Source: Bacteroidales bacterium
GTDB lineage: Bacteria; Bacteroidota; Bacteroidia; Bacteroidales; UBA7960
Reading direction: 5' to 3'
Assembly: GCA_003560165.1 (NCBI GenBank)
Contig: PWJC01000070.1
Location: 594 to 64,593 of the forward strand
Length of the DNA stretch: 64,000 nucleotides
This document shows positions 1 to 64,000 of the stretch, one piece after another (positions within the stretch are counted from its first letter, which is position 1; each line of letters opens with the position of its first letter). The position numbers and the translations under genes are program-made. The notes beneath the pieces were generated by a model. It was given only the letters and a program-made list of their open reading frames with translations. It was not told the DNA's origin and did not search any database.

Positions 1-636
1 GGACCTAACGGAGGGGGCAAAACCACCCTGGTCAAGGTGATACTGGGGCTGCTCCCCCCTTTTTCAGGCTCGGTCAGCTTCCCTCGCGGAAAGCCGGCCA
101 TAGGCTATCTTCCCCAGGTAAGCCAGATAGACAAAAGTTTCCCGATCACCGTCAAAGACCTGGTCAATTCAGGTCTCAAAAGCCGGAACAACTGGTTTCC
201 GCAACTCACGGCAGGGCAGCGGAAACAACTGCATCAGATGCTGGATGAGGCAGGATTATCGGCCATCGCCTCACGCCCGATCGGCGACTTGAGCGGGGGG
301 CAGCTGCAAAAAGCCCTGCTTTGCCGGGCATTGATCAACCGGCCAGGACTGCTGATTCTTGATGAGCCCGACACCCATGTAGACAAAGCCTTTGAACAGG
401 AATTATACAGCTGGCTCAGGGAACTTAACCAGGAGATGGCCATTTTGCTGGTATCGCACGATATCGGCACCATTTCGCCCCTGGTGAAAACCATTGCCTG
501 TGTTAACGGGCAACTCCACTATCATCCATCCAACCAGCTATCGGAAGAGGTATTGAAAGTGTATAATTGTCCGGTCGACCTCATTGCTCACGGGCCCATT
601 CCCCACCGGGTACTTAAATCGCACGACCATGCGTGA
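1..636 (+). CDS. Metal (Zn/Mn-type) ABC transporter ATP-binding subunit, 5' end cut by window edge
   Basis: Frame 1 is open from base 1 (GPNGGGKTTLVKVILG = Walker A). ABC signature LSGGQLQK, Walker B LLILDEPD, H-loop VSHD. TGA stop 634-636 overlaps the next ATG (ATGCGTGA). Confidence 0.85.
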   Translation, partial: GPNGGGKTTLVKVILGLLPPFSGSVSFPRGKPAIGYLPQVSQIDKSFPITVKDLVNSGLKSRNNWFPQLTAGQRKQLHQMLDEAGLSAIASRPIGDLSGGQLQKALLCRALINRPGLLILDEPDTHVDKAFEQELYSWLRELNQEMAILLVSHDIGTISPLVKTIACVNGQLHYHPSNQLSEEVLKVYNCPVDLIAHGPIPHRVLKSHDHA

Positions 637-1480
637 CCTCCTCCTGGTGTTTGAATACCAGTTTTTCCAGAACGCTGTGATGGCCGCCATCCTGACCAGC
701 ATCATCGCCGCCATGGTTGGCACCTATGTGGTGTCGCGCAAGATCGTTTTTATCGCCGGAGGCGTTACTCATGCTTCCTTCGGCGGGATCGGCATGGCCT
801 ATTTTTTCGGGATTAATCCTTTTTTAGGGGCTGCTGTCTTTGCCGTGCTGTCGTCGACAGGCATCGAATGGATATCAGGAAGGGGCAAGGTGAGGGAAGA
901 CAGCGCCATTGCCATTTTGTGGTCGCTGGGCATGGCCCTGGGAATTATCTTTGTGTTTATGACTCCGGGCTATACCCCCAACCTGCTCAGCTTCCTTTTT
1001 GGGAACATCCTGTCGGTAGGGAGGTCGGAACTGTATTTGCTGGGGGCATTCTGCCTGGTCACCATCGCCGTGTTCGCCGTATTTTTCCGCCCCATACTCT
1101 ATACCGCTTTCGACCCCGAGTTTGCAAAGGTCATGGGAATCCGGGTGGCCTTTTTCCGCTACCTGATGTCGGTGGTAATCGCACTGGCTATTGTTTTCAG
1201 CATCCGTTCACTGGGTATCATCCTGGTTCTGAGCATCTTTACCCTGCCCCAGATCACGGCCATGCTGTTCACCCGCAATTTTGCCTTCATCATGCCGCTG
1301 GCTTCCCTCTGGGGAATTACCGGATCACTGAGCGGGCTGCTGGCTTCCTACATCATGGACATCCCTGCAGCTGCCTCCATTATTTTTTTCCTCACCCTGC
1401 AGTTTCTGCTGATCCGGCTGATTGTCACCCTGCGCATGCTGATGCTGCGAAAGCTGAGCCAAAAACCGGTCAAGGGTTGA
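629..1480 (+). CDS. Metal ABC transporter permease (ABC-3 / ZnuB-TroCD-like)
   Basis: Multi-TM protein starting MRDLLLVFEYQFFQNAVMAAIL, typical of the ABC-3 family. Start codon overlaps the ATPase stop. The track start at 584 is an upstream extension. Confidence 0.8.
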   Translation: MRDLLLVFEYQFFQNAVMAAILTSIIAAMVGTYVVSRKIVFIAGGVTHASFGGIGMAYFFGINPFLGAAVFAVLSSTGIEWISGRGKVREDSAIAILWSLGMALGIIFVFMTPGYTPNLLSFLFGNILSVGRSELYLLGAFCLVTIAVFAVFFRPILYTAFDPEFAKVMGIRVAFFRYLMSVVIALAIVFSIRSLGIILVLSIFTLPQITAMLFTRNFAFIMPLASLWGITGSLSGLLASYIMDIPAAASIIFFLTLQFLLIRLIVTLRMLMLRKLSQKPVKG

Positions 1481-1541
1481 ACCAATGAAATGTTCTCCTG
1501 TTGTATACATATTAACGCCTGCAAGCCTAAAACCACACCCT

Positions 1542-1796
1542 ATGAAACAACGCATCGCCTTCATTGCCGCCATGTTATTAACCGCCCACAACCTGGTTTT
1601 CGCACAAAGACCAACTCACCTGCCCTATAACGGGGAGCCGGTTGGCTTTCTCGAAAACCCGGTTAACTTCATTGTATTTGTTGTGATCCCCTTGTTGATC
1701 ATCGTGTTGTATATCATTTGGAGGATCAAAAAACACAAGGAAAAAAAGGAATACGAACGGATCGTAAAAGAAAAAATTGAAAAAGAAAAACCGTAA
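1542..1796 (+). CDS. Hypothetical small membrane-anchored protein (signal peptide, one TM, Lys/Glu-rich tail)
   Basis: Internal ATG gives MKQRIAFIAAMLLTAHNLVFAQ (signal-like), then a TM segment and a KHKEKKEYERIVKEKIEKEK tail. Its TAA is directly followed by the next ATG (1797). No family recognised. Confidence 0.4.
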   Translation: MKQRIAFIAAMLLTAHNLVFAQRPTHLPYNGEPVGFLENPVNFIVFVVIPLLIIVLYIIWRIKKHKEKKEYERIVKEKIEKEKP

Positions 1797-2474
1797 ATGG
1801 CCATGGAAAAACATACCGTATCGATCAAGTCGATCGAAAATGTAACCCACGACACCCTGAAGATCCACACCGAAAAACCTGCAAATTATACGTTCAAGCC
1901 AGGACAGGCCACAGAGATCGCCATCAACAAGAACGGCTGGCAAAATGAGAGGAGGCCGTTTACCTTCACCTCGCTGCCCGAAGACAAAGACCTGCAGTTT
2001 GTCATCAAAACCTATCCCGAGCATGACGGGGCCACCGACAAACTGCTCGACCTGGTACCCGGCGATGAACTCATACTGCACGAGGTCTTCGGCAGCATCA
2101 CCTACCACGGCCAGGGGGTTTTCATTGCCGGTGGCGCCGGGGTCACTCCCTTTCTGGCCATTTTCAGGGACCTCTACCGCAAGGACTCCTCCGACAGCAA
2201 CACCCTGATTTTTGCCAACAAAACCCGCGACGACATCATCCTCAAAGAAGAGCTGGAGCAAATGCTGGACGGGCAGGTGGTACACATTTTGTCGGAGGAA
2301 AAGACCGATGAATATGCCCACGGTTTCATTACCCGGGAGTTTCTTGAACAACACATCAATGACAAGGGGCAGTATTTCTACATCTGTGGGCCCGAACCGA
2401 TGATGGAGGCCGTAGAAAAACACCTGGACAAGTTGGGGATACCCAAAGAAAACCGGGTCAAAGAAAGCTGGTAG
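1797..2474 (+). CDS. FAD/NAD(P)-binding oxidoreductase, ferredoxin-NADP reductase-like (FNR/Fre family)
   Basis: RPFTFTS (RxY[ST] FAD motif), GGAGVTPFLAIF (NAD(P) GxGxxP motif), C-terminal YICGPEPMM. Confidence 0.75.
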   Translation: MAMEKHTVSIKSIENVTHDTLKIHTEKPANYTFKPGQATEIAINKNGWQNERRPFTFTSLPEDKDLQFVIKTYPEHDGATDKLLDLVPGDELILHEVFGSITYHGQGVFIAGGAGVTPFLAIFRDLYRKDSSDSNTLIFANKTRDDIILKEELEQMLDGQVVHILSEEKTDEYAHGFITREFLEQHINDKGQYFYICGPEPMMEAVEKHLDKLGIPKENRVKESW

Positions 2475-2495
2475 GCATTGATCCCTCTCCCGGGC

Positions 2496-3710
2496 TCAGG
2501 CATCGATCACGCCTGAGCCGATGCATTCATCGCCCTGGTACCAGGCCACGAACTGCCCGGGGGCAATTCCCCGCTGAGGCTCCCCGAACAATACATACAT
2601 TCCCTGCTCGCGCATGATCAGCATGGCGGGACTCAATGGCTGCCTGTGGCGGATGCGTACCATCAGTCTTATCGCCTCACCGGGCTTCAGCTGCAGATCG
2701 TCCCGGATCCAGTGAACGGCTGAGGCCTCCACAAAAAGCCCCTGCCGGTACAGTCCGGGATGGTCCTCGCCCATACCGGCAAAGATCAGGTTTGAACCGG
2801 TATCGGTGGCCAGGACAAAGAGCGGCCGTTGCAACCCCCCCACATTCAATCCCTTACGCTGGCCAATAGTGAAAAAATGAGCCCCCTGGTGTTCGCCCAG
2901 CTTCGGGCATTGGGCAGCATGGTAAACGGGAGGGGAACAAAGTTCTTCAAGCAGAGGATCGGGCAGCAGGGCCCATGTTTCCTGTGGGGGAAGTTTGGGC
3001 ATGGCTGCAGATGCTGTTTCCCTGTCTGCCATCAGGATATCCCCCCTTTTGGCTTTCAGCCGCTGCTGAAGAAAATCGGGCAGGTGGACTTTCCCGACAA
3101 AACAAAGGCCCTGGCTGTCTTTCTTTTCGGCTGTGACCAGGCCGAGTTCCCTGGCAATATTCCTTACCTGATGTTTGTGCAGATGTCCGATGGGGAATAG
3201 GGCCCGAGACAGCTGTGCCTGATCGAGCTGGCAAAGAAAATAACTTTGGTCTTTATTGGCATCGGCCCCGGCCAGCAGGCGATAAACCGGACGGCCATCC
3301 TTTTCGGTCACTTCCCTGCGGCAATAATGCCCTGTGGCCACGTAACCGGCCCCCAGCTTGCGGGCCGCATCCAAAAAAACGTCAAACTTTATCTCCCGGT
3401 TGCATAGTACGTCGGGATTGGGGGTGCGCCCTGCCTTGTATTCGGCAAACATATAGTCGACAATGCGGCGGCGGTAAACCTCGCTGAAATCAAGTGTGTG
3501 AAAAGGGATGCCCAAACGGTCGGCCACCATCAGCGCATCTGTGCTGTCTTCCCTCCAGGGACAGTCGGACGAAAGGGTCACCGATTCGTCGTGCCAGTTG
3601 CGCATGAACACCCCCACCACTTCATGCCCCTGCTCCCGGAGCAGCCAGGCTGCCACCGAGCTGTCGACTCCTCCAGACAGTCCTACGATCACACGTTGCT
3701 TTTTCTTCAT
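2496..3710 (-). CDS. mnmA: tRNA 2-thiouridine(34) synthase MnmA
   Basis: PP-loop [13 protein letters not shown], catalytic region CNREIKF, conserved [17 protein letters not shown]. Start is a true ATG. Confidence 0.9.
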
Positions 3711-3852
3711 TTATTCAAAAATACCAGGGGGTGCGCAACAACGCAACAGTAAAAGTACAACAAACTTACAAAGAGTTTCTACTGCAAACATCCTGCCAGC
3801 AAAAACTTCCCACAGCCAGGAAGACCAAACAAAAAATTGGATACCTTTACCG

Positions 3853-4040
3853 GAAGGTAGAAGGTAAAGGTAGAAGGTAGAAGGTAGAAGGTAGAAGGTA
3901 GAAGGTAGAAGATAGAAAGTAGAAATCAAAAAGCCAATAGCCCAAAGCCAAAAGCCAAAAGCCAACAGCCAATAGCCAAAAGCCAAAAGCCAACAACCAA
4001 AATCTACCTTCCAATTTCTATCCTCTAATTTCTTTTTTCT
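3853..4040. repeat. Composite heptamer tandem-repeat mosaic (GAAGGTA array / GCCAAAA array / inverted TCTACCT-type arm)
   Basis: 7 perfect plus 3 variant GAAGGTA units (3853-3921). Ten 7-nt GCCAAAA-type units (3933-4002). Five TCTAnnT heptamers (4003-4040) that are an imperfect reverse complement of block 1. Confidence 0.9.
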
Positions 4041-4079
4041 GACGTTTTAACCATATTACAACCATAAAACCATAAACGG

Positions 4080-4253
4080 ATGAAAAACGATTCGCACGCA
4101 AGCAATGCCGTATACGGCCTCGGCTTTATCGGCGCAGCCATTTATTTTATTTCCGGGGCCACCGGGATCTGGACCGGTGTGCTCGGTCTGCTAAAAGCCA
4201 TTGTCTGGCCGGCCATCCTGGTTTTCGGAGCTCTGAGCCGGCTTGGGTTATGA
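4080..4253 (+). CDS. Hypothetical 57-aa two-TM membrane protein, translationally coupled to the sulfurtransferase
   Basis: ATG 4080 to TGA 4251-4253 translates to MKNDSHASNAVYGLGFIGAAIYFISGATGIWTGVLGLLKAIVWPAILVFGALSRLGL. It is below the track's length cutoff. Its stop overlaps the next start (ATGA at 4250-4253). Confidence 0.45.
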   Translation: MKNDSHASNAVYGLGFIGAAIYFISGATGIWTGVLGLLKAIVWPAILVFGALSRLGL

Positions 4254-5101
4254 AGAGTGGTTCCCACCTCATCCAGGCCAGGGAACTGGTCAGGCTGGCC
4301 GAAGGCGGGCATGATTTCGTACTCATTGATGCAAGGGCAGGGCAGGATGCCAGGGAAAGGTACCGGGCAGGCCACCTGAGAGGTGCCCTGCATGTACACC
4401 TGGAAGAAGAACTGTCGGACATCCATGAAGACCTCAGGAAGGGAGGGCGGCACCCCCTGCCCTCACCGCAACGTTTTTCTGTGTTTCTGGGTCGCCTGGG
4501 CATTGGTCCGGGCAGCCACGTCGTGGTATGCGACGACCAGGGCGGGGCCAACGCTGCAGCGAGGTTCTGGTGGATGTTAAAGGCCATGGGACACGAAAAG
4601 GTGCAGTTGCTGGACGGGGGGATGCAGTCGGCTCTGAGGTCCGGATACCCCCCGGAGTCCGGAGAAGGAAGCACCGAACCAATGCCGCCTTATTCCGGGA
4701 AGGACTGGGAGCTGCCCACCGCCGGCATGGAAGAGGTGGCCCGTGCCGCTGCACATCCTGATTACCTGGTAGTGGATGTCAGGGGGGAAGCACGCTACCT
4801 GGGCATTGAAGAGCCCATCGATACCATTGCAGGGCATATCCCGGGAGCTGTGAATATGCCTTACGAAAACAACCTGGACGATGACGGATTGTTCCTGCCC
4901 CCGTCCCGACTGCATGAAATGTACAGCAAACTGACAGGCGGCCGGCCGGCATCACAGGTCATCCTGCATTGCGGCTCGGGGGTCACCGCTTGCCACAGCG
5001 CCCTGGCCATGGCTGCTGCGGGTTGGGAAATCCCCCCTGTCTATACCGGTTCGTGGAGCGAATGGTCGAGAAACGGCCGGGCTGTTGCAAGGGAAGTATA
5101 G
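4250..5101 (+). CDS. sseA: Two-domain rhodanese, 3-mercaptopyruvate/thiosulfate sulfurtransferase
   Basis: Tandem rhodanese architecture. Active-site loop HCGSGVTACH matches the CG[ST]GVT loop typical of 3-mercaptopyruvate sulfurtransferases. Confidence 0.8.
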   Translation: MKSGSHLIQARELVRLAEGGHDFVLIDARAGQDARERYRAGHLRGALHVHLEEELSDIHEDLRKGGRHPLPSPQRFSVFLGRLGIGPGSHVVVCDDQGGANAAARFWWMLKAMGHEKVQLLDGGMQSALRSGYPPESGEGSTEPMPPYSGKDWELPTAGMEEVARAAAHPDYLVVDVRGEARYLGIEEPIDTIAGHIPGAVNMPYENNLDDDGLFLPPSRLHEMYSKLTGGRPASQVILHCGSGVTACHSALAMAAAGWEIPPVYTGSWSEWSRNGRAVAREV

Positions 5102-5114
5102 GCTCACAGCCATT

Positions 5115-5411
5115 CTATAAATCTTTTGCGATCAACGCCTTGAGCTGGCTGGGAATGTCGTCGGCATCGGGCTCGGGCTTGATCATCTCCGATATGTCGA
5201 TGGGCCGGTTCACATCGAGCTGCCTGATCTCTTTGAACACGGCAATGTGGTCGAAGGGAATTTCCTCTTCGGCCTCCTCGTTCATTACAGGCATGAAGAG
5301 CGTTCGTCCGAGGGCGTCCCTGAAAGTCAGGGTTCTTTTGTTTTCATCTGCCTGTGCAGAGGCAATGGACAGGGCAAAAATGGCGGCGAAAAGAATGGTT
5401 TTAAATTTCAT
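5115..5411 (-). CDS. Hypothetical small secreted acidic protein
   Basis: MKFKTILFAAIFALSIASAQA signal peptide followed by an acidic mature part. No family recognised. Confidence 0.45.
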   Translation of the reverse strand: MKFKTILFAAIFALSIASAQADENKRTLTFRDALGRTLFMPVMNEEAEEEIPFDHIAVFKEIRQLDVNRPIDISEMIKPEPDADDIPSQLKALIAKDL

Positions 5412-5738
5412 GGCGTTTGGTTTTTTATGTTGTTAAGTTAGTGTTCTACTCATGTAGTACACTAATTTTGTGCCACAAATTGTATTTTATTGGTTTTGTG
5501 ATGTTTGCAAGTTTACTCTTTTTGTTTTGGGTGATTTCTTGGTGAAAATCCATTGGAAAATTGTCCGGCATTGTTACATGATTGAACGAAAACGGACACC
5601 ATGCCCTTTCGTACAAGGATTTGGATTATTGAATAATAATCATTAGATTCGTCTATGTAAATGCCACAGATATTTTTTCTGCTAAAGCCCTGAAGCGGTT
5701 TCAGGAACAAATCATTGTTAAACCAATACACGAGAAAA

Positions 5739-6269
5739 ATGAAGCACGTGAGACGACTCTTACTGGCAGTATGTACATTAGTCATCTTGGGCATACCCGC
5801 CCAAAAAACGCATGCCCGGCAAACCTCGCCCGGCGAAGGCCAGCTCGCAATCAGTGCCGGGCTGTCCTACGGATTCGATATCGAAGAAATCGGGCTCCGG
5901 GCCGGGGCCACTTACTTCCTTGGCGAAGAAATGCGCATTGGCGGCGACCTCACCTACTGGCTAGTCGACACCCAACCAGGGGTCTCGGCCACCTATCTGG
6001 AGTTCAATGCGAACTTCCATTACATCTTTTTCAGCGAAAACGCCCTGATGATCTATGGGGTGGGCGCCCTGGGCCTTCACTATGCCAGCGTGTCGGTCGA
6101 TATCCCCGGAGTGGGTACCGTTTCAGATTCGGACAGCGAGCTGGGCCTGGGCCTTGGTGCCGGCCTGGAATACAATCTGGGCGGGGTTTCCCTGTTTGCC
6201 GAACCCAAGCTGTTTCTCAGCGGCTTCGACCAGTTTAAGTTCAACTTCGGCATACGCTATTACCTCTGA
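5739..6269 (+). CDS. Small outer-membrane beta-barrel protein (OmpA/OmpW-like porin-family barrel)
   Basis: Internal ATG gives a signal peptide (MKHVRRLLLAVCTLVILGIPAQ). Alternating hydrophobic beta-strand pattern with Gly-rich turns and an aromatic C-terminus (FGIRYYL). Confidence 0.6.
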   Translation: MKHVRRLLLAVCTLVILGIPAQKTHARQTSPGEGQLAISAGLSYGFDIEEIGLRAGATYFLGEEMRIGGDLTYWLVDTQPGVSATYLEFNANFHYIFFSENALMIYGVGALGLHYASVSVDIPGVGTVSDSDSELGLGLGAGLEYNLGGVSLFAEPKLFLSGFDQFKFNFGIRYYL

Positions 6270-6315
6270 TCTGGCAAGGCCCGCCCCGATTTTACAAATC
6301 ACACCTAACCCGGCC

Positions 6316-7326
6316 ATGATGCAGGAGGCCCTTCATTATGCCATGAACAAAAAGGGGGAGGCCGAATGCCTGCTTTGCCCCCACCTTTGCCGGATGCCCC
6401 CCGGGCATACCGGCAAATGCGGGGTGCGCCGCCACATCAACGGACAACTGTTTTCACTGAATTACGGACTCATAAGCGCCCTGTGCACCGACCCCATCGA
6501 AAAAAAATCCCTTTACCATTTTTTCCCCGGCCATCAGATCCTGTCGGTGGGCAGCTTTGGATGCAACTTCCGTTGCGGCTGGTGCCAGAACGCAACCATT
6601 TCGCAATGCTGCCCCGACGATTTCGGCCGGCCGGAACCCACCCCCCCTGGGGTCCTTTTGGAATCGGCCGGAAAATCAGGGGGGATCGGACTGGCCTACA
6701 CCTATAACGAGCCCACTGTATGGTTCGAATACATGCTTGATTCGGCCCGGCAGATCAACGACAGGGGGATGAAGAACGTGGTGGTGAGCAACGGCTACAT
6801 CAACAGGGAACCTCTGGAGGAGCTGATGGAGGTGGTACATGCTTTTAATATCGACCTGAAAGCCTTCGACCGGAGTTTTTACCGCAGGGAAACCGGAGGC
6901 AAGCTACAGCCTGTGAAAGAAAGCCTGAAGGCCATTTCGCGAAAAGGCATTCACCTGGAAATCACCTACCTGGTCATTCCGGGACTGAACCACGATGCCC
7001 TGGCCTTTGAAGGGATGATTGAATGGATACAGCAAGAGTTGGGCCCGGAAACCATACTTCACCTGAGTCGTTATTTTCCGGCCCGGAAGATGCAACAGCC
7101 ACCCACCCCCGCTGAGACAATGCAGGAGCTGTACCATACCGCACGGCAGCGACTTCCCTATGTTTACCTGGGCAATATGCCCGCCAGTCAGGGAGGGACT
7201 GCCACCCGTTGTCCGGATTGCGAACAGCTGGTCATTGAACGCACCGGATACCGGGTCAGCAAATTGGGGATGGATGCATCAGGAAAGTGTACGGGCTGTT
7301 CCAAAAGTATTTGCATCATGTCATAG
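6316..7326 (+). CDS. amrS: AmmeMemoRadiSam system radical SAM enzyme
   Basis: N-terminal Cys cluster CLLCPHLC...GKCGVRR, then DPIEKKSLYHFFPG and the radical-SAM motif GCNFRCGWCQN. The track ORF from 6055 is an upstream extension overlapping the OMP gene. Confidence 0.8.
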   Translation: MMQEALHYAMNKKGEAECLLCPHLCRMPPGHTGKCGVRRHINGQLFSLNYGLISALCTDPIEKKSLYHFFPGHQILSVGSFGCNFRCGWCQNATISQCCPDDFGRPEPTPPGVLLESAGKSGGIGLAYTYNEPTVWFEYMLDSARQINDRGMKNVVVSNGYINREPLEELMEVVHAFNIDLKAFDRSFYRRETGGKLQPVKESLKAISRKGIHLEITYLVIPGLNHDALAFEGMIEWIQQELGPETILHLSRYFPARKMQQPPTPAETMQELYHTARQRLPYVYLGNMPASQGGTATRCPDCEQLVIERTGYRVSKLGMDASGKCTGCSKSICIMS

Positions 7327-7349
7327 GAAGCACCCCAAAAGCCAATCCG

Positions 7350-8201
7350 ATGGAAAACTCTTCGTCCACCAGACCCCCTGCCGTATCCGGCATGTTCTAC
7401 CCTGATTCCGGACACCGGATCAGGGAGATTTTGAACGATGCCCTGGAGCGGGAAAAGCCAGGGATCGATGCCATCCGCTTCGACGGCCACATTGCGGGTG
7501 GGGTGGTGCCTCATGCCGGCCTGGCCTATTGCGCCCCCCAGGCCGTACATTTTTTCGAACAACACCGCCGATGGGGAAGGCCTCCGGATACCGTTCTGAT
7601 CGTACACCCAAATCACGGCGGACAGGGTCCCGGGCTGTCGGTGGACGGGCACAGGCACTGGGAAACCCCTATGGGCAGCCTGGCTGTCGACATCCCTTTC
7701 ATGGAATCACTCGGCTTGCCGGTTTCGCCACGTGCCCAGGAATCCGAACACTCGGCCGAGGTCATCCTTCCCTACCTGCAGTATTTTTTCTCCTTCAACT
7801 ACCGCATCCTCGCAGTGAATATCCGGGATCAGGATGCCGCCACGGCCATCGATCTGGCCAATAAAATCCACCGGGTATCCAAACACATGAACAGGAAACT
7901 GCTCTTTATCGCATCCAGCGATTTTTCCCATTTTCTTTCTCCCGAAAGGGCCATGGAACGCGACAGCCTGGTGCTGCAAAAGATACTCAGCCGCGACACA
8001 AAGGGGGTGCACAAGGTAGTCACCGGCGAACAGATCACTGTGTGCGGCTACGGACCCATCATGGCACTCATGGAATATACCCGGCTGCTGGACCCCGGAT
8101 ACAGGGTACATGTGCTACGCAGGGGGCATTCGGGCGAGGCAAGCCCCTCCGACAGGGTGGTGAGCTATGTGTCACTGCTTTTTGAGTTCGGAAGCGACTA
8201 A
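7350..8201 (+). CDS. amrB: AmmeMemoRadiSam system protein B (MEMO1 family)
   Basis: Memo hallmarks VSGMFYP, VPHAGLAYC, EHSAEVILPYLQ, SSDFSHF, CGYGPI. Lies 23 nt after amrS. Confidence 0.8.
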   Translation: MENSSSTRPPAVSGMFYPDSGHRIREILNDALEREKPGIDAIRFDGHIAGGVVPHAGLAYCAPQAVHFFEQHRRWGRPPDTVLIVHPNHGGQGPGLSVDGHRHWETPMGSLAVDIPFMESLGLPVSPRAQESEHSAEVILPYLQYFFSFNYRILAVNIRDQDAATAIDLANKIHRVSKHMNRKLLFIASSDFSHFLSPERAMERDSLVLQKILSRDTKGVHKVVTGEQITVCGYGPIMALMEYTRLLDPGYRVHVLRRGHSGEASPSDRVVSYVSLLFEFGSD

Positions 8202-8280
8202 TACTGCCAGTTCCCTGAAAGTATTCTTACTTTTGCAGCTCCAGGCATCACTGGTTACCTGGCGATGGCCAGGACCCGGG

Positions 8281-9639
8281 ATGGGGATTATTTCAACACA
8301 GGCCGGCATGATACCACATGGCCAATTTCTGAGAAAGAGCATCCACCTGCTGACAGGTGCCGGGTTGCTGGCGCTGACCTATCTGCTTGAAAGAGAATTG
8401 CTGCTGGGGGTTATTGCAACCGGCACCGTATTCTCCTTTGCCACCTACAACAAGAGGTCATTCAGGGCATTGCACAAGCAGTCGGGCAACAGCCTGGGCA
8501 CCCTTTTCTATCCGCTGGGAGTACTGACGGCTTTTCTGTTGCTCTACAGGATGCCCGTACATTATTTCCAGATCTGCCTGGCAATTCTTGTCGCGGGCGA
8601 CACAATGGCCTTTTTGGCCGGTCAGCTGCAACCCGGCAATATCCGCTTCCATGCACTGAGGGAGGAGAAAAGCCTCTTTGGCGTACTGGGCTTTGCCATC
8701 ACCACCTTTTTTATCCTGTTTGCCCTTTTGCCGGAAACCGAATTCGGGATTCCGACATATGTTATCCTTACCATCATCCTGGCCATCAATTTCGAATTGA
8801 TCTCCTACAGGGGTTCGGACAACTTCAGCATCCCGGTGGGCTGCGCACTGTATTTTCTGATCATGGAATTTCATGAAGGCAGCCTTGGTTTCCTGATCGG
8901 CGTGGTACTCATCAGCCTGCTTGGTTCGGCCTTGCTGTACCATTACCGGGTGTTGAGCAAAACCGGGAGTTTTGCCACCTATATCCTGGGTATTTATTTT
9001 TTTGGCGTATTGGGTATAAGCTGGAGCATCCCGGTACTTGCCTTTTTTTTCACATCAGTGGTCTTTACCAGGATCCATACAGCACGGCGGAAAAAGCCCC
9101 CCCTGGCCGATGCCCGCAATGCCTGGCAGGTGCTGGCAAACATCCTTTGGGCGCTGGTGGCCTCCGCAGCCTACCTGATCAGCAAACACGATGGGTTTAT
9201 ACTTGCCTATGTTGCACTGATAGCGGCTGTAACTGCCGACACCTGGTCGAGTGAGATCGGGCCGGTTTTCCATAAACGCTGCTTCTCCCTGGCCGACATG
9301 GGGATGCGGGGCGCCGGCATATCCGGCGGCATTTCCGCTGCAGGTACCCTGGCGGCCATTGCCGGTGCATTGTTTATCGCCGTTTTGTCGCTCCAGGCCT
9401 TCTTTGGCAGCACAAACATGCAATTGCTGGGGATGCTGGCAGCTTCTGGCTTCCTGGCCTCTGTGGCTGATTCTTTCCTGGGTGCATACCTGGAGCCCGG
9501 ATTGCAGCGGCTGGCCGTTTTTAAACCGGCAGCCCGCAACGACACAGACAGGCTGACCCCCAACGATGTGGTCAACCTGCTCTCATCGGCTTCCGCTCCG
9601 GTTTTCTTCTTGCTGATCAGGTACTTGCTGGTGGGCTAA
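8281..9639 (+). CDS. Fusion membrane protein: CTP-dependent dolichol/phytol-kinase-like domain (COG0170) plus DUF92/TMEM19 domain (COG1836, VTE6-like)
   Basis: N-terminal half has FLRKSIHLLTG, GTLFYPLG, VAGDTMAFLAGQ...EEKSLFGVLGF and GSDNFSIP (COG0170 pattern). C-terminal half has TADTWSSEIG, GISGGISAAGTLAAIAG and SVADSFLGA (DUF92 pattern). Start is uncertain: ATGs at 8167, 8281 and 8308. Confidence 0.7.
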   Translation: MGIISTQAGMIPHGQFLRKSIHLLTGAGLLALTYLLERELLLGVIATGTVFSFATYNKRSFRALHKQSGNSLGTLFYPLGVLTAFLLLYRMPVHYFQICLAILVAGDTMAFLAGQLQPGNIRFHALREEKSLFGVLGFAITTFFILFALLPETEFGIPTYVILTIILAINFELISYRGSDNFSIPVGCALYFLIMEFHEGSLGFLIGVVLISLLGSALLYHYRVLSKTGSFATYILGIYFFGVLGISWSIPVLAFFFTSVVFTRIHTARRKKPPLADARNAWQVLANILWALVASAAYLISKHDGFILAYVALIAAVTADTWSSEIGPVFHKRCFSLADMGMRGAGISGGISAAGTLAAIAGALFIAVLSLQAFFGSTNMQLLGMLAASGFLASVADSFLGAYLEPGLQRLAVFKPAARNDTDRLTPNDVVNLLSSASAPVFFLLIRYLLVG

Positions 9640-10559
9640 AGCAGTCTGAACAACAGCCCCGCCACCAAAAAGAACGAAAAAAGCAGGTGCAGGAGCACCG
9701 TCAGTTTCGCGACTTTTTTCAGTGGGCCCGGCTTGCCGTGATCCCTGACGATACCGGCAGCGGCAACCGGGAAAACGAAGAGGTAAGGGATCAGTGCCAG
9801 CAGCACAGGCCAGGACGGCGTGGGCAAATACAGGTAAAGCAGCACGATATTGGCCACAATACCCAACTGTACAAGCAGGTAAAGCACCGAAGTGAAGCGG
9901 GTGCCCAGTCTGGAGGCCACCCCGCGTTTTCCTCCCTGGCGGTCGGCATCCAGATCGATCAATTGCCCAACCAGGAGAATGGACAATGTGCTTAAACCGG
10001 TGGCTGGCATCAGGAACCCAATTTGCGGATGCCAGCCCAGATCCTGGCCTACCGAGGCAAGCATAACGGCCATCGGACCAAAGGCAAACCATACAGAAAC
10101 CTCTCCCATCCCCCGGTATGCGAGTTTAACAGGAGGCGCAGTATAATACTTGCTGAAAAAAGCCGACAACACATAAAGAAATCCCAGCAATGGAAGCAAA
10201 TCCCGGCTGACAAGAAAAGCAAGAACAAGGGTCCCGGCCAGGGCAATCAGCAGGGAGGCCCTGGCGATCTGGAACATACGTCCCATCAGGCTGGGGTGGT
10301 CCTGCAATATGCCCGACCCGCCACTGGCCTCATTCCGGTGCACGTTCACCCTGTCGGTGCCCTGAATGGTGTCGTAGATATCGTTATAGACATTAACGGC
10401 AGCGTGCAGCCCGATGCCGATGATCAAAACCATCAACAAGCCGGGGAGATAAACGCCGCTGCCAACGCCGGCTGCCAGCAATGTCCCGGCCAAAAGCGGG
10501 GTAATAATGGAGCTCAAAAAAGGAGCCCTGATCATCTTCAGTATTCCTGGTTTATCCAT
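9636..10559 (-). CDS. UbiA-family aromatic prenyltransferase (MenA-like)
   Basis: First Asp-rich motif NVYNDIYDTIQGTD, second motif DLDADRQGGKRGVASRLG, about 8-9 TM segments. Confidence 0.8.
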   Translation of the reverse strand: MDKPGILKMIRAPFLSSIITPLLAGTLLAAGVGSGVYLPGLLMVLIIGIGLHAAVNVYNDIYDTIQGTDRVNVHRNEASGGSGILQDHPSLMGRMFQIARASLLIALAGTLVLAFLVSRDLLPLLGFLYVLSAFFSKYYTAPPVKLAYRGMGEVSVWFAFGPMAVMLASVGQDLGWHPQIGFLMPATGLSTLSILLVGQLIDLDADRQGGKRGVASRLGTRFTSVLYLLVQLGIVANIVLLYLYLPTPSWPVLLALIPYLFVFPVAAAGIVRDHGKPGPLKKVAKLTVLLHLLFSFFLVAGLLFRLL

Positions 10560-10678
10560 ATGCCGATTCCCTGAATAGCAAATACAAAAAAACCAACAGC
10601 CAATGGCACGCTTTGTTCATGGCAGGAAACTGCCTGAGAGCTTGGTGGGGGTTTGAGCCGGCCATCCCATCGCAGGCA

Positions 10679-12919
10679 TCAGAACTCACCGGCAAAGCGC
10701 AAGCCGAACTGCCGTTGTGGCTGGATGTCGCCAGGCCTGCCCATGATTTCGGCATTGGTCACATTGTGCAGGACCAGCGAGATGCGGTACGCTGCACCAA
10801 GTGAGCGGGCCAGGTGAACGTCGGCCCTTATATGCCCGCCCTGGCTTGCCATCCAGTAATCGTAGAAGCCGGGCAAAATACGCTCCCTTATCTGGGGAAG
10901 CAGGAACACATCGTCGATTTCCAGAATGCGGGAGCGCGCATGCAATCCGATGCCGGCCTCCCAGGGGCCACGGGCAGTGATCAGATTCAGTGCAGCAGAA
11001 TGCTTTCTGCGGTATTTGAGGTAGTTCCCGGTATTGCGCCAGTTTCGCTGATCGAACTCCACAGGGAGCATCCATACATATCCGCCCTGCAAGCTGGTGT
11101 GAACTCCCCGTTTGCTGTGGGTGAACAAAAATTCGAGTTCGGCACCGGTTACCCTTGAGTACTCCTGGTTAACGGCCCTGAAACCAAAGCCGGCTCCTGA
11201 GTGGTACCCAAAGAGGTATTCGATCAGGTCTTTGTTTTGGATATAGAACAAGGTCAGGTCGATCACTCCGTCGAGGGCCGGGGTAAGCAGACCCTGTTTG
11301 AGCCCCACTTCGGCATTCCAACCCGATTCGGGCTTCAGGTGCGGGTTTGGCACTATCTGTACCACTCCCAATGAGGTCCGGGCATATTTTTCGGCTATCG
11401 ACGGTACTCTGTACCCCATACCATAGGAAGCGCGCAAAAAACGGCTGTCAGACAGCCTGTAATTGAGGCCTGCCCTGAACAGGGGCACCGGATGGTCGGC
11501 TTCGCCGTTCAGGCTGTTGTGCTCCAGCCGCAGCCCGGCAACCAGGTTCAGCCGGCCGCCCAGGGGTAAACCGAGTTGGGAATAGACCGACAGGTTGAGG
11601 GCGTCGTGGTTGCCATAAAAATTGGAACACACCTGGCTGCGATGAAAGACCAGCCCGGCATTCAGTGAAAGCCCTCGGCCCAGGGGTCCGTCAAGCTGAT
11701 ATTCCGAATACACCGAACGGGTGCTGCTGTTGTTCTGCACCGTAACCGGATACCGGTTTTCGGTTAACTGTATCCGGCTGCGCCAATCGTGAGAAAAACC
11801 ATTTTCACGGGCAATGCCGGCAAAGGGATCGATATAAAGAAACCGACCTTTCATATGCGAAACAACCTCTTCGTTTTGTTTCAGGGCCCCGGTCCGGGCA
11901 TCTTCCCAGAGGAAGAAGTCCCGCTTGTCCGAATAGCCGCCATTGATGGCCGCCCCATACGAAACCCCTTCGAAACGGCGGCTGTGCCGTTGCATCCTCG
12001 CATTCATGCGCAGCAGCCTTTCGTCATTCAGGCGGCGGTATCCCTGATCGTCCAGCAGAAAAACTCCCATGTTCAGGCCGGTACGTCCGTATTGGCCTGC
12101 ATGAGATAAGGAGGCTTTCCTGAACCTTTGCGGCTTGTCCCACCATATCCAGTCGCGGTTTCTGGGCCGGGCATACAGGCCCGACTCCGCAAAAAACCTC
12201 GACTGGGGGACGGGAGGCGGATCGGCCGTCCTGAAGTTAACAATGCCATTGAGAGCAGAAGAACCGTACAAGACCGAACTGGCCCCCTTGATGACCTCTA
12301 TCTGGGAAATGTTTTCCAGGGGCAGCGTCTGCCAGCGGATGCTTCCGGCATCAGCCGATATCATGGGCAAGCCGTCCACCAGTGCCAGGACCCTGCTGCC
12401 CGCTCCATAGCTGAATCCGCTGCCGCCACGGATGGAAGCCTGGCCGTCGAGTACCTCGATGGCTGAAAGCTTGTTCATGATGTCCTTTGGGTCGGTCAGG
12501 TGTACGGCAGACAGGGAGGCAGGCCGGATCATGCTTACCGATACGGCGGATTCAGACACCCGCTGCTCCATCCTGGAAGCGCTCACCACCACCTGATCCA
12601 TTCCGGTGGGGACCGGGTCCAGGCCGATGCGCAAAAAGAGGCTGTCTCCCGCCCCCAGGCTGATTTGGCGGCTTTCCGGAGAATACCCCATATAATAAAC
12701 CGTCATTTGCCAATCGCCCGCTGTCAGGTCAATCCGGAAATTACCCTCTTCCGAGCTGGCCGTACCCCGGCCAGGCCCGAGCATGATAGTTGCCCCCGGC
12801 AATGGGGTCAGGGTCTGGCTGTCAAAAACATGACCGCAAACAATGGCCGGGTTGCGGGCCAGGCCCCCGCTTGCAAAGGTCGCCAGCAGGAAACCGATAA
12901 GATGCAACTGCCTGATCAT
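10679..12919 (-). CDS. TonB-dependent receptor with N-terminal carboxypeptidase-regulatory-like domain
   Basis: Signal peptide, CarboxypepD_reg-like segment (VFDSQTLTPLPGATI), plug (LSAIEVLDG...IRGG, ISQIEVIKGASSVLYGSSALNGIVN), long barrel, terminal GLRFAGEF. The track start at 12925 is a TTG, and the first ATG is at 12919. Confidence 0.85.
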   Translation of the reverse strand: MIRQLHLIGFLLATFASGGLARNPAIVCGHVFDSQTLTPLPGATIMLGPGRGTASSEEGNFRIDLTAGDWQMTVYYMGYSPESRQISLGAGDSLFLRIGLDPVPTGMDQVVVSASRMEQRVSESAVSVSMIRPASLSAVHLTDPKDIMNKLSAIEVLDGQASIRGGSGFSYGAGSRVLALVDGLPMISADAGSIRWQTLPLENISQIEVIKGASSVLYGSSALNGIVNFRTADPPPVPQSRFFAESGLYARPRNRDWIWWDKPQRFRKASLSHAGQYGRTGLNMGVFLLDDQGYRRLNDERLLRMNARMQRHSRRFEGVSYGAAINGGYSDKRDFFLWEDARTGALKQNEEVVSHMKGRFLYIDPFAGIARENGFSHDWRSRIQLTENRYPVTVQNNSSTRSVYSEYQLDGPLGRGLSLNAGLVFHRSQVCSNFYGNHDALNLSVYSQLGLPLGGRLNLVAGLRLEHNSLNGEADHPVPLFRAGLNYRLSDSRFLRASYGMGYRVPSIAEKYARTSLGVVQIVPNPHLKPESGWNAEVGLKQGLLTPALDGVIDLTLFYIQNKDLIEYLFGYHSGAGFGFRAVNQEYSRVTGAELEFLFTHSKRGVHTSLQGGYVWMLPVEFDQRNWRNTGNYLKYRRKHSAALNLITARGPWEAGIGLHARSRILEIDDVFLLPQIRERILPGFYDYWMASQGGHIRADVHLARSLGAAYRISLVLHNVTNAEIMGRPGDIQPQRQFGLRFAGEF

Positions 12920-13137
12920 GGGCAAAAATCTGTTTGAGAACCGGCTGCAAAAGCTTCTTTAAACTTACAAATTTTCCGGTTTCCAACCCCGGCATGCCGC
13001 CGTAAAAAGTGAGTGGCCCGGCATAAAGCATTTTATAAGGGATTGCCGGGCATATTTTTCGATGAGAACCGTGGGCAGGCGACTAAAATTTTGTATATTT
13101 AACACATCCCTTTAAGTATTCATCAAAAAAATCGACC

Positions 13138-13725
13138 ATGAACCTTGTTGAGCGGGTAAAGAACATCCTTGTGAATCCCAAAACCGAATGGGAGGTCATA
13201 GAAAAAGAGAGCACTCCGGTCCAGGAACTGGTTACCGGCTATTTGCTTATCCTCGCCCTTCTTCCCTTTTTTGGCAACCTGATCGGGTATTGGCTGGTGG
13301 GCTACAGGGTGCCTTTTGTGGGTTATGAAAGCGGTTTCGGTCTGGGCCTCAGACACGGGATCATCGCCTTTGCCTCACCGGTGATTGCCGCTTTTATTGC
13401 CGCTTTTGTGATCAACTCCCTTGCCCCCTCCTTTTCTTCGATCAAGGATTTTCGCCGGGCCATGCAGCTGGTGGTGTATTCCTTCACACCCAGCTTGGTT
13501 GCCGGCATCCTGATGATCATCCCCTCCCTGGGGATCATAGCCACACTGGCCGGCATTTACGGCCTGTATATACTGTATGTGGGCATGAAACCAATCATGA
13601 AAACCCCCGACGAAAAAGTCACCTCCTATTTTATCGTAAGCCTGCTGGTGATCATTGTGGCCAGCCTGGTTGTCGGCGCCATCCTGTCGGCCCTGTTTGT
13701 TGGCCGTCATGCCATGATGGTGTAA
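13138..13725 (+). CDS. Yip1-family (DUF1282-like) integral membrane protein
   Basis: MNLVERVKNILVNPKTEWEVIEKE N-terminus followed by 5 TM segments. Recognised by recollection of the Yip1/DUF1282 pattern. Confidence 0.6.
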   Translation: MNLVERVKNILVNPKTEWEVIEKESTPVQELVTGYLLILALLPFFGNLIGYWLVGYRVPFVGYESGFGLGLRHGIIAFASPVIAAFIAAFVINSLAPSFSSIKDFRRAMQLVVYSFTPSLVAGILMIIPSLGIIATLAGIYGLYILYVGMKPIMKTPDEKVTSYFIVSLLVIIVASLVVGAILSALFVGRHAMMV

Positions 13726-13809
13726 AAAGCGGGTTTGTTCCCTTGCATGCTGCAGGCCGGCAACCCGATCTGGGATACCTGGTATTCCTTCTAATCAAAA
13801 ACATTTACT

Positions 13810-16554
13810 ATGGCAGTCAATAACAACGGAAACGGGAAAGAGAAAGAGAAAGAGAAAAAACAAGGACAGGAACAAGGGCAGGGCAAAAAATGGTACTCCC
13901 TGGAGGCCAGCGAAGCCCTGGAGCATTTCGACACCGACCAGGATAAGGGGCTTGACCCGGAGGAAGTCAAAAAACGGCTTGAGAAATACGGGCCCAACGA
14001 ATTGCCCAAAGGAAGAAAAAGCACTGTGCTGGAACGATTGGCACGGCAATTTAAAAACGTGCTCATCTACGTGCTGCTGGTAGCCGCCGTCATCACTGCC
14101 CTGATGGAACACTGGGTCGACACCTGGGTTATCCTGGGGGTGGTGATCATCAATGCCGTGATCGGTTTTATCCAGGAAGGAAAGGCCGAAAAGGCACTCG
14201 AAGACATCCGGGAGATGCTCTCTTTGGAAGCCGTGGTGCTGAGAAACGGGGAGAAAAAGACCATCGATGCCGAAGAACTGGTTCCCGGTGATATTGTCTT
14301 GCTCAAATCGGGCGACAAAATCCCGGCCGACCTTCGCCTGGTCAAATCCAAGGACCTGCGTACCGAGGAGGCCCCGCTTACCGGCGAATCCACCTCTGTG
14401 GACAAAAGCACCGAACCCGCCGAAGAGGATGCCGTGATCGGCGACCGCAGTTCCATGGCGTTCTCGGGCACAGTGGTCACTTACGGCAAAGCCACCGGTG
14501 TGGTGGTGGCTACCGGTTTCGACACCGAGATCGGGAAGATCAGCAAAATGATGTCGGAAGTGAAAGAGATCACCACCCCCCTGTTGCAGAAGATCGATCA
14601 TTTCGCCAAGTGGCTGGCCGTGGTCATCCTTGCAGCCAGTGGCCTGTTCTTTGCTTTCGGTTATTTTTTCAGGGATTATGAAGTGGTGGAGTTATTCATG
14701 GCGACGATCGGTCTTATTGTTGCAGCCATCCCTTCGGGCCTGCCCGCCATCATGACCATTACCCTGGCCATCGGGGTGCAGCGAATGGCCGACAGGAATG
14801 CGATCATCCGGAAGTTGCCGTCGGTCGAAACCCTCGGGGCAGTCAACGACATCTGTTCGGACAAAACGGGGACCCTCACCCGCAACGAGATGACGGCCAA
14901 AACCATCATCACCGCCGACAGGGAATACCAGGTGGAGGGCACCGGCTATAAGCCGGAGGGCAACATACTGGCAGACGACAAAGAGGTCGACCCCGAAGAA
15001 GACGAGGTGTTATGGAAACTGCTACAGACCATACGCACGAGCAACAACTCCGAGATCGGGAAGGAGGATGGCGAATGGAAACTCACCGGCACCCCCACCG
15101 AAGGGGCCCTGCTTACCCTCAGTTATAAGGCCGGATTAAAGGACTTCAAGCCCGAACGCATCGACAGCATTCCGTTCGAGTCGGATCACAAATACATGGC
15201 CACCCTCAACAAGGTGGATAATGAGGTATTTGTGTTTATGACGGGAGCACCCGAAAAGGTGCTGGAGATGTGCAGCAGGCAAATGACCCGCGACGGCGAA
15301 AAAGACCTGGACCAGGAATTCTGGGAAGAAAAGATGGAAGAGGTGGCCGCAAAGGGTCAACGCCTTCTGGCTGCCGCCTTCAGCAAAACCGGCAGCGACC
15401 GCAAAGAGATCGAAAAAGACGACTTGGAGCACAACAAGGTATTCCTGGGCATAGTGGGGATAATCGACCCTCCGCGCGACAACGTGATCGAAGCCATCAA
15501 GGAATGCAAAGAAGCCGGCATCAGGGTAAGGATGATCACCGGCGACCACGCCATCACCGCCAAAGCCATCGGCAAGGAGATCGGCATCGGCGATGGGGAA
15601 AAGGCCCTTACGGGCAAGGAGCTGGAAAATATGAACGACAGTGAGCTCAGGGAGGCTTCCGAAGAATACGATGTGTACGCCCGGACCAGCCCCGAACACA
15701 AGCTCCGCCTGGTCAAGGCCCTCCAGGCAAACAACCGCCTGTGTGCCATGACGGGCGATGGGGTCAATGATGCCCCGGCCCTTAAAAAAGCCAACATCGG
15801 CATTGCCATGGGCATCAAGGGCACGGAGGTGTCGAAAGATGCTTCCGAAATGGTGCTGGCCGACGACAACTTCGCCTCCATTGTCAATGCGGTGGAAGAA
15901 GGCAGGACGGTATACGACAACATACAGAAGGCCCTGCTGTTCATCCTGCCCACCAACGGTGCCGAGTCACTGGTGCTGATCGCCGCCATCCTGATGGGCA
16001 TCGCCATGCCCATCACCCCTTTGCAGATCCTTTGGGTCAACATGGTCACGGCGGTTACCCTGGCCGTATCCCTGTCATTCGAGCCCATGGAAGACGAAGT
16101 GATGCAACGTAGCCCCCGCGCCCCCGACAAACCCATACTCGGACCGATCTTCATCTGGCGGATCGTATTTGTGTCTATACTGGTAGGTGCCTTTACCATG
16201 ATGGCCTACCATTATGTGGCCGACATCCTCGAAATGGGGCGGGACCTGGCCCGGACGGTTGCCGTAAACACCCTGGTGGCCGGTCAGTTGTTTTACCTGT
16301 ACAATTGCCGCAAGATCAAGCAGCCAAGCTTGGGCAAGGGCTTCTTCAACAACAGGGTAGCCTTTATCGCGACCACTGCCCTGATCCTGATACAGATCTT
16401 CTTTGTGTACTCTGCCTTCATGAACACCTATTTCGATACCGAGCCCATGGAAATCAATTTCTGGCTGATCCCGCTCGGATCGGGCCTTGTCGTATTTTTC
16501 GTCGTGGAGTTGGAAAAATTCATTGCCAACAGGATTGTTGCCCGAAAAAAATAA
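13810..16554 (+). CDS. Cation-transporting P-type ATPase (type II, Ca2+/Mg2+-ATPase-like)
   Basis: TGES actuator motif, phosphorylation site CSDKTGTLT, MITGDH, hinge TGDGVNDAPALK, 10 predicted TM segments. Confidence 0.9.
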   Translation: MAVNNNGNGKEKEKEKKQGQEQGQGKKWYSLEASEALEHFDTDQDKGLDPEEVKKRLEKYGPNELPKGRKSTVLERLARQFKNVLIYVLLVAAVITALMEHWVDTWVILGVVIINAVIGFIQEGKAEKALEDIREMLSLEAVVLRNGEKKTIDAEELVPGDIVLLKSGDKIPADLRLVKSKDLRTEEAPLTGESTSVDKSTEPAEEDAVIGDRSSMAFSGTVVTYGKATGVVVATGFDTEIGKISKMMSEVKEITTPLLQKIDHFAKWLAVVILAASGLFFAFGYFFRDYEVVELFMATIGLIVAAIPSGLPAIMTITLAIGVQRMADRNAIIRKLPSVETLGAVNDICSDKTGTLTRNEMTAKTIITADREYQVEGTGYKPEGNILADDKEVDPEEDEVLWKLLQTIRTSNNSEIGKEDGEWKLTGTPTEGALLTLSYKAGLKDFKPERIDSIPFESDHKYMATLNKVDNEVFVFMTGAPEKVLEMCSRQMTRDGEKDLDQEFWEEKMEEVAAKGQRLLAAAFSKTGSDRKEIEKDDLEHNKVFLGIVGIIDPPRDNVIEAIKECKEAGIRVRMITGDHAITAKAIGKEIGIGDGEKALTGKELENMNDSELREASEEYDVYARTSPEHKLRLVKALQANNRLCAMTGDGVNDAPALKKANIGIAMGIKGTEVSKDASEMVLADDNFASIVNAVEEGRTVYDNIQKALLFILPTNGAESLVLIAAILMGIAMPITPLQILWVNMVTAVTLAVSLSFEPMEDEVMQRSPRAPDKPILGPIFIWRIVFVSILVGAFTMMAYHYVADILEMGRDLARTVAVNTLVAGQLFYLYNCRKIKQPSLGKGFFNNRVAFIATTALILIQIFFVYSAFMNTYFDTEPMEINFWLIPLGSGLVVFFVVELEKFIANRIVARKK

Positions 16555-16570
16555 TGGATCGTTGTTTATC

Positions 16571-16745
<175 letters not shown>

Positions 16746-16841
16746 GTTTGGGGTTTTCCAAGGTTTTAGCAATCGCACTGCCTGCGGGCAGACGCGAAAT
16801 GTCATTTCACATTAATCCTAACTGCATCAAAAAATCGTCAC

Positions 16842-17087
16842 ATGAAAATCAATATGGGAAGCACCGACAGGGTCATACGGCTGATCCTTGCGGTATTTAT
16901 TGGCATTCTTTTCGTTACCGGCATCATCGGCGGCACGTCCGGAATTGTTCTGCTGGTAGTGGCCGGCATTTTGCTCATTACCACAATTACCGGTTTCTGC
17001 GGGCTGTATCGATTGCTCGGCATCAACACCTGCCGCCTGAAGGCCGGGAAAAAGGGAAGGGGAACAGAGCAGGAGCCGGCCCCATGA
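16842..17087 (+). CDS. DUF2892 (YgaP-type) small membrane protein
   Basis: MKINMGSTDRVIRLILAVFIG...ITGFCGLYRLLGINTC is the characteristic DUF2892 pattern. Confidence 0.6.
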   Translation: MKINMGSTDRVIRLILAVFIGILFVTGIIGGTSGIVLLVVAGILLITTITGFCGLYRLLGINTCRLKAGKKGRGTEQEPAP

Positions 17088-17809
17088 ACACCTACCAACC
17101 GGTTTTTGCCGACAAAGTCATTGCTTTCAACAAAACCCTGAGACTCGACATCTCCCTGCCACCGGGCATCAGGGCCATGAACCCATTCAGTGAGAACCCC
17201 GACGCACTCGCTATTTCATCGGTTTTCTACCGTAAATTCTATAACGACCACCGCAGGCGGCGGCTGATCCTGGGTATCAACCCCGGTCGCTTCGGGGCAG
17301 GTGTGACCGGCATCCCGTTTACCGACACCAAGCAGCTTACGTCAAAATGCGGTCTGCACATCCGGGGTGTATCTACCCACGAGCCCTCCTCCGTATTCGT
17401 CTATGAGGTGATCGATGCCTATGGGGGAGCGGAGGCTTTTTACAGGGATTTTTACATCAACTCGCCCAGCCCTCTGGGCTTTGTAAAAACCAATGAAAAA
17501 GGCAGGGAGCTGAACTTCAACTATTACGACAGCAAGGATCTTCAGGGAAGGCTCGAGGGTTTTATCGTCAGGTCGATCTATGCCCACATTGCCAATGGCA
17601 TCGACACCGCTGTGGGCTTTTGCCTGGGAACGGGGAAAAACTATCAATACCTGTCGCAGCTGAACCAGCGGCACGGTTTTTTCGACACGCTGCTGCCACT
17701 GGAACACCCCAGGTATGTGGTGCAATACAAGTCGGCAGAAAAAGACCACTACATCCGCAAATACCTTGGGGCCTTTCAGGATCTGCCCACCCTGCCTGCG
17801 AATGCCTGA
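17084..17809 (+). CDS. Uracil-DNA glycosylase superfamily protein (SMUG-like, SMUG2/DUF4918-type by recollection)
   Basis: Motif GINPGRFGAGVTGIPFTD resembles family-3 motif 1 (GMNPGPFG). Internal ATG at 17084 overlaps the DUF2892 stop (ATGA). The track ORF from 16748 is an out-of-context extension. Confidence 0.6.
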   Translation: MNTYQPVFADKVIAFNKTLRLDISLPPGIRAMNPFSENPDALAISSVFYRKFYNDHRRRRLILGINPGRFGAGVTGIPFTDTKQLTSKCGLHIRGVSTHEPSSVFVYEVIDAYGGAEAFYRDFYINSPSPLGFVKTNEKGRELNFNYYDSKDLQGRLEGFIVRSIYAHIANGIDTAVGFCLGTGKNYQYLSQLNQRHGFFDTLLPLEHPRYVVQYKSAEKDHYIRKYLGAFQDLPTLPANA

Positions 17810-17813
17810 GTCC

Positions 17814-18419
17814 CTATTGCACCAGCCTGGCAATCTGCTCCACTGGAATGGTATTGGCCATATCGAGCACGGCCTGCTGCTCGTCGATGCCTTCGAGGCT
17901 AAAAGTCAGCAGGGACGATCCGAAAGGCAGCTGCAGGGTCCATGAAGCCTCTCCGCCATTGCCCTGCTGCCGCTGAAGCAGGCCGCGGTACCCTCCAATG
18001 CGTACCCGCTGGTTGTCGGGATCCCGGCCAACAACCGGCAGGGCCAGTATGGCATTGATGCCGGCTAGCAGGGGCGAGCCGGCAACTACCTGCAAACTGG
18101 CCGATGCCGGTGACTCCCCCAGATAGCTTCGGTGGACATACACCCCGGCAAAGCCCATGGCGCCTGACCCCACCTCTTCTTTTTCGGGCACAAAAGGCAT
18201 GGTGGCCATTGTTTCGGGCAGCAGCTTCAACACCTTCCGGGCTGTGGCCAGGTCAACCTCCCTGATGGCCTGCTGCAGGGCAAAGCGGGCCGCCTCCAGG
18301 TCGCCCGAGCGGTAGGCGGTCCGGGCTTCGTCCAGGTTTTTTACCGGATCCTGCGCAAACAGGGGAGCTCCCTGAGCCAGGAAAATGGCAAAAGCCATCG
18401 CAATCAACGTCCTGTTCAT
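17814..18419 (-). CDS. Hypothetical secreted protein, paralog of the upstream gene
   Basis: Signal peptide MNRTLIAMAFAIFLAQGAPLFAQ. Helical N-terminal segment then a beta-rich C-terminus. Same layout as 18416-19189. Confidence 0.5.
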   Translation of the reverse strand: MNRTLIAMAFAIFLAQGAPLFAQDPVKNLDEARTAYRSGDLEAARFALQQAIREVDLATARKVLKLLPETMATMPFVPEKEEVGSGAMGFAGVYVHRSYLGESPASASLQVVAGSPLLAGINAILALPVVGRDPDNQRVRIGGYRGLLQRQQGNGGEASWTLQLPFGSSLLTFSLEGIDEQQAVLDMANTIPVEQIARLVQ

Positions 18420-19189
18420 TGTATTCCAAGTTTTTGTTTGATACGATGTAAATCTATCTGCCCGGCCGAAGCCATGAAATCCTCTTCGGAGGAATAGTTC
18501 AGCCCCCTGATCACCAGGATGGAGGATTGTCCGAATGGGGTGGTGAGGGCATAGCCCTCGTAGTCGTCGTATTCGATATAAGCCCGGTGGTCCTGAAAGC
18601 GGATCTGTTTGAAATGCTCCTGCCCGGCACTTTCCCGGTACATTTCGGCGGCCAGGATCATCCCGGCCACGCCCAGCAGTCCGGCATCATTGCCCACCGA
18701 CACCACCAGCTCCATGTCCTCACCACCTGCATAGACCCGTTCGATCAGCATACCGGAAAAGCCCATGCCGCTGCTGCTCACCCTGTCGTGGTCGGTAAGG
18801 GCCTCAACCCCGCCGACGGTCAGGGGCAGGGATTCCAGCACCTGATGCCCCATTTGCAATTCAATGCCCCAGACCGCTCTGCGAAGAGCTGCCCTGGAAC
18901 CGCCAAAATCATTGCTTCCCAGGCTGGTTTCGGCATCCGAAATGGCCTGCTCCACATCGGGCACCTCCTGCGACAGCCCCCCACCCATGCGATGGCGGCC
19001 AGGCCGGTAAGCCTCTGCCGGAGCTGCCTCTCCGGCTTCCTCCTTCCCTTTCTCAAAGATCTCTTCAATGGCTTTGCGTTCGACTTCCTGTTGCAACCTC
19101 CGGATAAAACGCCCCTGGGCATGCAGGGGGTTCAGATCGGATGCAAGGAACAACAACGTCAGAACGACGGAATAAACGATTCTGCTCAT
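18416..19189 (-). CDS. Hypothetical secreted protein, paralog of the downstream gene
   Basis: Signal peptide MSRIVYSVVLTLLFLASDLNPLHAQ. Its stop overlaps the next start by 4 nt. Shared segments such as MGFSGM / MGFAGV. Confidence 0.5.
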   Translation of the reverse strand: MSRIVYSVVLTLLFLASDLNPLHAQGRFIRRLQQEVERKAIEEIFEKGKEEAGEAAPAEAYRPGRHRMGGGLSQEVPDVEQAISDAETSLGSNDFGGSRAALRRAVWGIELQMGHQVLESLPLTVGGVEALTDHDRVSSSGMGFSGMLIERVYAGGEDMELVVSVGNDAGLLGVAGMILAAEMYRESAGQEHFKQIRFQDHRAYIEYDDYEGYALTTPFGQSSILVIRGLNYSSEEDFMASAGQIDLHRIKQKLGIQ

Positions 19190-19214
19190 GACACCTCTTT
19201 TTGTTTGGTTTAAT

Positions 19215-19222
19215 CAAAAATA
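19215..19222 (-). promoter_or_regulatory. Candidate Bacteroidota -7 promoter box (TAnnTTTG)
   Basis: Minus-strand TATTTTTG, 26 nt upstream of ATG 19189. Confidence 0.35.
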
Positions 19223-19298
19223 CGCTATTTTTTTAAACAAGTGTGCAGTTTTTTTTTAATTGCGGGGGAGTGAATTTTCAATTGAAAAAAAAATCCTG

Positions 19299-19306
19299 TA
19301 CATTTG
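19299..19306 (+). promoter_or_regulatory. Candidate Bacteroidota -7 promoter box (TAnnTTTG)
   Basis: TACATTTG, 42 nt upstream of ATG 19348. Confidence 0.35.
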
Positions 19307-19347
19307 GTAAGTATCCCTGTATTTTATCCACAAAACACATCCCCGAA

Positions 19348-20064
19348 ATGGAAGAGAACACCAAGGAAACCCAAAACGTACAGGCACCTAAAACCACAGC
19401 CGGGCAAGGCTTTGGCATTGCGGGCCTGGTCATCGGCATCCTGGCCCTGGTACTGGCCTTTATTCCCTGCATCGGCGTTTTTGCGCTGGCCCCGGGTGCC
19501 ATAGCCATTGCGCTCAGCATCATCGGCCTGATCCAGGCAAACCAGGGCAATGGGGCCAAAGGCCTGATCATTGCCGCGTTGGTCATTTCCATACTGGCTA
19601 CCAGCATTGCGGCCATATGGGGCTTGTTCCTGGGGGGGGTCGCCCGCGATGGCCACAAATGGAAGGACAGGGTGGAACACTATATGGAAACAGCCGACAG
19701 GGAAAGTTTCAGGGAGCTGGAGAAATCTTTGAGAGAACTGGGCACAGAACTGGAGAAGACCTTCGGTCACCTGGAAGAATTCGATCCGGAAGTATACGAG
19801 TTTGATGAAGAGATCACCGATGCAGAGTTCAACAGGGTGTTGCGCGAATACGAAGAGGTGGTGGAGGCCTTTGTGGGGCTGACCAGGGAAAGACGGGAAG
19901 GTGATTTGCCAGACCTGGTCAAGTATTCATCCGCATCCCTCAAGGCAGCGTCGCTGGCAGCGACGCTCATCCGGGTGGGGCCCAGGCTCACAGATGAACA
20001 AAGGGAGCGTTTTGAGGCGGTCCACAAAAAATACGAAGAGGCCCTGGATGAAATTCAGGAATGA
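19348..20064 (+). CDS. Membrane protein with DUF4190-like two-TM N-terminus and acidic helical C-terminal domain
   Basis: GFGIAGLVIGILALVLAFIPCIGVFALAPGAIAIALSIIGLIQ pattern. The internal ATG at 19348 sits 42 nt after a TACATTTG box. Confidence 0.55.
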   Translation: MEENTKETQNVQAPKTTAGQGFGIAGLVIGILALVLAFIPCIGVFALAPGAIAIALSIIGLIQANQGNGAKGLIIAALVISILATSIAAIWGLFLGGVARDGHKWKDRVEHYMETADRESFRELEKSLRELGTELEKTFGHLEEFDPEVYEFDEEITDAEFNRVLREYEEVVEAFVGLTRERREGDLPDLVKYSSASLKAASLAATLIRVGPRLTDEQRERFEAVHKKYEEALDEIQE

Positions 20065-20452
20065 GCCCCTGGGCAGACACCCCTATCTGATCGTCTGCAT
20101 GGCTTTTGCCTTGCTGCTGCCCGGGGTATTCATATACGCAGCTCTCGTTCCCCCTGTCGGGGGAAAACACCCGCTTCCATGCAGCCACGTCCTGCTTGTG
20201 GGTGAAAGCTGTGCCTCCTGCGGGTTGTCGGGGAGTTTTTCCTTCCTGATGCGGGGGCAGGTGAAGGCTGCCCTCAGGGTGTATCCTCCCGGCCTGGCAG
20301 TTTTCCTGTTTTTCGGCATCCAGTTCTTTATGAGGCTTGCTGCAGGCCTGGCTTACATAAAGCAATGGCTGCCCCCGGCTGTCCTGCTGTGGTCAGACGT
20401 TGGGATCAGCCTCTGTTTGTTTCTGTGGGCATTTGTCCCCCTGCTTTTGTGA
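20048..20452 (+). CDS. DUF2752 family membrane protein
   Basis: Cys motif SCASCGLSGSF resembles the DUF2752 CPxCGxTR motif, followed by 3 TM segments. Start is uncertain (ATG 20048 overlapping the upstream gene, or ATG 20099). Confidence 0.5.
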   Translation: MKFRNEPLGRHPYLIVCMAFALLLPGVFIYAALVPPVGGKHPLPCSHVLLVGESCASCGLSGSFSFLMRGQVKAALRVYPPGLAVFLFFGIQFFMRLAAGLAYIKQWLPPAVLLWSDVGISLCLFLWAFVPLLL

Positions 20453-20541
20453 TGCAGCTTCGGCACAGGTAAAAAAGCCGGGAGGTCCGCCCAATAAGTG
20501 GCGCTCCCTGACGGTATAAGGTCTTATAAATCCGATTTGCC

Positions 20542-21249
20542 ATGGAACAATTACTGCAATCCATCTTACCCGGCAATGGGCTGCTGCTGCTGGCACAGCT
20601 GCTGCTCGCCACTGTCCTTGGCGGCCTTGTCGGTATCGAAAGGGAAATCCACGGCCGACCTGCCGGGCTGAGGACCCACATCCTTGTCTGCCTCGGATCG
20701 GCCCTGATCATCGTTGCCTTTGAACAATTGAAGGCCGGTCTGGTTTTGGAAGGCTGGGACATCATACAAATGGACCCGGCCAGGGTGGCCGCGGGCATCA
20801 TTACCGGCATCGGCTTTCTGGGGGCCGGCACCATACTCAAAGGCAAGGACCATGTGATGGGACTGACCACCGCGGCCTCCATCTGGGTTGTTGCGGCCAT
20901 CGGCATCACCACCGGGCTGGGGCAGTTTTTTCTGGCCATCACCGCCACCATCCTGGTACTTTTTGTTTTGCTGATCCTGCAGCGGCTTGATGTCAGGACG
21001 GAGCATTACGGGGAGATCAGCCTGACGGGATACGGCGGGGAGGACTTTTTCAACAACTCGTACACCGGTCTTACCGGCATGGGATTCAGGATCAGAGGAT
21101 ACCGCATCGAATCGGCAGGGTCAGATAAAGACATCAAGGTGAGATTCCAGGTCAGGTACACAAGGGCAGCCTCCGGAGCCGACCTAATCGGAAAGCTCAT
21201 GCGAATGGACGGAGTCCGGAGCGTTTCCTGGGACAACACCCCCCCATAG
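20542..21249 (+). CDS. MgtC/SapB family protein
   Basis: LGGLVGIEREIHGRPAGLRTHILVCLGSAL and AAGIITGIGFLGAGTI are MgtC hallmarks. C-terminal ACT-like soluble domain. Confidence 0.8.
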   Translation: MEQLLQSILPGNGLLLLAQLLLATVLGGLVGIEREIHGRPAGLRTHILVCLGSALIIVAFEQLKAGLVLEGWDIIQMDPARVAAGIITGIGFLGAGTILKGKDHVMGLTTAASIWVVAAIGITTGLGQFFLAITATILVLFVLLILQRLDVRTEHYGEISLTGYGGEDFFNNSYTGLTGMGFRIRGYRIESAGSDKDIKVRFQVRYTRAASGADLIGKLMRMDGVRSVSWDNTPP

Positions 21250-21263
21250 GGATGGGTTAGCCG

Positions 21264-21381
21264 GAGTGATGAGTGATGAGTTAAACAGTTTAAAAGTTTA
21301 AACCCTTAAACTTTTAAACCCTTTCGACATTTCGACATTTCAGATTTTCCAGACTTTTCGATTTCTCGACTTTTCAGACTG
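21264..21381. repeat. Composite tandem-repeat mosaic (GAGTGAT x2, GTTTAAAA-type units, about 7 TTTCGACA-type octamers)
   Basis: GAGTGATGAGTGATGAGTTAA, AGTTTAAAAGTTTAAACCCTTAAACTTTTAAACCC, then TTTCGACA TTTCGACA TTTCAGAT TTTCCAGAC TTTTCGAT TTCTCGAC TTTTCAGAC. Starts 15 nt after the MgtC-family stop. Confidence 0.9.
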
Positions 21382-21634
21382 ATTTTCACCGATTGCCCTG
21401 CAGCGCAGGACAAGAATCCGCATCCGTGGGAACGGCGTGAAAATCAAGGCCAGTTGATTTTTTTAATCAACAAAATCAGGGCCTTTATAAACCCACTCTG
21501 GTTTTTCGTGGGGAAAACATCACCAAACCCGGCTCCGTCATCCAGCCTGACAGAACGGCACCCCGCCCGGTAAAGGACAAAACTTGTATCTTTACGCATT
21601 TTGCGAATTATTTAAAAAATAAACAGCTACCGCA

Positions 21635-22867
21635 ATGAGGGCATTTTCTTCATCAACCTTGATCACTGCATTTATTGGTTTTCTCTTTCCTTTCTCCTGT
21701 GCCACACCCGATGAGCGGCTGCAACAGAAAGCCGCGGCCATCCACGCCGAAATACTCACCCTCGACAGCCATGTGGATACACCCCTGATGCTCACCCGGG
21801 AGGATTTCGATATCGGACAGCGCAACGATCCCAACGAGGGAGGGGGCAAGCTCGACTTTCCGAGAATGGAAGAAGGGGGGCTTGATGCTGCCTTTTTCGC
21901 CGTTTACCTGGCACAGGGACCCTTGACCACAGAAGCATACCAGCAGGCACACGAGAGGGCCCTTGACATATTCGGGCTCATCCGCCAGGCAGTGGATGCC
22001 TACCCCGACATGGCCGGACTGGCGCTGACATCCGAAGACGCATATCGCCTGCGCGAAGAGGGTCGCCGCGCCATTTACATCGGCAATGAGAACGGCCACC
22101 CCATCGGCAAAGACCTGGGCAGGTTGCAAACCTATTATGACCTGGGCAGCAGGTACATGGGCCTGTCGCATTCACGAAACAATCAGCTGTGCGATGCCTC
22201 CACCGATGCGTCCGGCCCCCTTCACCACGGATTGTCAGATTTTGGGGTTGAGGTGGTCAGGGAACTGAACCGTTTGGGCATGATGGTCGATGTGAACCAT
22301 ATTTCCGATGAGGCCTTCTATGATGTGCTTGAGGTGACCAGGGCACCCGTCATTGCCTCCCACTCGAATGTCAGGGCCATCTGCGACCACCCCCGCAACC
22401 TGAGCGACGAAATGATCCTTGCCCTTGCAGAAAATGGCGGAGTGCTTCAGCTTTGCGTACTGAGCGCCTACGTCAGGGAAATGGAGCCGGATCCCGAAAG
22501 AGAGGCCGCCTTTGACGCCCTCAGGGAAAAATGGGACCATTTTCAGAATCTGACCGACGAGGAAATGGCGCAGGTCAGGAGAGAATGGGATGCACTGAGC
22601 CGAAAATACCCCCGCCCCCTGGCTACGGTGGCCGAACTGGTAGATCACATAGACCACATAGTGGAGCTGGCAGGAATTGACTACGTAGGCATCGGCACCG
22701 ATTTCGACGGCGGGGGCGCCCTGAAAGACTGCTACGATGTTTCCGAATTGGGCAACATCACCCTTGAGCTGATCAGACGTGGATACACGAAGGAAGAGAT
22801 CGAAAAGATCTGGTCCGGGAATTTCATGAGGGTGTTCAGGGAAGTGGAAAGGAAGAAAGAAAACTAA
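21635..22867 (+). CDS. Membrane dipeptidase (peptidase family M19)
   Basis: Lipoprotein-like signal ending in FSC, DSHVDTP, DVNHISDEAFYDV, ASHSNVRAICDHPRNLSDE, GIGTDFDG. Confidence 0.85.
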   Translation: MRAFSSSTLITAFIGFLFPFSCATPDERLQQKAAAIHAEILTLDSHVDTPLMLTREDFDIGQRNDPNEGGGKLDFPRMEEGGLDAAFFAVYLAQGPLTTEAYQQAHERALDIFGLIRQAVDAYPDMAGLALTSEDAYRLREEGRRAIYIGNENGHPIGKDLGRLQTYYDLGSRYMGLSHSRNNQLCDASTDASGPLHHGLSDFGVEVVRELNRLGMMVDVNHISDEAFYDVLEVTRAPVIASHSNVRAICDHPRNLSDEMILALAENGGVLQLCVLSAYVREMEPDPEREAAFDALREKWDHFQNLTDEEMAQVRREWDALSRKYPRPLATVAELVDHIDHIVELAGIDYVGIGTDFDGGGALKDCYDVSELGNITLELIRRGYTKEEIEKIWSGNFMRVFREVERKKEN

Positions 22868-22872
22868 GCCGC

Positions 22873-23754
22873 TTACTTTTCGATGCGGAGGAAGAGATTG
22901 ACCCCCAGGGGCTCGCTGATCACATCACTGAAGCTTTCAGGAATGCCTGCTTGCCGGGCAAAAGCCAGCAACTCTTCGGCCGATCGGTGGTAAAGGAACC
23001 AGTCGGCCAGTACTTCCATGATCTTGCGCGAGGGGCTGTTGTTGCTGAAATTGCCGATGACCATTTGCCCCCCACCGGCCAGGAAGGCATAATAATGCTT
23101 GAGCAGGTACACAAAGTGCTTGTCTTTGAAATAGTCGAACAGGCCTGCGCTCCAGATCAGGTCGTATTGCTTGTCGGGAACATAGCGGATCACATTCCTG
23201 TTGTGGAAGCTCAGGTACTCCAGGAAGTCCCTGTTTTTGTCAGTGGCATAGGCAATGGCGCGGCTGTCCATATCGATCAGGTCGAAATACAGCCGGTTTT
23301 CGCTCGTGGAGCAAAGGTACTCATAAACCTCCGTAACGGGTCCGCTGCCCAGTATCAGCACATTCCTGGCCTGCCCGCCGGCATTTTCATTCAGGCAGTG
23401 CAACAATTCAACGGCAATCTTCTTGCGGTTCACCACGGCGATGGTGGCAGGCAAACGATGGAAAAACAAATCCCATTTCTTCCATTTCGGATCGGGGCTC
23501 ACGTAGTTCTGGTACATTTTTTCAATAATGAAAAAATCACCGCTGTAACCAAAGGGTTTGTTAAAGGCAAATCCGATGTTGGTGGCCGGGTGGAGCATCG
23601 GTTTCATCGCCTCACGGTAATCATCGATCTGTTCGGGTTTGATCTGATCAACCATCTGGTGCATGAGCTCAAAATCCTCCGGGTCGGGGCCGTTTTTATC
23701 AAACAGCATTTGTGCAAACGCCTTGAGTGATGTTTCTTCTGCCAGTGTTTTCAT
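22873..23754 (-). CDS. Class I SAM-dependent methyltransferase with N-terminal extension (possible PhcB-like signal synthase)
   Basis: SAM motif I VLILGSGPVTEVYE, acidic post-I DLIDMD, motif region DLIWSAGLFDY. About 130-aa N-terminal extension containing KPFGYSGDFFIIEKMY. Last gene of the two-component operon. Confidence 0.7.
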   Translation of the reverse strand: MKTLAEETSLKAFAQMLFDKNGPDPEDFELMHQMVDQIKPEQIDDYREAMKPMLHPATNIGFAFNKPFGYSGDFFIIEKMYQNYVSPDPKWKKWDLFFHRLPATIAVVNRKKIAVELLHCLNENAGGQARNVLILGSGPVTEVYEYLCSTSENRLYFDLIDMDSRAIAYATDKNRDFLEYLSFHNRNVIRYVPDKQYDLIWSAGLFDYFKDKHFVYLLKHYYAFLAGGGQMVIGNFSNNSPSRKIMEVLADWFLYHRSAEELLAFARQAGIPESFSDVISEPLGVNLFLRIEK

Positions 23755-23787
23755 GTTATCAAATGGGGTAACGCATGTTGACCAAAG

Positions 23788-24540
23788 CTATTTATTCAGC
23801 ATCGCTTCGAGCAGATCACGATATTCCTCATCTACGGTGATGACCGTCATCTTATCGGCCATGATCAGTTCGGGGTATTTGGCAATAAACACCTTATCGA
23901 GATTGATGATATACTGGCTGCTCACCTGCACAAAGGTATCTTCGGGAAGTTTCTTTTCCACTTCGTCGAGGTTGCCCTGCACCAGCAGGCTGTCTTCGCG
24001 AAGATGTATCCTGCAGTGGTTGTCGCCTTGCTCCACATAATAGACATTGGGAAGGTTGATACGCTCCAGCCCTTTCTCCCCTTCGAGGAATACCTGGTTT
24101 TTGGCCGGGGCGCTCGGCTTGAAAAAGGTATTGTACTGGTCGCTCTCCATCCGGGTCTGGATGTCGTTCTCGAATTTGTACCTGGCAATCTCGATATTGG
24201 TTTGCAGGTCCTTTTCGGAGAACGGCTTGATAATATACCCATAGGGAAGAGATATTTTAGCCTTTTCGATGGTGGCCACATCGGCGTTTGCCGTGAGGAA
24301 GATAACGGGCACATCATGTTGTTTCCCGATGATGGTTGCTGCATCGATGCCTGTCATGTCGCCTTTCAGGATGATGTCCATCAGTATCAGGTCGGGAAGT
24401 TTCCTTTCCACCTCATCAATGGCGTCCTGGCCCGAAGCCACTGTCTTTTGCACATCATAACCCAGGCTCATCAGGCTTTCCTCGATATCGGCAGCCACCA
24501 GGAATTCGTCCTCTACAACCAGAATGCTCAGCTTGTCCAT
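23788..24540 (-). CDS. LytR/AlgR-family response regulator (REC + LytTR DNA-binding domain)
   Basis: REC: ILVVEDE...LILMDIIL...TANAD. LytTR: NHCRIHLREDSLLVQGNLDEVEKKLPEDTFVQVSSQYIINLDKV. Confidence 0.85.
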   Translation of the reverse strand: MDKLSILVVEDEFLVAADIEESLMSLGYDVQKTVASGQDAIDEVERKLPDLILMDIILKGDMTGIDAATIIGKQHDVPVIFLTANADVATIEKAKISLPYGYIIKPFSEKDLQTNIEIARYKFENDIQTRMESDQYNTFFKPSAPAKNQVFLEGEKGLERINLPNVYYVEQGDNHCRIHLREDSLLVQGNLDEVEKKLPEDTFVQVSSQYIINLDKVFIAKYPELIMADKMTVITVDEEYRDLLEAMLNK

Positions 24541-24551
24541 GTTTTTGAAAG

Positions 24552-25610
24552 TTAAATTTTAAAATAGATGTCGTACTTGGTACCCTCTGAAAAATCGTAT
24601 TCGAGTTTGCCGTCGATCTGCTGCACCAGCTTGTGCACGATGCGCATGCCCAACGACCTGGAATCTTCCACATTGAATGAATTGTCCATGCCCACCCCGT
24701 TGTCAGACACCCTCAGGGTAAACTCCTTTTTCCCGTGCCGGATCAGGCTGATTTTTATAAGGCCTCCGTTGGCATGAGAAAATGCATGCTTAAACGAATT
24801 GGATATGAGCTCGTTAATAATCAGTCCACAAGGGATGCCCGTATCCAGGGGGAGGAAGACATCCTCCACATCGTATTCAAAACGCACATTGCGCTGCTGG
24901 TCATGATAGGTGCGGGCCAGGTTTCCGGCCAGGCTTTTTACGTAATTGGAAAACTGTATATTGGCCAGGTTCTCATTCTGGTAAAGATTCTCATGGATCA
25001 ATGCCATGGAGCGGATGCGGTTCCGGCTTTCGGCAAGCACGGTGCGCAGTTTCTGATCGTCCACAAGGCGTTCCTGCATGGTGAGGATGCTGGAGATGAT
25101 CTGCATATTGTTCTTCACCCGGTGGTGCACTTCCTTGAGCAGCACCTCCTTTTCGTCCAGCGACCTTTTCAGGTTTTTTTCGGCCACCCGCCTTCTGATC
25201 TCTTTTTCGGCCAATGCCTTTTTCAGCAAAATATTCCCGGCCAGCTCATCGATCAGGGCATAGAGCTTGATCGGGTCGACCGGCTTGATCAAGTATCCGT
25301 TCACCCCCAGGTTGATGGCCTCCAGAAAGTATTCCTTGATGCTGTAGGCCGACATGACGATCACCTGCACATCGGCAGTTAGTTGCTTGATCTGCCTGAT
25401 CATTTCCAGGCCGTTCATGATGGGCATGCTGATGTCTGTGATGATCAGGTCGGGGGTGTGTTTTTGATAGATGTCGAGCCCTTCCTGACCGTTCTCTGCG
25501 ATGAAAAAAGTGGAGGTACGCCTCCTGAGCCTTTTCTCATACAAGCCACGGATGGTCTCGTTATCTTCGACGAACATCATGGAGATCTGGTGGGGAAGCT
25601 GGGTTTCCAT
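24552..25610 (-). CDS. Receiver-histidine kinase fusion (REC + HisKA_2 + HATPase_c)
   Basis: REC: MMFVEDN...LIITDISMP. HisKA_2 H-box KEVHHRVKNNMQIISSIL. N-box LIINELISNSFKHAF. G-box VSDNGVGM. Confidence 0.8.
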   Translation of the reverse strand: METQLPHQISMMFVEDNETIRGLYEKRLRRRTSTFFIAENGQEGLDIYQKHTPDLIITDISMPIMNGLEMIRQIKQLTADVQVIVMSAYSIKEYFLEAINLGVNGYLIKPVDPIKLYALIDELAGNILLKKALAEKEIRRRVAEKNLKRSLDEKEVLLKEVHHRVKNNMQIISSILTMQERLVDDQKLRTVLAESRNRIRSMALIHENLYQNENLANIQFSNYVKSLAGNLARTYHDQQRNVRFEYDVEDVFLPLDTGIPCGLIINELISNSFKHAFSHANGGLIKISLIRHGKKEFTLRVSDNGVGMDNSFNVEDSRSLGMRIVHKLVQQIDGKLEYDFSEGTKYDIYFKI

Positions 25611-25652
25611 AATCCTGGGTTTTATTCCGGCAGTGTCGGCTTACAATATACG

Positions 25653-27518
25653 TTAAATATAGGTGGCAATGATGTTGATAAAATCTTCCAGGTTAAACGG
25701 CTTGGGGATGTAGTCGTCGCATCCCGCATTGCGGCTTTTGTCGCGGTCGCCATCCATGGCATAGGAAGTCTGGGCGATGATGGGGAGCCCGGGCTGCAGT
25801 TCCTTGATCTGCCGGGTGGCTTCGTACCCATCCAATACCGGCATGCGCACATCCATCAGGATCAGGTCGACATGGGTGCCTATCCTGATCTGGTCGACCG
25901 CTTCCTGCCCGTTTTTGGCCCAGATCAGGTTGGCACCGGTTTTCTTCAGTGCTGTTTTGATCAGCAAAAAGTTCGTCGTGACATCCTCTGCCACAAGGAT
26001 CACTTTGTCACTCCAGTTTAAGTCCATATGGGAAGCATTTACGATGTAATTCCGAAAAATGGATTCTGTGCCTCTATGCAGGGGCAGGGTGAAGGTAAAT
26101 ATGGAGCCTTCGCCGGGGGTGCTTTCAAGCCAGATATCGCCTCCGAACAATTTGACAAAGGCCTTGGAAATAGCCAGCCCCAGACCGGTGCCTTCGTATT
26201 TGGGCTGATGGTCGACCGTGGCCTGCATGAAGCGGTCGAAAACCACCTCCTGCTGGTCTTCGTCCATGCCCACCCCGGTATCCTTTACATAAAACAACAG
26301 TTCTTTTTCGTGGATGGAATATCCGATCTCCACCAGCCCCCTGTTGGTAAACTTGATTGCATTGCTCAGCAGGTTGATAAACACCTGCTTGAGGCGGGTG
26401 CGATCGGACAGGATCACATCATCGGCCCCATTCAAACTGTACCTGACCTTGAGTTCAACGCGACCGTCCTGAATTTTGTTGTTATTGCGGAAGAGTTTGC
26501 ACACCTCGTCGATCAACTCATTGATGGAGAATTCGCTTTCGTTGATGGTGAGCATGCCGGCCTCGATCTTCGAGAGGTCGATGATGTCACCAATGAGCGT
26601 CAGCAGGTGGTTGCCGTTTTTATTGATGATCTCTACGTATTCTTTCAGTTCTTCATCGCTCTCGGCCTCCAGCAGCAATTGCGAGAACCCAAGTATCCCA
26701 TTCATCGGAGTCCTGATCTCATGGCTCATATTGGCCAAAAAGGCCGACTTCAGCTTGTCCGATTGCTCAGCCCTTTCCTTGGCTTCCTCAAGCTGGGAGG
26801 TGCGCTGTTTTACTTTATTTTCGAGAGTGAAGTTGGCTTCTTCCAGCTGGGCCTTGCGTTCATCGAGCTGGCTGTTCAGAAAAAAATCGCGGCGGGCAAA
26901 ATACTCGATATTATAAGCGGCGAACATCCCGATGACATTGGCGGCAACAAAGAAAAAGTTGTTGTTGATGATGAGTTCGGGCGGGGCACCGGAAAAGGCA
27001 ATGGCGCCAACATTGTACAGAATAAGAATGAACCATCCGCCAATGGTGGCGATCAGAAACCTCAGCTTGATAAAGAAATAGCCGGCAAAGAACACCAGCA
27101 TGAGCCCGCCGTAGTAGGCATAGTTCTCGGGCACCACCATCAGCATCACGCTGATGCCGGTACCCCCCAGAACGAAGGAGAGAAAAACCAGGGGCTGCCA
27201 TACCTTGGAAAAAAAGGGGAAAAATGACAGCAAAAAGGTAGCGGCGATAAATGGGATCACGATCCCGAAGCGAATGATGGTAAACAAATGCGTCAGCTCG
27301 GGCACCACAATGCTGTCGAGCAGGCCAAACACCCCATAGAGCAAACCCACCAGGAAAAAGGACACCCTGAATTGCGGCAGCGAATCGCGGTAGTATTTTT
27401 TCAGGAATGACTTTTCGCGCTCATCCCTGAATGCCAGGGTTAAGGGGTTGAGGTTCATTCGCCTGATGCCACCGGGTAATTCGTTGAATAAAGTGGTCGA
27501 TGAGTTATTCGTTGGCAT
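25653..27518 (-). CDS. Hybrid sensor histidine kinase (polytopic membrane sensor, coiled coil, HisKA, HATPase_c, C-terminal REC)
   Basis: About 6 TM N-terminal domain, H-box [37 protein letters not shown], receiver ILVAEDV...[13 protein letters not shown]. Confidence 0.85.
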
Positions 27519-27547
27519 GACAATAAGTCCTTGGTAGGATATCCACG

Positions 27548-27555
27548 CAAATTTA
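27548..27555 (-). promoter_or_regulatory. Candidate Bacteroidota -7 promoter box (TAnnTTTG)
   Basis: Minus-strand TAAATTTG, 30 nt upstream of the hybrid kinase ATG at 27518. Confidence 0.35.
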
Positions 27556-27663
27556 ATGTTTTTCCTTAACCACAGCCATTTAATCTGATGAAATTAACCG
27601 GTTATGGGGTTTTTTGAGGCAATAATCAATGTGGCCGGGTTGTCGGTCAAGGCCGAATTTTAT

Positions 27664-27671
27664 TACCTTTG
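27664..27671 (+). promoter_or_regulatory. Candidate Bacteroidota -7 promoter box (TAnnTTTG)
   Basis: TACCTTTG, 29 nt upstream of the pnuC ATG at 27700. Confidence 0.35.
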
Positions 27672-27699
27672 CGCGTTTAAAAACCCTAAACCCCTCCCC

Positions 27700-28368
27700 A
27701 TGATGCTGGCCAACTCTTTCCTGCAGCTTTTTTATGAAAACGTGATGGAAACTACCTGGCTGGAGCTGATTGCAGTGACTTTCGGCATTATGAGCGTCTG
27801 GTTCGCCAAACAGGCCAATCTCCTGGTTTACCCCACGGGGATTGTCAGCACAATCATTTATATCTATATCTGTTTCAACATCCAGCTATACGCCGACATG
27901 GGCATTAATCTCTTTTATACCAGCATGAGCGTATACGGCTGGTACGCCTGGACACGCAGAGACCATTTGAAAAGAGTCAGGCCCATCCGCTGGAATACCC
28001 GAAGGGAACAGCTTACCGGCATTGCCCTCATCCCGTTCCTGTATGTAGTCATACTGGGCCTGATTTACCTGTTCAAGCAGGACGATACCGAATACATGAA
28101 TTCCTATATCCCTTATGTAGACTCCTTCACCACCTCTGTTTTTCTGATCGCCATGTGGTATATGGCGCATAAAAAAATTGAGAACTGGATCTACTGGACG
28201 GTGGCCAACATCATATCCATTCCGTTGTATTTTGTAAAAGGCCTGGTGTTTACAAGTTTTCAGTTTTCCGTCTTCCTGGTTCTGGCCATATTGGGCTTGT
28301 TGGAATGGATCAGATTATACAACCAGGGCAGGGCAAGGGAACAAAAATTCATTGATGACCTGATCTGA
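27700..28368 (+). CDS. pnuC: Nicotinamide riboside transporter PnuC family
   Basis: WLELIAVTFGIMSVWFAKQANLLVYPTGIVS and later W-rich TM pattern typical of PnuC. ATG 27700 lies 29 nt after a TACCTTTG box, so the track start at 27604 is rejected. Confidence 0.75.
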   Translation: MMLANSFLQLFYENVMETTWLELIAVTFGIMSVWFAKQANLLVYPTGIVSTIIYIYICFNIQLYADMGINLFYTSMSVYGWYAWTRRDHLKRVRPIRWNTRREQLTGIALIPFLYVVILGLIYLFKQDDTEYMNSYIPYVDSFTTSVFLIAMWYMAHKKIENWIYWTVANIISIPLYFVKGLVFTSFQFSVFLVLAILGLLEWIRLYNQGRAREQKFIDDLI

Positions 28369-28369
28369 C

Positions 28370-28939
28370 TCAACCCGGACGGCGGTTGTACAGGTTCATC
28401 GTCCGCTCAATGCCCTGCAACCCGAAGCTGATCGCCATTTCGGCAGCCACCCCGATCCGGGGCTCAATCACCTGCATTTCCTCCTGCGTCCATTTGCCCA
28501 GCACATACTGCGACTGGTAGCCCGTGGGGTAATCGCTCCCGATGCCAAAGCGCAGACGGGCAAAGTGGTCGCTGCCGAGGGTGTCGATAATGTCGGACAG
28601 GCCATTGTGTCCGCCGGCCCCGCCACTGGCGCGTAAACGAAGCAGCCCGAGGGGAAGGGCCACATCATCGGCAACGACCAGGAGGTTTTCAAGGGGTACT
28701 TTTTCCCTGTTCAGCCAATAAAGTACCGGCCTTCCGCTGCGGTTCATATAGGTGGAGGGCTTGAGCAGGAAGAACATACGGCCCTTAAGCCTGAAAGAGG
28801 CCATATCTCCGTAGCGGGCCGGGGCAAACCCAGCTTCATGCATGCCAGCCAGGCGATCGGCTACCATAAACCCGATGTTGTGGCGGGTATTGACGTATTC
28901 GGGCCCGATATTTCCCAGTCCGGCAATCAGGTACTTCAT
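28370..28939 (-). CDS. pth: Peptidyl-tRNA hydrolase
   Basis: MKYLIAGLGNIGPEYVNTRHNIGF, GGHNGL motif, length 189 aa. Confidence 0.9.
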   Translation of the reverse strand: MKYLIAGLGNIGPEYVNTRHNIGFMVADRLAGMHEAGFAPARYGDMASFRLKGRMFFLLKPSTYMNRSGRPVLYWLNREKVPLENLLVVADDVALPLGLLRLRASGGAGGHNGLSDIIDTLGSDHFARLRFGIGSDYPTGYQSQYVLGKWTQEEMQVIEPRIGVAAEMAISFGLQGIERTMNLYNRRPG

Positions 28940-29002
28940 TTCTTATCCATTTATGTCCCGCAGGCAGCGCGGCAGGGAAAACCAGGGAAAACGTAAAAAC
29001 AG

Positions 29003-29125
29003 GTTTAAGAGTTTAAAAGTTTAAAAGTTTAAGTATTTAATAATCAACTCTTAACCACTTCAACTCTTCAACTTTCCTCTTCCTACCTACTACCTACTAC
29101 CTACTACTTACTACCTTCTGCCTCC
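29003..29125. repeat. Composite tandem-repeat mosaic (GTTTAAAA-type octamers, TTCAACTC units, CTACCTA heptamers)
   Basis: GTTTAAGA GTTTAAAA GTTTAAAA GTTTAAGT (29003-29034), TTCAACTC TTCAACTT (29059-29074), 3 perfect plus 3 variant CTACCTA units (29083-29124). Lies between the ctc terminator and the pth start. Confidence 0.9.
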
Positions 29126-29142
29126 TGGTGCCACAATGCATT

Positions 29143-29191
29143 CAAAATTAAAAAATAAAGGCATGCTGCCCCTATATGGCAGCACGCCTTT
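29143..29191 (-). terminator. Rho-independent terminator of rplY/ctc
   Basis: 14-bp stem with 13 of 14 pairs (AAAGGCATGCTGCC / GGCAGCACGCCTTT, 29157-29191), 7-nt loop. On the minus strand it is followed by a T-rich tract (plus-strand AAAATTAAAAAAT). Confidence 0.6.
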
Positions 29192-29231
29192 ATACTGATC
29201 AGGTCTGCGGGCCATGGCCCGGAAAACAAGC

Positions 29232-29903
29232 TTATCCTTCGGCCGGCTTTTTTCCGCCCTCTTCGTCTGTGGCTCCGGCTTCCTCCTCGCCTACGGGGGT
29301 TTCGCCTTCTTCTCCTTCTTCCACTTCTTCCTCTTCTGCTTCAACCGGTGCCATCATAACAGCCCTGGCAGATTTGACCATGACCACCACAGAATTCCCG
29401 GGATCGAGGAAACGAATTTTTTCAAGTGCCAGCTCATCCACCACCACCGAATCGCCGATGTCGAGCGCCGAAATGTCGATGTCGATCTCTGCCGGCAAAT
29501 CATCGGGAAGAGCCAAAACCTCAAGCTTGCGCCGCTTGATCATCAGTTTCCCCCCGGCGATCACTCCCGGACTGCTGCCGGTCACATTGATGGGGATCGC
29601 CATTTTAACCGGCTTATCGGGAAATATTTCCAAAAAGTCGGCATGCAGTATCTGCTCGGTTACTGGATGAAATTGGATGTCCTGCAACACAGCATTCATC
29701 TTTTTGCCCTTAATATTCAGGGCCACAATACAGGCAGCAGGGGTATATACGATGTCCTTGAAACTTTTTTCGGAGGCGTGGAACCGGATCTGTTCCGTTC
29801 CGCCATATACCACACAGGGAACCTGTCCCTCCCTGCGCAGCCGCTTCGCATCTGTTTTCCCTACGTTCTCGCGCGGAGAACCGCTAATAGATACTTTTCT
29901 CAT
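29232..29903 (-). CDS. rplY: 50S ribosomal protein L25 / general stress protein Ctc
   Basis: MRKVSISGSPRENVGKTDAKRLRREGQVPCVVYGG N-terminus and acidic C-terminal tail. Confidence 0.85.
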   Translation of the reverse strand: MRKVSISGSPRENVGKTDAKRLRREGQVPCVVYGGTEQIRFHASEKSFKDIVYTPAACIVALNIKGKKMNAVLQDIQFHPVTEQILHADFLEIFPDKPVKMAIPINVTGSSPGVIAGGKLMIKRRKLEVLALPDDLPAEIDIDISALDIGDSVVVDELALEKIRFLDPGNSVVVMVKSARAVMMAPVEAEEEEVEEGEEGETPVGEEEAGATDEEGGKKPAEG

Positions 29904-29944
29904 AGAAACACGGATTAAAAACCATTGATAAAATAAATAGCCCG

Positions 29945-29952
29945 CAAAGATA
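29945..29952 (-). promoter_or_regulatory. Candidate Bacteroidota -7 promoter box (TAnnTTTG)
   Basis: Minus-strand TATCTTTG, 42 nt upstream of the rplY ATG at 29903. Confidence 0.35.
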
Positions 29953-30012
29953 ATACTTTATGCCGGAATAAGCCCATACCTGGCAAAAAACCTCAACAAC
30001 CCCTTTCCGGGT

Positions 30013-30957
30013 CTATAGTATGGTGGAGAACTCGAAATGCGAACTGATGGACTCGTGGTTGTGCACCCGCTGAATCACATTGGCAAACAGCAGGGATGAG
30101 GTAAGCACGGTCACCTTGGGGCAGTCTTTCTTCAGGGGGATGGTATCGGACACGATTACTTCCTCGAAGCTGCTTTTGGCAATGCGGTCGTAGGCCCTGT
30201 CGCTGAATACGGCATGGGTGGATACAGCCCGCACGCTGCTGGCCCCTTTCTCCAGCATCATGTCTCCGGCCCTGGTAATGGAACCTGCCGTGTCGATGAT
30301 GTCATCCACCAGTACCACGTCCTTGCCCTGTACATCGCCGATCAGCGTCATGCGTTCCACTTCATTGGCCCTGATCCGCTGCTTGTAGCAGATGACCAGC
30401 TCGCTGTTAAGGAATTTGGCATAGGCACCTGCACGTCGTGTCCCTCCGGTATCGGGCGAGGCCATCACCAGGTTGGGTAGTTCGAGTTGTTTGAGGTAGG
30501 GAACGAAGATGGCCGACCCATACATGTGGTCTACCGGCACATCGAAGAAGCCCTGGATCTGGTCGGCATGCAGGTCCATAGTAATGACCCTGTCAACGCC
30601 GGCGGCGGTCAGCAGGTTGGCGATCAGCTTGGCGCCGATCGACACACGGGGTTTGTCTTTGCGGTCCTGACGGGCAAAACCAAAATAGGGGATCACGGCC
30701 ACCACCTGCTTGGCCGATGCCCTTTTGGCCGCATCTATCATCAGCAGCAGCTCCATCAGGTTATCGGCCGGAGGAATGGTGCTCTGGATAATAAACACGT
30801 CATTCCCTCTCAGGGTCTCTTCGAACGATGTTTGAAATTCCCCATCCGAAAAATGTTGCACCCGTTCCCTGCCCAGGGGCTTTCCATACCTTTGGGCGAT
30901 CTTTTCTGCAAGGATGCGTGAGGCTGAACCCGAGAAAATCTTTACGACGGTGGCCAT
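30013..30957 (-). CDS. prs: Ribose-phosphate pyrophosphokinase
   Basis: FSDGE, YFGFARQDRK, PRPP-binding loop VLVDDIIDTAGS. Confidence 0.9.
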   Translation of the reverse strand: MATVVKIFSGSASRILAEKIAQRYGKPLGRERVQHFSDGEFQTSFEETLRGNDVFIIQSTIPPADNLMELLLMIDAAKRASAKQVVAVIPYFGFARQDRKDKPRVSIGAKLIANLLTAAGVDRVITMDLHADQIQGFFDVPVDHMYGSAIFVPYLKQLELPNLVMASPDTGGTRRAGAYAKFLNSELVICYKQRIRANEVERMTLIGDVQGKDVVLVDDIIDTAGSITRAGDMMLEKGASSVRAVSTHAVFSDRAYDRIAKSSFEEVIVSDTIPLKKDCPKVTVLTSSLLFANVIQRVHNHESISSHFEFSTIL

Positions 30958-31009
30958 GGAAGGAGTTTTTGATACAAGCTGAATGCCTTTACGAGTGGCT
31001 TAGCCTTAA

Positions 31010-31017
31010 CAAAAGTA
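31010..31017 (-). promoter_or_regulatory. Candidate Bacteroidota -7 promoter box (TAnnTTTG)
   Basis: Minus-strand TACTTTTG, 53 nt upstream of the prs ATG at 30957. Confidence 0.35.
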
Positions 31018-31089
31018 TAAATAATATCAGAACAGTCGGGCGGGCCTGCCAGGGAATTGCTTTTTTTTTGGAGAATCCTGGTGTTTGAT

Positions 31090-31097
31090 TACCTTTG
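31090..31097 (+). promoter_or_regulatory. Candidate Bacteroidota -7 promoter box (TAnnTTTG)
   Basis: TACCTTTG, 36 nt upstream of the tRNA-Leu 5' end. Confidence 0.35.
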
Positions 31098-31132
31098 CAC
31101 TCCAGACACCGCTCACAGCCTGCAAAGCGAAT

Positions 31133-31216
31133 GCCCGGGTGGCGGAATTGGTAGACGCGTTGGTCTCAAACACCAATGATAGCAATATCGTGCCGGTTCG
31201 ATCCCGGCCCCGGGTA
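31133..31216 (+). tRNA. tRNA-Leu (anticodon CAA), no encoded CCA
   Basis: Manual fold: acceptor GCCCGGG/CCCGGGT (G1-U72 wobble), D-arm GCGG-AATTGGTAGA-CGC, anticodon stem TTGGT/ACCAA with loop CTCAAAC, long variable arm, T-arm GCCGG-TTCGATC-CCGGC, discriminator A. Confidence 0.85.
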
Positions 31217-31225
31217 CAGGCAACC

Positions 31226-31257
31226 AAAAACTCCCTTGTTTTCAGGGAGTTTTTTTA
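31226..31257. terminator. Bidirectional rho-independent terminator (tRNA-Leu / ABC permease)
   Basis: AAAAACTCCC-TTGTTTTCA-GGGAGTTTTTTT: perfect 10-bp stem flanked by an A-run and a T-run, between convergent genes. Confidence 0.65.
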
Positions 31258-31267
31258 TTATGGCCTG

Positions 31268-33739
31268 CTATTCGTACTGTAGCGTCTCGGCGGGATTGCG
31301 CCGCATGCTTCGCCAGGCATGATAACCCACCGCCAGGAATGTGACAAAAAATGCCGCAAACATCGAAACCACAAAAGGCCATATGGTCAAACGGGTGCTA
31401 TAGGCAAATCCATCCAGCCATTGCCCCATAAAATACCAGGCCAAAGACGTGGCCAGGACAAACGCAATAATCAAAAGCGATAAAAACTCACGATTCAGCA
31501 TGAGTATCACATCGCTGAGTTTGGCTCCCAATACTTTTCTGACGCCAATCTCCCGGGTGCGTTGTTCGGCAGCATAGGCCGACAATCCATACACCCCCAA
31601 AAAGGATATGACGATGCACAGCAATGCAAATGCGCCAAAAAAGGTGCTTAACACCTGCTGAGACTGAGATAGCCCGGCAATGGCCTCATCCAGGAAATAA
31701 AAAACCAGTGGGTTATTGGGCGCAAAAGAAGTCCAGGCCCGTTCAATGGCACTTACAGCTGCTGGAATATCAGAGCCCGGGACTTTAACCAGCAGAAAGT
31801 TACCCCTGTCCTCCATGGGGAACATCAGCAATGGCTCGACAGGTTTGGCCAGGGAGGTATAGTGAAAATCCTTTACAACACCCACAACACGCCTGTCATA
31901 TCCGGAATACTCCGACAAAAGGTAGTTGGCCTGAATAGATTTGCCGATGGGATCGTCCCACCCAAATTGCCTTACAGCAGTTTCATTTACCACGATGGCC
32001 TCGCCTAAATCAGTACGCAGATCCCAGTCAAAAAAACGGCCCGCCACCAGCTCCATTTCCATGAAGCCTTTAAAGTCTGGTGATATCTGAGCATAGTTAA
32101 GGGAAAACATCTGAAAGCCATCTTCCGTTTCAATTTCAAGGGAGTTTTGTATGGTATAAAGGGATGGAAAGTAATTGGAGACCGTCGCATCTCTGATCAG
32201 AGGTTCCTGTAAGAGCATGTTTTTCAGCACCCCTGCCCTGTTCATGTTCACGTCATCCTGCATTTCTATGATCATGACATGGTCATAACCATATCCAAGG
32301 TCTTTGTTGTTCATATAGCGAAGCTGGCTGTTCACCACCAGGGTTGCCGCAACCATAAATACAGAGATGATGAATTGAACTACTATCAGGGTTTTCTTGA
32401 GCGACGTGGTGCCCCGCCCTGGTGTAAAACGCTGTGCAAGCACCCTGGCTGGTGTAAAAGACGAAAAGTAAACCGACGGGTACACACCGGCCACCAGGCC
32501 CACAAATACAGAAATCCCCAGCAAAATAATCAGGATCTGGGGGTTGGATACCACGCTTGTGGTAATGTCCACACCGAGAAGTGTGTTAACCGAAGGCAGC
32601 ATGATCTCAACCAGCACCAGTGCACCAATCAGGGCGGCCATGGTGGTCACGACAGACTCCGCCATAAACTGTTTAATAAGCTGCTGTCTGTCTGCACCCA
32701 TGACTTTTCTGACTCCTACCTCTTTGCTGCGCTTATGAAACCTGCTGATGGCCAGATTTGTATAATTTATAGACGCTACAAGCAATAAAAACAGGGCAAT
32801 TACAGAAAAAACACCTGCCATCTCAGGGCTCATCATGGTTACTGCCCCTGTTTCAGAAGTCATTTCATATTCCATTTTTGATTGCAGGTGTATGGTATGC
32901 AGGGGCTGAAACTTCAGGCTGCTGCTCGACTGTACCATGTCTTCCATTTCGGCCAGATGCTCCTGGTAAAAACCCTCCCAATGCGAGTCCATAAAAACAG
33001 CCGGATCGAAACCATCAACCGTTTGCAAATAGACCCAGCAGACCCGGCTTAAAAAATTATTTTCAAAAATAGCCCAGGAAGCCCCGGGGCCGAAAGCTGA
33101 TTCAAATAAAGATCGCATATGGGCCAGGGTGCTCATTGAAAGCAGGCCTTCAAACTGAACATGGCTGTTTACCGGAGGATCTTCGACCACCGCTGTTACC
33201 TGCACCCCACCCAAACCTTCAACCTGCACCGTGACCCCAACGGGATCACCCTGGCCAAAATACCTTTCAGCCATGCTTTTGGTCATCACCATGGAAAAAG
33301 GTTCCTGCAGCGCAGTTTGGCCGTTTCCATAAATAAATTCAAAGTGAAAAAAATCAAAGAATGTGGAGTCTGCAGCAAACACACCGGATTCATGGAAGCT
33401 TCTTTCCCCATGCCGGTAAACCATATTTCTAAAAAAAAAACTCAGTGGAAATATGCGTGTGAAATTTTTGATCTCAGGAAACTGAGACTCCATGAGAGGT
33501 GCGAGCGGAAAAGAGTTGACGGCCAATCCGATCTCATCACCCCCTGTCCTGCTAATGGCAGCCAGCCGGTACTTGTTCTGATAGTCTTCATGGTAACGGT
33601 CATAACTAAACTCAAACTGCAGAAAAAGTATGATCAGCAGTGCACCGGCCATACTCACCGCCAAACCAACCACATTGATGAGGGAATATTGTTTCTCAAG
33701 GATCAAACGCCTTAGACCTATTTTTATATCTGTTCGCAT
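31268..33739 (-). CDS. FtsX/MacB-type ABC transporter permease (two FtsX modules with periplasmic domains)
   Basis: MRTDIKIGLRRLILEKQYSLINVVGLAVSMAG start typical of this Bacteroidota family. Two 4-TM FtsX-like modules. The internal ATG at 33739 is preferred over the track start at 33832. Confidence 0.8.
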   Translation of the reverse strand: MRTDIKIGLRRLILEKQYSLINVVGLAVSMAGALLIILFLQFEFSYDRYHEDYQNKYRLAAISRTGGDEIGLAVNSFPLAPLMESQFPEIKNFTRIFPLSFFFRNMVYRHGERSFHESGVFAADSTFFDFFHFEFIYGNGQTALQEPFSMVMTKSMAERYFGQGDPVGVTVQVEGLGGVQVTAVVEDPPVNSHVQFEGLLSMSTLAHMRSLFESAFGPGASWAIFENNFLSRVCWVYLQTVDGFDPAVFMDSHWEGFYQEHLAEMEDMVQSSSSLKFQPLHTIHLQSKMEYEMTSETGAVTMMSPEMAGVFSVIALFLLLVASINYTNLAISRFHKRSKEVGVRKVMGADRQQLIKQFMAESVVTTMAALIGALVLVEIMLPSVNTLLGVDITTSVVSNPQILIILLGISVFVGLVAGVYPSVYFSSFTPARVLAQRFTPGRGTTSLKKTLIVVQFIISVFMVAATLVVNSQLRYMNNKDLGYGYDHVMIIEMQDDVNMNRAGVLKNMLLQEPLIRDATVSNYFPSLYTIQNSLEIETEDGFQMFSLNYAQISPDFKGFMEMELVAGRFFDWDLRTDLGEAIVVNETAVRQFGWDDPIGKSIQANYLLSEYSGYDRRVVGVVKDFHYTSLAKPVEPLLMFPMEDRGNFLLVKVPGSDIPAAVSAIERAWTSFAPNNPLVFYFLDEAIAGLSQSQQVLSTFFGAFALLCIVISFLGVYGLSAYAAEQRTREIGVRKVLGAKLSDVILMLNREFLSLLIIAFVLATSLAWYFMGQWLDGFAYSTRLTIWPFVVSMFAAFFVTFLAVGYHAWRSMRRNPAETLQYE

Positions 33740-33870
33740 GTGCTCATCACTTTGTTGAGGTGTCAGGTTTGAATGCTGATGGTTGTTTACAGAGGACCAT
33801 TTTCTCCGGCAAATTAAGCAAAAAACATGCAAATTCCCGCATTCGCCTTGGTTTCATTCCCTTATCAACG

Positions 33871-34050
33871 TCACGACTCATTATTCTGAACCGACATCTG
33901 CACAAAAACGTACACCAATGTCCGTTTGCGGACACCATCATGTTCGATAACGCAATTGGTGAGTTTGCTGAAGTTGCCAATATCCGGACAATCCTTAGTA
34001 TGTGCCTCATCATCAAAGAGTACGTTTAATGTTGTTGCATACCTTTTCAT
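33871..34050 (-). CDS. Hypothetical 59-aa ORF in a low-GC orphan region (possibly the distal half of a disrupted gene)
   Basis: ATG 34050 to TGA 33871 translates to MKRYATTLNVLFDDEAHTKDCPDIGNFSKLTNCVIEHDGVRKRTLVYVFVQMSVQNNES. It is in frame with a 36-aa ORF (34167-34057) and separated from it only by a TAA. No family recognised. Confidence 0.2.
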   Translation of the reverse strand: MKRYATTLNVLFDDEAHTKDCPDIGNFSKLTNCVIEHDGVRKRTLVYVFVQMSVQNNES

Positions 34051-34295
34051 CGCATATTATCGACAAACAGGTCTTCTGCGCTCTATGAAGTCTTCGGAGT
34101 CCTGTATCAGAGCATCCTCTATCTTGATATTCTGATCTTTACCTGCCTTTTTCTGGCATCCGCGCATGACCTCCGGGCACTTATTCCTGAAGTGGCCGGA
34201 AGTAGCATTTCCGGGAAGCAAATGTATTATTTCCACCGTACCGCTGCCGCCCCCTTAGGCAGGTCCGTTCATTAAGGCCGTGGTGGCCCGGGCCG

Positions 34296-37200
34296 CTACC
34301 TGATCAGCATCAGCGTCCCGCGGTGCTCCCTGGCCTCCCCGAAATGGTCCACATACGAAACATGATAAATATACCCCCCCTGTGGGGCATCCGAATCTGA
34401 GTAGGTTCCGCCCCAGCCCTCTTGTGGGTTGCTGGTGGAAAAAACCTCGCTGCCCCAGCGATTGTATATAGCGAGCCGGTAATTTTGGGGCACGATCCAG
34501 AAATCGGGCTTAAACTCACGGTTTGCCGGTATATCGCTTCCGGGCATGAAGGCATTGGGAATTATCTTTACCGCTTCGGTTTGCCACACAAGCAGTTCGG
34601 CCGGGTTGCTCTCCGCCGGTTGGGGAGCGCTTTCCGCATCGGCCACGGCTACATTCACCACCACCGATCCGTGTTCCAGGCTGGTGTTTACCAGGGTGGT
34701 CAGCTCCAGCAGCATGCTTTCGCCGGCCGGCAGGCCCAGGGGTTCCCATCCGACCATTCCGGCAGCCGGGTCGAAGGATGCATGGGGTTGGGCCGAAACA
34801 AACTCCAGGCCGAATGGCAGCAAATCGGTCACCACGATCCCCGGTGCGTGCGAAGGGCCGTCATTGGTCAGTCTGAGCCCGAACACCACTTCATTGCCAA
34901 CAGCCACCGGTTCGGCCGGGGCGTTTTTGACCATGCTCAGTACCGAACGGGTTTTGACCAGGGTTTCGACGCCAGCAAATGCCCTGCCGGGATCGGGGTC
35001 GTGGGTGTCACTGCCGGCCAGGGCCGAATTGTACAGCTTGCTGCCCCTCTCAACATCCGATCCCACCAGGCATAGCAGGTTCAGCACCACGCTGTCGCCC
35101 GCCGCCAGCAAACCAAGGTCCCAGTTGACCACCCCCTGGCCAGGAACACCGTTGTTGTCTGCACCCAGAAAAACCACTTTCCGGGGCAATGAATCCGCCA
35201 GCCAGACACCCCCGGCGTGGCTCGGACCATTATTGGTGACCACCAGGGTGTAACCGATTTCCTGCCCTGCAACCACCGGCGAAGGGGCAGCCGTCTTGAC
35301 AAGGGCCAGGTCGGCCCGTGTTTCCACTACCACGTCGACCGCAGTGCTCAGGGGGCCGGGATCGGGAACGCTGGTGGAGGAAGACAGGCTGATCTCCCTG
35401 GTCAGCACCGTCCCCTCCGGCAGCCCGGGATCGGTGATGCTGCTCAGCAGGATCTCAACGGAATCGCCCACCGACAAGCTCCCGTAAGTATAGGGGCTGA
35501 CCCATTCCTGCCAGACATTCCCGCCATCGGTGCTGTACAGCGGCTGCTGCAAGCCCTGGGGCAGATCGCCGGCCAATACCACATCCCTTGCCAGAGACGG
35601 GCCCAGGTTTTCCATATAAATGGTATGGTGCAGGATGTTCCCGGCATAAACCGTGTCGGGGTCGGCCGTCAATCCGATCTGCAGCCTGGCTTCGGCATTC
35701 ACCGTCAACCGGTGGTTGCCGGCATTGTTTGTGGTATCGGGGTCGTAGGTGACGGCCCGAACCAGGGCTTGGTTGACCAGTTCGCTGCCGCCGGGCAAAG
35801 CGGGGTCGGCCACGGCACGGAGCAGTATTGTAAAATGCTCGCCCGCCGGCAGTATGCCGTATTCGTAAGCGCCATCCCACCGGGACCAGCTGCTTCCGCC
35901 ATCGTTGCTGAACTCCGGGTTCAGAAGCCCGGCAGGGATGTCGTCCTCCACCCGTACACCCCTGGCATCGGAAGGACCGGTATTGCCGACCTCCATGTGA
36001 TAGATAACGGATTCTCCTGCGGTTACCGGCCCGGTTTCCCCGCTTTTGACAAGGATCAGGTCGGCCAGGGTTTCGACGCTGGTGATATGGGTGCCGGCAT
36101 TGTTGCCGGGAATGGGATCGGAAGTTGTGCTGCTTACACTGGCTTCATTTATAAGCTTATGCCCCTGCTCCAACCCGGTCACGGTCAGGGCGCGGAGGTA
36201 AATACGGAAGTCTTCTCCGGGGGGCAGCTCCCCGTAAATATAAGGCGAATTCCAGCCCATCCACTGATCTCCGCCGTCGGTATTGAAGGCCACCTCCACA
36301 AGCCCTGCGGGCATCAACTCAGCCACTTCCACTTCCTCTGCCAGCGAAGGCCCGTTATTGAACACTTCGATGATGTATACCAGTTCCTGCCCGGCTACCA
36401 CCAATTCCGGGCCCTCTTTGGTGATGGACAGGTCGCTCATGGGGGGCAAAACCAGGATGTTTTCCGAAACCAGGGTCAGGCCGGACACCACTTCATTGCT
36501 TATGCGGCATACATAGATCCCCTCCTCACCCGGCGAGAACGAAACGATCTCATATCCCGGCGAGGTGGCCCCGGGGATCTCTTCGCCGTTTCTGAGCCAC
36601 TGGTAAGAGTTGTACTGCCCCCCAACACTGACAGAGAGCTCCAGCGATTCGCCATAGGACAGGAAATGCTGTTCTTCTTCCCCTGTTTTTGCCTGGGGGA
36701 TATACCGGAAATCGCCCGGCATGCCGTAATGAGGCTCCAGAGCATCGAAATGGAAGCGGTTGTTTTCCAGCCTCAGGACCATTAAAGCCGGAAGTCCCGA
36801 CAAATCGGGCAGCCGGTCGAACCGGTTGTTGTGCAGGTGGAGCTGGGTCAGCCTGGCAAGTCCCGTTATTTCGTCCGGGACCGCGCCGGAAAGCAGGTTC
36901 CCGTTTACCCACAACGCTTCCAGATTGGCCAGCTGCCCCAGGGCGGCAGGCAGAGACCCCGACAATTGGTTGCCCTCCAGCCTGAGATTGGTCAGGGCGG
37001 GCAGCTTTCCGATCGCAGAAGGGATGGGGCCGCTCAGTTGGTTTTCCTGCAGGCGGATATAACGCAAATAGGGCATGTCGTTGATCTGGGGAGGGATGGG
37101 GCCGCTCAGCCGGTTCCCGTTAAGCCATAAGATCCTGAGGTTGTTCAGGTTGCCGATTTCATCAGGAATGTGGCCACTGAGTTGATTCTCATAAAGGTAG

Positions 37201-37649
37201 AGGTGGGTGAGCATGCCCAGCATACCAGTTTCCGAAGGGATGGGGCCATCCAGGACGTTGCGGCTGAGATCGAGTTCCATCAGCCGGCCGAGCTGTCCGA
37301 TCTGCGTGGGAATGGACCCGTCGAGCTGGTTGTTGCCCAGGTTCAGGATGCTCAGATCGGTCAGGTTCCCGATTTCGGTCGGAATGAAGCCGGACAGGTT
37401 GTTTGCGGGCAGGATGAGTTGCCGCACACGCCCACCCTGAACAAATACCCCATGCCAACTACTGTTTACATCAAACCGGCTCGCCTGGGTGTCCCATCCC
37501 TGGTTGTTGCTCCAGTTTTCGCCATTGGCAGCCTGGTAAAGGGCCATGAGGGCCTCAAAGTCTTCCTGGCTTACCTGCGGCATTGCCCTGTGGCAAACAA
37601 ATACAAAAAGAAGTGCGGACGCCAGCCCTGCGAAGAAGCCTTGTGGCAT
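34296..37649 (-). CDS. Large secreted surface protein: plant-type LRR domain, Ig-like segment, five DUF11 repeats, T9SS type-B C-terminal sorting domain
   Basis: Signal peptide from ATG 37649, with a TACTTTTG box 49 nt upstream. Eight 24-residue LxxLxLxxNxLSGxIPxxIG repeats plus 2 shorter ones. Five DUF11-like units (..NNGPSLA.., ..NTGPSDA.., ..NLGPSLA.., ..NNGPSHA.., ..NDGPSHA..). C-terminus IPNAFMPGSD...NREF...IYNRWGSEVF...GWGG...GGYIYHV is the gliding-motility/CHU_C type. Confidence 0.8.
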   Translation of the reverse strand: MPQGFFAGLASALLFVFVCHRAMPQVSQEDFEALMALYQAANGENWSNNQGWDTQASRFDVNSSWHGVFVQGGRVRQLILPANNLSGFIPTEIGNLTDLSILNLGNNQLDGSIPTQIGQLGRLMELDLSRNVLDGPIPSETGMLGMLTHLYLYENQLSGHIPDEIGNLNNLRILWLNGNRLSGPIPPQINDMPYLRYIRLQENQLSGPIPSAIGKLPALTNLRLEGNQLSGSLPAALGQLANLEALWVNGNLLSGAVPDEITGLARLTQLHLHNNRFDRLPDLSGLPALMVLRLENNRFHFDALEPHYGMPGDFRYIPQAKTGEEEQHFLSYGESLELSVSVGGQYNSYQWLRNGEEIPGATSPGYEIVSFSPGEEGIYVCRISNEVVSGLTLVSENILVLPPMSDLSITKEGPELVVAGQELVYIIEVFNNGPSLAEEVEVAELMPAGLVEVAFNTDGGDQWMGWNSPYIYGELPPGEDFRIYLRALTVTGLEQGHKLINEASVSSTTSDPIPGNNAGTHITSVETLADLILVKSGETGPVTAGESVIYHMEVGNTGPSDARGVRVEDDIPAGLLNPEFSNDGGSSWSRWDGAYEYGILPAGEHFTILLRAVADPALPGGSELVNQALVRAVTYDPDTTNNAGNHRLTVNAEARLQIGLTADPDTVYAGNILHHTIYMENLGPSLARDVVLAGDLPQGLQQPLYSTDGGNVWQEWVSPYTYGSLSVGDSVEILLSSITDPGLPEGTVLTREISLSSSTSVPDPGPLSTAVDVVVETRADLALVKTAAPSPVVAGQEIGYTLVVTNNGPSHAGGVWLADSLPRKVVFLGADNNGVPGQGVVNWDLGLLAAGDSVVLNLLCLVGSDVERGSKLYNSALAGSDTHDPDPGRAFAGVETLVKTRSVLSMVKNAPAEPVAVGNEVVFGLRLTNDGPSHAPGIVVTDLLPFGLEFVSAQPHASFDPAAGMVGWEPLGLPAGESMLLELTTLVNTSLEHGSVVVNVAVADAESAPQPAESNPAELLVWQTEAVKIIPNAFMPGSDIPANREFKPDFWIVPQNYRLAIYNRWGSEVFSTSNPQEGWGGTYSDSDAPQGGYIYHVSYVDHFGEAREHRGTLMLIR

Positions 37650-37697
37650 GGTATTCTGTTTGTTGAAGGCGGCAAGCCCGCCATGGCATTCGGGAAA

Positions 37698-37705
37698 CAA
37701 AAGTA
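37698..37705 (-). promoter_or_regulatory. Candidate Bacteroidota -7 promoter box (TAnnTTTG)
   Basis: Minus-strand TACTTTTG, 49 nt upstream of ATG 37649 (LRR protein). It lies inside the longer track ORF, which argues for the shorter start. Confidence 0.35.
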
Positions 37706-37929
37706 CAAAATGCCCCCCACAAAAACCCAAAAAACAGATGCCGGCCCAATTATTCGAACCGCAGGGTCTTTCTGCCGGGAACCCCTTCGCCCACCCCCAC
37801 CGGCCATGCTCCCGGCCAGACAGCCGATACTGTGTGCCTGCGAACACCTGGAAAAATGAGGTAAGTTTGGAATAAAAGAAAAATTTATGTAATTTGAATC
37901 AATTCATTTAAACCCCAAAAACCATTGCC

Positions 37930-38511
37930 ATGAAACACGAATTACCCAAACTGCCCTATTCGCCCGAAGCACTCGAACCCTACATTTCGAAAAAAACCAT
38001 CGAATACCACTACGGGAAGCACCATGCGACTTACGTAAAAAAGCTCAATGGCCTGATCCCCGGCACAGATTTTGAAGACGCCAGCCTCGAAGAGATCATC
38101 CTGAAGGCCGAAGGCGGCATCTTCAACAACGGGGCACAGGTGTGGAACCACAGCTTTTTCTGGGAAGGCTTTTCACCCAACGGGGGTGGCGAACCTCAGG
38201 GAGAACTGATGCAGGCCATAGAGGAAGCCTTTGGATCGTACGGCAAGTTCAAGGATGAATTCTCTGAGGCAGCCGCCACATTGTTTGGCTCGGGCTGGGC
38301 CTGGCTGGTCAAAAACAAGGAGGGGAAGCTGGAAATCGTCCAGACTGCCAATGCCGGGAACCCCCTGCGCTCGGGGCAGACACCGCTTCTCACCTGCGAT
38401 GTGTGGGAACACGCCTACTATCTTGATTACCAGAATCGCCGTCCCGAGTTCATTGAGGGCTTCTGGAAACTGGTCGATTGGCCCAAGGCGGCAGAGCGCT
38501 TCCGGGTCTGA
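37930..38511 (+). CDS. sodB: Superoxide dismutase (Fe/Mn family, Fe-type signature)
   Basis: LPKLPYSPEALEPYISKKTIEYHYGKHH, AQVWNHSFFW, DVWEHAYYLDYQNRR. Confidence 0.9.
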   Translation: MKHELPKLPYSPEALEPYISKKTIEYHYGKHHATYVKKLNGLIPGTDFEDASLEEIILKAEGGIFNNGAQVWNHSFFWEGFSPNGGGEPQGELMQAIEEAFGSYGKFKDEFSEAAATLFGSGWAWLVKNKEGKLEIVQTANAGNPLRSGQTPLLTCDVWEHAYYLDYQNRRPEFIEGFWKLVDWPKAAERFRV

Positions 38512-38597
38512 CTGCAGAATTCTCTGTATCACCCACTTAAAACAGCCAGGGGGGTGTTAAATTGTGTTAAACAATTGGGCCGACACGATTTCCCCCT

Positions 38598-38605
38598 TAC
38601 CTTTG
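38598..38605 (+). promoter_or_regulatory. Candidate Bacteroidota -7 promoter box (TAnnTTTG)
   Basis: TACCTTTG, 76 nt upstream of the kinase ATG at 38681. Confidence 0.3.
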
Positions 38606-38680
38606 TGTAGCTGCATGAGGCACCCCTGGCAGGGGCCATGCAGACCGGACTGTTTGGAAATCTTACTGCATTGCCGTTGA

Positions 38681-40297
38681 ATGAAAAAAAGGCTGATCAT
38701 ACTGGTGGTGGCGGCCATCACACTTTCGCTGCTCGGACTGCTGGGCATTCAGTTGTATTGGATCCGCAATGCCGTGGCCGTTAAAGAGATCAACTTTGAG
38801 CGGGGGGTAAGCGAGGCGGCCTCAAGGGCCATTTACAAATTCAACAAACAGGAGCTGGCCAGAAAAATGGTCGAGCAGCAAAACCGCAATCATCATCTGA
38901 AGCAGTTGAACCAGATGATCGATTCGCTGAACCGTTTTTACTACGATCAGATCTTTTCCAGACACTCCGAACAACTTCCTCAGGATGAGGCAGGCCAAAA
39001 CATCTTCTGGCAGGAGTTCGGTTTTCGGTTCGGCGAACAAAGAAATCCTGAGCAGGAGCCGGACACGCACGACACCAGCCTGGTAACCACCAACGGCATG
39101 GTCCCCGACCACAGCAGCGGTTACCTGCCCAGCCCCGATCCCGGCCTCGCTAACGATCCGTACACCACCTTTTACGAAAGGAGCCGGATCATCAACGACC
39201 TGTTCGAGGACTTGTTCTCCAACCGCTATACCTTCCAGGTATCCGACCAACGGAGCATTTCATCGCTTGACTCCCTGCTGTCTGGCGAGTTGCTCGCACA
39301 GGGGATCAACACTCCTTATGAATTCGGCGTATACAATCCGGTACATCACGTCCTGGTCGGGGAAAAAACAGGGCAGCACACCCAGGAGCTTCTCCAGAGC
39401 CAGTATGCCTTCCATTTGTTCCCAAACGAAATTTTCCAGAACCACGAATACCTTCTGCTGCATTTCCCGAGACAGGACAGGTATATCCTTTCGCAGATGA
39501 ACACCATGCTGGGGGCCTCCCTGATCCTGATCATGATCATCATCTCTTCCTTTGCCATCACCATCCTTACCGTGATCAGGCAAAAAAAGCTTTCGGTGAT
39601 GAAGAACGATTTTATCAACAACATGACCCACGAGCTGAAAACGCCGATTTCCACCATCTCTCTGGCCTGCCAGGCACTTCGCGACCAGGACATCAACAAG
39701 TCGGAAACCCTCTATGAAAGTTACATCAATGTGATCAATGAAGAAAACGAACGGTTGGGGCTTTTAACGGAAAAAGTATTGCAAACCGCCCTGATAGAAA
39801 AGGCCAGAATAAAACTCAACTTCAGCGGGATCAACCTACATGAACTCATTGAGGATGCCATTCAGAAGATCGGGCTGCAGGTGGGCGCCAAACAAGGCCG
39901 CATCACCACCGATCTGCGCGCAGCACACCCAACTGTTATGGCCGATAAGGTCCACCTGATCAATGTGTTCTCGAACCTGCTTGACAATGCCAACAAATAT
40001 TCACCCTACCAGCCCGAAATCAGGGTCAGTACCGAAAACAGCAGCAATGGGGTGACCGTGCACTTCGAAGACAAGGGAATTGGCATCAGCCGCAGCAATC
40101 AAAAGAAAATTTTTGATAACTTGTACAGGGTTTCCACAGGAAATATTCACGATGTGAAAGGTTTCGGCCTTGGCCTGAGTTACGTGAAAGCCATTGTCGA
40201 AAAACATGGGGGGCATATTTCCCTGGAAAGCGAACCAACTAAAGGATCCCGTTTCAGCGTATTCATTCCTTTCGGTCACAACGGGCATGAAGGCTGA
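38681..40297 (+). CDS. Sensor histidine kinase (membrane-anchored, HisKA + HATPase_c, RprX/PhoR-like)
   Basis: N-terminal TM, second TM around residue 280, H-box NNMTHELKTPISTISL, N-box LLDNANKYS, G-boxes EDKGIGI and GFGLGLSYV. Confidence 0.8.
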   Translation: MKKRLIILVVAAITLSLLGLLGIQLYWIRNAVAVKEINFERGVSEAASRAIYKFNKQELARKMVEQQNRNHHLKQLNQMIDSLNRFYYDQIFSRHSEQLPQDEAGQNIFWQEFGFRFGEQRNPEQEPDTHDTSLVTTNGMVPDHSSGYLPSPDPGLANDPYTTFYERSRIINDLFEDLFSNRYTFQVSDQRSISSLDSLLSGELLAQGINTPYEFGVYNPVHHVLVGEKTGQHTQELLQSQYAFHLFPNEIFQNHEYLLLHFPRQDRYILSQMNTMLGASLILIMIIISSFAITILTVIRQKKLSVMKNDFINNMTHELKTPISTISLACQALRDQDINKSETLYESYINVINEENERLGLLTEKVLQTALIEKARIKLNFSGINLHELIEDAIQKIGLQVGAKQGRITTDLRAAHPTVMADKVHLINVFSNLLDNANKYSPYQPEIRVSTENSSNGVTVHFEDKGIGISRSNQKKIFDNLYRVSTGNIHDVKGFGLGLSYVKAIVEKHGGHISLESEPTKGSRFSVFIPFGHNGHEG

Positions 40298-40322
40298 GGC
40301 CACACACCAACAACCCGAAAAC

Positions 40323-41036
40323 ATGGAACAGCCGAAAATCAGGATTCTGCTTGCCGAAGATGATCCCAACCTGGGCACCATACTGAAAGCATACCTCGAG
40401 GCCAAAGGCTATCCTACCACCCTTTGCACCGACGGCCAGAAAGCCCACGAAGCCTTTTTACGCGAGAATTACACTTTTTGTGTGCTGGACGTGATGATGC
40501 CGGTCAAGGACGGTTTTAGCCTGGCCAGGGACATCCGGAAGATCGACAAAAAAGTCCCCATTTTGTTCCTTACGGCCAAGAACATGCAGGAAGACATCCT
40601 GGAAGGTCTCAAGATCGGGGCAGACGATTACCTGACCAAGCCTTTCGCCATGGAGGAACTGCTGCTGAGGATCAATGCGATCTACCGCCGTACTTATTCA
40701 GAAAAACCCCTGGAGTCGGGAAAATCCTTTTTTCACCTTGGCAGATACACCTTCGATTACACCCGGCAGATTCTGAAAATCAAAGATAAGGAGCAGAAAT
40801 TGACCTCCAAGGAGGCCCAACTGCTCAAAATGTTGTGCGACAGGGTCGGCGATGTGCTGGATAGGTCCGAAGCCCTGAACAAGATATGGTTCGACGACAA
40901 TTACTTCAATGCCCGGAGCATGGACGTGTACATTGCCAAGCTGCGAAAATACCTGAAAGACGACCCCGACGTCGAATTGCTCAATGTGCACGGCATAGGC
41001 TTTAAATTGATTGTGCCCGGCGAAAATACCGGCTGA
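40323..41036 (+). CDS. OmpR/PhoB-type response regulator (RprY-like)
   Basis: MEQPKIRILLAEDDPNLG, phospho-acceptor VLDVMMP, winged-helix C-terminus (LTSKEAQLLKML...HGIGFKL). Alternative ATG at 40287 overlaps the kinase stop. Confidence 0.8.
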   Translation: MEQPKIRILLAEDDPNLGTILKAYLEAKGYPTTLCTDGQKAHEAFLRENYTFCVLDVMMPVKDGFSLARDIRKIDKKVPILFLTAKNMQEDILEGLKIGADDYLTKPFAMEELLLRINAIYRRTYSEKPLESGKSFFHLGRYTFDYTRQILKIKDKEQKLTSKEAQLLKMLCDRVGDVLDRSEALNKIWFDDNYFNARSMDVYIAKLRKYLKDDPDVELLNVHGIGFKLIVPGENTG

Positions 41037-41106
41037 TCCGGCCCCGGGCAAACAGCCCGAACTTTTTGGCCTCCCGCTTGTTTGTGTAAACAGATACTCA
41101 ACACCC

Positions 41107-42153
41107 ATGGAATATGGCACAAACATTCAGGGAGGACGTACAATGCCCGGCATCTACGACCTGAAAAAGATCTGGCATCCTGCCTTCTATCAGGGAAACC
41201 TTAGAAAACGCAGGTATTTCGAGGGATGGTACTTCAAACAGGTCGGTCCCGGCCTGGAGCACAGCCTGGCCGTCATTCCGGGCATATCCCTCACCGACAC
41301 CGACCACCACGCTTTTGTTCAGGTCATCAACGGCGAAAACGGGCAAACCTGGTATTTCAGATACCCCACCGATGCCTTCCGTTTTTCAAAAAAAAACTTT
41401 GCAGTGTCTGTAGCCGGCAATCATTTTTGGTCCGGGGGCATGGAACTCAATCTGGATTCCGGCAACAGCCGCATCAGCGGAAAGCTGCGCTTCAGAGAAC
41501 AAACCCCCTATCCGGCCACATTCAAAAGGCCGGGTATCATGGGCTGGTATCGCTACATGCCCATGATGGAATGCTACCACGGCCTGGTAAGCCTGGATCA
41601 CCGCATCGAGGGTGCCCTGGAACTGGATGGCAAAACGGCAGATTTTACCGGAGGCAGAGGCTATATCGAAAAAGACTGGGGGAGATCAATGCCCCTGTCA
41701 TGGATATGGATGCAAACCAATCATTTTAAGCAAGTCGCCACCTCAATGATGCTCTCGGTAGCAAGGATTCCCTGGATGGGAAGTTCCTTTACGGGCTTCC
41801 TGGGTTTCCTCTTATACGGGGGCAGGCTGATCACCTTTGCCACCCACACCGGAGCCAGAATCATCCGGCTTGAACACCACGGGCAACATACCGACATCCT
41901 GATACGAAGCAGGGATTTTCAGTTGTCTGTAAGGGGCATGCGAAAAGAGACGCCCGGGTCGAAAGGTTCGCTCAAGGCACCCAGTGAGGGCCTGATGCAA
42001 CGGATAATCCATGAAAGTTTGCGTGCCGAGATCGCTGTGGAGCTTTCCGACAAAAACGGCCGGGTTTTGTTTGAGGAGGTGGGGCGCAAGGCCGGACTGG
42101 AAATGGTCGGAGACATCTCCCTGCTGCGGCCCGGGGGCAGGCGGGATCACTGA
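41107..42153 (+). CDS. Tocopherol cyclase family (VTE1-like) protein of unknown substrate
   Basis: WHPAFYQGNLRKRRYFEGWYFKQV parallels plant VTE1 HSGYHFDG..RKFFEGWYF. GYIEKDWGRSMPLSWIWMQTNHF parallels [22 protein letters not shown]. Start is uncertain (ATG 41107 or 41143). Confidence 0.65.
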   Translation: MEYGTNIQGGRTMPGIYDLKKIWHPAFYQGNLRKRRYFEGWYFKQVGPGLEHSLAVIPGISLTDTDHHAFVQVINGENGQTWYFRYPTDAFRFSKKNFAVSVAGNHFWSGGMELNLDSGNSRISGKLRFREQTPYPATFKRPGIMGWYRYMPMMECYHGLVSLDHRIEGALELDGKTADFTGGRGYIEKDWGRSMPLSWIWMQTNHFKQVATSMMLSVARIPWMGSSFTGFLGFLLYGGRLITFATHTGARIIRLEHHGQHTDILIRSRDFQLSVRGMRKETPGSKGSLKAPSEGLMQRIIHESLRAEIAVELSDKNGRVLFEEVGRKAGLEMVGDISLLRPGGRRDH

Positions 42154-42208
42154 GCCCGGGTAACCCACGTAAATCGGCGGGTGGATTGTAAAAACCGGGC
42201 AGCTTTAT

Positions 42209-42216
42209 TATCTTTG
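42209..42216 (+). promoter_or_regulatory. Candidate Bacteroidota -7 promoter box (TAnnTTTG) of the suf operon
   Basis: TATCTTTG, 114 nt upstream of the sufB ATG at 42330. The leader contains two hairpins. Confidence 0.35.
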
Positions 42217-42329
42217 CATACCAATTTATACTTAATCTAAATAAGCGGCGCCGGCTTGTGAACAACCGGCAGGCTTTGCCGGCCAAAAGCCTGCAGAAAT
42301 ACTGTTTTATCGGGAAAACTGGCTATCCA

Positions 42330-43775
42330 ATGGCAGACAACAATAAGATACTGAAAGAGTTTACCGGTTCGGACTACAAATACGGATTCTATACCGATAT
42401 TGAGATGGACCAGGCCCCCCGGGGACTCAGCGAGGATACCATACGTTTTATATCGGCCAAAAAGAAGGAACCCGAATTCATGCTGGCGTTCAGGCTGGAG
42501 GCATTCCGGCACTGGAAAACATTGAAGGAGCCCCAGTGGGCCCATGTACAATTCCCACCCATCGACTACCAGGAGCTGATCTATTATTCGGCACCCCGTA
42601 AAAAGCCGAAATACGAAAGCATGAACGAGGTTGATCCGGAACTGTTGGAGACGTTCGAAAAACTGGGTATCCCCCTGAGCGAACAAAAACAACTGGCCGG
42701 TGTGGCAGTGGATGCGGTCATGGACAGCGTATCGGTGGGCTCCACCTTCAAGGAAACCCTTGCCAGGCAGGGCATTATCTTTTGCTCGTTCAGCGAGGCT
42801 GTGCACAAGCACCCCGAACTGATCAAAAAATACATGGGCAGCGTGGTTCCCCATACCGACAATTTTTTTGCAGCCCTCAATTCGGCGGTATTCAGCGACG
42901 GATCCTTCGCCTTCATCCCCAGGGGGGTTCGCTGCCCCCTCGAGCTGTCGACCTATTTCCGGATCAACGCAGCCAATACCGGGCAGTTCGAACGCACCCT
43001 GATCGTTGCCGAAGAAGATAGCTATGTCAGCTATATGGAGGGCTGTACGGCCCCCATACGAGACGAAAACCAACTGCATGCGGCCATTGTCGAAATCATC
43101 GCCCACAAAAACGCAGAGGTAAAGTACTCCACCGTTCAGAACTGGTGGCCCGGCGACAAATCCGGCAAGGGGGGGGTCTACAACTTTGTGACCAAAAGGG
43201 GGGTCTGCGAAGGCGATCATTCCAAAATATCGTGGACCCAGGTTGAGACCGGTTCGGCCATTACCTGGAAATACCCCAGCCTGGTGCTGAAGGGCGACCA
43301 CACAACGGGAGAGTTCTACTCTGTGGCCGTTACCAACAACATGCAACAGGCCGATACCGGCACCAAGATGATCCATCTTGGGAAAAACTCCCGCAGCACC
43401 ATCATCAGCAAGGGGATCTCGGCCGGACGCAGCAACAACAGCTACCGGGGGCTTGTCAAAACAACCCGAAAAGCCGAGAACGCCAGGAACTTTTCCCAGT
43501 GCGATTCCCTGCTGCTGGGAGATCAGTGCGGAGCACATACCTTCCCTTACGTGGAGGTAGGTAATCAGAGTTCCATTGTGGAACACGAGGCCACCACCAG
43601 CAAGATCTCCGAAGACCAGTTATTTTACTGCCTCCAGCGTGGCATCGATATGGAAGGGGCCATCGGCCTGATCGTGAACGGCTATGCCAAGGAGGTGCTC
43701 TCCAAACTGCCCATGGAGTTTGCCGTGGAGGCACAAAAACTCTTGTCTGTAAGCCTGGAAGGCAGCGTTGGTTAA
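42330..43775 (+). CDS. sufB: Fe-S cluster assembly scaffold SufB
   Basis: [25 protein letters not shown] start, conserved ...[14 protein letters not shown]...[16 protein letters not shown]...[25 protein letters not shown]. The track start at 42258 is a GTG extension. Confidence 0.9.
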
Positions 43776-43806
43776 TGATTGACAACTTAAAAAACACAGG
43801 AAACAG

Positions 43807-44571
43807 ATGTTACGGATAAACAACCTGAAAGTCTCCATCGTTGGGAAACCCATCATCAAAGGACTCAGCCTCGAAGTGGAAGAAGGGGAGGTACACGCCA
43901 TCATGGGGCCCAACGGCTCGGGAAAGAGCACGCTGGCTGCGGTGATCGCCGGCCGCGACAAGTTTGATGTCGATGAGGGCGAAGTGGACTACATGGGAGA
44001 GAGCATTTTTGACATGTCGCCCGAATTGCGGGCCAGAGAAGGCATCTTCCTCGGGTTTCAATACCCGGTTGAAATACCCGGGGTGAGCATCTCCAACTTC
44101 CTGCGTACGGCCATTAACGAAAAACGCAAACACCTCGGCCTGGACCCCCTCACCGGCGCAGAATTCCTGAAGCTGATGGAGGAGAAGAAACGGATGGTCG
44201 ACATTCAGTCGAAGCTCACCAACCGCTCGGTTAACGAAGGTTTTTCGGGAGGAGAAAAAAAGAAGAACGAGATCTTTCAGATGGCCATGCTGGAACCACG
44301 GCTGGCCATCCTGGACGAAACTGACTCCGGTCTGGATATTGACGCACTCAAGGTGGTGGCCAATGGGGTGAACAGTTTGAGAAGCAAAAACAACGCCACC
44401 ATAGTGATCACTCATTACCAGCGGCTTCTCGATTACATCATCCCCGATTTCGTTCACGTGCTCTACGACGGACGCATCATCAAAAGCGGAGGCAGGGGGC
44501 TGGCTCTCGAACTGGAAGAAAAAGGATATGAATGGGTCAAGAAAGAAACCGGCGAAGCCACCGGGGCCTGA
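43807..44571 (+). CDS. sufC: Fe-S cluster assembly ATPase SufC
   Basis: Walker A GPNGSGKST, signature FSGGEKKKNEI, Walker B AILDETDSGLD. Confidence 0.9.
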   Translation: MLRINNLKVSIVGKPIIKGLSLEVEEGEVHAIMGPNGSGKSTLAAVIAGRDKFDVDEGEVDYMGESIFDMSPELRAREGIFLGFQYPVEIPGVSISNFLRTAINEKRKHLGLDPLTGAEFLKLMEEKKRMVDIQSKLTNRSVNEGFSGGEKKKNEIFQMAMLEPRLAILDETDSGLDIDALKVVANGVNSLRSKNNATIVITHYQRLLDYIIPDFVHVLYDGRIIKSGGRGLALELEEKGYEWVKKETGEATGA

Positions 44572-44603
44572 ACCGGAGGCTGACTCAAGGAAGCAATCCC
44601 ATT

Positions 44604-46010
44604 ATGGAAACGACACAAAGCACAGCGATCAAAGACAGCTTGCTCGAACTCTTCAAAGAAAACCAGCAAGCCATTCAGGGACATTCCACCCCCCTGGTCA
44701 ACAGATTGCGCAAGCATGCCATTGCCCGCTTCAGAGACAATGGCTTCCCGGAAACCCATCAGGAAAACTGGAGGTTTACCGACCTGAGCCCCCTGCTGAA
44801 CACCGAATACAGTTTCGATTTCAGCAACCGGAGCCGGAACATGGACACCGACAAGATTTTCACCTGCGAGGTGTATGACCTGGATACATTCAGCATCACC
44901 CTGCTCAACGGTTGGTTCGTATACAAAACCGCTCCCCTGACCAAACTTCCCAACGGCACCATCATCGGCAGTCTGGCCAAAGCCATGGAGGTATATCCCG
45001 AACTGATCGACCGCTTTTACGGGAAAGCTGCCAGGATAGAAGAATACGGCCTGGCCTCGCTCAATACCGCATTTGCCCAGGACGGTCTGTTCATATACGT
45101 GCCCGAGGGGGTAAAGGTTGAAAAACCCATACAGCTGATCAATATCGTAAACGAAGACAAACCTGTATTTTTCCATCCCCGCCACCTGGTGGTAGCCGAA
45201 AAGGATGCCAGGCTCACCCTGGTACACTGAGACCATTCGCTCACCCACAATATCAGTTTCACCAATACGGTCATGGAGGTGTTTGCCCGCGAAAATGCCG
45301 TTATTGATCACTATAAGATTCAGAACAAGGGCCGGAACTCGGCCCTGGTGACCAGCAACTTCTTTTATCAGGACACCTCGAGCAAGCTCACCAGCAACAT
45401 CATCACCCTGAACGGAGGTTTCACCAAGAATCTGGTGGATGTCAACATCCACGGTACTGGAAGCCGCTCTGACCACAATGGCCTCTACCTGGTAGACAGC
45501 AACCAGCATGTCGACAGCCAGATCTTTATAGATCACCGCTCCGAAGCCTGCGAGAGCAATCAATTGTACAAGGGCATCCTCGATGATCAGGCCAGGGCCG
45601 TCTTTTCGGGGAAGGTGCTGGTGCGCAGAATGGCACAGCAAACCAGGGCCAATCAGAACAACCACAACATCCTGCTTACCGACGACGCCAGGACCAACAC
45701 CCAGCCCCATCTGGAGATCTATGCAGACGATGTAAAATGCTCCCACGGGGCCACCGTTGGCCAACTGGACCCCGAGGCCATGTTCTATATGAGGTCGAGG
45801 GGGCTGGGCGAACGAACAGCTCGGCAGATGATGATGATCGCCTTCGCCAGCGAAGTGGTGCAAAAAATCTCCATTGAAGCCCTTCGCGACAGGATACATC
45901 ATTTGGTAGAGAAACGTCTGAAGGGCGAACTGTCCATTTGCGACCAATGCGTACTGCATTGCAACAGCAAGGAACCCACAAGCTTCAACATCGACCTGAG
46001 CAAACTCTAA
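44604..46010 (+). pseudogene. sufD: SufD interrupted by one in-frame TGA (45228-45230): pseudogene, sequencing error or recoding
   Basis: ORFs 44604-45227 and 45231-46010 are in the same frame and together form a full-length SufD (C-terminal half has LEIYADDVKCSHGATVGQLD). The junction reads RLTLVH-TGA-DHSLTHNISF. Confidence 0.75.
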
Positions 46011-46022
46011 ACCAACCGGCCC

Positions 46023-47243
46023 ATGAGCCTGCAGCACGATAACATTCGAAAAGAATTCCCCATATTGCAACGAGAGGTCAATGGCCGCCCCCTGGTCTAC
46101 CTCGACAATGCCGCCACCACCCAGAAACCCCGGGCGGTGATGGAAAGGCTGCGCATTTACTACGAGCAGGAAAACAGCAACATCCACCGGGGTGCCCACT
46201 ACCTGAGCCAGCAGGCCACGGTGGCCTACGAGAAGGCCCGGGAAACGGTCAAGGGCTTCATCAATGCCGGAAGCCCTCAGGAAGTCATCTTTACCCGGGG
46301 CACCACCGAGGCCATTAATTTGGTGGCTAACTCCTTCTGTAAGAAATTCGTCATGCCGGGCGACGAGGTGCTGATATCGGCCATGGAACATCACTCCAAT
46401 ATCGTTCCCTGGCAGATCGCCTGCCAGGAAAGGGAAGCCTTTCTGAAGGTGATCCCGATGAATGAGGCAGGTGAATTGGACATGGAGGGCTGCCGCGACC
46501 TGCTCAATAAAAAGACAAAGATCGTGGCCGTCACCCATGTAAGCAATGCCCTCGGGACAGTGAATCCTGTCAGGGAGATCATCGACCTGGCCCATGAGAA
46601 AAGCATCCCGGTGCTGATCGATGGGGCACAGGCAACGCCGCACTTCCCGGTCGATGTGCAGGCGCTCGACTGCGACTTTTATTGTTTTTCGGGCCATAAG
46701 GTGTACGGCCCCATGGGAGTGGGGGTGCTTTACGGCAAGGAGGAATGGCTCAACAGCATGCCCCCCTACCAGGGAGGAGGCGAAATGATCCGGGAGGTCA
46801 GTTTTTCGAAGACCACTTACAGTGAGTTGCCTTTCAAGTTCGAGGCAGGCACCCCGAATGTGGCCGATGTGCTTGGCATGGAAACAGCACTGCTTTTCAT
46901 TAAGGGATTGGGCCAGCAACAGATAGCCGCCTATGAGGACGACCTGCTCAACTATGCCATTTCGCAGCTGGGCGCCCTCGACAAGATTCGCTTCGTTGGC
47001 ACGGCCGGGCAGCGTGCCGGGGTGGTTTCCTTTGTGTTTGACGACATTCACCCTTACGATACCGGCACCATACTCGACAAGCTGGGCATTGCCGTGCGCA
47101 CCGGACACCATTGCGCACAACCCATCATGGACTTTTTCAAGATTCCCGGCACGGTAAGGGCATCCCTGGGCCTGTACAACACCAGGCAGGAAATTGATCT
47201 GCTTGTACACGGCCTGGCCAGGGTCAGGGAAATGTTCGCCTGA
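46023..47243 (+). CDS. sufS: Cysteine desulfurase SufS (class V aminotransferase, group II)
   Basis: PLP-lysine region FSGHKVYGPMGVGVLYG and catalytic Cys loop RTGHHCAQP. Confidence 0.9.
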   Translation: MSLQHDNIRKEFPILQREVNGRPLVYLDNAATTQKPRAVMERLRIYYEQENSNIHRGAHYLSQQATVAYEKARETVKGFINAGSPQEVIFTRGTTEAINLVANSFCKKFVMPGDEVLISAMEHHSNIVPWQIACQEREAFLKVIPMNEAGELDMEGCRDLLNKKTKIVAVTHVSNALGTVNPVREIIDLAHEKSIPVLIDGAQATPHFPVDVQALDCDFYCFSGHKVYGPMGVGVLYGKEEWLNSMPPYQGGGEMIREVSFSKTTYSELPFKFEAGTPNVADVLGMETALLFIKGLGQQQIAAYEDDLLNYAISQLGALDKIRFVGTAGQRAGVVSFVFDDIHPYDTGTILDKLGIAVRTGHHCAQPIMDFFKIPGTVRASLGLYNTRQEIDLLVHGLARVREMFA

Positions 47244-47264
47244 ACCACAAACCCCACAAAAGCA

Positions 47265-47741
47265 ATGAAACAACTCAGCGGTTACGGTCATCTGAAAGCA
47301 GCAAACAAGCACTATGGGAAAGTATTTTTCTCCCTGATCCTCCTGCTGGTATTCGTTTCTATCATGGTGAGCAATTTCGGCCCTGTACTCGCACACGACC
47401 CCGGCCTCTTTGCCGGAATGAAGACCCTGGCCTATATCCTTGCCGGTGTCCTGCTGGTGCTGGCCTATGCCCTGGTACAAAAAAAGATACACCGGATACC
47501 GCAAGAATGGCCGCTGGAAGATAAAATGGCCCATTACCGCAAGGCCACCAGCCTCAGGCTTTGGCTCATAGGGGCAGCGGGCTTGCTGATCTCCCTCTTT
47601 TTCCTGCTCACTGCCGATACCAACCTGATCCTGGTACTGGCCATTGTGTTGATTTTCCTGATCCTGAGCCGGCCAGGACCCTTTAAGGCAGGAAGTGACC
47701 TGAAGCTGTCTGAAGAAGATAAGAAAGAACTGCTGCAATAG
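47265..47741 (+). CDS. Hypothetical 4-TM membrane protein embedded in the suf operon
   Basis: True ATG start, four hydrophobic segments, lies between sufS and sufE with short gaps. No family recognised. Confidence 0.45.
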   Translation: MKQLSGYGHLKAANKHYGKVFFSLILLLVFVSIMVSNFGPVLAHDPGLFAGMKTLAYILAGVLLVLAYALVQKKIHRIPQEWPLEDKMAHYRKATSLRLWLIGAAGLLISLFFLLTADTNLILVLAIVLIFLILSRPGPFKAGSDLKLSEEDKKELLQ

Positions 47742-47805
47742 GCCAGACCGGAACCCCCACGGTCTGCCCGCGGCCTTTGCCCCATCGGCTAAAAATGCAA
47801 CCCAA

Positions 47806-48249
47806 ATGACCATCAAAGAAAGAGAGCAAGAGATCATCAATGAGTTTGAACTTTTCGATGACTGGATGGATAAATACAACTATATCATCGAGTTGGGCAA
47901 ATCGGTTCCCTCCATTCCGGCCGAATACAAGGTGGAAAAATACCTGATCAGCGGCTGTCAGGCCAGTGTATGGCTGCATGCCCGCTACGAAAACGGCAAG
48001 GTATATTTCTCGGCCGAAAGCGACGCACTAATCACCAAGGGGATCGTGGCTTTGCTTATCAGGGTATTGTCCGGACAGCCGCCCCGGGATATCATCGATG
48101 CCGAGCTGGACTTCATTAACCGGATCGGGCTGAAGGAACACCTGTCGCAGACACGCGCCAATGGCTTGCTGAATATGATCAGGCAAATGAAATTGTATGC
48201 GCTGGCCTTTCAGCGCACAGAAACCGGCAAACACACACAACATGATTAA
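47806..48249 (+). CDS. sufE: Sulfur acceptor protein SufE
   Basis: Conserved ISGCQASVWL persulfide-acceptor Cys motif, about 147 aa. Confidence 0.85.
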   Translation: MTIKEREQEIINEFELFDDWMDKYNYIIELGKSVPSIPAEYKVEKYLISGCQASVWLHARYENGKVYFSAESDALITKGIVALLIRVLSGQPPRDIIDAELDFINRIGLKEHLSQTRANGLLNMIRQMKLYALAFQRTETGKHTQHD

Positions 48250-48544
48250 GGAAGAGCAGGTTGTCGATGCCCTGAAAACGGTATTCGATCCGGAGATCCC
48301 GGTCAATGTGTATGACCTGGGGCTGATTTACGGCATCGATGTCGAAGATGCAGGCAGGGTGAACGTCACCATGACGCTGACCAACCCCAATTGTCCGGTG
48401 GCAGATGAACTGCCCAGGCAGGTAGCCGCTGCGGTCGAACAACTCGAGGGGGTGAACGAGGCCAGGGTGAAACTGGTCTTCGAGCCACCATGGTCAAAGG
48501 AAAACATGTCGGACGCCGCCATGCTGGAGCTGGGGCTGCTCTGA
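48242..48544 (+). CDS. sufT: DUF59 (SufT/PaaD-like) Fe-S assembly protein
   Basis: MIKEEQVVDALKTVFDPEIPVNVYDLGLIYGIDV...LTNPNCPVA. ATG overlaps the sufE stop. Confidence 0.75.
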   Translation: MIKEEQVVDALKTVFDPEIPVNVYDLGLIYGIDVEDAGRVNVTMTLTNPNCPVADELPRQVAAAVEQLEGVNEARVKLVFEPPWSKENMSDAAMLELGLL

Positions 48545-48652
48545 GCAGGCGGCAAAATAGGGGCAACTAAAATCGCTATCTCTTCGGGTTTGGGCGGTTA
48601 CGGCTTGAACTGACCTGGCGAAAATATGTTTTTTTTGTTTTGAAAAAGATTG

Positions 48653-48660
48653 TATTTTTG
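48653..48660 (+). promoter_or_regulatory. Candidate Bacteroidota -7 promoter box (TAnnTTTG)
   Basis: TATTTTTG, 46 nt upstream of the gcvH ATG at 48706. Confidence 0.35.
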
Positions 48661-48705
48661 GCTCCTGAACACTCCTCTGAGCTAAACACCTAAACCCCCC
48701 GATCA

Positions 48706-49086
48706 ATGAATATCCCCGACAATCTGAAGTACACCAAAGATCATGAATGGGTCATGATCGAAGGCGACACCGCCACCATCGGCATCACCGATTTTGCACA
48801 AAACGAATTGGGCGACATAGTTTTTGTGGAAGTGGACACCGTGGGCGAAACCCTGGACCGTGAAGAGACCTTTGGCAGCATCGAGGCCGTAAAAACGGTA
48901 TCCGATCTGTTCATGCCGCTGGATGGCGAGGTGCTTGAGTTCAACGAAGAACTCGAATCCTCTCCCGACATCATCAACAAAGACCCCTATGGCGAGGGAT
49001 GGATCATCCGGATTAAAATGGCAGATGCCTCCCAGGCCGATGAATTGCTGGGGTCCGAACAATACAGGAAGCTGGTCGGCGCCTGA
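48706..49086 (+). CDS. gcvH: Glycine cleavage system H protein
   Basis: YTKDHEWV...[20 protein letters not shown]...[15 protein letters not shown] (lipoyl-lysine motif). Confidence 0.9.
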
Positions 49087-49103
49087 TCTGCAAAAAACTC
49101 TCC

Positions 49104-49529
49104 ATGCCGGCGACCTCCGTAAAAAGGAATTTTTTGTTTTTTCTTCCTGCCCTTATCTGGGGATTGGTGATACTGGCTGCGGTCAGCATTCCCTCTGCCA
49201 GCATTCCCGAAACAGGCCTTTTGGATATCCCCCTGATAGACAAGTTCATCCATTTTGCCCTGTTTTCTGTTTTTGGCATCCTGCTGGCATCGGGCTTTTT
49301 CAAAAACCAGCGTACAGGCGGAAGCGGCAGCTGGCGCCGGCGCATTGTCCTGAGCATCATCACCGGTATCGGATACGGGGCGATCACCGAATATTGGCAA
49401 TTTTGCTGCCTGACCGACAGACACGGGAGTCTCGCCGATGTCCTGGCCAACGGATTTGGAACGGTTTTTGGAGTGATCCTCTTTGAAGTCTTCCGGTCAT
49501 CAAAGGAAGGATCGTTAACAACCAATTGA
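49104..49529 (+). CDS. VanZ family membrane protein
   Basis: 4 TM segments with DKFIHFALF and EYWQ...R.GSLADVLANGFG pattern. Confidence 0.65.
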   Translation: MPATSVKRNFLFFLPALIWGLVILAAVSIPSASIPETGLLDIPLIDKFIHFALFSVFGILLASGFFKNQRTGGSGSWRRRIVLSIITGIGYGAITEYWQFCCLTDRHGSLADVLANGFGTVFGVILFEVFRSSKEGSLTTN

Positions 49530-49642
49530 ATTGCGGTACTTGTCTTGATTTTTTAAAAATACTGCGTATATTAGCAAATTATTTTCAAGGGATCCGTTTG
49601 TAGCAAAGCAACAGCCTGTAAAACCAACTAGAACCACTTGTT

Positions 49643-50320
49643 ATGGAAGCGAAAAAAACACCCAAAGCAGACCTGGAAAGCAAAAAGCGCATTTTCCTCC
49701 AGATAGGGATTGCCCTGGCGCTTGGCGCGGCACTGGTGGCTTTTGAATGGAAGCAATACGAAAGGACGGAGATCGATCTCGGTGCCCTCGAAATTGACTT
49801 CATCGAAGAAGAGGACATCCCGATCACCCGGCCGGAGGTACCCCCGCCGCCACCCCCTCCCGAACCCACCCAGGAGCTGATTATTGTAGACGACGACATT
49901 GAACTGGAAGAAGAGTTTACCATTGATTTTGATGCCGATGTGTTGAGCGAGGTCCAGGAGTTCACCCCCATCATATTCGAAGCAGAAGAAGAGGTGGACG
50001 AAGAGGTTATTTTTACCGTGGTGGAAGACCAGCCCGAATTTCCGGGCGGGGAAGCTGCCAGGCAGAAATTTCTTGAGGACAACCTCAGGTATCCGCAGAT
50101 GGCCAGGGAAGCCGGAATCCAGGGAACCGTCTTCATCACCTTTGTGGTGGAGAGAGACGGCAGTGTGACCGATGTGCGGATTTTGCGTGGTATTGGAGGT
50201 GGTTGCGATGAAGAAGCAGTCAGGGTTGTGCGCATGATGCCCCGCTGGGAACCGGGAAGGCAAAGAGGCCAGCCCGTGAGGGTTCAGTTCAATATGCCCA
50301 TCCGTTTCAGGCTGAACTAA
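49643..50320 (+). CDS. Energy transducer TonB
   Basis: N-terminal TM anchor, Pro-rich spacer PEVPPPPPPPEP, C-terminal TonB domain PEFPGGEAA...YPQMAREAGIQGTVFITFVVERDGSV. Confidence 0.8.
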   Translation: MEAKKTPKADLESKKRIFLQIGIALALGAALVAFEWKQYERTEIDLGALEIDFIEEEDIPITRPEVPPPPPPPEPTQELIIVDDDIELEEEFTIDFDADVLSEVQEFTPIIFEAEEEVDEEVIFTVVEDQPEFPGGEAARQKFLEDNLRYPQMAREAGIQGTVFITFVVERDGSVTDVRILRGIGGGCDEEAVRVVRMMPRWEPGRQRGQPVRVQFNMPIRFRLN

Positions 50321-50341
50321 CCCCCGGCACACGAAAAAAAC

Positions 50342-50375
50342 AAAAAGCCGCCAGAAACCCTGGTGGCTTTTTTTA
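50342..50375. terminator. Bidirectional rho-independent terminator (tonB / recG)
   Basis: AAAAA-GCCGCCAG-AAAC-CCTGGTGGC-TTTTTTT: 8-bp stem including one G-U pair, flanked by an A-run and a T-run, between convergent genes. Confidence 0.6.
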
Positions 50376-52496
50376 TCAGCTGATTCGGCTCCAGCTCAGG
50401 CTGTCGCGGTAGAGCAACTGAAGCTGCCTTTTGAGCAGGCTGTTTGCGGGCATCTGCAATCCGGGATCCTTTTCAAGCAATGCCCTCGCCTGCTGCCGGG
50501 CAAGCGACAGCAGGGGCCCGTCTTTGGCCAGGTCAGCGATTTTCAGTTCGGGGATCCCGCTCTGCTGGGTACCCTGGATGTCGCCGGGACCCCGAAGCTG
50601 AAGATCGGCTTCGGCAATCTGAAAACCATCGTTGGTCGACACCATAACTTCCAGGCGCTTCCGTGCATCGGCACTGAGTTGTTTGTCCGACATCAGGATG
50701 CAGTAAGACTGGTCGGCACCCCTGCCTACACGCCCCCGCAGCTGATGCAGCTGCGACAGCCCGAAACGCTGGGCGCTTTCAATAACCATGACCGAGGCAT
50801 TGGGCACATCGATTCCCACCTCGATAACGGTGGTGGCCACCATGATCTGGGTTTGCCCCCTGACAAATCGCTGCATCTCGAAGTCCTTGTCGGCCGGACT
50901 CATCCTGCCATGGAGGATGCTTACTGCATAGTAGGGCAGGGGAAACTCCCTTACGATGCTCTCATAGCCGTCGGTCAAGTCCTTGAGGTCGAGTTTTTCG
51001 GATTCCTGAATCAGGGGATACACCACATATACCTGCCGGCCCATTTTTATCTGCTGGCGCATAAAACCGAATACTTTCAGTCGATGGCTGTCGTATTGGT
51101 GAATTGTTTTGATGGGTTTGCGTCCGGGGGGCAACTCATCGATCACCGAAATTTCCAGATCGCCATAAATTGTCATGGCCAGGGTACGTGGTATCGGGGT
51201 AGCCGTCATAACCAGCACATGGGGAGGGGTGGAGCTTTTTGACCACAACCTGGCCCGCTGGGCCACCCCAAAGCGATGCTGTTCATCAATCACCACCATG
51301 CCCAGTTTTTCAAACTCTACCACATCTTCAATCAGGGCGTGGGTGCCGATGATCACCTGCAGGCTGCCCTGTTTGAGTTCAGAGAGAATGTTGCGCCGCT
51401 CTGATTGCCGGGTGGAACCTGTCAGCAGGCCTGCTTTTACATCAAGCCCATTCAGCATGGCACTGACCGATTCGGCATGTTGGAAGGCCAGTATTTCGGT
51501 AGGGGCCATCAGGCATGCCTGAAAACCATTATCCAGGGCCATCAGCATGCTCATGACAGCGACCACGGTTTTCCCGCTGCCCACATCGCCCTGCAATAGC
51601 CTGTTCATTTGCCGCCCCGACAGGGTGTCGGCGCGGATCTCCTTCAGCACCCGCTTTTGTGCCCCGGTTAACTCAAAGGACAGCTCCCGGTGAAAAAAAC
51701 CGTTGAAAAGCTGCCCGATTTGCGGGAACACATAACCCTCTGTTGTTTCTTCGCGCAGGAGCTTATTTCGGAGCAGGTTGAGCTGGATATAGAACAGCTC
51801 TTCAAACTTCAGGCGGGCCCGGGCTTTCTGCATCATCTCGAAGCTGCCCGGAAAATGGATCTGGTAGAAGGCCTCCTTGCGCGGCAACAATTTCACCGAG
51901 CTGAGAAGATGTCCGGGGAGGGTTTCCCCGATGTGGCTGCCGGCAAGCGGAAGCAGCGTCTTCATCAGCCTGGCGATGCCCTTGCTGTCCAGGCCTTTCG
52001 ATCTGAGTTTCTCGGTGGAGTTGTATACTGCCTGCAGGGCCGGTACCTGATTGATGGCTTCCGGGCTCACCGGCTCGATTTCGGGGTGGGCGATACTGAG
52101 GTGTTGGCCATAGCGCTGCGGCTTGCCGAATACGATGTATTCCACTCCGGGCAGGAAACGGTTTTTCAGCCATTTGAAACCCCTGAACCACACCAGTTCC
52201 ATCCTGCCCGTCTGATCTTTCAGGCTGGCCGTCATCCGTGTGGTCCTGTTCTTGCCATGAAGCCGGATGTCGTCGATAGTGCCCCTGAGCTGCACATAGG
52301 GCATCTCTTCGCTAACCTGGCCAATGGTGTGGAAGCGGCTCCGGTCAACATACCTGAATGGGAAAAAGGTAAGCAGGTCGGCAAAGGTGAACAGCCCCAG
52401 TTCGCTCCTCAGCAGCCCGGCCCGTTGGGGGCCGACGCCTTTGAGATAGTCCAGGGGAGTGTCCAGATAGGAAGGGCCTGACCTCTCAGCCATCAT
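50376..52496 (-). CDS. recG: ATP-dependent DNA helicase RecG
   Basis: Wedge domain N-terminus, helicase motifs GDVGSGKT, VIDEQHRFGV, MTATPIPRT, QLHQLRGRVGRG. Confidence 0.9.
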   Translation of the reverse strand: MMAERSGPSYLDTPLDYLKGVGPQRAGLLRSELGLFTFADLLTFFPFRYVDRSRFHTIGQVSEEMPYVQLRGTIDDIRLHGKNRTTRMTASLKDQTGRMELVWFRGFKWLKNRFLPGVEYIVFGKPQRYGQHLSIAHPEIEPVSPEAINQVPALQAVYNSTEKLRSKGLDSKGIARLMKTLLPLAGSHIGETLPGHLLSSVKLLPRKEAFYQIHFPGSFEMMQKARARLKFEELFYIQLNLLRNKLLREETTEGYVFPQIGQLFNGFFHRELSFELTGAQKRVLKEIRADTLSGRQMNRLLQGDVGSGKTVVAVMSMLMALDNGFQACLMAPTEILAFQHAESVSAMLNGLDVKAGLLTGSTRQSERRNILSELKQGSLQVIIGTHALIEDVVEFEKLGMVVIDEQHRFGVAQRARLWSKSSTPPHVLVMTATPIPRTLAMTIYGDLEISVIDELPPGRKPIKTIHQYDSHRLKVFGFMRQQIKMGRQVYVVYPLIQESEKLDLKDLTDGYESIVREFPLPYYAVSILHGRMSPADKDFEMQRFVRGQTQIMVATTVIEVGIDVPNASVMVIESAQRFGLSQLHQLRGRVGRGADQSYCILMSDKQLSADARKRLEVMVSTNDGFQIAEADLQLRGPGDIQGTQQSGIPELKIADLAKDGPLLSLARQQARALLEKDPGLQMPANSLLKRQLQLLYRDSLSWSRIS

Positions 52497-52569
52497 CTTA
52501 TTTTCTTGTTTGGGCCTACAAAAAGAAAGTCAGGCATAAAATTAATGTAAAATAATGCGCAAGTGTTGT

Positions 52570-52577
52570 TAATTTTG
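52570..52577 (+). promoter_or_regulatory. Candidate Bacteroidota -7 promoter box (TAnnTTTG)
   Basis: TAATTTTG, 29 nt upstream of ATG 52606. Confidence 0.35.
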
Positions 52578-52605
52578 GTGAGACTTCAGAATAAAGAGCA
52601 AAGCG

Positions 52606-53553
52606 ATGAATATATTATTTTTCGGTGCCGGGGTCATCGGCACCACGTATGCGTGGCAATTGCACGAATCGGGGCATGATGTCAGCCTTCTTGTACGAAA
52701 GCACCGCCTGGTCAGGCACAATCACTCAGGGGTTTCGATAAACTATACGGATCTGCGCAGCCAGGGGACGCCTCACGGCCAAACCGTTTTCAGGGCCAAA
52801 ACCATCGACCGCCTGGATCCCCGCAAACCTTTCGACCTCATCGTGGTCAGTGTAAAAAACAGCCAGTTGGGAGATGCCATTCCCTACATCGCCAAATTTT
52901 CGGGCAATGCCCACATCCTGTTCATGGGCAATATCTGGGATGAGTTCAAACTGGTCAACCATCACTTTCCCAAAGGAAGGTGCTTCTATGCCTATCCGGA
53001 TAAGGTTGCCGGGAGCTATACCGAAAACGGCATCAACTGCTACCTCTTTGAAAAAGCCCATACCCTGATAGGGGAGGTCGACGTGAAGACCAGCCAACGC
53101 GTACAAGAGGTGTCGGATATGATGGAATCGGCGGGTATGAACCCCCGGACCACAGACAAAATAACCGACTGGATACAACACCGATACCTGATATCGGCCA
53201 TCCTTCCGGGGCTGATCAGCAAATCAGGAGGCGCCACCTTGTTTGCAACCAGCAATACCCTCATCGGCCAGTACCTGGCTGCCCTCAGGGAAGGGCAGAA
53301 GGTATGCCGCAAAAGGGGGGTCAGGCCTGTTAACTTGTTTCCCTTCAACCGTTTTTACCTTCCCCGTATCCTACTTGCCTACCTGGTAAGGCGATCGTTT
53401 ACCCCTCACTATCTGGCCGCCCTGGATGCCCAGATGAAACACGGCCCGGAAGACAAAAAAAAGCAGTACCGCGATGTGCTGCATACGGGCAAACGCCTGA
53501 AAATCCCCATGCCCTACTGGTCATCCTTTGAAAAATACATGGATTTTTCTTAA
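52606..53553 (+). CDS. Ketopantoate reductase (PanE/ApbA) family NAD(P)-binding oxidoreductase
   Basis: Rossmann start MNILFFGAGVIGTTYAWQL, about 315 aa. Family-level call only. Confidence 0.6.
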   Translation: MNILFFGAGVIGTTYAWQLHESGHDVSLLVRKHRLVRHNHSGVSINYTDLRSQGTPHGQTVFRAKTIDRLDPRKPFDLIVVSVKNSQLGDAIPYIAKFSGNAHILFMGNIWDEFKLVNHHFPKGRCFYAYPDKVAGSYTENGINCYLFEKAHTLIGEVDVKTSQRVQEVSDMMESAGMNPRTTDKITDWIQHRYLISAILPGLISKSGGATLFATSNTLIGQYLAALREGQKVCRKRGVRPVNLFPFNRFYLPRILLAYLVRRSFTPHYLAALDAQMKHGPEDKKKQYRDVLHTGKRLKIPMPYWSSFEKYMDFS

Positions 53554-53588
53554 TTTTAACCAACCAAGTCCGTAAACTACCCCAATCC

Positions 53589-54287
53589 ATGAAGCGCAAC
53601 ATACTTATCCTGTCCCTTTTGCTGTTCGCTGGCAGTACCGCGATGGCGTTCGAGCCACCCCGAATGCACCCCACCGACCGTTTTATCCTTACCTTGTTTA
53701 CCGATCTGTGGCAGGAAGTCCCCCAGGACATCGACCTCAGGGCGATACAACGCGGAGTGGGACTGACCATGATGCAGGATATGCCGCTCGGGCGAAGCAA
53801 TTTCAGCATTGCCGCCGGACTGGGGTTTTCAGGGCATAATCTCTACAGCGATCATGTGTATGCCTACGATCCGGTCATGGATGGTTACCGTTTTCAGCCC
53901 ATTATCGAAGATTACGATAAAAACAAGATCAGCCTCAACTACCTCGGTGTGCCCGTTCAGTTCAGGTACCGTTCGCGCAACACACCCAGGACATTCAGGC
54001 TGTATGCCGGCATTCAGGCCGATTATCTGGTAAATGCCCATACCAAATTCCACGGGAGGGCCGGACCCGTGTTGCCCATTCAACAGCCCTGGCCTACCGG
54101 CAGGGACATCGAGATAAAGGAGCACAGCCTCGACAACCTGCTTAGCTACCGCATCGGCCTCAACGCGCTGGTGGGCTACGGCTCCCTGAACTTCCACTTT
54201 GGATATACCCTGACAAGGATCTTCGAAGACAACCCGGCCGAAAACATGTTTCCCGTTTCCCTGGGCTTTTCTTTTATTTTGTTTTAG
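53589..54287 (+). CDS. Outer-membrane beta-barrel protein (porin-family/PorT-like barrel)
   Basis: Signal peptide MKRNILILSLLLFAGSTAMA, alternating beta-strand pattern, terminal FSFILF. Confidence 0.55.
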   Translation: MKRNILILSLLLFAGSTAMAFEPPRMHPTDRFILTLFTDLWQEVPQDIDLRAIQRGVGLTMMQDMPLGRSNFSIAAGLGFSGHNLYSDHVYAYDPVMDGYRFQPIIEDYDKNKISLNYLGVPVQFRYRSRNTPRTFRLYAGIQADYLVNAHTKFHGRAGPVLPIQQPWPTGRDIEIKEHSLDNLLSYRIGLNALVGYGSLNFHFGYTLTRIFEDNPAENMFPVSLGFSFILF

Positions 54288-54300
54288 AAGGCCTTGCCGC

Positions 54301-54924
54301 CTATCCGCTCAGGCAGGCATAAAGCAGCAGCATCGCACCCAGTCCGAGCAGGTATCCGGCATAAACCTGGGCAGGGGTGTGCGCCCCCAGCAATAAGCGT
54401 GCACTGGCTGTAAGTCCCGATGCGAGTATGGCTGAAACCAGCAGCCATGACAGTTCGGTGCGCAAAAGCAGGGATACCACAATCAGAAAGCCTGTAAATC
54501 CCCCGAGGCCCATCATATGCAGGCTAATCTTCCAGAAAAAAGAAACCGTCAGTGCGATCAGCACCAGCAAGGTACCCCCCAACAGGTAAAAGTACACCAG
54601 GCTGGGCAATGATATCTGCCGCAACAGGTAATAGGTCAGAAAGAACATGAGGGAGGCAATCATCAGCGGAAAGATCCGTTCGCTCCGCTCAAGCAATGCA
54701 ACGTCTTTCACATGCCCGGTGCGCTGCAGGATAAAGACCGACAACACCGGGGCAATGGCCGTGTTCATGAAGATCATCAGCATGATGAACCGGCGTGCCT
54801 GGTCGCTTACCGAATAGGCCACGTAGGTGTTGAGTTGAAACAGCACGAAAACGCCCAGGGTTGGCATCAGCATGGGATGGAACAAGGTGGAAAACAACCT
54901 GGGCAGCGGACTCGGTATTTGCAT
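54301..54924 (-). CDS. PAP2-superfamily membrane phosphatase-like protein
   Basis: 6 TM segments. KISLHMMGLGG (SxH) and ARLLLGAHTPAQV (R...H) motifs. The internal ATG at 54924 lies one nt after the rpoN TAA, so the track start at 54975 is rejected. Confidence 0.55.
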   Translation of the reverse strand: MQIPSPLPRLFSTLFHPMLMPTLGVFVLFQLNTYVAYSVSDQARRFIMLMIFMNTAIAPVLSVFILQRTGHVKDVALLERSERIFPLMIASLMFFLTYYLLRQISLPSLVYFYLLGGTLLVLIALTVSFFWKISLHMMGLGGFTGFLIVVSLLLRTELSWLLVSAILASGLTASARLLLGAHTPAQVYAGYLLGLGAMLLLYACLSG

Positions 54925-54925
54925 A

Positions 54926-56425
54926 TTACAGCAACTCCTTTCGAAGCCTGGCAACGGGAATACCAAGCTGCTCACGGTACTTGGCCACCGTCCTCCGGGC
55001 TATGTTATACCCTTTTTCCTTCAGGATAACGGCAAGCTCGTCGTCGGTCAGGGGTTTCTTCTTGCTTTCAGCCTCGATGCATTCCTGGAGGATCTTCTTC
55101 ACCTCCCTGGTAGATACTTCTTCGCCGGTGTCTGTTTGCAGGGATTCGGAAAAGAATTCCTTGAGCAAAAAGGTACCGAAAGGGGTTTGCACGTATTTGC
55201 TGTTGGCCACCCGGGAGACAGTCGAAATATCCAATTGCACCATGTCGGCGATGTCTTTCAGTATCATGGGCCTGAGGTCGGTTTCATCGCCCGACATAAA
55301 ATAGTCTTTCTGGAATTTAAGGATGGCCTGCATGGTAACCATCAGGGTATTTTGTCGCTGGCGGATGGCATCGATGAACCACTTGGCGCTGTCGAGTTTT
55401 TGCTTTACGAACGAAAGGGTCTCACGCTGCCGCCTGTCGGTTTTGCCGCCCGACTCTGCAATGGCCTGGAACATCTCCGAATAGGTCCGGTTGATACGCA
55501 GTTCGGGGGCATTGTGTGAGTTCAATGACAGCTCCAGGTCACCGTCTTTGTGAGAGACAATAAAATCGGGAACCACGTATTGGGCCGATTTCCCCGACCC
55601 CTGAAGCGAATTGCCAGGTTTGGGGTTGAGTTTCAGGACCTCGTCGATGGCCTCTTTCAGCTCCCGGTCGGTAAGCCCGTGCTTTTTCCTGATCTTTTCA
55701 TAATGCTTGCGGGTAAAATCATTGAAGTTTTTTTCAAGTATGAGGCCGGCCAGCTCGATCGGGCGTGTCCTGGGCTTCTTTCGCCTGATCTGCAGCAAAA
55801 GGCATTCCTGAAGGTCTCTGGCTCCCACTCCCGGTGGGTCGAACTCCTGGACAAGGCGCAAAACGTCGAGCACCTCACCAAAGTCGGTCTGAATATTCTG
55901 GTTGAATGCCAGGTCGTCGATCAGCGAATGGATATCCCTTTGCAAATAACCGGAATCGTCTATGTTGCCAATGATATGCGAGGCGATCAGGTATTCCCTG
56001 TCGGACAGATCAAGCAGGCCCAGTTGTGTCAGCAGCACTTCCTGCGGACTGACTCCGGCAGCAAACGGGATCTCTTTCTGCTCCTCGTCGGCCGAAACAT
56101 TGCCGGCCGAAAGCCGGTAGTTGGGGATCTCATCGTCCTCTATGTAATCGCTGAGATCGAACTCATCCTCCGAGCTGTGTTCGGGCTCGTCGTCGGCCCC
56201 GGCCATTTCCTCGCCCCTGTCCATGGAGTCATCAAAATCCTCATCGTTTTGCAAATCCTGATCTTCCAGGCCCTCCTCCCCTTCTTCGAGTGCGGGATTT
56301 TCTTCAATTTCCTGTTTGATGCGCTGATCCAGCAACAAGGCGGGCACCTGCAGCAGTTTCATCAACTGAATCTGCTGGGGTGACAACTTTTGTAGAAGTT
56401 TCTGCTGTAGCCTTTGTTTAAGCAT
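54926..56425 (-). CDS. rpoN: RNA polymerase sigma-54 factor
   Basis: Gln/Leu-rich region I (MLKQRLQQKLLQKLSPQQIQLMKLLQ), acidic region II, HTH, and RpoN box ARRTVAKYRE. Confidence 0.9.
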   Translation of the reverse strand: MLKQRLQQKLLQKLSPQQIQLMKLLQVPALLLDQRIKQEIEENPALEEGEEGLEDQDLQNDEDFDDSMDRGEEMAGADDEPEHSSEDEFDLSDYIEDDEIPNYRLSAGNVSADEEQKEIPFAAGVSPQEVLLTQLGLLDLSDREYLIASHIIGNIDDSGYLQRDIHSLIDDLAFNQNIQTDFGEVLDVLRLVQEFDPPGVGARDLQECLLLQIRRKKPRTRPIELAGLILEKNFNDFTRKHYEKIRKKHGLTDRELKEAIDEVLKLNPKPGNSLQGSGKSAQYVVPDFIVSHKDGDLELSLNSHNAPELRINRTYSEMFQAIAESGGKTDRRQRETLSFVKQKLDSAKWFIDAIRQRQNTLMVTMQAILKFQKDYFMSGDETDLRPMILKDIADMVQLDISTVSRVANSKYVQTPFGTFLLKEFFSESLQTDTGEEVSTREVKKILQECIEAESKKKPLTDDELAVILKEKGYNIARRTVAKYREQLGIPVARLRKELL

Positions 56426-56533
56426 CTAACCAAATACGTGTTTATCGTTTGTTGCTGCCAGGCCACCATCAACACAGGACAGGCCTTATGGGCAGTCAAA
56501 TTTATGAAAAAACATTCAAAATACGGGTAGTGA

Positions 56534-57940
56534 TCAAAATTCGGCACTCAGGGGGGTGCGGGGGAAGGGAATCACATCGCGTATATTGCCCATGCCCGTG
56601 ACAAACAGCATTAACCTCTCGAACCCAAGTCCGAATCCGCTGTGTGGAGCGGTGCCAAACTTCCTCGTTTCCAGGTACCACCATACATCCTCTTCGTGGA
56701 TTCCCATTTCCCTGATGCGGCCAGACAATTTGCCGTAATCCTCTTCGCGCTGCGAGCCACCAATAATCTCCCCGATCTTCGGGAAAAGCACATCCATGGC
56801 GCGCACCGTCCGGCCATCTTCGTTCAGTTTCATGTAAAATGCCTTGATCTCCCGCGGATAATCAGTCAGGATCACAGGCTTTTTGAATTGTTCTTCCACC
56901 AGGTACCTCTCGTGCTCCGACTGCAGGTCAACACCCCATTTTACGGGAAACTCAAACTGATGCCCCGAGTTTTCCAGCAGTTCAATGGCGTCTGTATAGG
57001 TCAGCCGCTCAAACTGGTTATCGACAACCAGATTCAGGCGATCGAGCAGCCCAGGGTCATACATCTTTTCCAGAAATTCCAGATCGTCGGCACAATGCTC
57101 CAGCAGGTAAGCCACCAGGTATTTCAGGAAAGCCTCCGCCAGGTCCATGTTGTCGTGGATGTCATAAAAAGCCATCTCGGGTTCCACCATCCAGAACTCA
57201 GACAGATGCCTCGATGTGAATGATTTTTCGGCCCTGAAGGTAGGGCCAAATGTATAAATGGTTGACAATGCCAGGGCTCCCAGTTCGCCCTCCAGCTGAC
57301 CCGAAACGGTCAGGTTGGTTTCCTTGCCGAAAAAATCCTTGCTGTAGTCGACCTCTCCCTTCTCATTTTTGGGCACATCGTTCAGGTCCAAAGTGGTTAC
57401 CCGGAACATGGCACCGGCGCCTTCGGCGTCGGAGCCGGTGATGATGGGCGTATGCAGGTAAAAGAAGCCACTGTCGTTGAAAAACTGATGGATGGCAAAA
57501 GACAGGGCATGCCGTATCCTGAAAATGGCCCCGAAGGTATTGGTACGGGGCCGCAGATGGGCAATTTCCCGCAGGAACTCAAGGCTGTGGCCTTTTTTTT
57601 GCAAAGGATATTTTTCCGGATCGGCGGTTCCGTAAAGATGGATTTCGGTGGCCTGTATTTCAACAGATTGCCCCTTGCCCTCAGAGGCCACCAGTTTGCC
57701 ATTTACCGAAATACAGGCCCCCGTGGTGATCTTTCTGAGCAATTCGTCGTCCCTGAAGGCCTTTACATCCACCACGACCTGGATGCTGTGAATGACCGAA
57801 CCGTCATTCAGCGCGATAAAGGCCACGTTTTTGTTACCCCTTCGCGTACGCACCCAGCCTTTTACATTGATCTCCTTGTTCAGCAGGTGGCTGTTGTCTT
57901 TTTTCAGCAGGTCGTAAATCCTTTGCTTTATCAGTTGCAT
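56534..57940 (-). CDS. asnS: Asparagine--tRNA ligase
   Basis: OB-fold N-terminus, class II motifs ([30 protein letters not shown]), C-terminal FPRTP...EF. Confidence 0.9.
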
Positions 57941-58085
57941 GACGCATCTATTAGTTCAAACTCACTGTGATTGATCAATGCCCTCAAAATAACTAATTGC
58001 AGCTCATTTCAGCCAGGACAGGTCATCAAACGCACTGGCATTCCGGGCTGTAAAAATACACACAATTTTGCAATCAGGCCTTCAT

Positions 58086-59207
58086 TCACAGGCATTTCTC
58101 CATACTCTCCCAGATCAGCTCTGCGGTCTTATCCCAGGAAAAGCGCTTTCTTTGCTTCCTGCCCTTCTCAACCAAAATCTTGCGGAGCTCCGGCTGGGTG
58201 GCCATGCGATCCATGGCATGGACAATCTGGTCAATAGAACCCGGATCGACCAGCAGGGCAGCCTCGCCGGCTACTTCGGGCATGCTGGTGACATTGGAGG
58301 TGATCACCGGGACATCGCACTGCATGGCCTCGACAATGGGCACCCCGAAGCCCTCGAAATGTGAAACCAGGAGCAGGGCCCTTGAGGAGGCCACAATGTC
58401 GCGCAGACGTTCATTGAACTGACGACCGGTAAATACCACATCGCTGCGGTAACGCATTGCCTGATATACCTTGCGCAGTGCCGAAGACCCGAACATGGGC
58501 TCGCCCACTATCACCAGCTTGTGCTGTTGCGCATCGTTTTGCCTGAAACGGTCGAAGGCTCTCAACATGTTGTCGATGTTCTTTCTTTTGTGCAATGCAC
58601 CGATGTAGACAAAATAGGGAGCGCCCGAAGTAAGGTTCTCACGGGTCAGCCTTGCGGTATCCTGATCTGCAGGCGCAAAGAGGTCATGCACCCCGTTGTA
58701 TACTACATCGATCCGTTGTGAGGGGTAACTGAAGGTGCGGGCAATGTCGGTTTTGGAATAGTCGGAAACGGTCATGATCCTCCTGGCCCTGGCGGCATAT
58801 TTCGGGAAATAGTGGGTGTAGTATTTCCGGGTCAGGAAGGGCAAAAACCGGGGATTGTGCATAAAGTTCAGGTCGTGGAAAACCGGCAGCTGAGTCCCTT
58901 TGTATCCTTCCGACAAAAATCCATCGGGCGAGACAAAAAGGTCGGGGTTCAGATTGCGCAGAAAGCGGGCAAGGGCCACTTCGAAAAAGAGATAAAACAA
59001 GGCAGGATGCCTGGCCGGGGGGAACAGCCTGACTGGATGAACATTGTCGGAAAACACAAATTCGCGGTCAAAGGGCCTGTCGAAAACAAAATAAAAACGA
59101 ATGCCGGGATGGGCCCTGACGATGCGTTTAAAGCCTTCGCAGGTAAACCACCCGATCCCTTCGAGTTTTCCGGGCAGCAACAGGCGGGTGTTTACAACAA
59201 CCTTCAA
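58086..59207 (-). CDS. Glycosyltransferase family 4 (GT-B, GT1 domain)
   Basis: E(x7)E region FEGFGVPIVEAM and an N-terminal KVVVNTRLL start typical of the family. The likely start is TTG at 59207. The track start at 59300 is also TTG and overlaps a TATTTTTG -7 box. Confidence 0.7.
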   Translation of the reverse strand: MKVVVNTRLLLPGKLEGIGWFTCEGFKRIVRAHPGIRFYFVFDRPFDREFVFSDNVHPVRLFPPARHPALFYLFFEVALARFLRNLNPDLFVSPDGFLSEGYKGTQLPVFHDLNFMHNPRFLPFLTRKYYTHYFPKYAARARRIMTVSDYSKTDIARTFSYPSQRIDVVYNGVHDLFAPADQDTARLTRENLTSGAPYFVYIGALHKRKNIDNMLRAFDRFRQNDAQQHKLVIVGEPMFGSSALRKVYQAMRYRSDVVFTGRQFNERLRDIVASSRALLLVSHFEGFGVPIVEAMQCDVPVITSNVTSMPEVAGEAALLVDPGSIDQIVHAMDRMATQPELRKILVEKGRKQRKRFSWDKTAELIWESMEKCL

Positions 59208-59297
59208 GACGTTTCCGATTAAGGGACAGACAAGCTGAAGAAGCCACCGGCAGCTGCCTCCTTTTCGGAAGCCAGGGACGGGGCTGTGAACAAAAGG

Positions 59298-59305
59298 CAA
59301 AAATA
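59298..59305 (-). promoter_or_regulatory. Candidate Bacteroidota -7 promoter box (TAnnTTTG)
   Basis: Minus-strand TATTTTTG, 91 nt upstream of the proposed TTG start at 59207 of the glycosyltransferase. Confidence 0.3.
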
Positions 59306-59319
59306 TGCTTTTATTTGTT

Positions 59320-59327
59320 TAATTTTG
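59320..59327 (+). promoter_or_regulatory. Candidate Bacteroidota -7 promoter box (TAnnTTTG)
   Basis: TAATTTTG, 44 nt upstream of the fbaA ATG at 59371. Confidence 0.35.
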
Positions 59328-59370
59328 AAACGGCCGGCAGATTAACAACGAACCTATAAAAAACAGCGAG

Positions 59371-60450
59371 ATGACGGCAAACAACTTGAGCCATATTGAA
59401 CCGGGCATTATCACCGGCGACAGCGTACAGGAATTGTTCCGCATTGCCAGGAAGGAGCAGTTTGCGCTCCCCGCAGTGAACGTGGTGGGCACCAACTCCA
59501 TCAATGCGGTGCTGGAGACGGCCAGGGATGTCGATTCCCCTGCCATCATACAATTTTCAAACGGCGGAGCCCATTTCTACGCCGGCAAGACCCTCCCCAA
59601 TGATGCACAACGCGCCGCGATTGCCGGAGCTGTTTCCGGCGCACTGCATGTCGACATGCTGGCCCGGGAATACGGGGTCAGGGTGATCATGCATACCGAC
59701 CATGCCGCCAGGAAGTTGCTGCCCTGGGTCGATGGCTTGCTGGAAGCCAGCGAACGGCATTACGAAAAATTGGGCAGGCCGCTTTTCAGTTCGCACATGC
59801 TCGATCTTTCGGAAGAAAGCCTGGAAGACAATATTGACATCAGCTGCCGCTACCTCGAAAGAATGAGCAAACTGGGAATGACTCTGGAGGTGGAGCTCGG
59901 GGTTACCGGGGGGGAGGAAGACGGGGTCGACAACACCGGCATCGACAGTTCGAGGCTGTATACCCAGCCCGAAGAGGTGGCCATGATGTATGAAGCCCTG
60001 ATGCAGATCTCTGACCGTTTTACCATTGCTGCCGCCTTTGGCAATGTCCATGGGGTATACAAGCCGGGCAGCGTAAAGCTCGAACCGGTCATCCTGAAAA
60101 ACTCCCAGCAGCATGTCATGCAGAAATTTGGCAAGGGCCCCAACCCGGTCAATTTTGTATTCCACGGAGGCAGCGGATCGAGCCAGGAACAGATCAGGGA
60201 AGCCATCTCCTACGGTGTGATCAAAATGAACATTGATACCGATACCCAGTGGGCCTTCTGGTCGGGCATCAGAGACTATCACACCGGGTTTGCCGGTTAT
60301 CTGCAGTCACAGATCGGTAATCCCGAAGGCAACGACAAGCCCAATAAAAAGTACTATGATCCGCGCAAATGGCTCAGAAAAGGGGAAGAAAGCATGCGCG
60401 ACCGCCTCAAGGCAGCCTACGCCGACCTGAATGCAAGGGACAGGAATTAG
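59371..60450 (+). CDS. fbaA: Class II fructose-bisphosphate aldolase
   Basis: PAVNVVGTNSINAVLE, HTDHA, FGNVHGVYKPG, FVFHGGSGS. Confidence 0.9.
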   Translation: MTANNLSHIEPGIITGDSVQELFRIARKEQFALPAVNVVGTNSINAVLETARDVDSPAIIQFSNGGAHFYAGKTLPNDAQRAAIAGAVSGALHVDMLAREYGVRVIMHTDHAARKLLPWVDGLLEASERHYEKLGRPLFSSHMLDLSEESLEDNIDISCRYLERMSKLGMTLEVELGVTGGEEDGVDNTGIDSSRLYTQPEEVAMMYEALMQISDRFTIAAAFGNVHGVYKPGSVKLEPVILKNSQQHVMQKFGKGPNPVNFVFHGGSGSSQEQIREAISYGVIKMNIDTDTQWAFWSGIRDYHTGFAGYLQSQIGNPEGNDKPNKKYYDPRKWLRKGEESMRDRLKAAYADLNARDRN

Positions 60451-60956
60451 TCGGGCTCGGGGAAGTTGATCGTATCGACCACAATGTAGGCCCCCGGGTA
60501 ATCATTCCGTATTTCCTCAAGGTACCTCCTGGCATCGAGCCTGGTGCGAAAGTCGCCCACCCTCAGCTTGAAGTAAGGTTCTTCGTACACCACATAAGCC
60601 TTGGCACCGGGATGGACGTTTTCGAATTCGGCCCGTTTCCGCTGGGTATTCAGCCTGGCCAGGTTGCCCGAATCCATATACAGGTGCACCCTGAAGCCGG
60701 GTATGCCCGGGGCCCGGCCGGCCGCTTCCCTGTGCGCCTTAAGCAGGGCGGCGATCTCCTCATCCTGCCTTACATGGTCCCATGGCAGGCCCATGTATGC
60801 AGACAGGGTGCCGGAAGACTGGCTGTCCTGCCGCAGGCTGTCGGGCAAATACCACAAACGCCCGTCATCGCTGCCTCCGGCCGGCTGCAGGGAGAGGGCC
60901 CATAACAGAAAGAAAAGGCCCGAAAGTGTCACTATCCGAAAAACCATTTGTTGCAT
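60447..60956 (-). CDS. SPOR domain-containing protein
   Basis: Signal/anchor N-terminus and C-terminal SPOR-like GFRVHLY...YFKLRVGDFRTRLDARRYLEEI. Confidence 0.65.
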   Translation of the reverse strand: MQQMVFRIVTLSGLFFLLWALSLQPAGGSDDGRLWYLPDSLRQDSQSSGTLSAYMGLPWDHVRQDEEIAALLKAHREAAGRAPGIPGFRVHLYMDSGNLARLNTQRKRAEFENVHPGAKAYVVYEEPYFKLRVGDFRTRLDARRYLEEIRNDYPGAYIVVDTINFPEPD

Positions 60957-61009
60957 TCTGCAAAGTTACCAAAAATCATCCGATATCAGGATCGTGAAAT
61001 CTTCCGGCC

Positions 61010-62485
61010 CTAATAGGCCCTGGCAAACACCACCCGCCCTGCCGAAGGCTTGCCGGAGTATACGCAACGCCCCGGTTCTTCCTTTCGCCGGAAGGGAATC
61101 AGGCGTATGGTGGCCCTGGTTTCCTCCTTGATCTTCTGTTCGGTTTCGGCAGTACCGTCCCAGTGGGCCATGATGAACCCCCCGCCTGCGTCCAGTATCT
61201 GCTTGAATTCTTCCCAGTTATCGACCTCCCTGGTGTTGTTTTCACGAAATGAAAGTGCCCGTTTATAAAGGGTTTCCTGGATAGATGCCAGCCATGCCTC
61301 CACCACCTGGCCCAGCTGTCCGGCGGGGATCACCTCCTTGGCCAGGGTATCGCGCCGCGCCAGTTCTAGCGTGTCATTATCCACATCGCGGGGGCCGATG
61401 GCTACCCGTATGGGGACCCCCTTGAACTCGTATTCATTGAACTTCCATCCCGGCTTATAGGTATCCCTGTCATCAAGTTTAACCAGTACCCCCATGCGTT
61501 GCAGAGCATCCCTGATCTCCCGGGCTTTTGCGCAAACCTTCTGGTACTCCTCCCCATTCTTGTAGATGGGGACGATCACCACCTGAATGGGAGCCAGCCT
61601 GGGCGGCAACACCAGGCCACGGTCGTCCGAATGGGCCATGATCAGGGCGCCTACCAGCCGGGTCGACACACCCCATGAAGTTGCCCAGACATATTCCAGC
61701 CGGCCTTCGCGGCTGGTAAACTTTACATCAAAAGCCCTGGCAAAATTCTGCCCCAGAAAGTGCGAAGTGCCGGCCTGCAGGGCTTTTCCATCCTGCATAA
61801 GGGCCTCTATGCAGAATGTTTCTTCTGCCCCGGCAAACCGTTCATTTTCCGATTTGACTCCTTTCAAAACGGGAATGGCCATGTGGTTTTCGGCAAAATC
61901 GGCATAGACATCGAGCATGCGGTAGGTTTCTTCCATGGCTTCCTCGCGGGTGGCATGGGCGGTATGTCCTTCCTGCCATAAAAACTCGGCCGTACGCAAA
62001 AACATCCGGGTACGCATTTCCCATCTCACCACATTGGCCCACTGGTTTACCAGGATGGGCAGGTCGCGGTACGACTGTATCCAGTTGCGGTAGGTGTCCC
62101 AAATGATGGTCTCTGAAGTCGGACGGATGATCAACTCTTCTTCCAGCTTTGCGTCCGGGTCGACAATGATGCCGGAGCCGTCCGGATCGTTTTTCAGGCG
62201 GTAATGGGTCACTACTGCGCACTCTTTGGCAAAACCCTCCACATGTGCGGCTTCCCTGCTGAAAAACGATTTGGGTATGAAAATGGGGAAATAGGCATTG
62301 GAATGCCCGGTGTCTTTGAACATTTTGTCCAGGCCTGCCTGCATCTTTTCCCAGATAGCATAGCCATATGGCTTGATCACCATGCAGCCCCTCACGGCCG
62401 AGTTTTCGGCCAGTCCGGCCTTCTGAACAATGTCGTTATACCACTTTGAATAGTTCTCTTCGCGGGTTGAAAAACCTTTGGCCAT
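61010..62485 (-). CDS. proS: Proline--tRNA ligase (archaeal/eukaryotic-like type)
   Basis: [25 protein letters not shown] start, class II motifs, C-terminal Zn-binding-type domain ending in Y. Confidence 0.9.
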
Positions 62486-62574
62486 ATAGCTTTTTTGGTA
62501 TAATATTTGTGTGTTATGTACTGAATGAACCCGGCAAATTTAACAAAAAACTGGCATTGTTCGCCTGAAATTGT

Positions 62575-62582
62575 TAACTTTG
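62575..62582 (+). promoter_or_regulatory. Candidate Bacteroidota -7 promoter box (TAnnTTTG)
   Basis: TAACTTTG, 27 nt upstream of the lipoprotein ATG at 62609. Confidence 0.35.
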
Positions 62583-62608
62583 TCTACACACAACAAAGGA
62601 GGATTGTC

Positions 62609-64000
62609 ATGAAAACACTGATGAAATTTTTCGGCTTATTGCTGACAGTGGCGGTGGCGGGATGCTCAACAGCCCAATACGCCCCCGGCAATTATGATGA
62701 CATCTATTATACCCCCGAAGTTGTCAGGGCAGGTACCGGTAATGCCGTTGAAACTGCCCCTGTCAGGGTTGTTGAGGTGGTGGAAGAGGAAGCGGCCAGG
62801 CCGGTTGCTCAGGACTACCCCGTTGAAACCGAGACCCCTGAATACATCTATGACGACAATGGCAACCAGATAATAATCAACAATCACTATTACGGCGATT
62901 ATTACGACTATGCCTATGCGGCACGCATCAGGCGGTTTCACAGGCCATACCGTAGTTTTGGCTATTACGACCCGTTTTTCACCAATATGTATTTCTATAC
63001 CCACATTCCCCACACTTTCGGTGTGAGCATTTACCTGGGCCATGGGGCAGTGGGCTATTATTATCCCGGCTATTATTACCATCCCGGGTTTTTCACTGGC
63101 CCCTCATGGCATTATCGCCACTGGGCGATGATGACCTCCCCTTTCCATTACCATGGATACTGGGGGTACCGGACTCACTGGGGCGTTCCTTACTGGTCGG
63201 CCTACAGCGCCGGGTATCACTCCGGTTTCCACCACGGCTGGATGTTTGGCGGCTATCCGCACAGATATTACTACGATTACAATAGTTTCGACCGCAGCAG
63301 GCCTGTCCATTACGGACACCGTGGCAGCACAGGCAGCACCATCGGACGCACTGCAGCCGACCGCGAGCAGGCTTCTTTCGCCGAACGCTTCGAATCTCAG
63401 ACCCGACGCGACAATTCCGGCCGAAGGGAAGTAATCGCGCAGGAAAGCATCAGCTCCGGACGTGAAGGCGGAAGAACCAGCGTTTCTACCGCCGGCCGCC
63501 AGGTACGTGAAGCCGACAGGGAAATCACCCAGGCACGGGAGCAAGGCAGGGAAATTGCCCGCAGTCCCGAAACCCGTCCGGCCGAAACCCAGCAAACAGC
63601 CAGAAGGCCTGCCAATTCGCAGGTTCAGGGCCGGGAGCAAAATGAAAGGGAGGGCACTGCTCCGCGCTATGCACGCCCGCAGCAAACTGCACCCGAAAGG
63701 CAGGCAAGCCGCGAAAACAACCCGAGCTATACCAGGCCCCGGACCTATACTTCGCCAAGCTATCAGCAGCCAGGCACCACGCAGCGTGGTCGTCCGACCG
63801 AGGCCACCAGGCCCGCAGATACCAGGACCTCTCCTGCGAGGGAACAGGCCACACCAAGCCAGCCTCCGCAAACCAGGCCTGCAGGCACCACTACCCAGCC
63901 TTCACGCACCGAAAGGGGGAGGCCAAGCTATACACCGCCCAGGCAACAGCCTTCGCGGTCAACCACCAGCCCTGCGCGGACCACTACTCCACCCAGGACC
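62609..64000 (+). CDS. Lipoprotein with Tyr/His/Trp/Gly-rich core and Arg/Thr/Pro/Gln-rich tail, 3' end cut by window edge
   Basis: ATG 62609 lies 27 nt after a TAACTTTG box. Lipobox LLTVAVAGC. The frame stays open for 464 codons to the window end. It is absent from the ORF track, which lists only antisense shadows. Confidence 0.6.
   Translation, partial: MKTLMKFFGLLLTVAVAGCSTAQYAPGNYDDIYYTPEVVRAGTGNAVETAPVRVVEVVEEEAARPVAQDYPVETETPEYIYDDNGNQIIINNHYYGDYYDYAYAARIRRFHRPYRSFGYYDPFFTNMYFYTHIPHTFGVSIYLGHGAVGYYYPGYYYHPGFFTGPSWHYRHWAMMTSPFHYHGYWGYRTHWGVPYWSAYSAGYHSGFHHGWMFGGYPHRYYYDYNSFDRSRPVHYGHRGSTGSTIGRTAADREQASFAERFESQTRRDNSGRREVIAQESISSGREGGRTSVSTAGRQVREADREITQAREQGREIARSPETRPAETQQTARRPANSQVQGREQNEREGTAPRYARPQQTAPERQASRENNPSYTRPRTYTSPSYQQPGTTQRGRPTEATRPADTRTSPAREQATPSQPPQTRPAGTTTQPSRTERGRPSYTPPRQQPSRSTTSPARTTTPPRT

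Follow-up and report, generated by a model that had tools for sequence, protein, structure and literature searches.

Intergenic mosaics of 7–8-nt tandem repeats in an uncultured soda-lake Bacteroidales are related copies of one multi-copy modular element

Do four intergenic mosaics of very short tandem repeats, found in one 64-kb stretch of DNA from an uncultured soda-lake Bacteroidales (the whole stretch is called the window below), represent a single genetic element, and does that element belong to a known class of bacterial repeats? Arrays were called with Tandem Repeats Finder over the window. The calls matched exactly the positions of the original prediction: the four loci (L1–L4) consist of two to four adjoining arrays of 7–8-nt units each (Table 1), and all copies are intergenic, as had been claimed. 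No other period-7/8 array is present in the 64 kb, and none occurs in the other 17 intergenic gaps of the window with a length of 90 nt or more. The gene-relative positions were also as predicted. L2 begins 17 nt and L3 15 nt past a stop codon, L1 sits between divergent genes, and L4, on the minus strand, follows the terminator of L25 and precedes the start of pth by 64 nt.

Table 1. Modules of the four mosaics and the adjoining terminator (window coordinates; TRF, Tandem Repeats Finder)
Locus	Feature	Position	Strand	Remarks
L1	Module A, GAAGGTA x10.4	3853..3924	+	Degenerate 3' edge GAAGATA GAAAGTA GAAATCA, grading into next array
L1	Module B, AAAGCCA x10.6, 28-nt higher-order period	3929..4002	+	Loop of predicted L1 hairpin
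L1	Module C, pyrimidine-rich tail TCTACCTTCCAATTTCTATCCTCTAATTTC; array 4003-4033, period 14	4003..4040	+	
L2	Module A, GAAGACA x13.9	16572..16668	+	TRF; 5' edge sharp, after TTTATCG; 3' edge degenerate (GAGGACG/GAAGACG)
L2	Modules GTGATGAGTGA and (A)AAGTTGA x2.5	16669..16702	+	TRF unit at 16683-16702: TGAAAAGT x2.5
L2	TTAAACnn array, period 8	16705..16743	+	Approximate reverse complement of AAGTTGA module
L2	Non-tandem core CCTGTTTGGGGTTTTCCAAGGTTTTAGCAATCGCACTGCCTGCGGGCAG	16743..16791	+	Multi-copy; contains small hairpin CTGCC-TGCG-GGCAG
L3	GAGTGAT x2.6	21264..21281	+	Preceded by left edge TTAGCCGGA
L3	GTTTAAAn/TTAAACnn arrays	21281..21323	+	Hold perfect 14-bp hairpin at 21288-21319, GTTTAAAAGTTTAA / TTAAACTTTTAAAC
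L3	TTTCGACn array, ~7 units	21322..21380	+	
L3	Core-like small hairpin CTGCAGCGCAGG	21398..21409	+	Weak similarity to L2/L4 core
L4	Module A, left edge CCAGGAGGCAG, then GAAGGTA/GTAGTAG units	29083..29125	-	Plus-strand TRF unit of array 29083-29123: CTACCTA
L4	AAGTTGA-type array: GTTGAAGA, GTTGAAGT, GGTTAAGA, GTTGATTA	29044..29073	-	TRF unit TCAACTCT
L4	TTAAACnn array	29003..29040	-	TRF unit GTTTAAAA
L4	Core CCTGTTTTTACGTTTTCCCTGGTTTTCCCTGCCGCGCTGCCTGCGGG	28957..29003	-	3' end pairs with L4 left edge
	Canonical intrinsic terminator of L25/Ctc gene	29155..29193	-	Adjoins L4 mosaic, outside it

We observed that L2 is colinear with the reverse complement of L4 and with L175, a fifth copy located on a different contig, through the AAGTTGA module, the TTAAACnn array and a non-repeat core of ~50 nt with the common form CCTGTTTGGGGTTTTCC..GGTTTTA..CGCACTGCCTGCGGGCAG. 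Local alignment of L2 with the reverse complement of L4 gave a score of 95, compared to a shuffle maximum of 25, and the 14-mer TTAAACTTTTAAAC occurs five times in the window, always within L2, L3 or L4. Therefore, the sharing of words between loci is beyond chance, as proposed. One proposed example was wrong: the exact word GAGTGAT is present only in L3, and L2 carries GTGATGAGTGA; the 10-mer TGATGAGTGA is common to both. The TTTCGACn word of L3 is also found 3' of the core in L175 and upstream of pth in a relative (L003), and the left edge AGCCGGAAGAC... was seen at other loci in the community.

L1–L4 are thus related copies of one multi-copy modular element. The apparent sharing of words in both orientations is a fixed, colinear and polar order of modules with a shared core and a hidden dyad symmetry, so that the earlier rejection of independent slippage is borne out by one family of colinear modules, while the idea of freely recombined words is contradicted by the fixed polar order and the core. 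The core was present at a depth of 675–1260 against 68 for the flank (80% likeness), and amounts to ~10–19 genome equivalents in the community, as judged from the k-mer depth of community assemblies and not from a closed genome. By the same k-mer depth of community assemblies, the array words reach ~250–800 times the single-copy depth. At least four further contigs carry the core at this genome's coverage (60–78x), and loose ends from other loci repeat the same junctions, for example that of AGCCGGAAGACCGAAGACCGAATAGTGATG with GTTTAA and that following AGCCAACAGCCAAAATCTAC.

The same loci were recovered in NCBI MAGs and in assemblies of JGI, ENA and Logan, which derive from several soda-lake samples and from different years; being independent, these assemblies rule out an assembly artefact. 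The reading that the loci are either such an artefact or four chance-slippage microsatellites of independent origin is already refuted, and we accord it almost no probability. Heptamers are the commonest class of long simple sequence repeats in prokaryotes (Mrazek 2007, as relayed in PMC4679880), which would favor independent origins, but the colinearity over several modules and a non-repeat core, together with the confinement of the shared 14-mer to these loci, argues against them.

Unit number was expected to be polymorphic, and comparison of assemblies revealed such polymorphism at the long arrays, in 7-nt steps. The length of L1 is 146, 153 or 160 nt and that of the L2 array 97 or 104 nt among assemblies, while L3 and L4 are identical in every assembly except for SNPs. 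The varying arrays are long and near-perfect, whereas the fixed ones are short and degenerate. Further slippage-like marks are the degenerate array edges and the presence of 14- and 28-nt higher-order periods.

The 7-nt steps would also be expected of contingency loci, where the unit number of the long arrays in L1 and L2 switches or tunes the downstream promoters. In one metatranscriptome (assembled contigs), the leaders of the downstream genes include parts of L1 and L2, and the RNA contig of the gene downstream of L1 extends back to 3953. As these RNA contigs begin inside the mosaics, with an RNA depth of zero over the unique DNA further upstream, transcription could therefore start within the mosaics; however, the start site is only bracketed, because the contig ends are set by assembly-graph breaks. 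BrickBuilt segments are known to show promoter activity (PMC4596501). On the other hand, no Bacteroidetes-type or sigma-70-type promoter motif was found in the arrays, the genes downstream of L1 and L2 (small membrane protein/rhodanese genes and a YgaP-like gene) are housekeeping-like and not surface or virulence genes, and L3 and L4 are invariant. We consider contingency loci very unlikely.

The dyad symmetry of the mosaics has a direction: the G-rich units are followed by their C-rich complements. In L1 (fold z = -3.67), module C is a degenerate reverse complement of module A and pairs with it in the fold. L4 folds end to end into a single long imperfect hairpin (MFE -55.6, centroid -54, z = -2.82). 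The fold of the entire L2 was no better than those of shuffled sequences (z = -0.29). Among 79 multi-array clusters elsewhere, the mean z was -2.29 and 40% fell below -2, compared to a mean z of -0.25 for single arrays. The claim that the mosaics are no REP/BIME-style palindromes therefore holds only in part: single units are non-palindromic, but the mosaics are hairpin-prone, because the arm units approximate each other's reverse complement.

These hairpins are not canonical intrinsic terminators. A scan for a GC-rich stem-loop with a U-tract gave no match inside the mosaics, whose polarity is G-to-C and not A-to-T; the sole mosaic-adjacent match was that of L25/Ctc (29193-29155, minus strand). 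At L2 and L3, the same scan detected no canonical terminator in the interval from stop codon to mosaic. The L3 mosaic had zero RNA depth in the metatranscriptome, though the next gene is expressed. In an Rfam 15 search of the window, a tRNA-Leu was the only match at or above the gathering score, and a relaxed scan of L2 yielded one low-complexity match, sno_ZL63 (28.5 bits, below its gathering score of 50).

We surveyed 2.04 Mb of related Bacteroidota and metagenome sequence. Of 481 period-7/8 arrays, 398 (~83%) were intergenic, while 86% of the survey DNA is ORF. Of the pairs of adjoining arrays, 14% were reverse complements of each other (null expectation 2.3%), and the G-then-C order of arms outnumbered the opposite order 70:14. 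Arrays occupied 19% of tandem, 17% of convergent and 9.5% of divergent gaps, and began at a median of 17 nt past stop codons; this placement is compatible with tolerance at gene ends. Canonical terminators were found in 16% of the array-bearing gaps and in 26% of those without arrays (p = 0.005). The elements are lineage-specific, and most of the related genera do not have them: the relatives L004–L013 carry one array in ~146 kb, and L349 and L350 have none in 39 kb. L25 and pth overlap in L349 and are 90 nt apart in L350. In each of seven Hymenobacter species, the atpD-atpC spacer holds an inverted pair of heptamer arrays, forming a hairpin (z -5 to -10.5, 93% of cells paired) that ends 3–8 nt before the atpC ATG and has compensatory changes in 9 of 19 pairs. 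This hairpin is under selection, and thus some array-built hairpins are functional.

The Hymenobacter hairpin, conserved with compensatory changes in seven species, is one ground for reading the mosaics as selected cis-acting RNA hairpins or DNA cruciforms at gene ends and operon spacers, analogous to REP/BIME in function, where they might act as terminators/attenuators, mRNA 3'-end stabilisers, insulators or translation attenuators. The end-to-end fold of L4 in the L25-pth spacer, array starts close to stop codons, depletion in divergent gaps, and the lower frequency of canonical terminators in array gaps, with none between stop and mosaic at L2 and L3, point the same way. Against this, the window loci are not position-conserved in related genera, L3 has no detectable transcription, L2 taken whole folds no better than its shuffles, and the unit number of the long arrays varies among samples. 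Moreover, the stems are AU-rich with a G-to-C polarity, unlike the A-to-U polarity of bidirectional terminators, and a strong canonical terminator already lies upstream of L4. We therefore regard selected cis-acting structures as an alternative of some weight, though a doubtful one.

A common binding factor had also been suggested. Here the arrays would be platforms for a dedicated factor reading 7–8-nt words on DNA or RNA, in a global regulatory network. Identical heptamer necklaces were shared between unrelated loci and genomes 31 times, against 3.3 expected with letter-shuffled units, the module order is fixed, and there is precedent in the literature (bioRxiv 10.1101/2022.06.06.494920), including the factor binding proposed by MacGregor for TAACTGA repeats (PMC4679880). 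However, the words are many and distinct and drift smoothly into each other, part of the shared vocabulary is due to orthology between related species, the distance to the start codon is variable (40 to 254 nt), no candidate protein was found in the window, and most related genera are without arrays. None of our results lends support to such a factor, which we consider improbable.

Pure neutrality would not lead one to expect the strong G-first/C-second order or the vocabulary common to unrelated loci. Somewhat speculatively, the mosaics might be products of an undescribed directional process that makes or reads repeats, for instance G-rich repeat strands whose folded-back 3' ends act as primers, or a factor reading 7–8-nt words, with G-arm-first hairpins serving as a general class of fast-evolving intercistronic and gene-end regulators. 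We hold this to be unlikely. If true, some Bacteroidota and other bacteria would possess register-tolerant hairpins in which the G arm obligatorily precedes the C arm, the Hymenobacter atpD-atpC hairpin being one fixed example and the window family a recent burst.

On balance, we favor the reading that L1–L4 are copies of a lineage-specific, BrickBuilt/BOX/STRR-like dispersed non-coding modular element, growing by replication slippage and having structural side effects. At the left edge of a full element stands a short sequence, (A)GCCGGA or CCAGGAGGCAG; it is followed by at least one G-rich heptamer array (GAAGGTA, GAAGACA, GTAGTAG or GAGTGAT), an AAGTTGA-type array, its near-complement TTAAACnn array, a non-tandem core of ~50 nt ending in CTGCCTGCGGG(CAG) and, optionally, a TTTCGACn array. 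Copies have spread to many intergenic sites, perhaps by transposition in trans or by recombination. No transposase or mobile-element gene is present in the window, and the loci showed neither a clear terminal inverted repeat nor a target-site duplication; L4 alone has ends that complement each other (CCAGGAGGCAG agrees with the reverse complement of CTGCCTGCGGG at 9/11). No empty site was recovered, because the databases hold no relative at 81%–100% Pth identity. The modules would grow, shrink and degenerate in place by slippage or unequal exchange, in 7–8-nt (also 14- or 28-nt) steps, with diverged edge units seeding the next array. The rough complementarity of its two halves makes the element liable to form hairpins in single-stranded DNA or RNA. 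A stem made of tandem units can slip by one unit and remain paired, which could explain expansion and turnover of such stems. Most likely, the elements are carried along in this genome at gene ends and in spacers as passengers, whether tolerated, selfish or neutral, and their effects on neighbors, namely long structured 5' leaders (L1, L2) and an intercistronic hairpin (L4), would be secondary.

The mosaics had been described as a repeat family that could not be named, which does not hold: long simple sequence repeats, STRR, heptamer assemblages and array-bearing MITEs are prior art. With arrays of up to 14 units, they fall in the 5–11-nt class of long simple sequence repeats and resemble STRR-like heptamers. 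Members of this class are units repeated head to tail beyond the length expected by chance, mainly heptamers and largely outside coding sequence (Mrazek 2007). 'Assemblages of heptamer repeats' have been described in Bacteroidetes (PMC4679880). STRR, the long simple sequence repeats of Mrazek et al. (2007) and the assemblages of MacGregor (2015) are likewise intergenic tandem heptamers, many per genome, with unit types side by side, 7-nt-step strain differences, a sporadic phylogenetic spread including some Bacteroidetes, and short-read contigs that break at the arrays (PMC4679880). The words of the mosaics are different, and their arrays show no clustering immediately before start codons. The fixed module order, the non-repeat core, the dyad symmetry of inverted arrays and the G-then-C polarity are not reported in the accessible heptamer-repeat literature. 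Cyanobacterial STRR proper has units such as CCCCAGT, TTGGTCA and CAACAGT in heterocystous cyanobacteria; the present units are GAAGGTA, GAAGACA, AAAGCCA, TTAAACnn and others, in a Bacteroidales host.

BOX and BIME elements are similar in being mosaics of modules, the internal ones varying in number, with strong secondary structure; they are likewise located at gene ends and operon spacers, species- or genus-restricted, and read as parasitic with side effects on co-transcribed genes; the pneumococcal BOX elements were judged parasitic (PMC3049150). They differ in that BOX/REP modules are units of 35–60 nt, not 7–8-nt tandem arrays, and have no sequence similarity to the mosaics. REP/BIME units are GC-rich imperfect palindromes of 20–40 nt in alternating orientation, and REPs have a GTAG/CGTC tag and a RAYT transposase. 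Here, dyad symmetry is a property of whole arrays and not of single units, and no RAYT is encoded in the window. CRISPR arrays have direct repeats of ~23–50 nt with unique spacers of like length, usually with a leader and cas genes; as stated originally, the mosaics are not CRISPR, their units adjoining without spacers and no cas-like domain being found in the window genes scanned. Phase-variable simple sequence repeats share the polymorphic unit number at long perfect arrays upstream of genes, but their classical units are of 1–5 nt (rarely 7 nt) in promoter spacers or ORFs of surface genes, while the mosaics are large, lie next to housekeeping genes and have mostly fixed modules.

A close likeness is also seen with the Porphyromonas MITEs that bear tandem arrays (PMC4596501). 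As expected of such MITEs, the mosaics are multi-copy (core at 10–19 genome equivalents, L175), non-coding and intergenic. A MITE is further defined by terminal inverted repeats that match a parent IS and by target-site duplications; at the present loci, complementary ends were seen at L4 and no target-site duplication was detected. BrickBuilt and MITEPgRS/464 of Porphyromonas gingivalis also have a Bacteroidales host, are always intergenic (19 copies of BrickBuilt; roughly 10–20 copies per genome is the range common to them and the mosaics), and have a leader, a spacer-less tandem array and a tail with small inverted ends; frequent partial copies, a limited host range and transcripts apparently starting within the element are further common features (PMC4596501). 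The single array of BrickBuilt is made of 23-nt (or 41-nt) units, and the element has IS5-type terminal inverted repeats (PMC4596501), whereas the mosaics have several adjoining arrays of 7–8-nt units with arm-to-arm complementarity, and no recognisable IS-type terminal inverted repeat, target-site duplication or sequence similarity to BrickBuilt. The element of this uncultured soda-lake Bacteroidales belongs with the known intergenic repeats of bacteria, as a variant that has been little described, and does not constitute a new kind of system.

Tandem Repeats Finder located four loci of short-period arrays in the window (the intergenic mosaics L1 to L4; see table), at the places and with the sequences originally described, and none outside them in the 64 kb; 17 further intergenic gaps, each 90 nt or longer, are without arrays. 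The claim that these loci avoid coding sequence also held, all four being intergenic. L1 lies between mnmA (2496-3710, minus strand) and a 57-aa membrane ORF with a rhodanese gene (plus strand, from 4080). L2 starts 17 nt past the stop codon of a P-type ATPase gene, and a YgaP-like gene follows ∼100 nt after its end. L3 starts 15 nt past the MgtC stop codon, and its end is 254 nt short of an M19 dipeptidase gene. L4 (minus strand) sits between the L25/Ctc terminator and pth. Neither mobile-element nor repeat-binding genes were found in the window, whose genes are ordinary housekeeping ones. There was no support for reading the loci as CRISPR (array structure), as a known RNA family (RNA-family scans) or as sigma-70 promoters (promoter scans of the loci).

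Tandem arrays of the window mosaics and hairpins of the Hymenobacter atpD-atpC spacers
Locus	Feature	Position	Strand	Method
L1	GAAGGTA x10.4	3853-3924		Tandem Repeats Finder
L1	AAAGCCA x10.6	3929-4002		Tandem Repeats Finder
L1	third array	4003-4033		Tandem Repeats Finder
L2	GAAGACA x13.9	16572-16668		Tandem Repeats Finder
L2	further array	16683-16702		Tandem Repeats Finder
L2	further array	16705-16743		Tandem Repeats Finder
L3	array	21264-21281		Tandem Repeats Finder
L3	array	21281-21323		Tandem Repeats Finder
L3	array	21322-21380		Tandem Repeats Finder
L4	array	29003-29040		Tandem Repeats Finder
L4	array	29044-29073		Tandem Repeats Finder
L4	array	29083-29123		Tandem Repeats Finder
L054	spacer hairpin	1691-1786	minus	
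L059	spacer hairpin	6115-6205	minus	
L061	spacer hairpin	6075-6171	minus	
L069	spacer hairpin	6047-6169	minus	
L078	spacer hairpin	5766-5871	minus	
L081	spacer hairpin	4787-4892	minus	
L082	spacer hairpin	3919-4007	minus	

Both L1 and L2 lie upstream of small membrane proteins tied to rhodanese-type sulfur transfer (4080-4253 and 16842-17087); the 57-aa ORF overlaps the rhodanese gene start, and the L2 neighbour is a YgaP-like TM-domain protein. This common link may be a coincidence. In-frame coding repeats also occur in the window, namely a GAAAGA hexamer (x3.7; 13836-13857) at the 5' end of the P-type ATPase gene and 9-, 15- or 21-nt GAAGAAGGN repeats in the C-terminal tail of L25/Ctc (29301-29342; minus-strand gene 29232-29903). 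The latter are Glu/Gly/Ala-rich, are present in the whole group (also upstream of pth in the comparison loci L003-L013), and are distinct from the mosaics, yet also use GAAGG-type words.

We observed that the four loci are related beyond their words. The number of shared 7-mers gave a modest signal (46 versus a random-window mean of 23.9, SD 6.8). GAGTGAT, originally noted in both L2 and L3, is present as an exact word in L3 but not in L2, and the 10-mer TGATGAGTGA is common to both; all five occurrences of the 14-mer TTAAACTTTTAAAC in the window fall within L2, L3 or L4. When L4 is read on the minus strand, it is colinear with L2 over ∼128 nt (score 95; shuffle maximum 25), through an AAGTTGA module, a TTAAACnn module and then a non-tandem core, CCTGTTT..GTTTTCC..GGTTTT..CGCRCTGCCTGCGGG. 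A metagenome scan with TTAAACNNTTAAACNNTTAAAC yielded a fifth copy (L175) on another soda-lake contig, in which a stop codon is followed, after 12 nt, by (GTAGTAG)n, (AAAGTTGA)x7, (TTAAACnn)x5, CCTGTTTGGGGTTTGCCCGGGTTTTAACTGTCGCACTGCCTGCGGGCAG and a TTTCGAC-type array. The left edges also resemble each other (L1 TTTACCGGAAG, L2 TTTATCGGAAG, L3 TTAGCCGGAG; other loci of the community AGCCGGAAGAC).

BLAST-short and nhmmer searches of ∼2 Mb matched the core only in L2, L4 and L175. In Logan contigs (80% likeness) the depth of the L2 core was 675-1260, versus 68 for the flanking gene, and the array words reached ∼250-800 times the single-copy depth. The core also stands on several further contigs with 60-78x coverage, equal to that of the present genome, which makes these additional loci of this genome. 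Identical module junctions at other loci were found at loose contig ends. We concluded that L1-L4 represent a single element, polar and modular, in several copies. The colinearity, the fifth copy, the multi-copy core and the recurring junctions exclude independent slippage at four sites, and the original suggestion that these are not independent microsatellites is thereby borne out, L2, L4 and L175 being colinear through both modules and core.

The host is an uncultured Bacteroidales of soda-lake sediments, with its nearest Pth proteins (∼80% identity) in Bacteroidales MAGs; the window encodes a CHU_C type IX secretion protein, and its sequence is present in runs labelled soda-lake or alkali-sediment metagenome. 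The proteins flanking each locus are identical in NCBI MAGs, a JGI metagenome, and ENA and Logan assemblies, and these assemblies, from several samples and years, contain the mosaics as well. The loci are therefore real and not the assembly artefact that had been considered. Comparison of the assemblies showed that L1 measures 146, 153 or 160 nt and L2 97 or 104 nt, i.e. 7-nt steps; the unit number of L3 and L4 is constant in all assemblies, with differences of 1-2 SNPs. Unit number is thus polymorphic only at the long homogeneous arrays. Many short-read contigs terminate within arrays. On one ENA MEGAHIT contig (L001, 5763-5830) the window ATPase gene is fused via a GAAGACA array to unrelated low-GC DNA, which is either a chimeric assembly through the shared array or a second organism with the same array word. 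As the databases yielded no Pth homologue at 81-100% identity, closer strains with empty sites or intermediates were not recovered.

Words shared in both orientations, as had been reported, are explained by the dyad symmetry of the arms. The AAGTTGA module (GTTGAAGA) and the TTAAAC module (TCTTAAAC) are near reverse complements of each other, and the tail of L1 (TCTACCTTCC...) is a degenerate complement of its GAAGGTA array. RNA folding gave L4 one end-to-end hairpin (MFE -55.6 kcal/mol, z = -2.82; centroid nearly the same), with GGAGGCAG of the left edge paired to CUGCCUGC of the core. L1 folds with z = -3.67, its AAAGCCA array forming the loop, and L3 contains a perfect 14-bp hairpin (21288-21319). 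The fold of whole L2 was no better than its shuffles (z = -0.29).

We then surveyed 2.04 Mb, which covered, besides the window, 80 pth-region loci of Bacteroidota and 120 loci from metagenomes. Arrays of period 7 or 8 were found 398 times between genes and 83 times in ORFs, which make up 86% of the DNA; arrays of period 6, 9 and 12 are mainly coding. The median array starts 17 nt past the upstream stop codon, and array occupancy is 19% for tandem gaps, 17% for convergent and 9.5% for divergent ones (p = 0.002). Reverse complements (one mismatch or none) make up 14% of 156 adjacent array pairs, the null expectation being 2.3%; with TTTAA-type units excluded, the figures are 12/77 and 0.9%. Clusters of two or more arrays have a mean fold z of -2.29, with 40% under -2, and single arrays a mean z of -0.25.

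Within these clusters the first array is richer in G than in C and the last richer in C than in G in 70 of 84 cases, with 14 otherwise (p = 4e-10; multi-array clusters in the window, L003-L082 and L110-L229). This order is invariant to reverse complementation, i.e. strand-symmetric, and all window loci obey it. AT-skew polarity was absent from the 84 clusters (37:47), and an A-to-T structure resembling a bidirectional terminator was rejected, the polarity being G-to-C instead. The idea that G-first order avoids exposing C-rich (Rho-loading) RNA was not supported, because among the single arrays of tandem gaps any sense-strand bias is towards C (52:33). Viral contigs have the same direction (9:3), with too few clusters; in IMG/VR (L230-L348), at least 119 contigs of viruses or giant viruses bear TTAAACnn arrays, periods 6, 9 and 12 are relatively commoner, and there are only 13 multi-array clusters. 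Long AGGGTTT/CCCTAAA arrays that matched the TTAAAC pattern in two metagenome hits (L130, L174) are telomere-like, probably eukaryotic, and do not belong to the bacterial phenomenon.

Identical heptamer necklaces were shared between loci 31 times versus 3.3 expected from a letter-shuffle null, a number partly inflated by orthologous loci, which still confound it. This null replaced single-linkage clustering of heptamer words, which is unreliable because chance links are common. Two metagenome contigs (L202; L209:4985-5359; 44% and 28% GC) carry mosaics of several hundred nt built from GGGAGACT, GAAGAC, GAGTGAT/ATCACTC, CTCAACT and TTAAAC, G-rich first and complements second: the vocabulary and order of the window in unrelated organisms. 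A different family was seen in the relative L003 (80% Pth identity), where TAATGTGC octamer arrays (2-143 and 6250-6284) are both followed by the same unique ∼100-nt tail (GAAGGGTTTCGGAT...TTCTTTGCGGTTTTTGCGTTT.TCCTTTTGCGGCC), again an array with a conserved non-repeat part.

That such mosaics are selected as cis-acting structural elements finds its main evidence in Hymenobacter. In seven of seven species the atpD-atpC spacer holds an inverted pair of degenerate heptamer arrays in different words (e.g. AGTTGTC/GACAACT, AGCTGTT/AACAGCT, AATGGTT/AACCATT). Each spacer forms one long hairpin (z -5.0 to -10.5), the 3' arm of which stops a few nt short of the atpC start codon. In the alignment 93% of cells pair, and 9 of 19 pairs have changed on both sides, a level reached by 1 of 500 shuffles (slid controls, at most 3). 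Selection can thus maintain hairpins built of arrays even as their words turn over. As an account of the window mosaics we consider selected structure rather unlikely.

The distribution is sporadic: 38 of the 80 genome loci have no period-7/8 array, and the relatives L004-L013 have one in ∼146 kb. No arrays were found in 39 kb of the relatives L349 and L350 (78-80% Pth identity). L25 and pth overlap by 4 nt in L349 and are 90 nt apart in L350, and in the window they are separated by a 292-nt spacer with terminator and mosaic; none of the relatives compared has an L25-pth mosaic at this position, L003 and L016 having only unrelated arrays. In both L349 and L350 the M19 dipeptidase gene is directly beside the NMN transporter and pth; in the window (22873-27518) they are kept apart by an insertion of four genes, which encode an unknown 293-aa protein, a LytTR response regulator and two histidine kinases.

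Transcription was assessed from one metatranscriptome containing this organism, as assembled, strandless contigs. RNA depth is zero over 21186-21619, so the L3 mosaic is not detectably transcribed; the dipeptidase contig (42x) begins at 21629. At L1 the depth is zero over 3748-3840, and the contig of the downstream gene extends to 3953, within the AAAGCCA array. At L2 the ATPase has zero depth and the YgaP-gene contig reaches back to 16699, which places the TTAAAC array and the core in the YgaP-gene leader. Transcription start at L1 and L2 is thus bracketed inside the mosaic, and promoter scans found no recognisable motif within either. At L4, pth contigs extend to 29031 and L25 contigs down to 29090. 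As these patterns differ, there is no uniform relation between mosaics and transcription. A canonical terminator adjoins L4 only; across the survey such terminators occur in 16% of gaps with arrays versus 26% without (p = 0.005), a difference confounded by taxon.

We conclude that a lineage-specific, dispersed, modular element is the best-supported reading of L1-L4. Its 7-8-nt arrays would expand and contract by slippage, as suggested by the 7-nt step differences, by array edges that are degenerate and by 14- and 28-nt higher-order periods; the smooth morphing of L1 units (GAAGGTA, GAAGATA, GAAAGTA, GAAATCA, AAAAGCC) is a further sign. Stems of tandem units should still pair after a one-unit slip, and this register tolerance is a plausible reason why hairpins could grow and change words fast. 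That the elements are missing from related genera, differ in transcription and sit at tolerant gene ends speaks for passengers in the present genome. The vocabulary shared between loci and the G-to-C polarity, together with the Hymenobacter hairpins, speak for a role of structure, and perhaps of a directional generating process. A dedicated factor that reads the arrays, which sharing of words might suggest, found no support and appears improbable to us. The original observation was confirmed and its interpretation supported in part.

Heptamer-dominated tandem repeats were reportedly described in bacterial genomes as STRR in 1990 and as long simple sequence repeats in 2007, and to our knowledge they have no accepted explanation. 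TAACTGA repeats were described by MacGregor 2015 (PMC4679880), together with 'larger assemblages of heptamer repeats', intergenic, in Gramella, Aequorivita and Elizabethkingia, and with contigs ending in regions of this kind; Mrazek 2007, as cited there, gives heptamers as the commonest class of long simple sequence repeat, with sporadic distribution. A Nostoc preprint credits heptamer repeats with regulatory effects. In the literature covered, which included few subscription papers, we found no earlier description of arrays in inverted architecture, of their G-then-C order or of a Bacteroidales modular family with a core.

The analysis reveals no new system; its contribution is a set of concrete regularities, open to testing, in a long-known bacterial repeat class: arrays that abut are frequently inverted complements of each other, clusters of several arrays have a strong tendency to form hairpins and a strand-symmetric polarity, one species has a dispersed family of modules around a non-repeat core, and one genus keeps an array hairpin inside the atp operon by compensatory evolution. 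In practice, the mosaics break short-read metagenome assemblies and can yield chimeric joins (L001), their lengths are usable as strain-level markers, and the elements can put long structured leaders or spacers beside housekeeping genes. In design the window element is nearest to BrickBuilt (PMC4596501) and BOX (PMC3049150), and like STRR/LSSR its body consists of 7-8-nt arrays.

Follow-up and report, generated by a model that had tools for sequence, protein, structure and literature searches.

The operon discussed here lies on the minus strand of a 64,000-nucleotide stretch of DNA (the window) from a soda-lake Bacteroidales bacterium, and comprises four genes in the list of open reading frames of that window. 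The locus contains the following features:

27604-28368, plus strand: NMN transporter, upstream neighbour, divergent from the operon
27548-27555, minus strand: TAAATTTG box, candidate Bacteroidetes-type -7 promoter element (read from the sequence)
25653-27518, minus strand: hybrid sensor histidine kinase, 621 aa (open reading frame and Pfam)
26874-27458, minus strand: membrane sensor domain of the hybrid kinase, residues ~21-215 (hydropathy and profile comparison)
24552-25610, minus strand: soluble receiver-kinase fusion, 352 aa (open reading frame and Pfam)
23788-24540, minus strand: receiver-LytTR response regulator, 250 aa (open reading frame and Pfam)
22873-23754, minus strand: PhcB-family SAM-dependent methyltransferase, 293 aa, candidate signal synthase (open reading frame and homology to PhcB)
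21635-22867, plus strand: M19 dipeptidase, downstream neighbour, convergent with the operon

The coordinates leave spacers of 42, 11 and 33 nt down the operon; as the downstream neighbour is convergent and the upstream one divergent, the four genes form a self-contained unit. Two starts are uncertain: homologues of the kinase suggest a possible Met21 (27458), and Met16 was chosen by a gene caller for the methyltransferase. The four reading frames, coordinates, domains and gaps described in an initial annotation of this DNA were all reproduced from the open reading frame list and Pfam, and the box it had noticed before the first gene is indeed present, 29 nt ahead of the kinase ATG (27518). This box fits the pattern TAnnTTTG, the -7 promoter consensus of Bacteroidetes. 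Taken by itself the match says little, as the 40 occurrences observed in the window vs 27 expected are a mild enrichment; yet in many related loci a box of this kind also stands ahead of the kinase orthologue.

The operon is present in an in situ transcript assembly, a sediment metatranscriptome whose contigs cover 21629-26889 and 27105-27527, the first of them bridging all three intergenic gaps; these contigs are strandless and one also takes in the convergent neighbour gene. Metatranscriptome depth is uneven across the locus while DNA depth is flat, and no RNA contig covers the intergenic positions 27528-27645, the nearest stopping at 27527. Comparison of related loci revealed no conserved LytTR repeat upstream of the operon, and so lends no support to autoregulation.

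A kinship of the methyltransferase with PhcB, suspected in the initial annotation, is borne out by direct comparison with PhcB of Cupriavidus: BLASTP aligns the two at E 9e-21 with ~26% identity, and in a profile-profile comparison (hhalign) residues 38-292 match PhcB 187-461 over 252 columns with a probability of 99.7% and E 2.5e-25, the N-terminal ~185 residues of PhcB being absent from the window protein. The segment KPFGYSGDFFIIEK, which the initial annotation had likened to PhcB-like enzymes, has its counterpart in PhcB as KPLGYAGDYEMVNQ. The KPFGYSGDF motif, common to the PhcB family, is found in the window protein, and the shared motifs exceed those of a generic SAM fold: TKP(F/L)GYxGD, AGLFDYxxDK, NPxxxxME and a C-terminal GxN(L/V)F. 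In the window protein KPFGYSGD starts at residue 66, the SAM motif LGSGP at 136 and AGLFDY at 203. Pfam gives weak class I methyltransferase matches at residues ~150-240 only, and it is for this reason that the first ~125 residues appear as an "extension" in Pfam terms. These alignments establish homology to the PhcB family along nearly the entire methyltransferase, as a member of the family rather than as a demonstrated orthologue of PhcB; its close homologues bear in IMG the name "EF 3-hydroxypalmitic acid methyl ester biosynthesis protein". With the Bacteroidales methyltransferase profile, PhcB scores 89-102 bits and the subfamilies linked to desaturases, AraC, KAS III and ACAD reach 195-272 bits; since these outscore PhcB, the substrate may differ from that of PhcB. 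The AlphaFold model (pLDDT 85) finds its best Foldseek matches, among the 50 listed, in small-molecule natural-product methyltransferases, and no solved structure matches the protein outside the methyltransferase core.

The wider PhcB-like superfamily comprises 4767 representatives at E <= 0.001, built on a unit of ~280 residues—a helical cap and a Rossmann core, with KPxGYxGD and AGLFDY. Fusions to KAS III, acyl-CoA dehydrogenase plus ACP, PilZ, AraC and also polyketide enzymes are found in this family, and fatty-acid desaturases and a FeeM N-acyl amino acid synthase are among the genes next to its members. These fusions and neighbours point to acyl substrates and to signalling.

In the hybrid kinase, a hydrophobic N-terminus of ~235 residues is followed in Pfam by HisKA (257-321), HATPase_c (372-481) and Response_reg (507-617). 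Both phospho-acceptors, His and Asp, are in place, in an H-box (SHEIRTP, from residue 265) and a receiver motif (DVRMP, from residue 556). By hydropathy the sensor has some six hydrophobic helices joined by short loops; polar or charged positions inside the helices are conserved, and the invariant residues of the sensor are D53, R68, Q93, Y120, G123, R138, E190 and R194 (alignment numbering). When 72 Bacteroidales sensors were compared by hhalign with 11 PhcS N-termini, the profiles matched over 142 columns with a probability of 94.6%, E 6.8e-8 and a score of 55.5; the controls (one reversed, 20 block-shuffled and two unrelated membrane sensors) did not exceed a score of 27.5 and a probability of 12%. 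This comparison, a step further than the initial annotation had gone, indicates homology between the membrane domain of the kinase and MASE8 of PhcS. Precomputed Pfam hits place MASE8 on orthologous kinases as well as on PhcS of Cupriavidus and Ralstonia, and all homologues of the PhcS N-terminus carry it, a Ralstonia pseudosolanacearum kinase among them. Our local Pfam scan reported MASE8 neither for the window kinase nor for Cupriavidus PhcS, and weakly (E 0.0044) for a Paraburkholderia PhcS-like kinase; the MASE8 label is thus based on the precomputed hits and on the profile comparison made here. Hybrid kinases normally need an Hpt protein; none is encoded in the four-gene cassette.

The 352-aa protein combines Response_reg, HisKA_2 and HATPase_c in Pfam, with a receiver motif DISMP from residue 59 and an H-box HHRVKNN from residue 162. 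Its alignment with Cupriavidus PhcR is full-length but weak (E 5e-9, 20% identity, 352 vs 381 aa), so that by domain order and size it appears analogous to PhcR, without support for orthology. The 250-aa regulator has Response_reg at 6-116, with the motif DIIL from residue 55, and LytTR at 158-242. Any BLASTP similarity to Cupriavidus PhcQ is confined to the receiver domain, and we rejected the assignment of this gene as PhcQ on account of its LytTR output and receiver-only similarity. It probably serves as the module's output to transcription.

The conservation of the cassette, which the initial annotation had put forward for checking, holds in every related genome locus with enough contig. 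Of 84 Bacteroidales genome loci, 75 have the methyltransferase next to a kinase of this sensor type and the other 9 are cut by contig ends; thus all 75 evaluable loci are paired. Among the carriers are the cultivable genera Draconibacterium, Maribellus and Mariniphaga. The pairing is kept across three gene arrangements: kinase, receiver-kinase, LytTR regulator and methyltransferase; a PAS-hybrid kinase followed by the methyltransferase; and, in a sister Bacteroidales clade, methyltransferase, kinase, receiver and PAS-kinase, which has the phcB-phcS order. Seen from the sensor, the association is looser: roughly a third to a half of these sensors lack a methyltransferase in the vicinity. Among 80 metagenome loci with the sensor domain, the methyltransferase is adjacent in 21, clearly lacking in 12 and missing on the downstream side in 9. 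The sensor proteins without a methyltransferase are classic kinases, hybrid kinases and a PAS-GGDEF protein.

In the Phc system the signal made by PhcB and perceived by PhcS is methyl 3-hydroxymyristate or 3-hydroxypalmitate (PMC8578825). Because the methyltransferase and the sensor are genuinely related to these two proteins, the operon probably encodes a self-made lipid-signal circuit. We would give a probability of roughly 0.55, by analogy with Phc, to a Phc-type autoinducer module that makes and senses a lipophilic methyl ester and whose output has been rewired. The cytoplasmic methyltransferase would methylate a carboxylic acid of fatty-acid origin, giving a methyl ester able to cross membranes; after PhcB, the substrate would be a 3-hydroxy fatty acid, perhaps a 3-hydroxy iso-branched acid, in which the Bacteroidota are rich. 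The ester would enter membranes and bind within the six-helix MASE8-type sensor, altering the kinase/phosphatase balance. From the hybrid kinase, phosphoryl groups could then go to the soluble receiver-HisKA_2 kinase, at its receiver, and to the receiver-LytTR regulator either directly or by way of this second kinase; the regulator would alter transcription. As the synthase shares the operon, a positive feedback loop is possible, and the response might depend on cell density. Such a self-made lipid-signal circuit is of a kind without prior description in Bacteroidota; we found no literature on a Phc-type module of this sort in the phylum.

The same genes could serve membrane-lipid homeostasis, the sensor reading the state or a constituent of the cell's own membrane and the cascade governing the methyltransferase as a lipid- or fatty-acid-modifying effector with no diffusible signal, in the manner of DesK-DesR and its desaturase. 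The many close sensor-domain proteins without a nearby methyltransferase are what one would expect if the cue came from the membrane in general, fatty-acid desaturases are frequent neighbours of relatives of the methyltransferase, and the last position in the operon is a possible place for a regulated effector. We nevertheless consider this unlikely: the only characterised relatives of the two proteins, PhcB and PhcS, act as producer and receptor of a signal (PMC8578825), the methyltransferase accompanies the sensor in 75/75 evaluable loci whichever of the three arrangements is used, its soluble natural-product-type fold is no obvious bulk-lipid modifier, and the AraC and PilZ fusions of the family are typical of signalling.

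Lone sensors would also fit the detection of an external compound, for example a toxic free fatty acid or another exogenous lipophilic acid released by neighbours or present in the surroundings; the operon would then step up the methyltransferase, which would esterify and so detoxify the acid. Carboxyl methylation does remove the charge of a fatty acid, and the co-transcription of sensor and enzyme is a trait shared with many inducible detoxification systems. However, a phosphorelay of three proteins with a LytTR regulator is a good deal of machinery for one enzyme, efflux and degradation genes are absent from the cassette, and in the PhcB/PhcS precedent it is the ester that is made and sensed, not the acid (PMC8578825); this reading is rather improbable. 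The tight linkage of the enzyme to signalling proteins might also mean that it methylates the kinase or the regulator, adapting the signalling as CheR does when it methylates chemoreceptor glutamates. Some distant family members show weak matches to the CheR SAM domain (E 1e-4 to 3e-5) and one plasmid homologue is annotated "CheR"; but the window methyltransferase has no CheR match in Pfam or NCBIfam and none among the 50 listed Foldseek matches, dominated by small-molecule methyltransferases, and on these grounds a CheR-type protein methyltransferase was rejected. The family is moreover fused to fatty-acid and polyketide enzymes and to acyl carrier protein, and the product of PhcB is a small molecule (PMC8578825), which makes protein methylation very improbable.

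Our preferred reading, a module that makes and senses a methyl ester, can be set beside three groups of known systems. The other subfamilies of the PhcB-like superfamily share with the window the common unit, the KPxGYxGD and AGLFDY motifs and recurrent ties to regulators and fatty-acid enzymes. Most of them differ in having no adjoining MASE8-type kinase, their partners being AraC regulators, desaturases, KAS III, ACAD/ACP or membrane GGDEF-EAL proteins; we found no characterised member among them.

In AgrCA, ComDE and FsrCA of the Firmicutes, a polytopic membrane kinase acts on a receiver-LytTR regulator and both are encoded beside a signal-making gene, so that the window resembles them in bringing together these three elements. 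At the opposite, their signals are peptides processed through AgrB/AgrD-type genes where the window has a SAM methyltransferase, they use HPK10-type kinases, whose sensors are unrelated, where the window kinase is HisKA, and the window module has an extra receiver-kinase tier. The four open reading frames and their neighbours include no AgrB/AgrD-like gene. Peptide quorum sensing of the Agr/Com type was therefore rejected, the LytTR regulator being the sole shared part and the kinase being HisKA, not HPK10.

[quoted passage not shown] Both here and there one operon holds synthase and receptor, a PhcB-family methyltransferase and a MASE8-type sensor kinase, together with a receiver-kinase of the size and domain order of PhcR and, as the fourth gene, one for a receiver protein. 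The likeness to phcBSRQ advanced in the initial annotation thus stands for PhcB and PhcS, by homology, and for the architecture of the receiver-kinase; it fails for the phospho-acceptor domain of the latter, HisKA_2 in the window and HisKA in PhcR, and for PhcQ, which has no DNA-binding domain (PMC8578825) whereas the fourth window protein has a LytTR one. Besides, the window kinase ends in a receiver domain that PhcS lacks, which makes it a hybrid, the gene order is the reverse of phcBSRQ with the synthase last, and the phylum is Bacteroidota instead of the Betaproteobacteria of Phc. A PhcA-type LysR partner was not identified here, yet the 64-kb window is uninformative on this point because phcA is unlinked to the phc operon in Ralstonia (PMC8578825); the obvious candidate for the output of the module is the in-operon LytTR regulator rather than PhcA.

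The ORF listing agrees exactly with the initial annotation on four minus-strand genes separated by gaps of 42, 11 and 33 nt, and the box proposed shortly upstream of the first of them is present as well:

25653-27518, minus strand: hybrid sensor kinase, 621 aa; Pfam HisKA, HATPase_c and Response_reg behind a hydrophobic N-terminus; H-box SHEIRTP and receiver motif DVRMP intact
24552-25610, minus strand: receiver-kinase, 352 aa; Pfam Response_reg, HisKA_2 and HATPase_c; motifs DISMP and HHRVKNN both intact
23788-24540, minus strand: LytTR regulator, 250 aa; Pfam Response_reg and LytTR; receiver motif DIIL intact
22873-23754, minus strand: methyltransferase, 293 aa; Pfam class I methyltransferase, sub-threshold only, over residues ~150-240; motif LGSGP intact
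27548-27555, minus strand: promoter-type box TAAATTTG, 29 nt ahead of the kinase ATG; matches TAnnTTTG

The operon is flanked by a convergent M19 dipeptidase gene and a divergent NMN transporter gene, so that it forms a self-contained unit. TAnnTTTG is the Bacteroidetes -7 consensus, and many related loci likewise have such a box ahead of their kinase gene; a search for conserved LytTR-type direct repeats upstream of the operon in ~45 loci gave this box only. Scans for sigma-70 promoters and intrinsic terminators gave near-chance counts, with no convincing site at the operon ends, and Rfam returned nothing near the operon but one tRNA (31133-31216). None of the four proteins has a model of its own in NCBIfam; the names of the top matches there (TorS, LuxQ and BarA; PhyK; BioC) were rejected, these matches lying far under the cut-offs. 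The window carries a second hybrid histidine kinase (39578-40664, plus strand), ~27-31% identical in its kinase and receiver parts; the membrane sensor domain finds no match in it.

Of the 31-letter words sampled from the operon, 97-99% are present in several soda-lake, salt-lake and alkali-sediment metagenomes (2012, 2019, 2022), and this recurrence from 2012 to 2022 indicates a stable, recurrent population. The operon region is also found in one sediment metatranscriptome, in which one contig (21629-26889) crosses all three intergenic gaps and a second covers 27105-27527, no contig extending over the intergenic 27528-27645. RNA depth is uneven where that of DNA is flat. A single transcript with its start close to the box would agree with these data, the contigs being without strand and the first of them running also over the convergent neighbour. 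Two local irregularities were seen besides. Short tandem repeats (gtagtaggta..., aaacttttaaactttt...) at 28950-29130, between the peptidyl-tRNA hydrolase and L25 genes, show jumps of word depth in metagenome and metatranscriptome (DNA up to ~18000) with many loose ends; such simple repeats are evidently also present in short contigs from elsewhere. In three DNA runs of one study, an in-frame skip of 159 bases (53 codons) occurs at 26193-26353, in the ATPase domain of the kinase, at a depth of 9-20x versus 61-68x. Its shorter side measures 21 letters, with a single contig in each run; the probable cause is a chimeric short contig, a minor deletion allele of the kinase being the less likely alternative.

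Close homologues of the methyltransferase fall into more than 1100 clusters, and all those named by organism are Bacteroidota, Bacteroidales in the main. Many bear the IMG label [quoted passage not shown], which is the KEGG definition of phcB. Conservation is strong over all 293 residues (alignment A1), including the N-terminal part regarded initially as an extension. The exhaustive profile search (4767 representatives at E <= 0.001, 464 at E <= 1e-30) gave matches that nearly all cover profile positions ~10-292, so that Rossmann core and helical N-terminus together make up one evolutionary unit. Against the PDB, the single sequence and the profile both found the generic methyltransferase core only and no functional lead.

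As PhcB references we used a Paraburkholderia plasmid copy and a Cupriavidus chromosomal locus, Ralstonia PhcB not being in the plasmid collection. The Paraburkholderia graminis plasmid locus, found by tblastn, encodes a 468-aa methyltransferase, a 445-aa kinase, then two receiver proteins; homologues of this methyltransferase are ~463-aa proteins of Cupriavidus, Massilia, Janthinobacterium and Paraburkholderia. The Cupriavidus locus runs from a methyltransferase to a MASE8-HisKA-HATPase kinase, a receiver-HisKA-HATPase protein and a receiver-only protein, and is phcB, phcS, phcR, phcQ. The genome of Cupriavidus necator JMP134 is reported to contain a complete Phc system, 56-75% identical to that of Ralstonia (PMC2842291).

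The resemblance to PhcB proposed by the initial annotation holds up in direct comparison: Cupriavidus PhcB aligns with the window methyltransferase at E 9e-21 and 26% identity, and in profile-profile comparison the probability is 99.7% (E 2.5e-25), residues 38-292 facing 187-461 of PhcB. The very segment singled out as PhcB-like, FNKPFGYSGDFFIIEKMY, pairs with FTKPLGYAGDYEMVNQIL in PhcB. The first ~185 residues of PhcB, on the other hand, are without counterpart in the window protein. Seen from the PhcB profile, Bacteroidales methyltransferases are the top non-PhcB matches in the panel (94-112 bits; 80 for that of the window). Seen from the Bacteroidales profile, PhcB scores 89-102 bits, well below several uncharacterised subfamilies at 195-272 bits. 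By these alignments the window methyltransferase is a member of the PhcB family, though not necessarily an orthologue of PhcB.

The N-terminal membrane domain of the kinase offers a further connection to Phc. Precomputed Pfam assignments place MASE8 on orthologous kinases of related contigs, on Cupriavidus PhcS and on a Ralstonia pseudosolanacearum fragment; at E <= 1e-5 these include the kinases of two related loci (L001 and L002) and Cupriavidus PhcS, a third related locus (L003) being marked weak. In our local Pfam hmmscan, neither the window kinase nor Cupriavidus PhcS showed MASE8 at E <= 1, and the PhcS-like kinase of Paraburkholderia reached only E 0.0044. This mismatch, noted for 25653-27518 of the window and for L088 8421-9752, probably arises from filtering of transmembrane sequence or from a difference of version. 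Since MASE8 was not reproduced locally, the link between sensor and PhcS was tested directly by profile-profile comparison. With hhalign, 72 Bacteroidales N-termini against 11 of PhcS gave a probability of 94.6% (E 6.8e-8) over 142 colinear columns, spanning residues 49-192 of the window kinase and 36-181 of PhcS. The score was 55.5; two unrelated membrane sensors, the alignment reversed and 20 versions of it shuffled in helix-sized blocks served as controls and gave 27.5 at most. About six hydrophobic helices, joined by very short loops, make up the domain, and the polar residues D53, R68, Q93, R138, E190 and R194 (numbering of the sensor alignment, A2) are invariant in or beside them, a pattern that would be expected for an intramembrane ligand site.

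The wider PhcB-like family is a large uncharacterised superfamily with a flavour of lipid signals. Fusion partners among its members are KAS III (on either side of the methyltransferase), acyl-CoA dehydrogenase with an acyl carrier domain, PilZ and AraC DNA-binding domains (proteins P0187, P0232, P0203, P0264, P0177 and P0208). Their neighbours include fatty-acid desaturases, in three independent cases, the N-acyl amino acid synthase FeeM (loci L091, L093 and L095 for desaturases and FeeM) and AraC regulators. The AlphaFold model of the window methyltransferase (pLDDT 85) has as its top fold match 3ocj, an uncharacterised "possible exported protein" of Bordetella parapertussis (TM-score 0.63 to the model), which may be a solved member of the superfamily overlooked by sequence searches. 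Natural-product small-molecule methyltransferases follow, e.g. PhzM, SgvM, DnrK, CurJ and NodS. On three Rhizobium/Roseateles plasmids, a ~345-aa relative is divergent from a gene for a ~665-aa membrane GGDEF-EAL protein (L089 1634-3631, L092 1471-3468, L086 4595-6598). The ~215-residue N-terminus of the latter aligns colinearly but weakly with the sensor in hhalign (probability 34% with the Bacteroidales profile, 12.5% with PhcS), so that a common sensor is only suggestive.

At least 560 stretches of species-representative genomes contain relatives of the methyltransferase. The best 80 of them are all from metagenome-assembled genomes labelled Bacteroidota, from soda-lake sediments and other environmental sources, and the labels are mostly of Bacteroidales: Lentimicrobiaceae, Prolixibacteraceae (Draconibacterium, Maribellus), Rikenellaceae and Bacteroides sp., with a few "Sphingobacteriia". 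The cassette, whose conservation had been proposed as a check, is kept with its four genes in identical order in every locus that has a methyltransferase identity of at least ~55% and enough contig. Two distant clades maintain the pairing of methyltransferase and sensor with the remaining genes rewired: in one the methyltransferase is immediately preceded by a sensor-PAS-hybrid kinase; the other begins with the methyltransferase, followed by hybrid kinase, single receiver and PAS kinase, which is the phcB-phcS order. Altogether 75 of 84 loci have the sensor domain beside the methyltransferase, and contig ends cut the 9 remaining ones. In the reverse direction, metagenome contigs were searched with the sensor alignment: of 80 loci, the methyltransferase is present in 21, clearly missing from 12 and missing downstream in 9, and 38 are not judgeable. 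Thus the methyltransferase implies the sensor, and the sensor does not imply the methyltransferase. The lone sensors are carried by classic kinases, which is PhcS's own architecture, by hybrid kinases and by one PAS-GGDEF protein; six of them (L139 6007-7395, L107 216-1604, L120 5944-7386, L125 5974-7809, L127 5947-7845 and L170 6001-7647) are 44-58% identical to the window sensor, with no methyltransferase within several kb.

We give a probability of roughly 55% to the operon being a Phc-type module that makes and senses a lipophilic methyl ester. The methyltransferase would produce the ester and the MASE8-type sensor would bind it within the membrane, two steps supported by analogy with PhcB and PhcS, whose functions are established (PMC8578825). 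Phosphoryl groups would then pass through the receiver-kinase to the LytTR regulator; the order of phosphotransfer is inferred, and so are any autoinduction and the Hpt step that is missing.

Other functions have to be weighed against this one. The fusions, neighbours and fold of the family indicate that the substrate is small and derived from fatty acids, and that the roles lie in signalling. CheR is absent among the 50 fold matches listed for the model, the CheR-like reading was rejected on family membership, and we regard protein methylation of that kind as highly improbable. The lone sensors suit "solo" receptors and fit equally the sensor of a more general membrane cue. That the operon works as a membrane-lipid homeostasis loop seems unlikely to us, and we would be rather surprised if it served to sense and neutralise an external acid.

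The Phc-type reading can be carried further, although we hold this extension to be doubtful: the PhcB-family methyltransferase and the MASE8 sensor might form an old cross-phylum pair of autoinducer synthase and receptor, the Bacteroidales signal being a 3-hydroxy fatty acid methyl ester, possibly of an iso-branched acid, and dedicated to quorum sensing. Its users would be environmental Lentimicrobiaceae, Prolixibacteraceae, Rikenellaceae-like lineages and others. Little is understood of how Bacteroidota signal from cell to cell; to our knowledge, classical acyl-homoserine-lactone synthases are largely absent from them, and the Phc system has been studied almost solely as the virulence switch of Ralstonia and its Burkholderiaceae relatives. 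If true, the extended reading would give Bacteroidota their first defined native autoinducer system. The lone sensor kinases and the PAS-GGDEF protein would be "solo" receptors eavesdropping on the ester, and c-di-GMP would be tied to the same chemistry through the Rhizobium/Roseateles GGDEF-EAL proteins beside related methyltransferases. Homology of two core Phc components to a conserved, transcribed Bacteroidota cassette leads to a concrete prediction, namely that the autoinducer is a methyl ester, its receptor intramembrane and the regulon under LytTR control, which the cultivable genera Draconibacterium, Maribellus and Mariniphaga make testable. For MASE8 the prediction supplies a candidate class of ligands, and it suggests that lipid-derived signals stem from the large uncharacterised superfamily of PhcB-like methyltransferases.

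In our full-text literature searches no paper connected Bacteroidetes with PhcB or Phc-like systems, and MASE8 was barely mentioned; the automated IMG names already hint at the link between this methyltransferase and Phc. An Agr-like reading was rejected on membership. As for the phcBSRQ logic put forward by the initial annotation, it stands in part: a PhcB-family synthase and a PhcS-type MASE8 kinase occur in one operon, as in the Phc system and at the level of families, whereas the receiver-kinase resembles PhcR in architecture only and the fourth protein does not have the PhcQ feature. Judged from its sequence, the window module would be Phc-like in its core rather than an orthologue of phcBSRQ.
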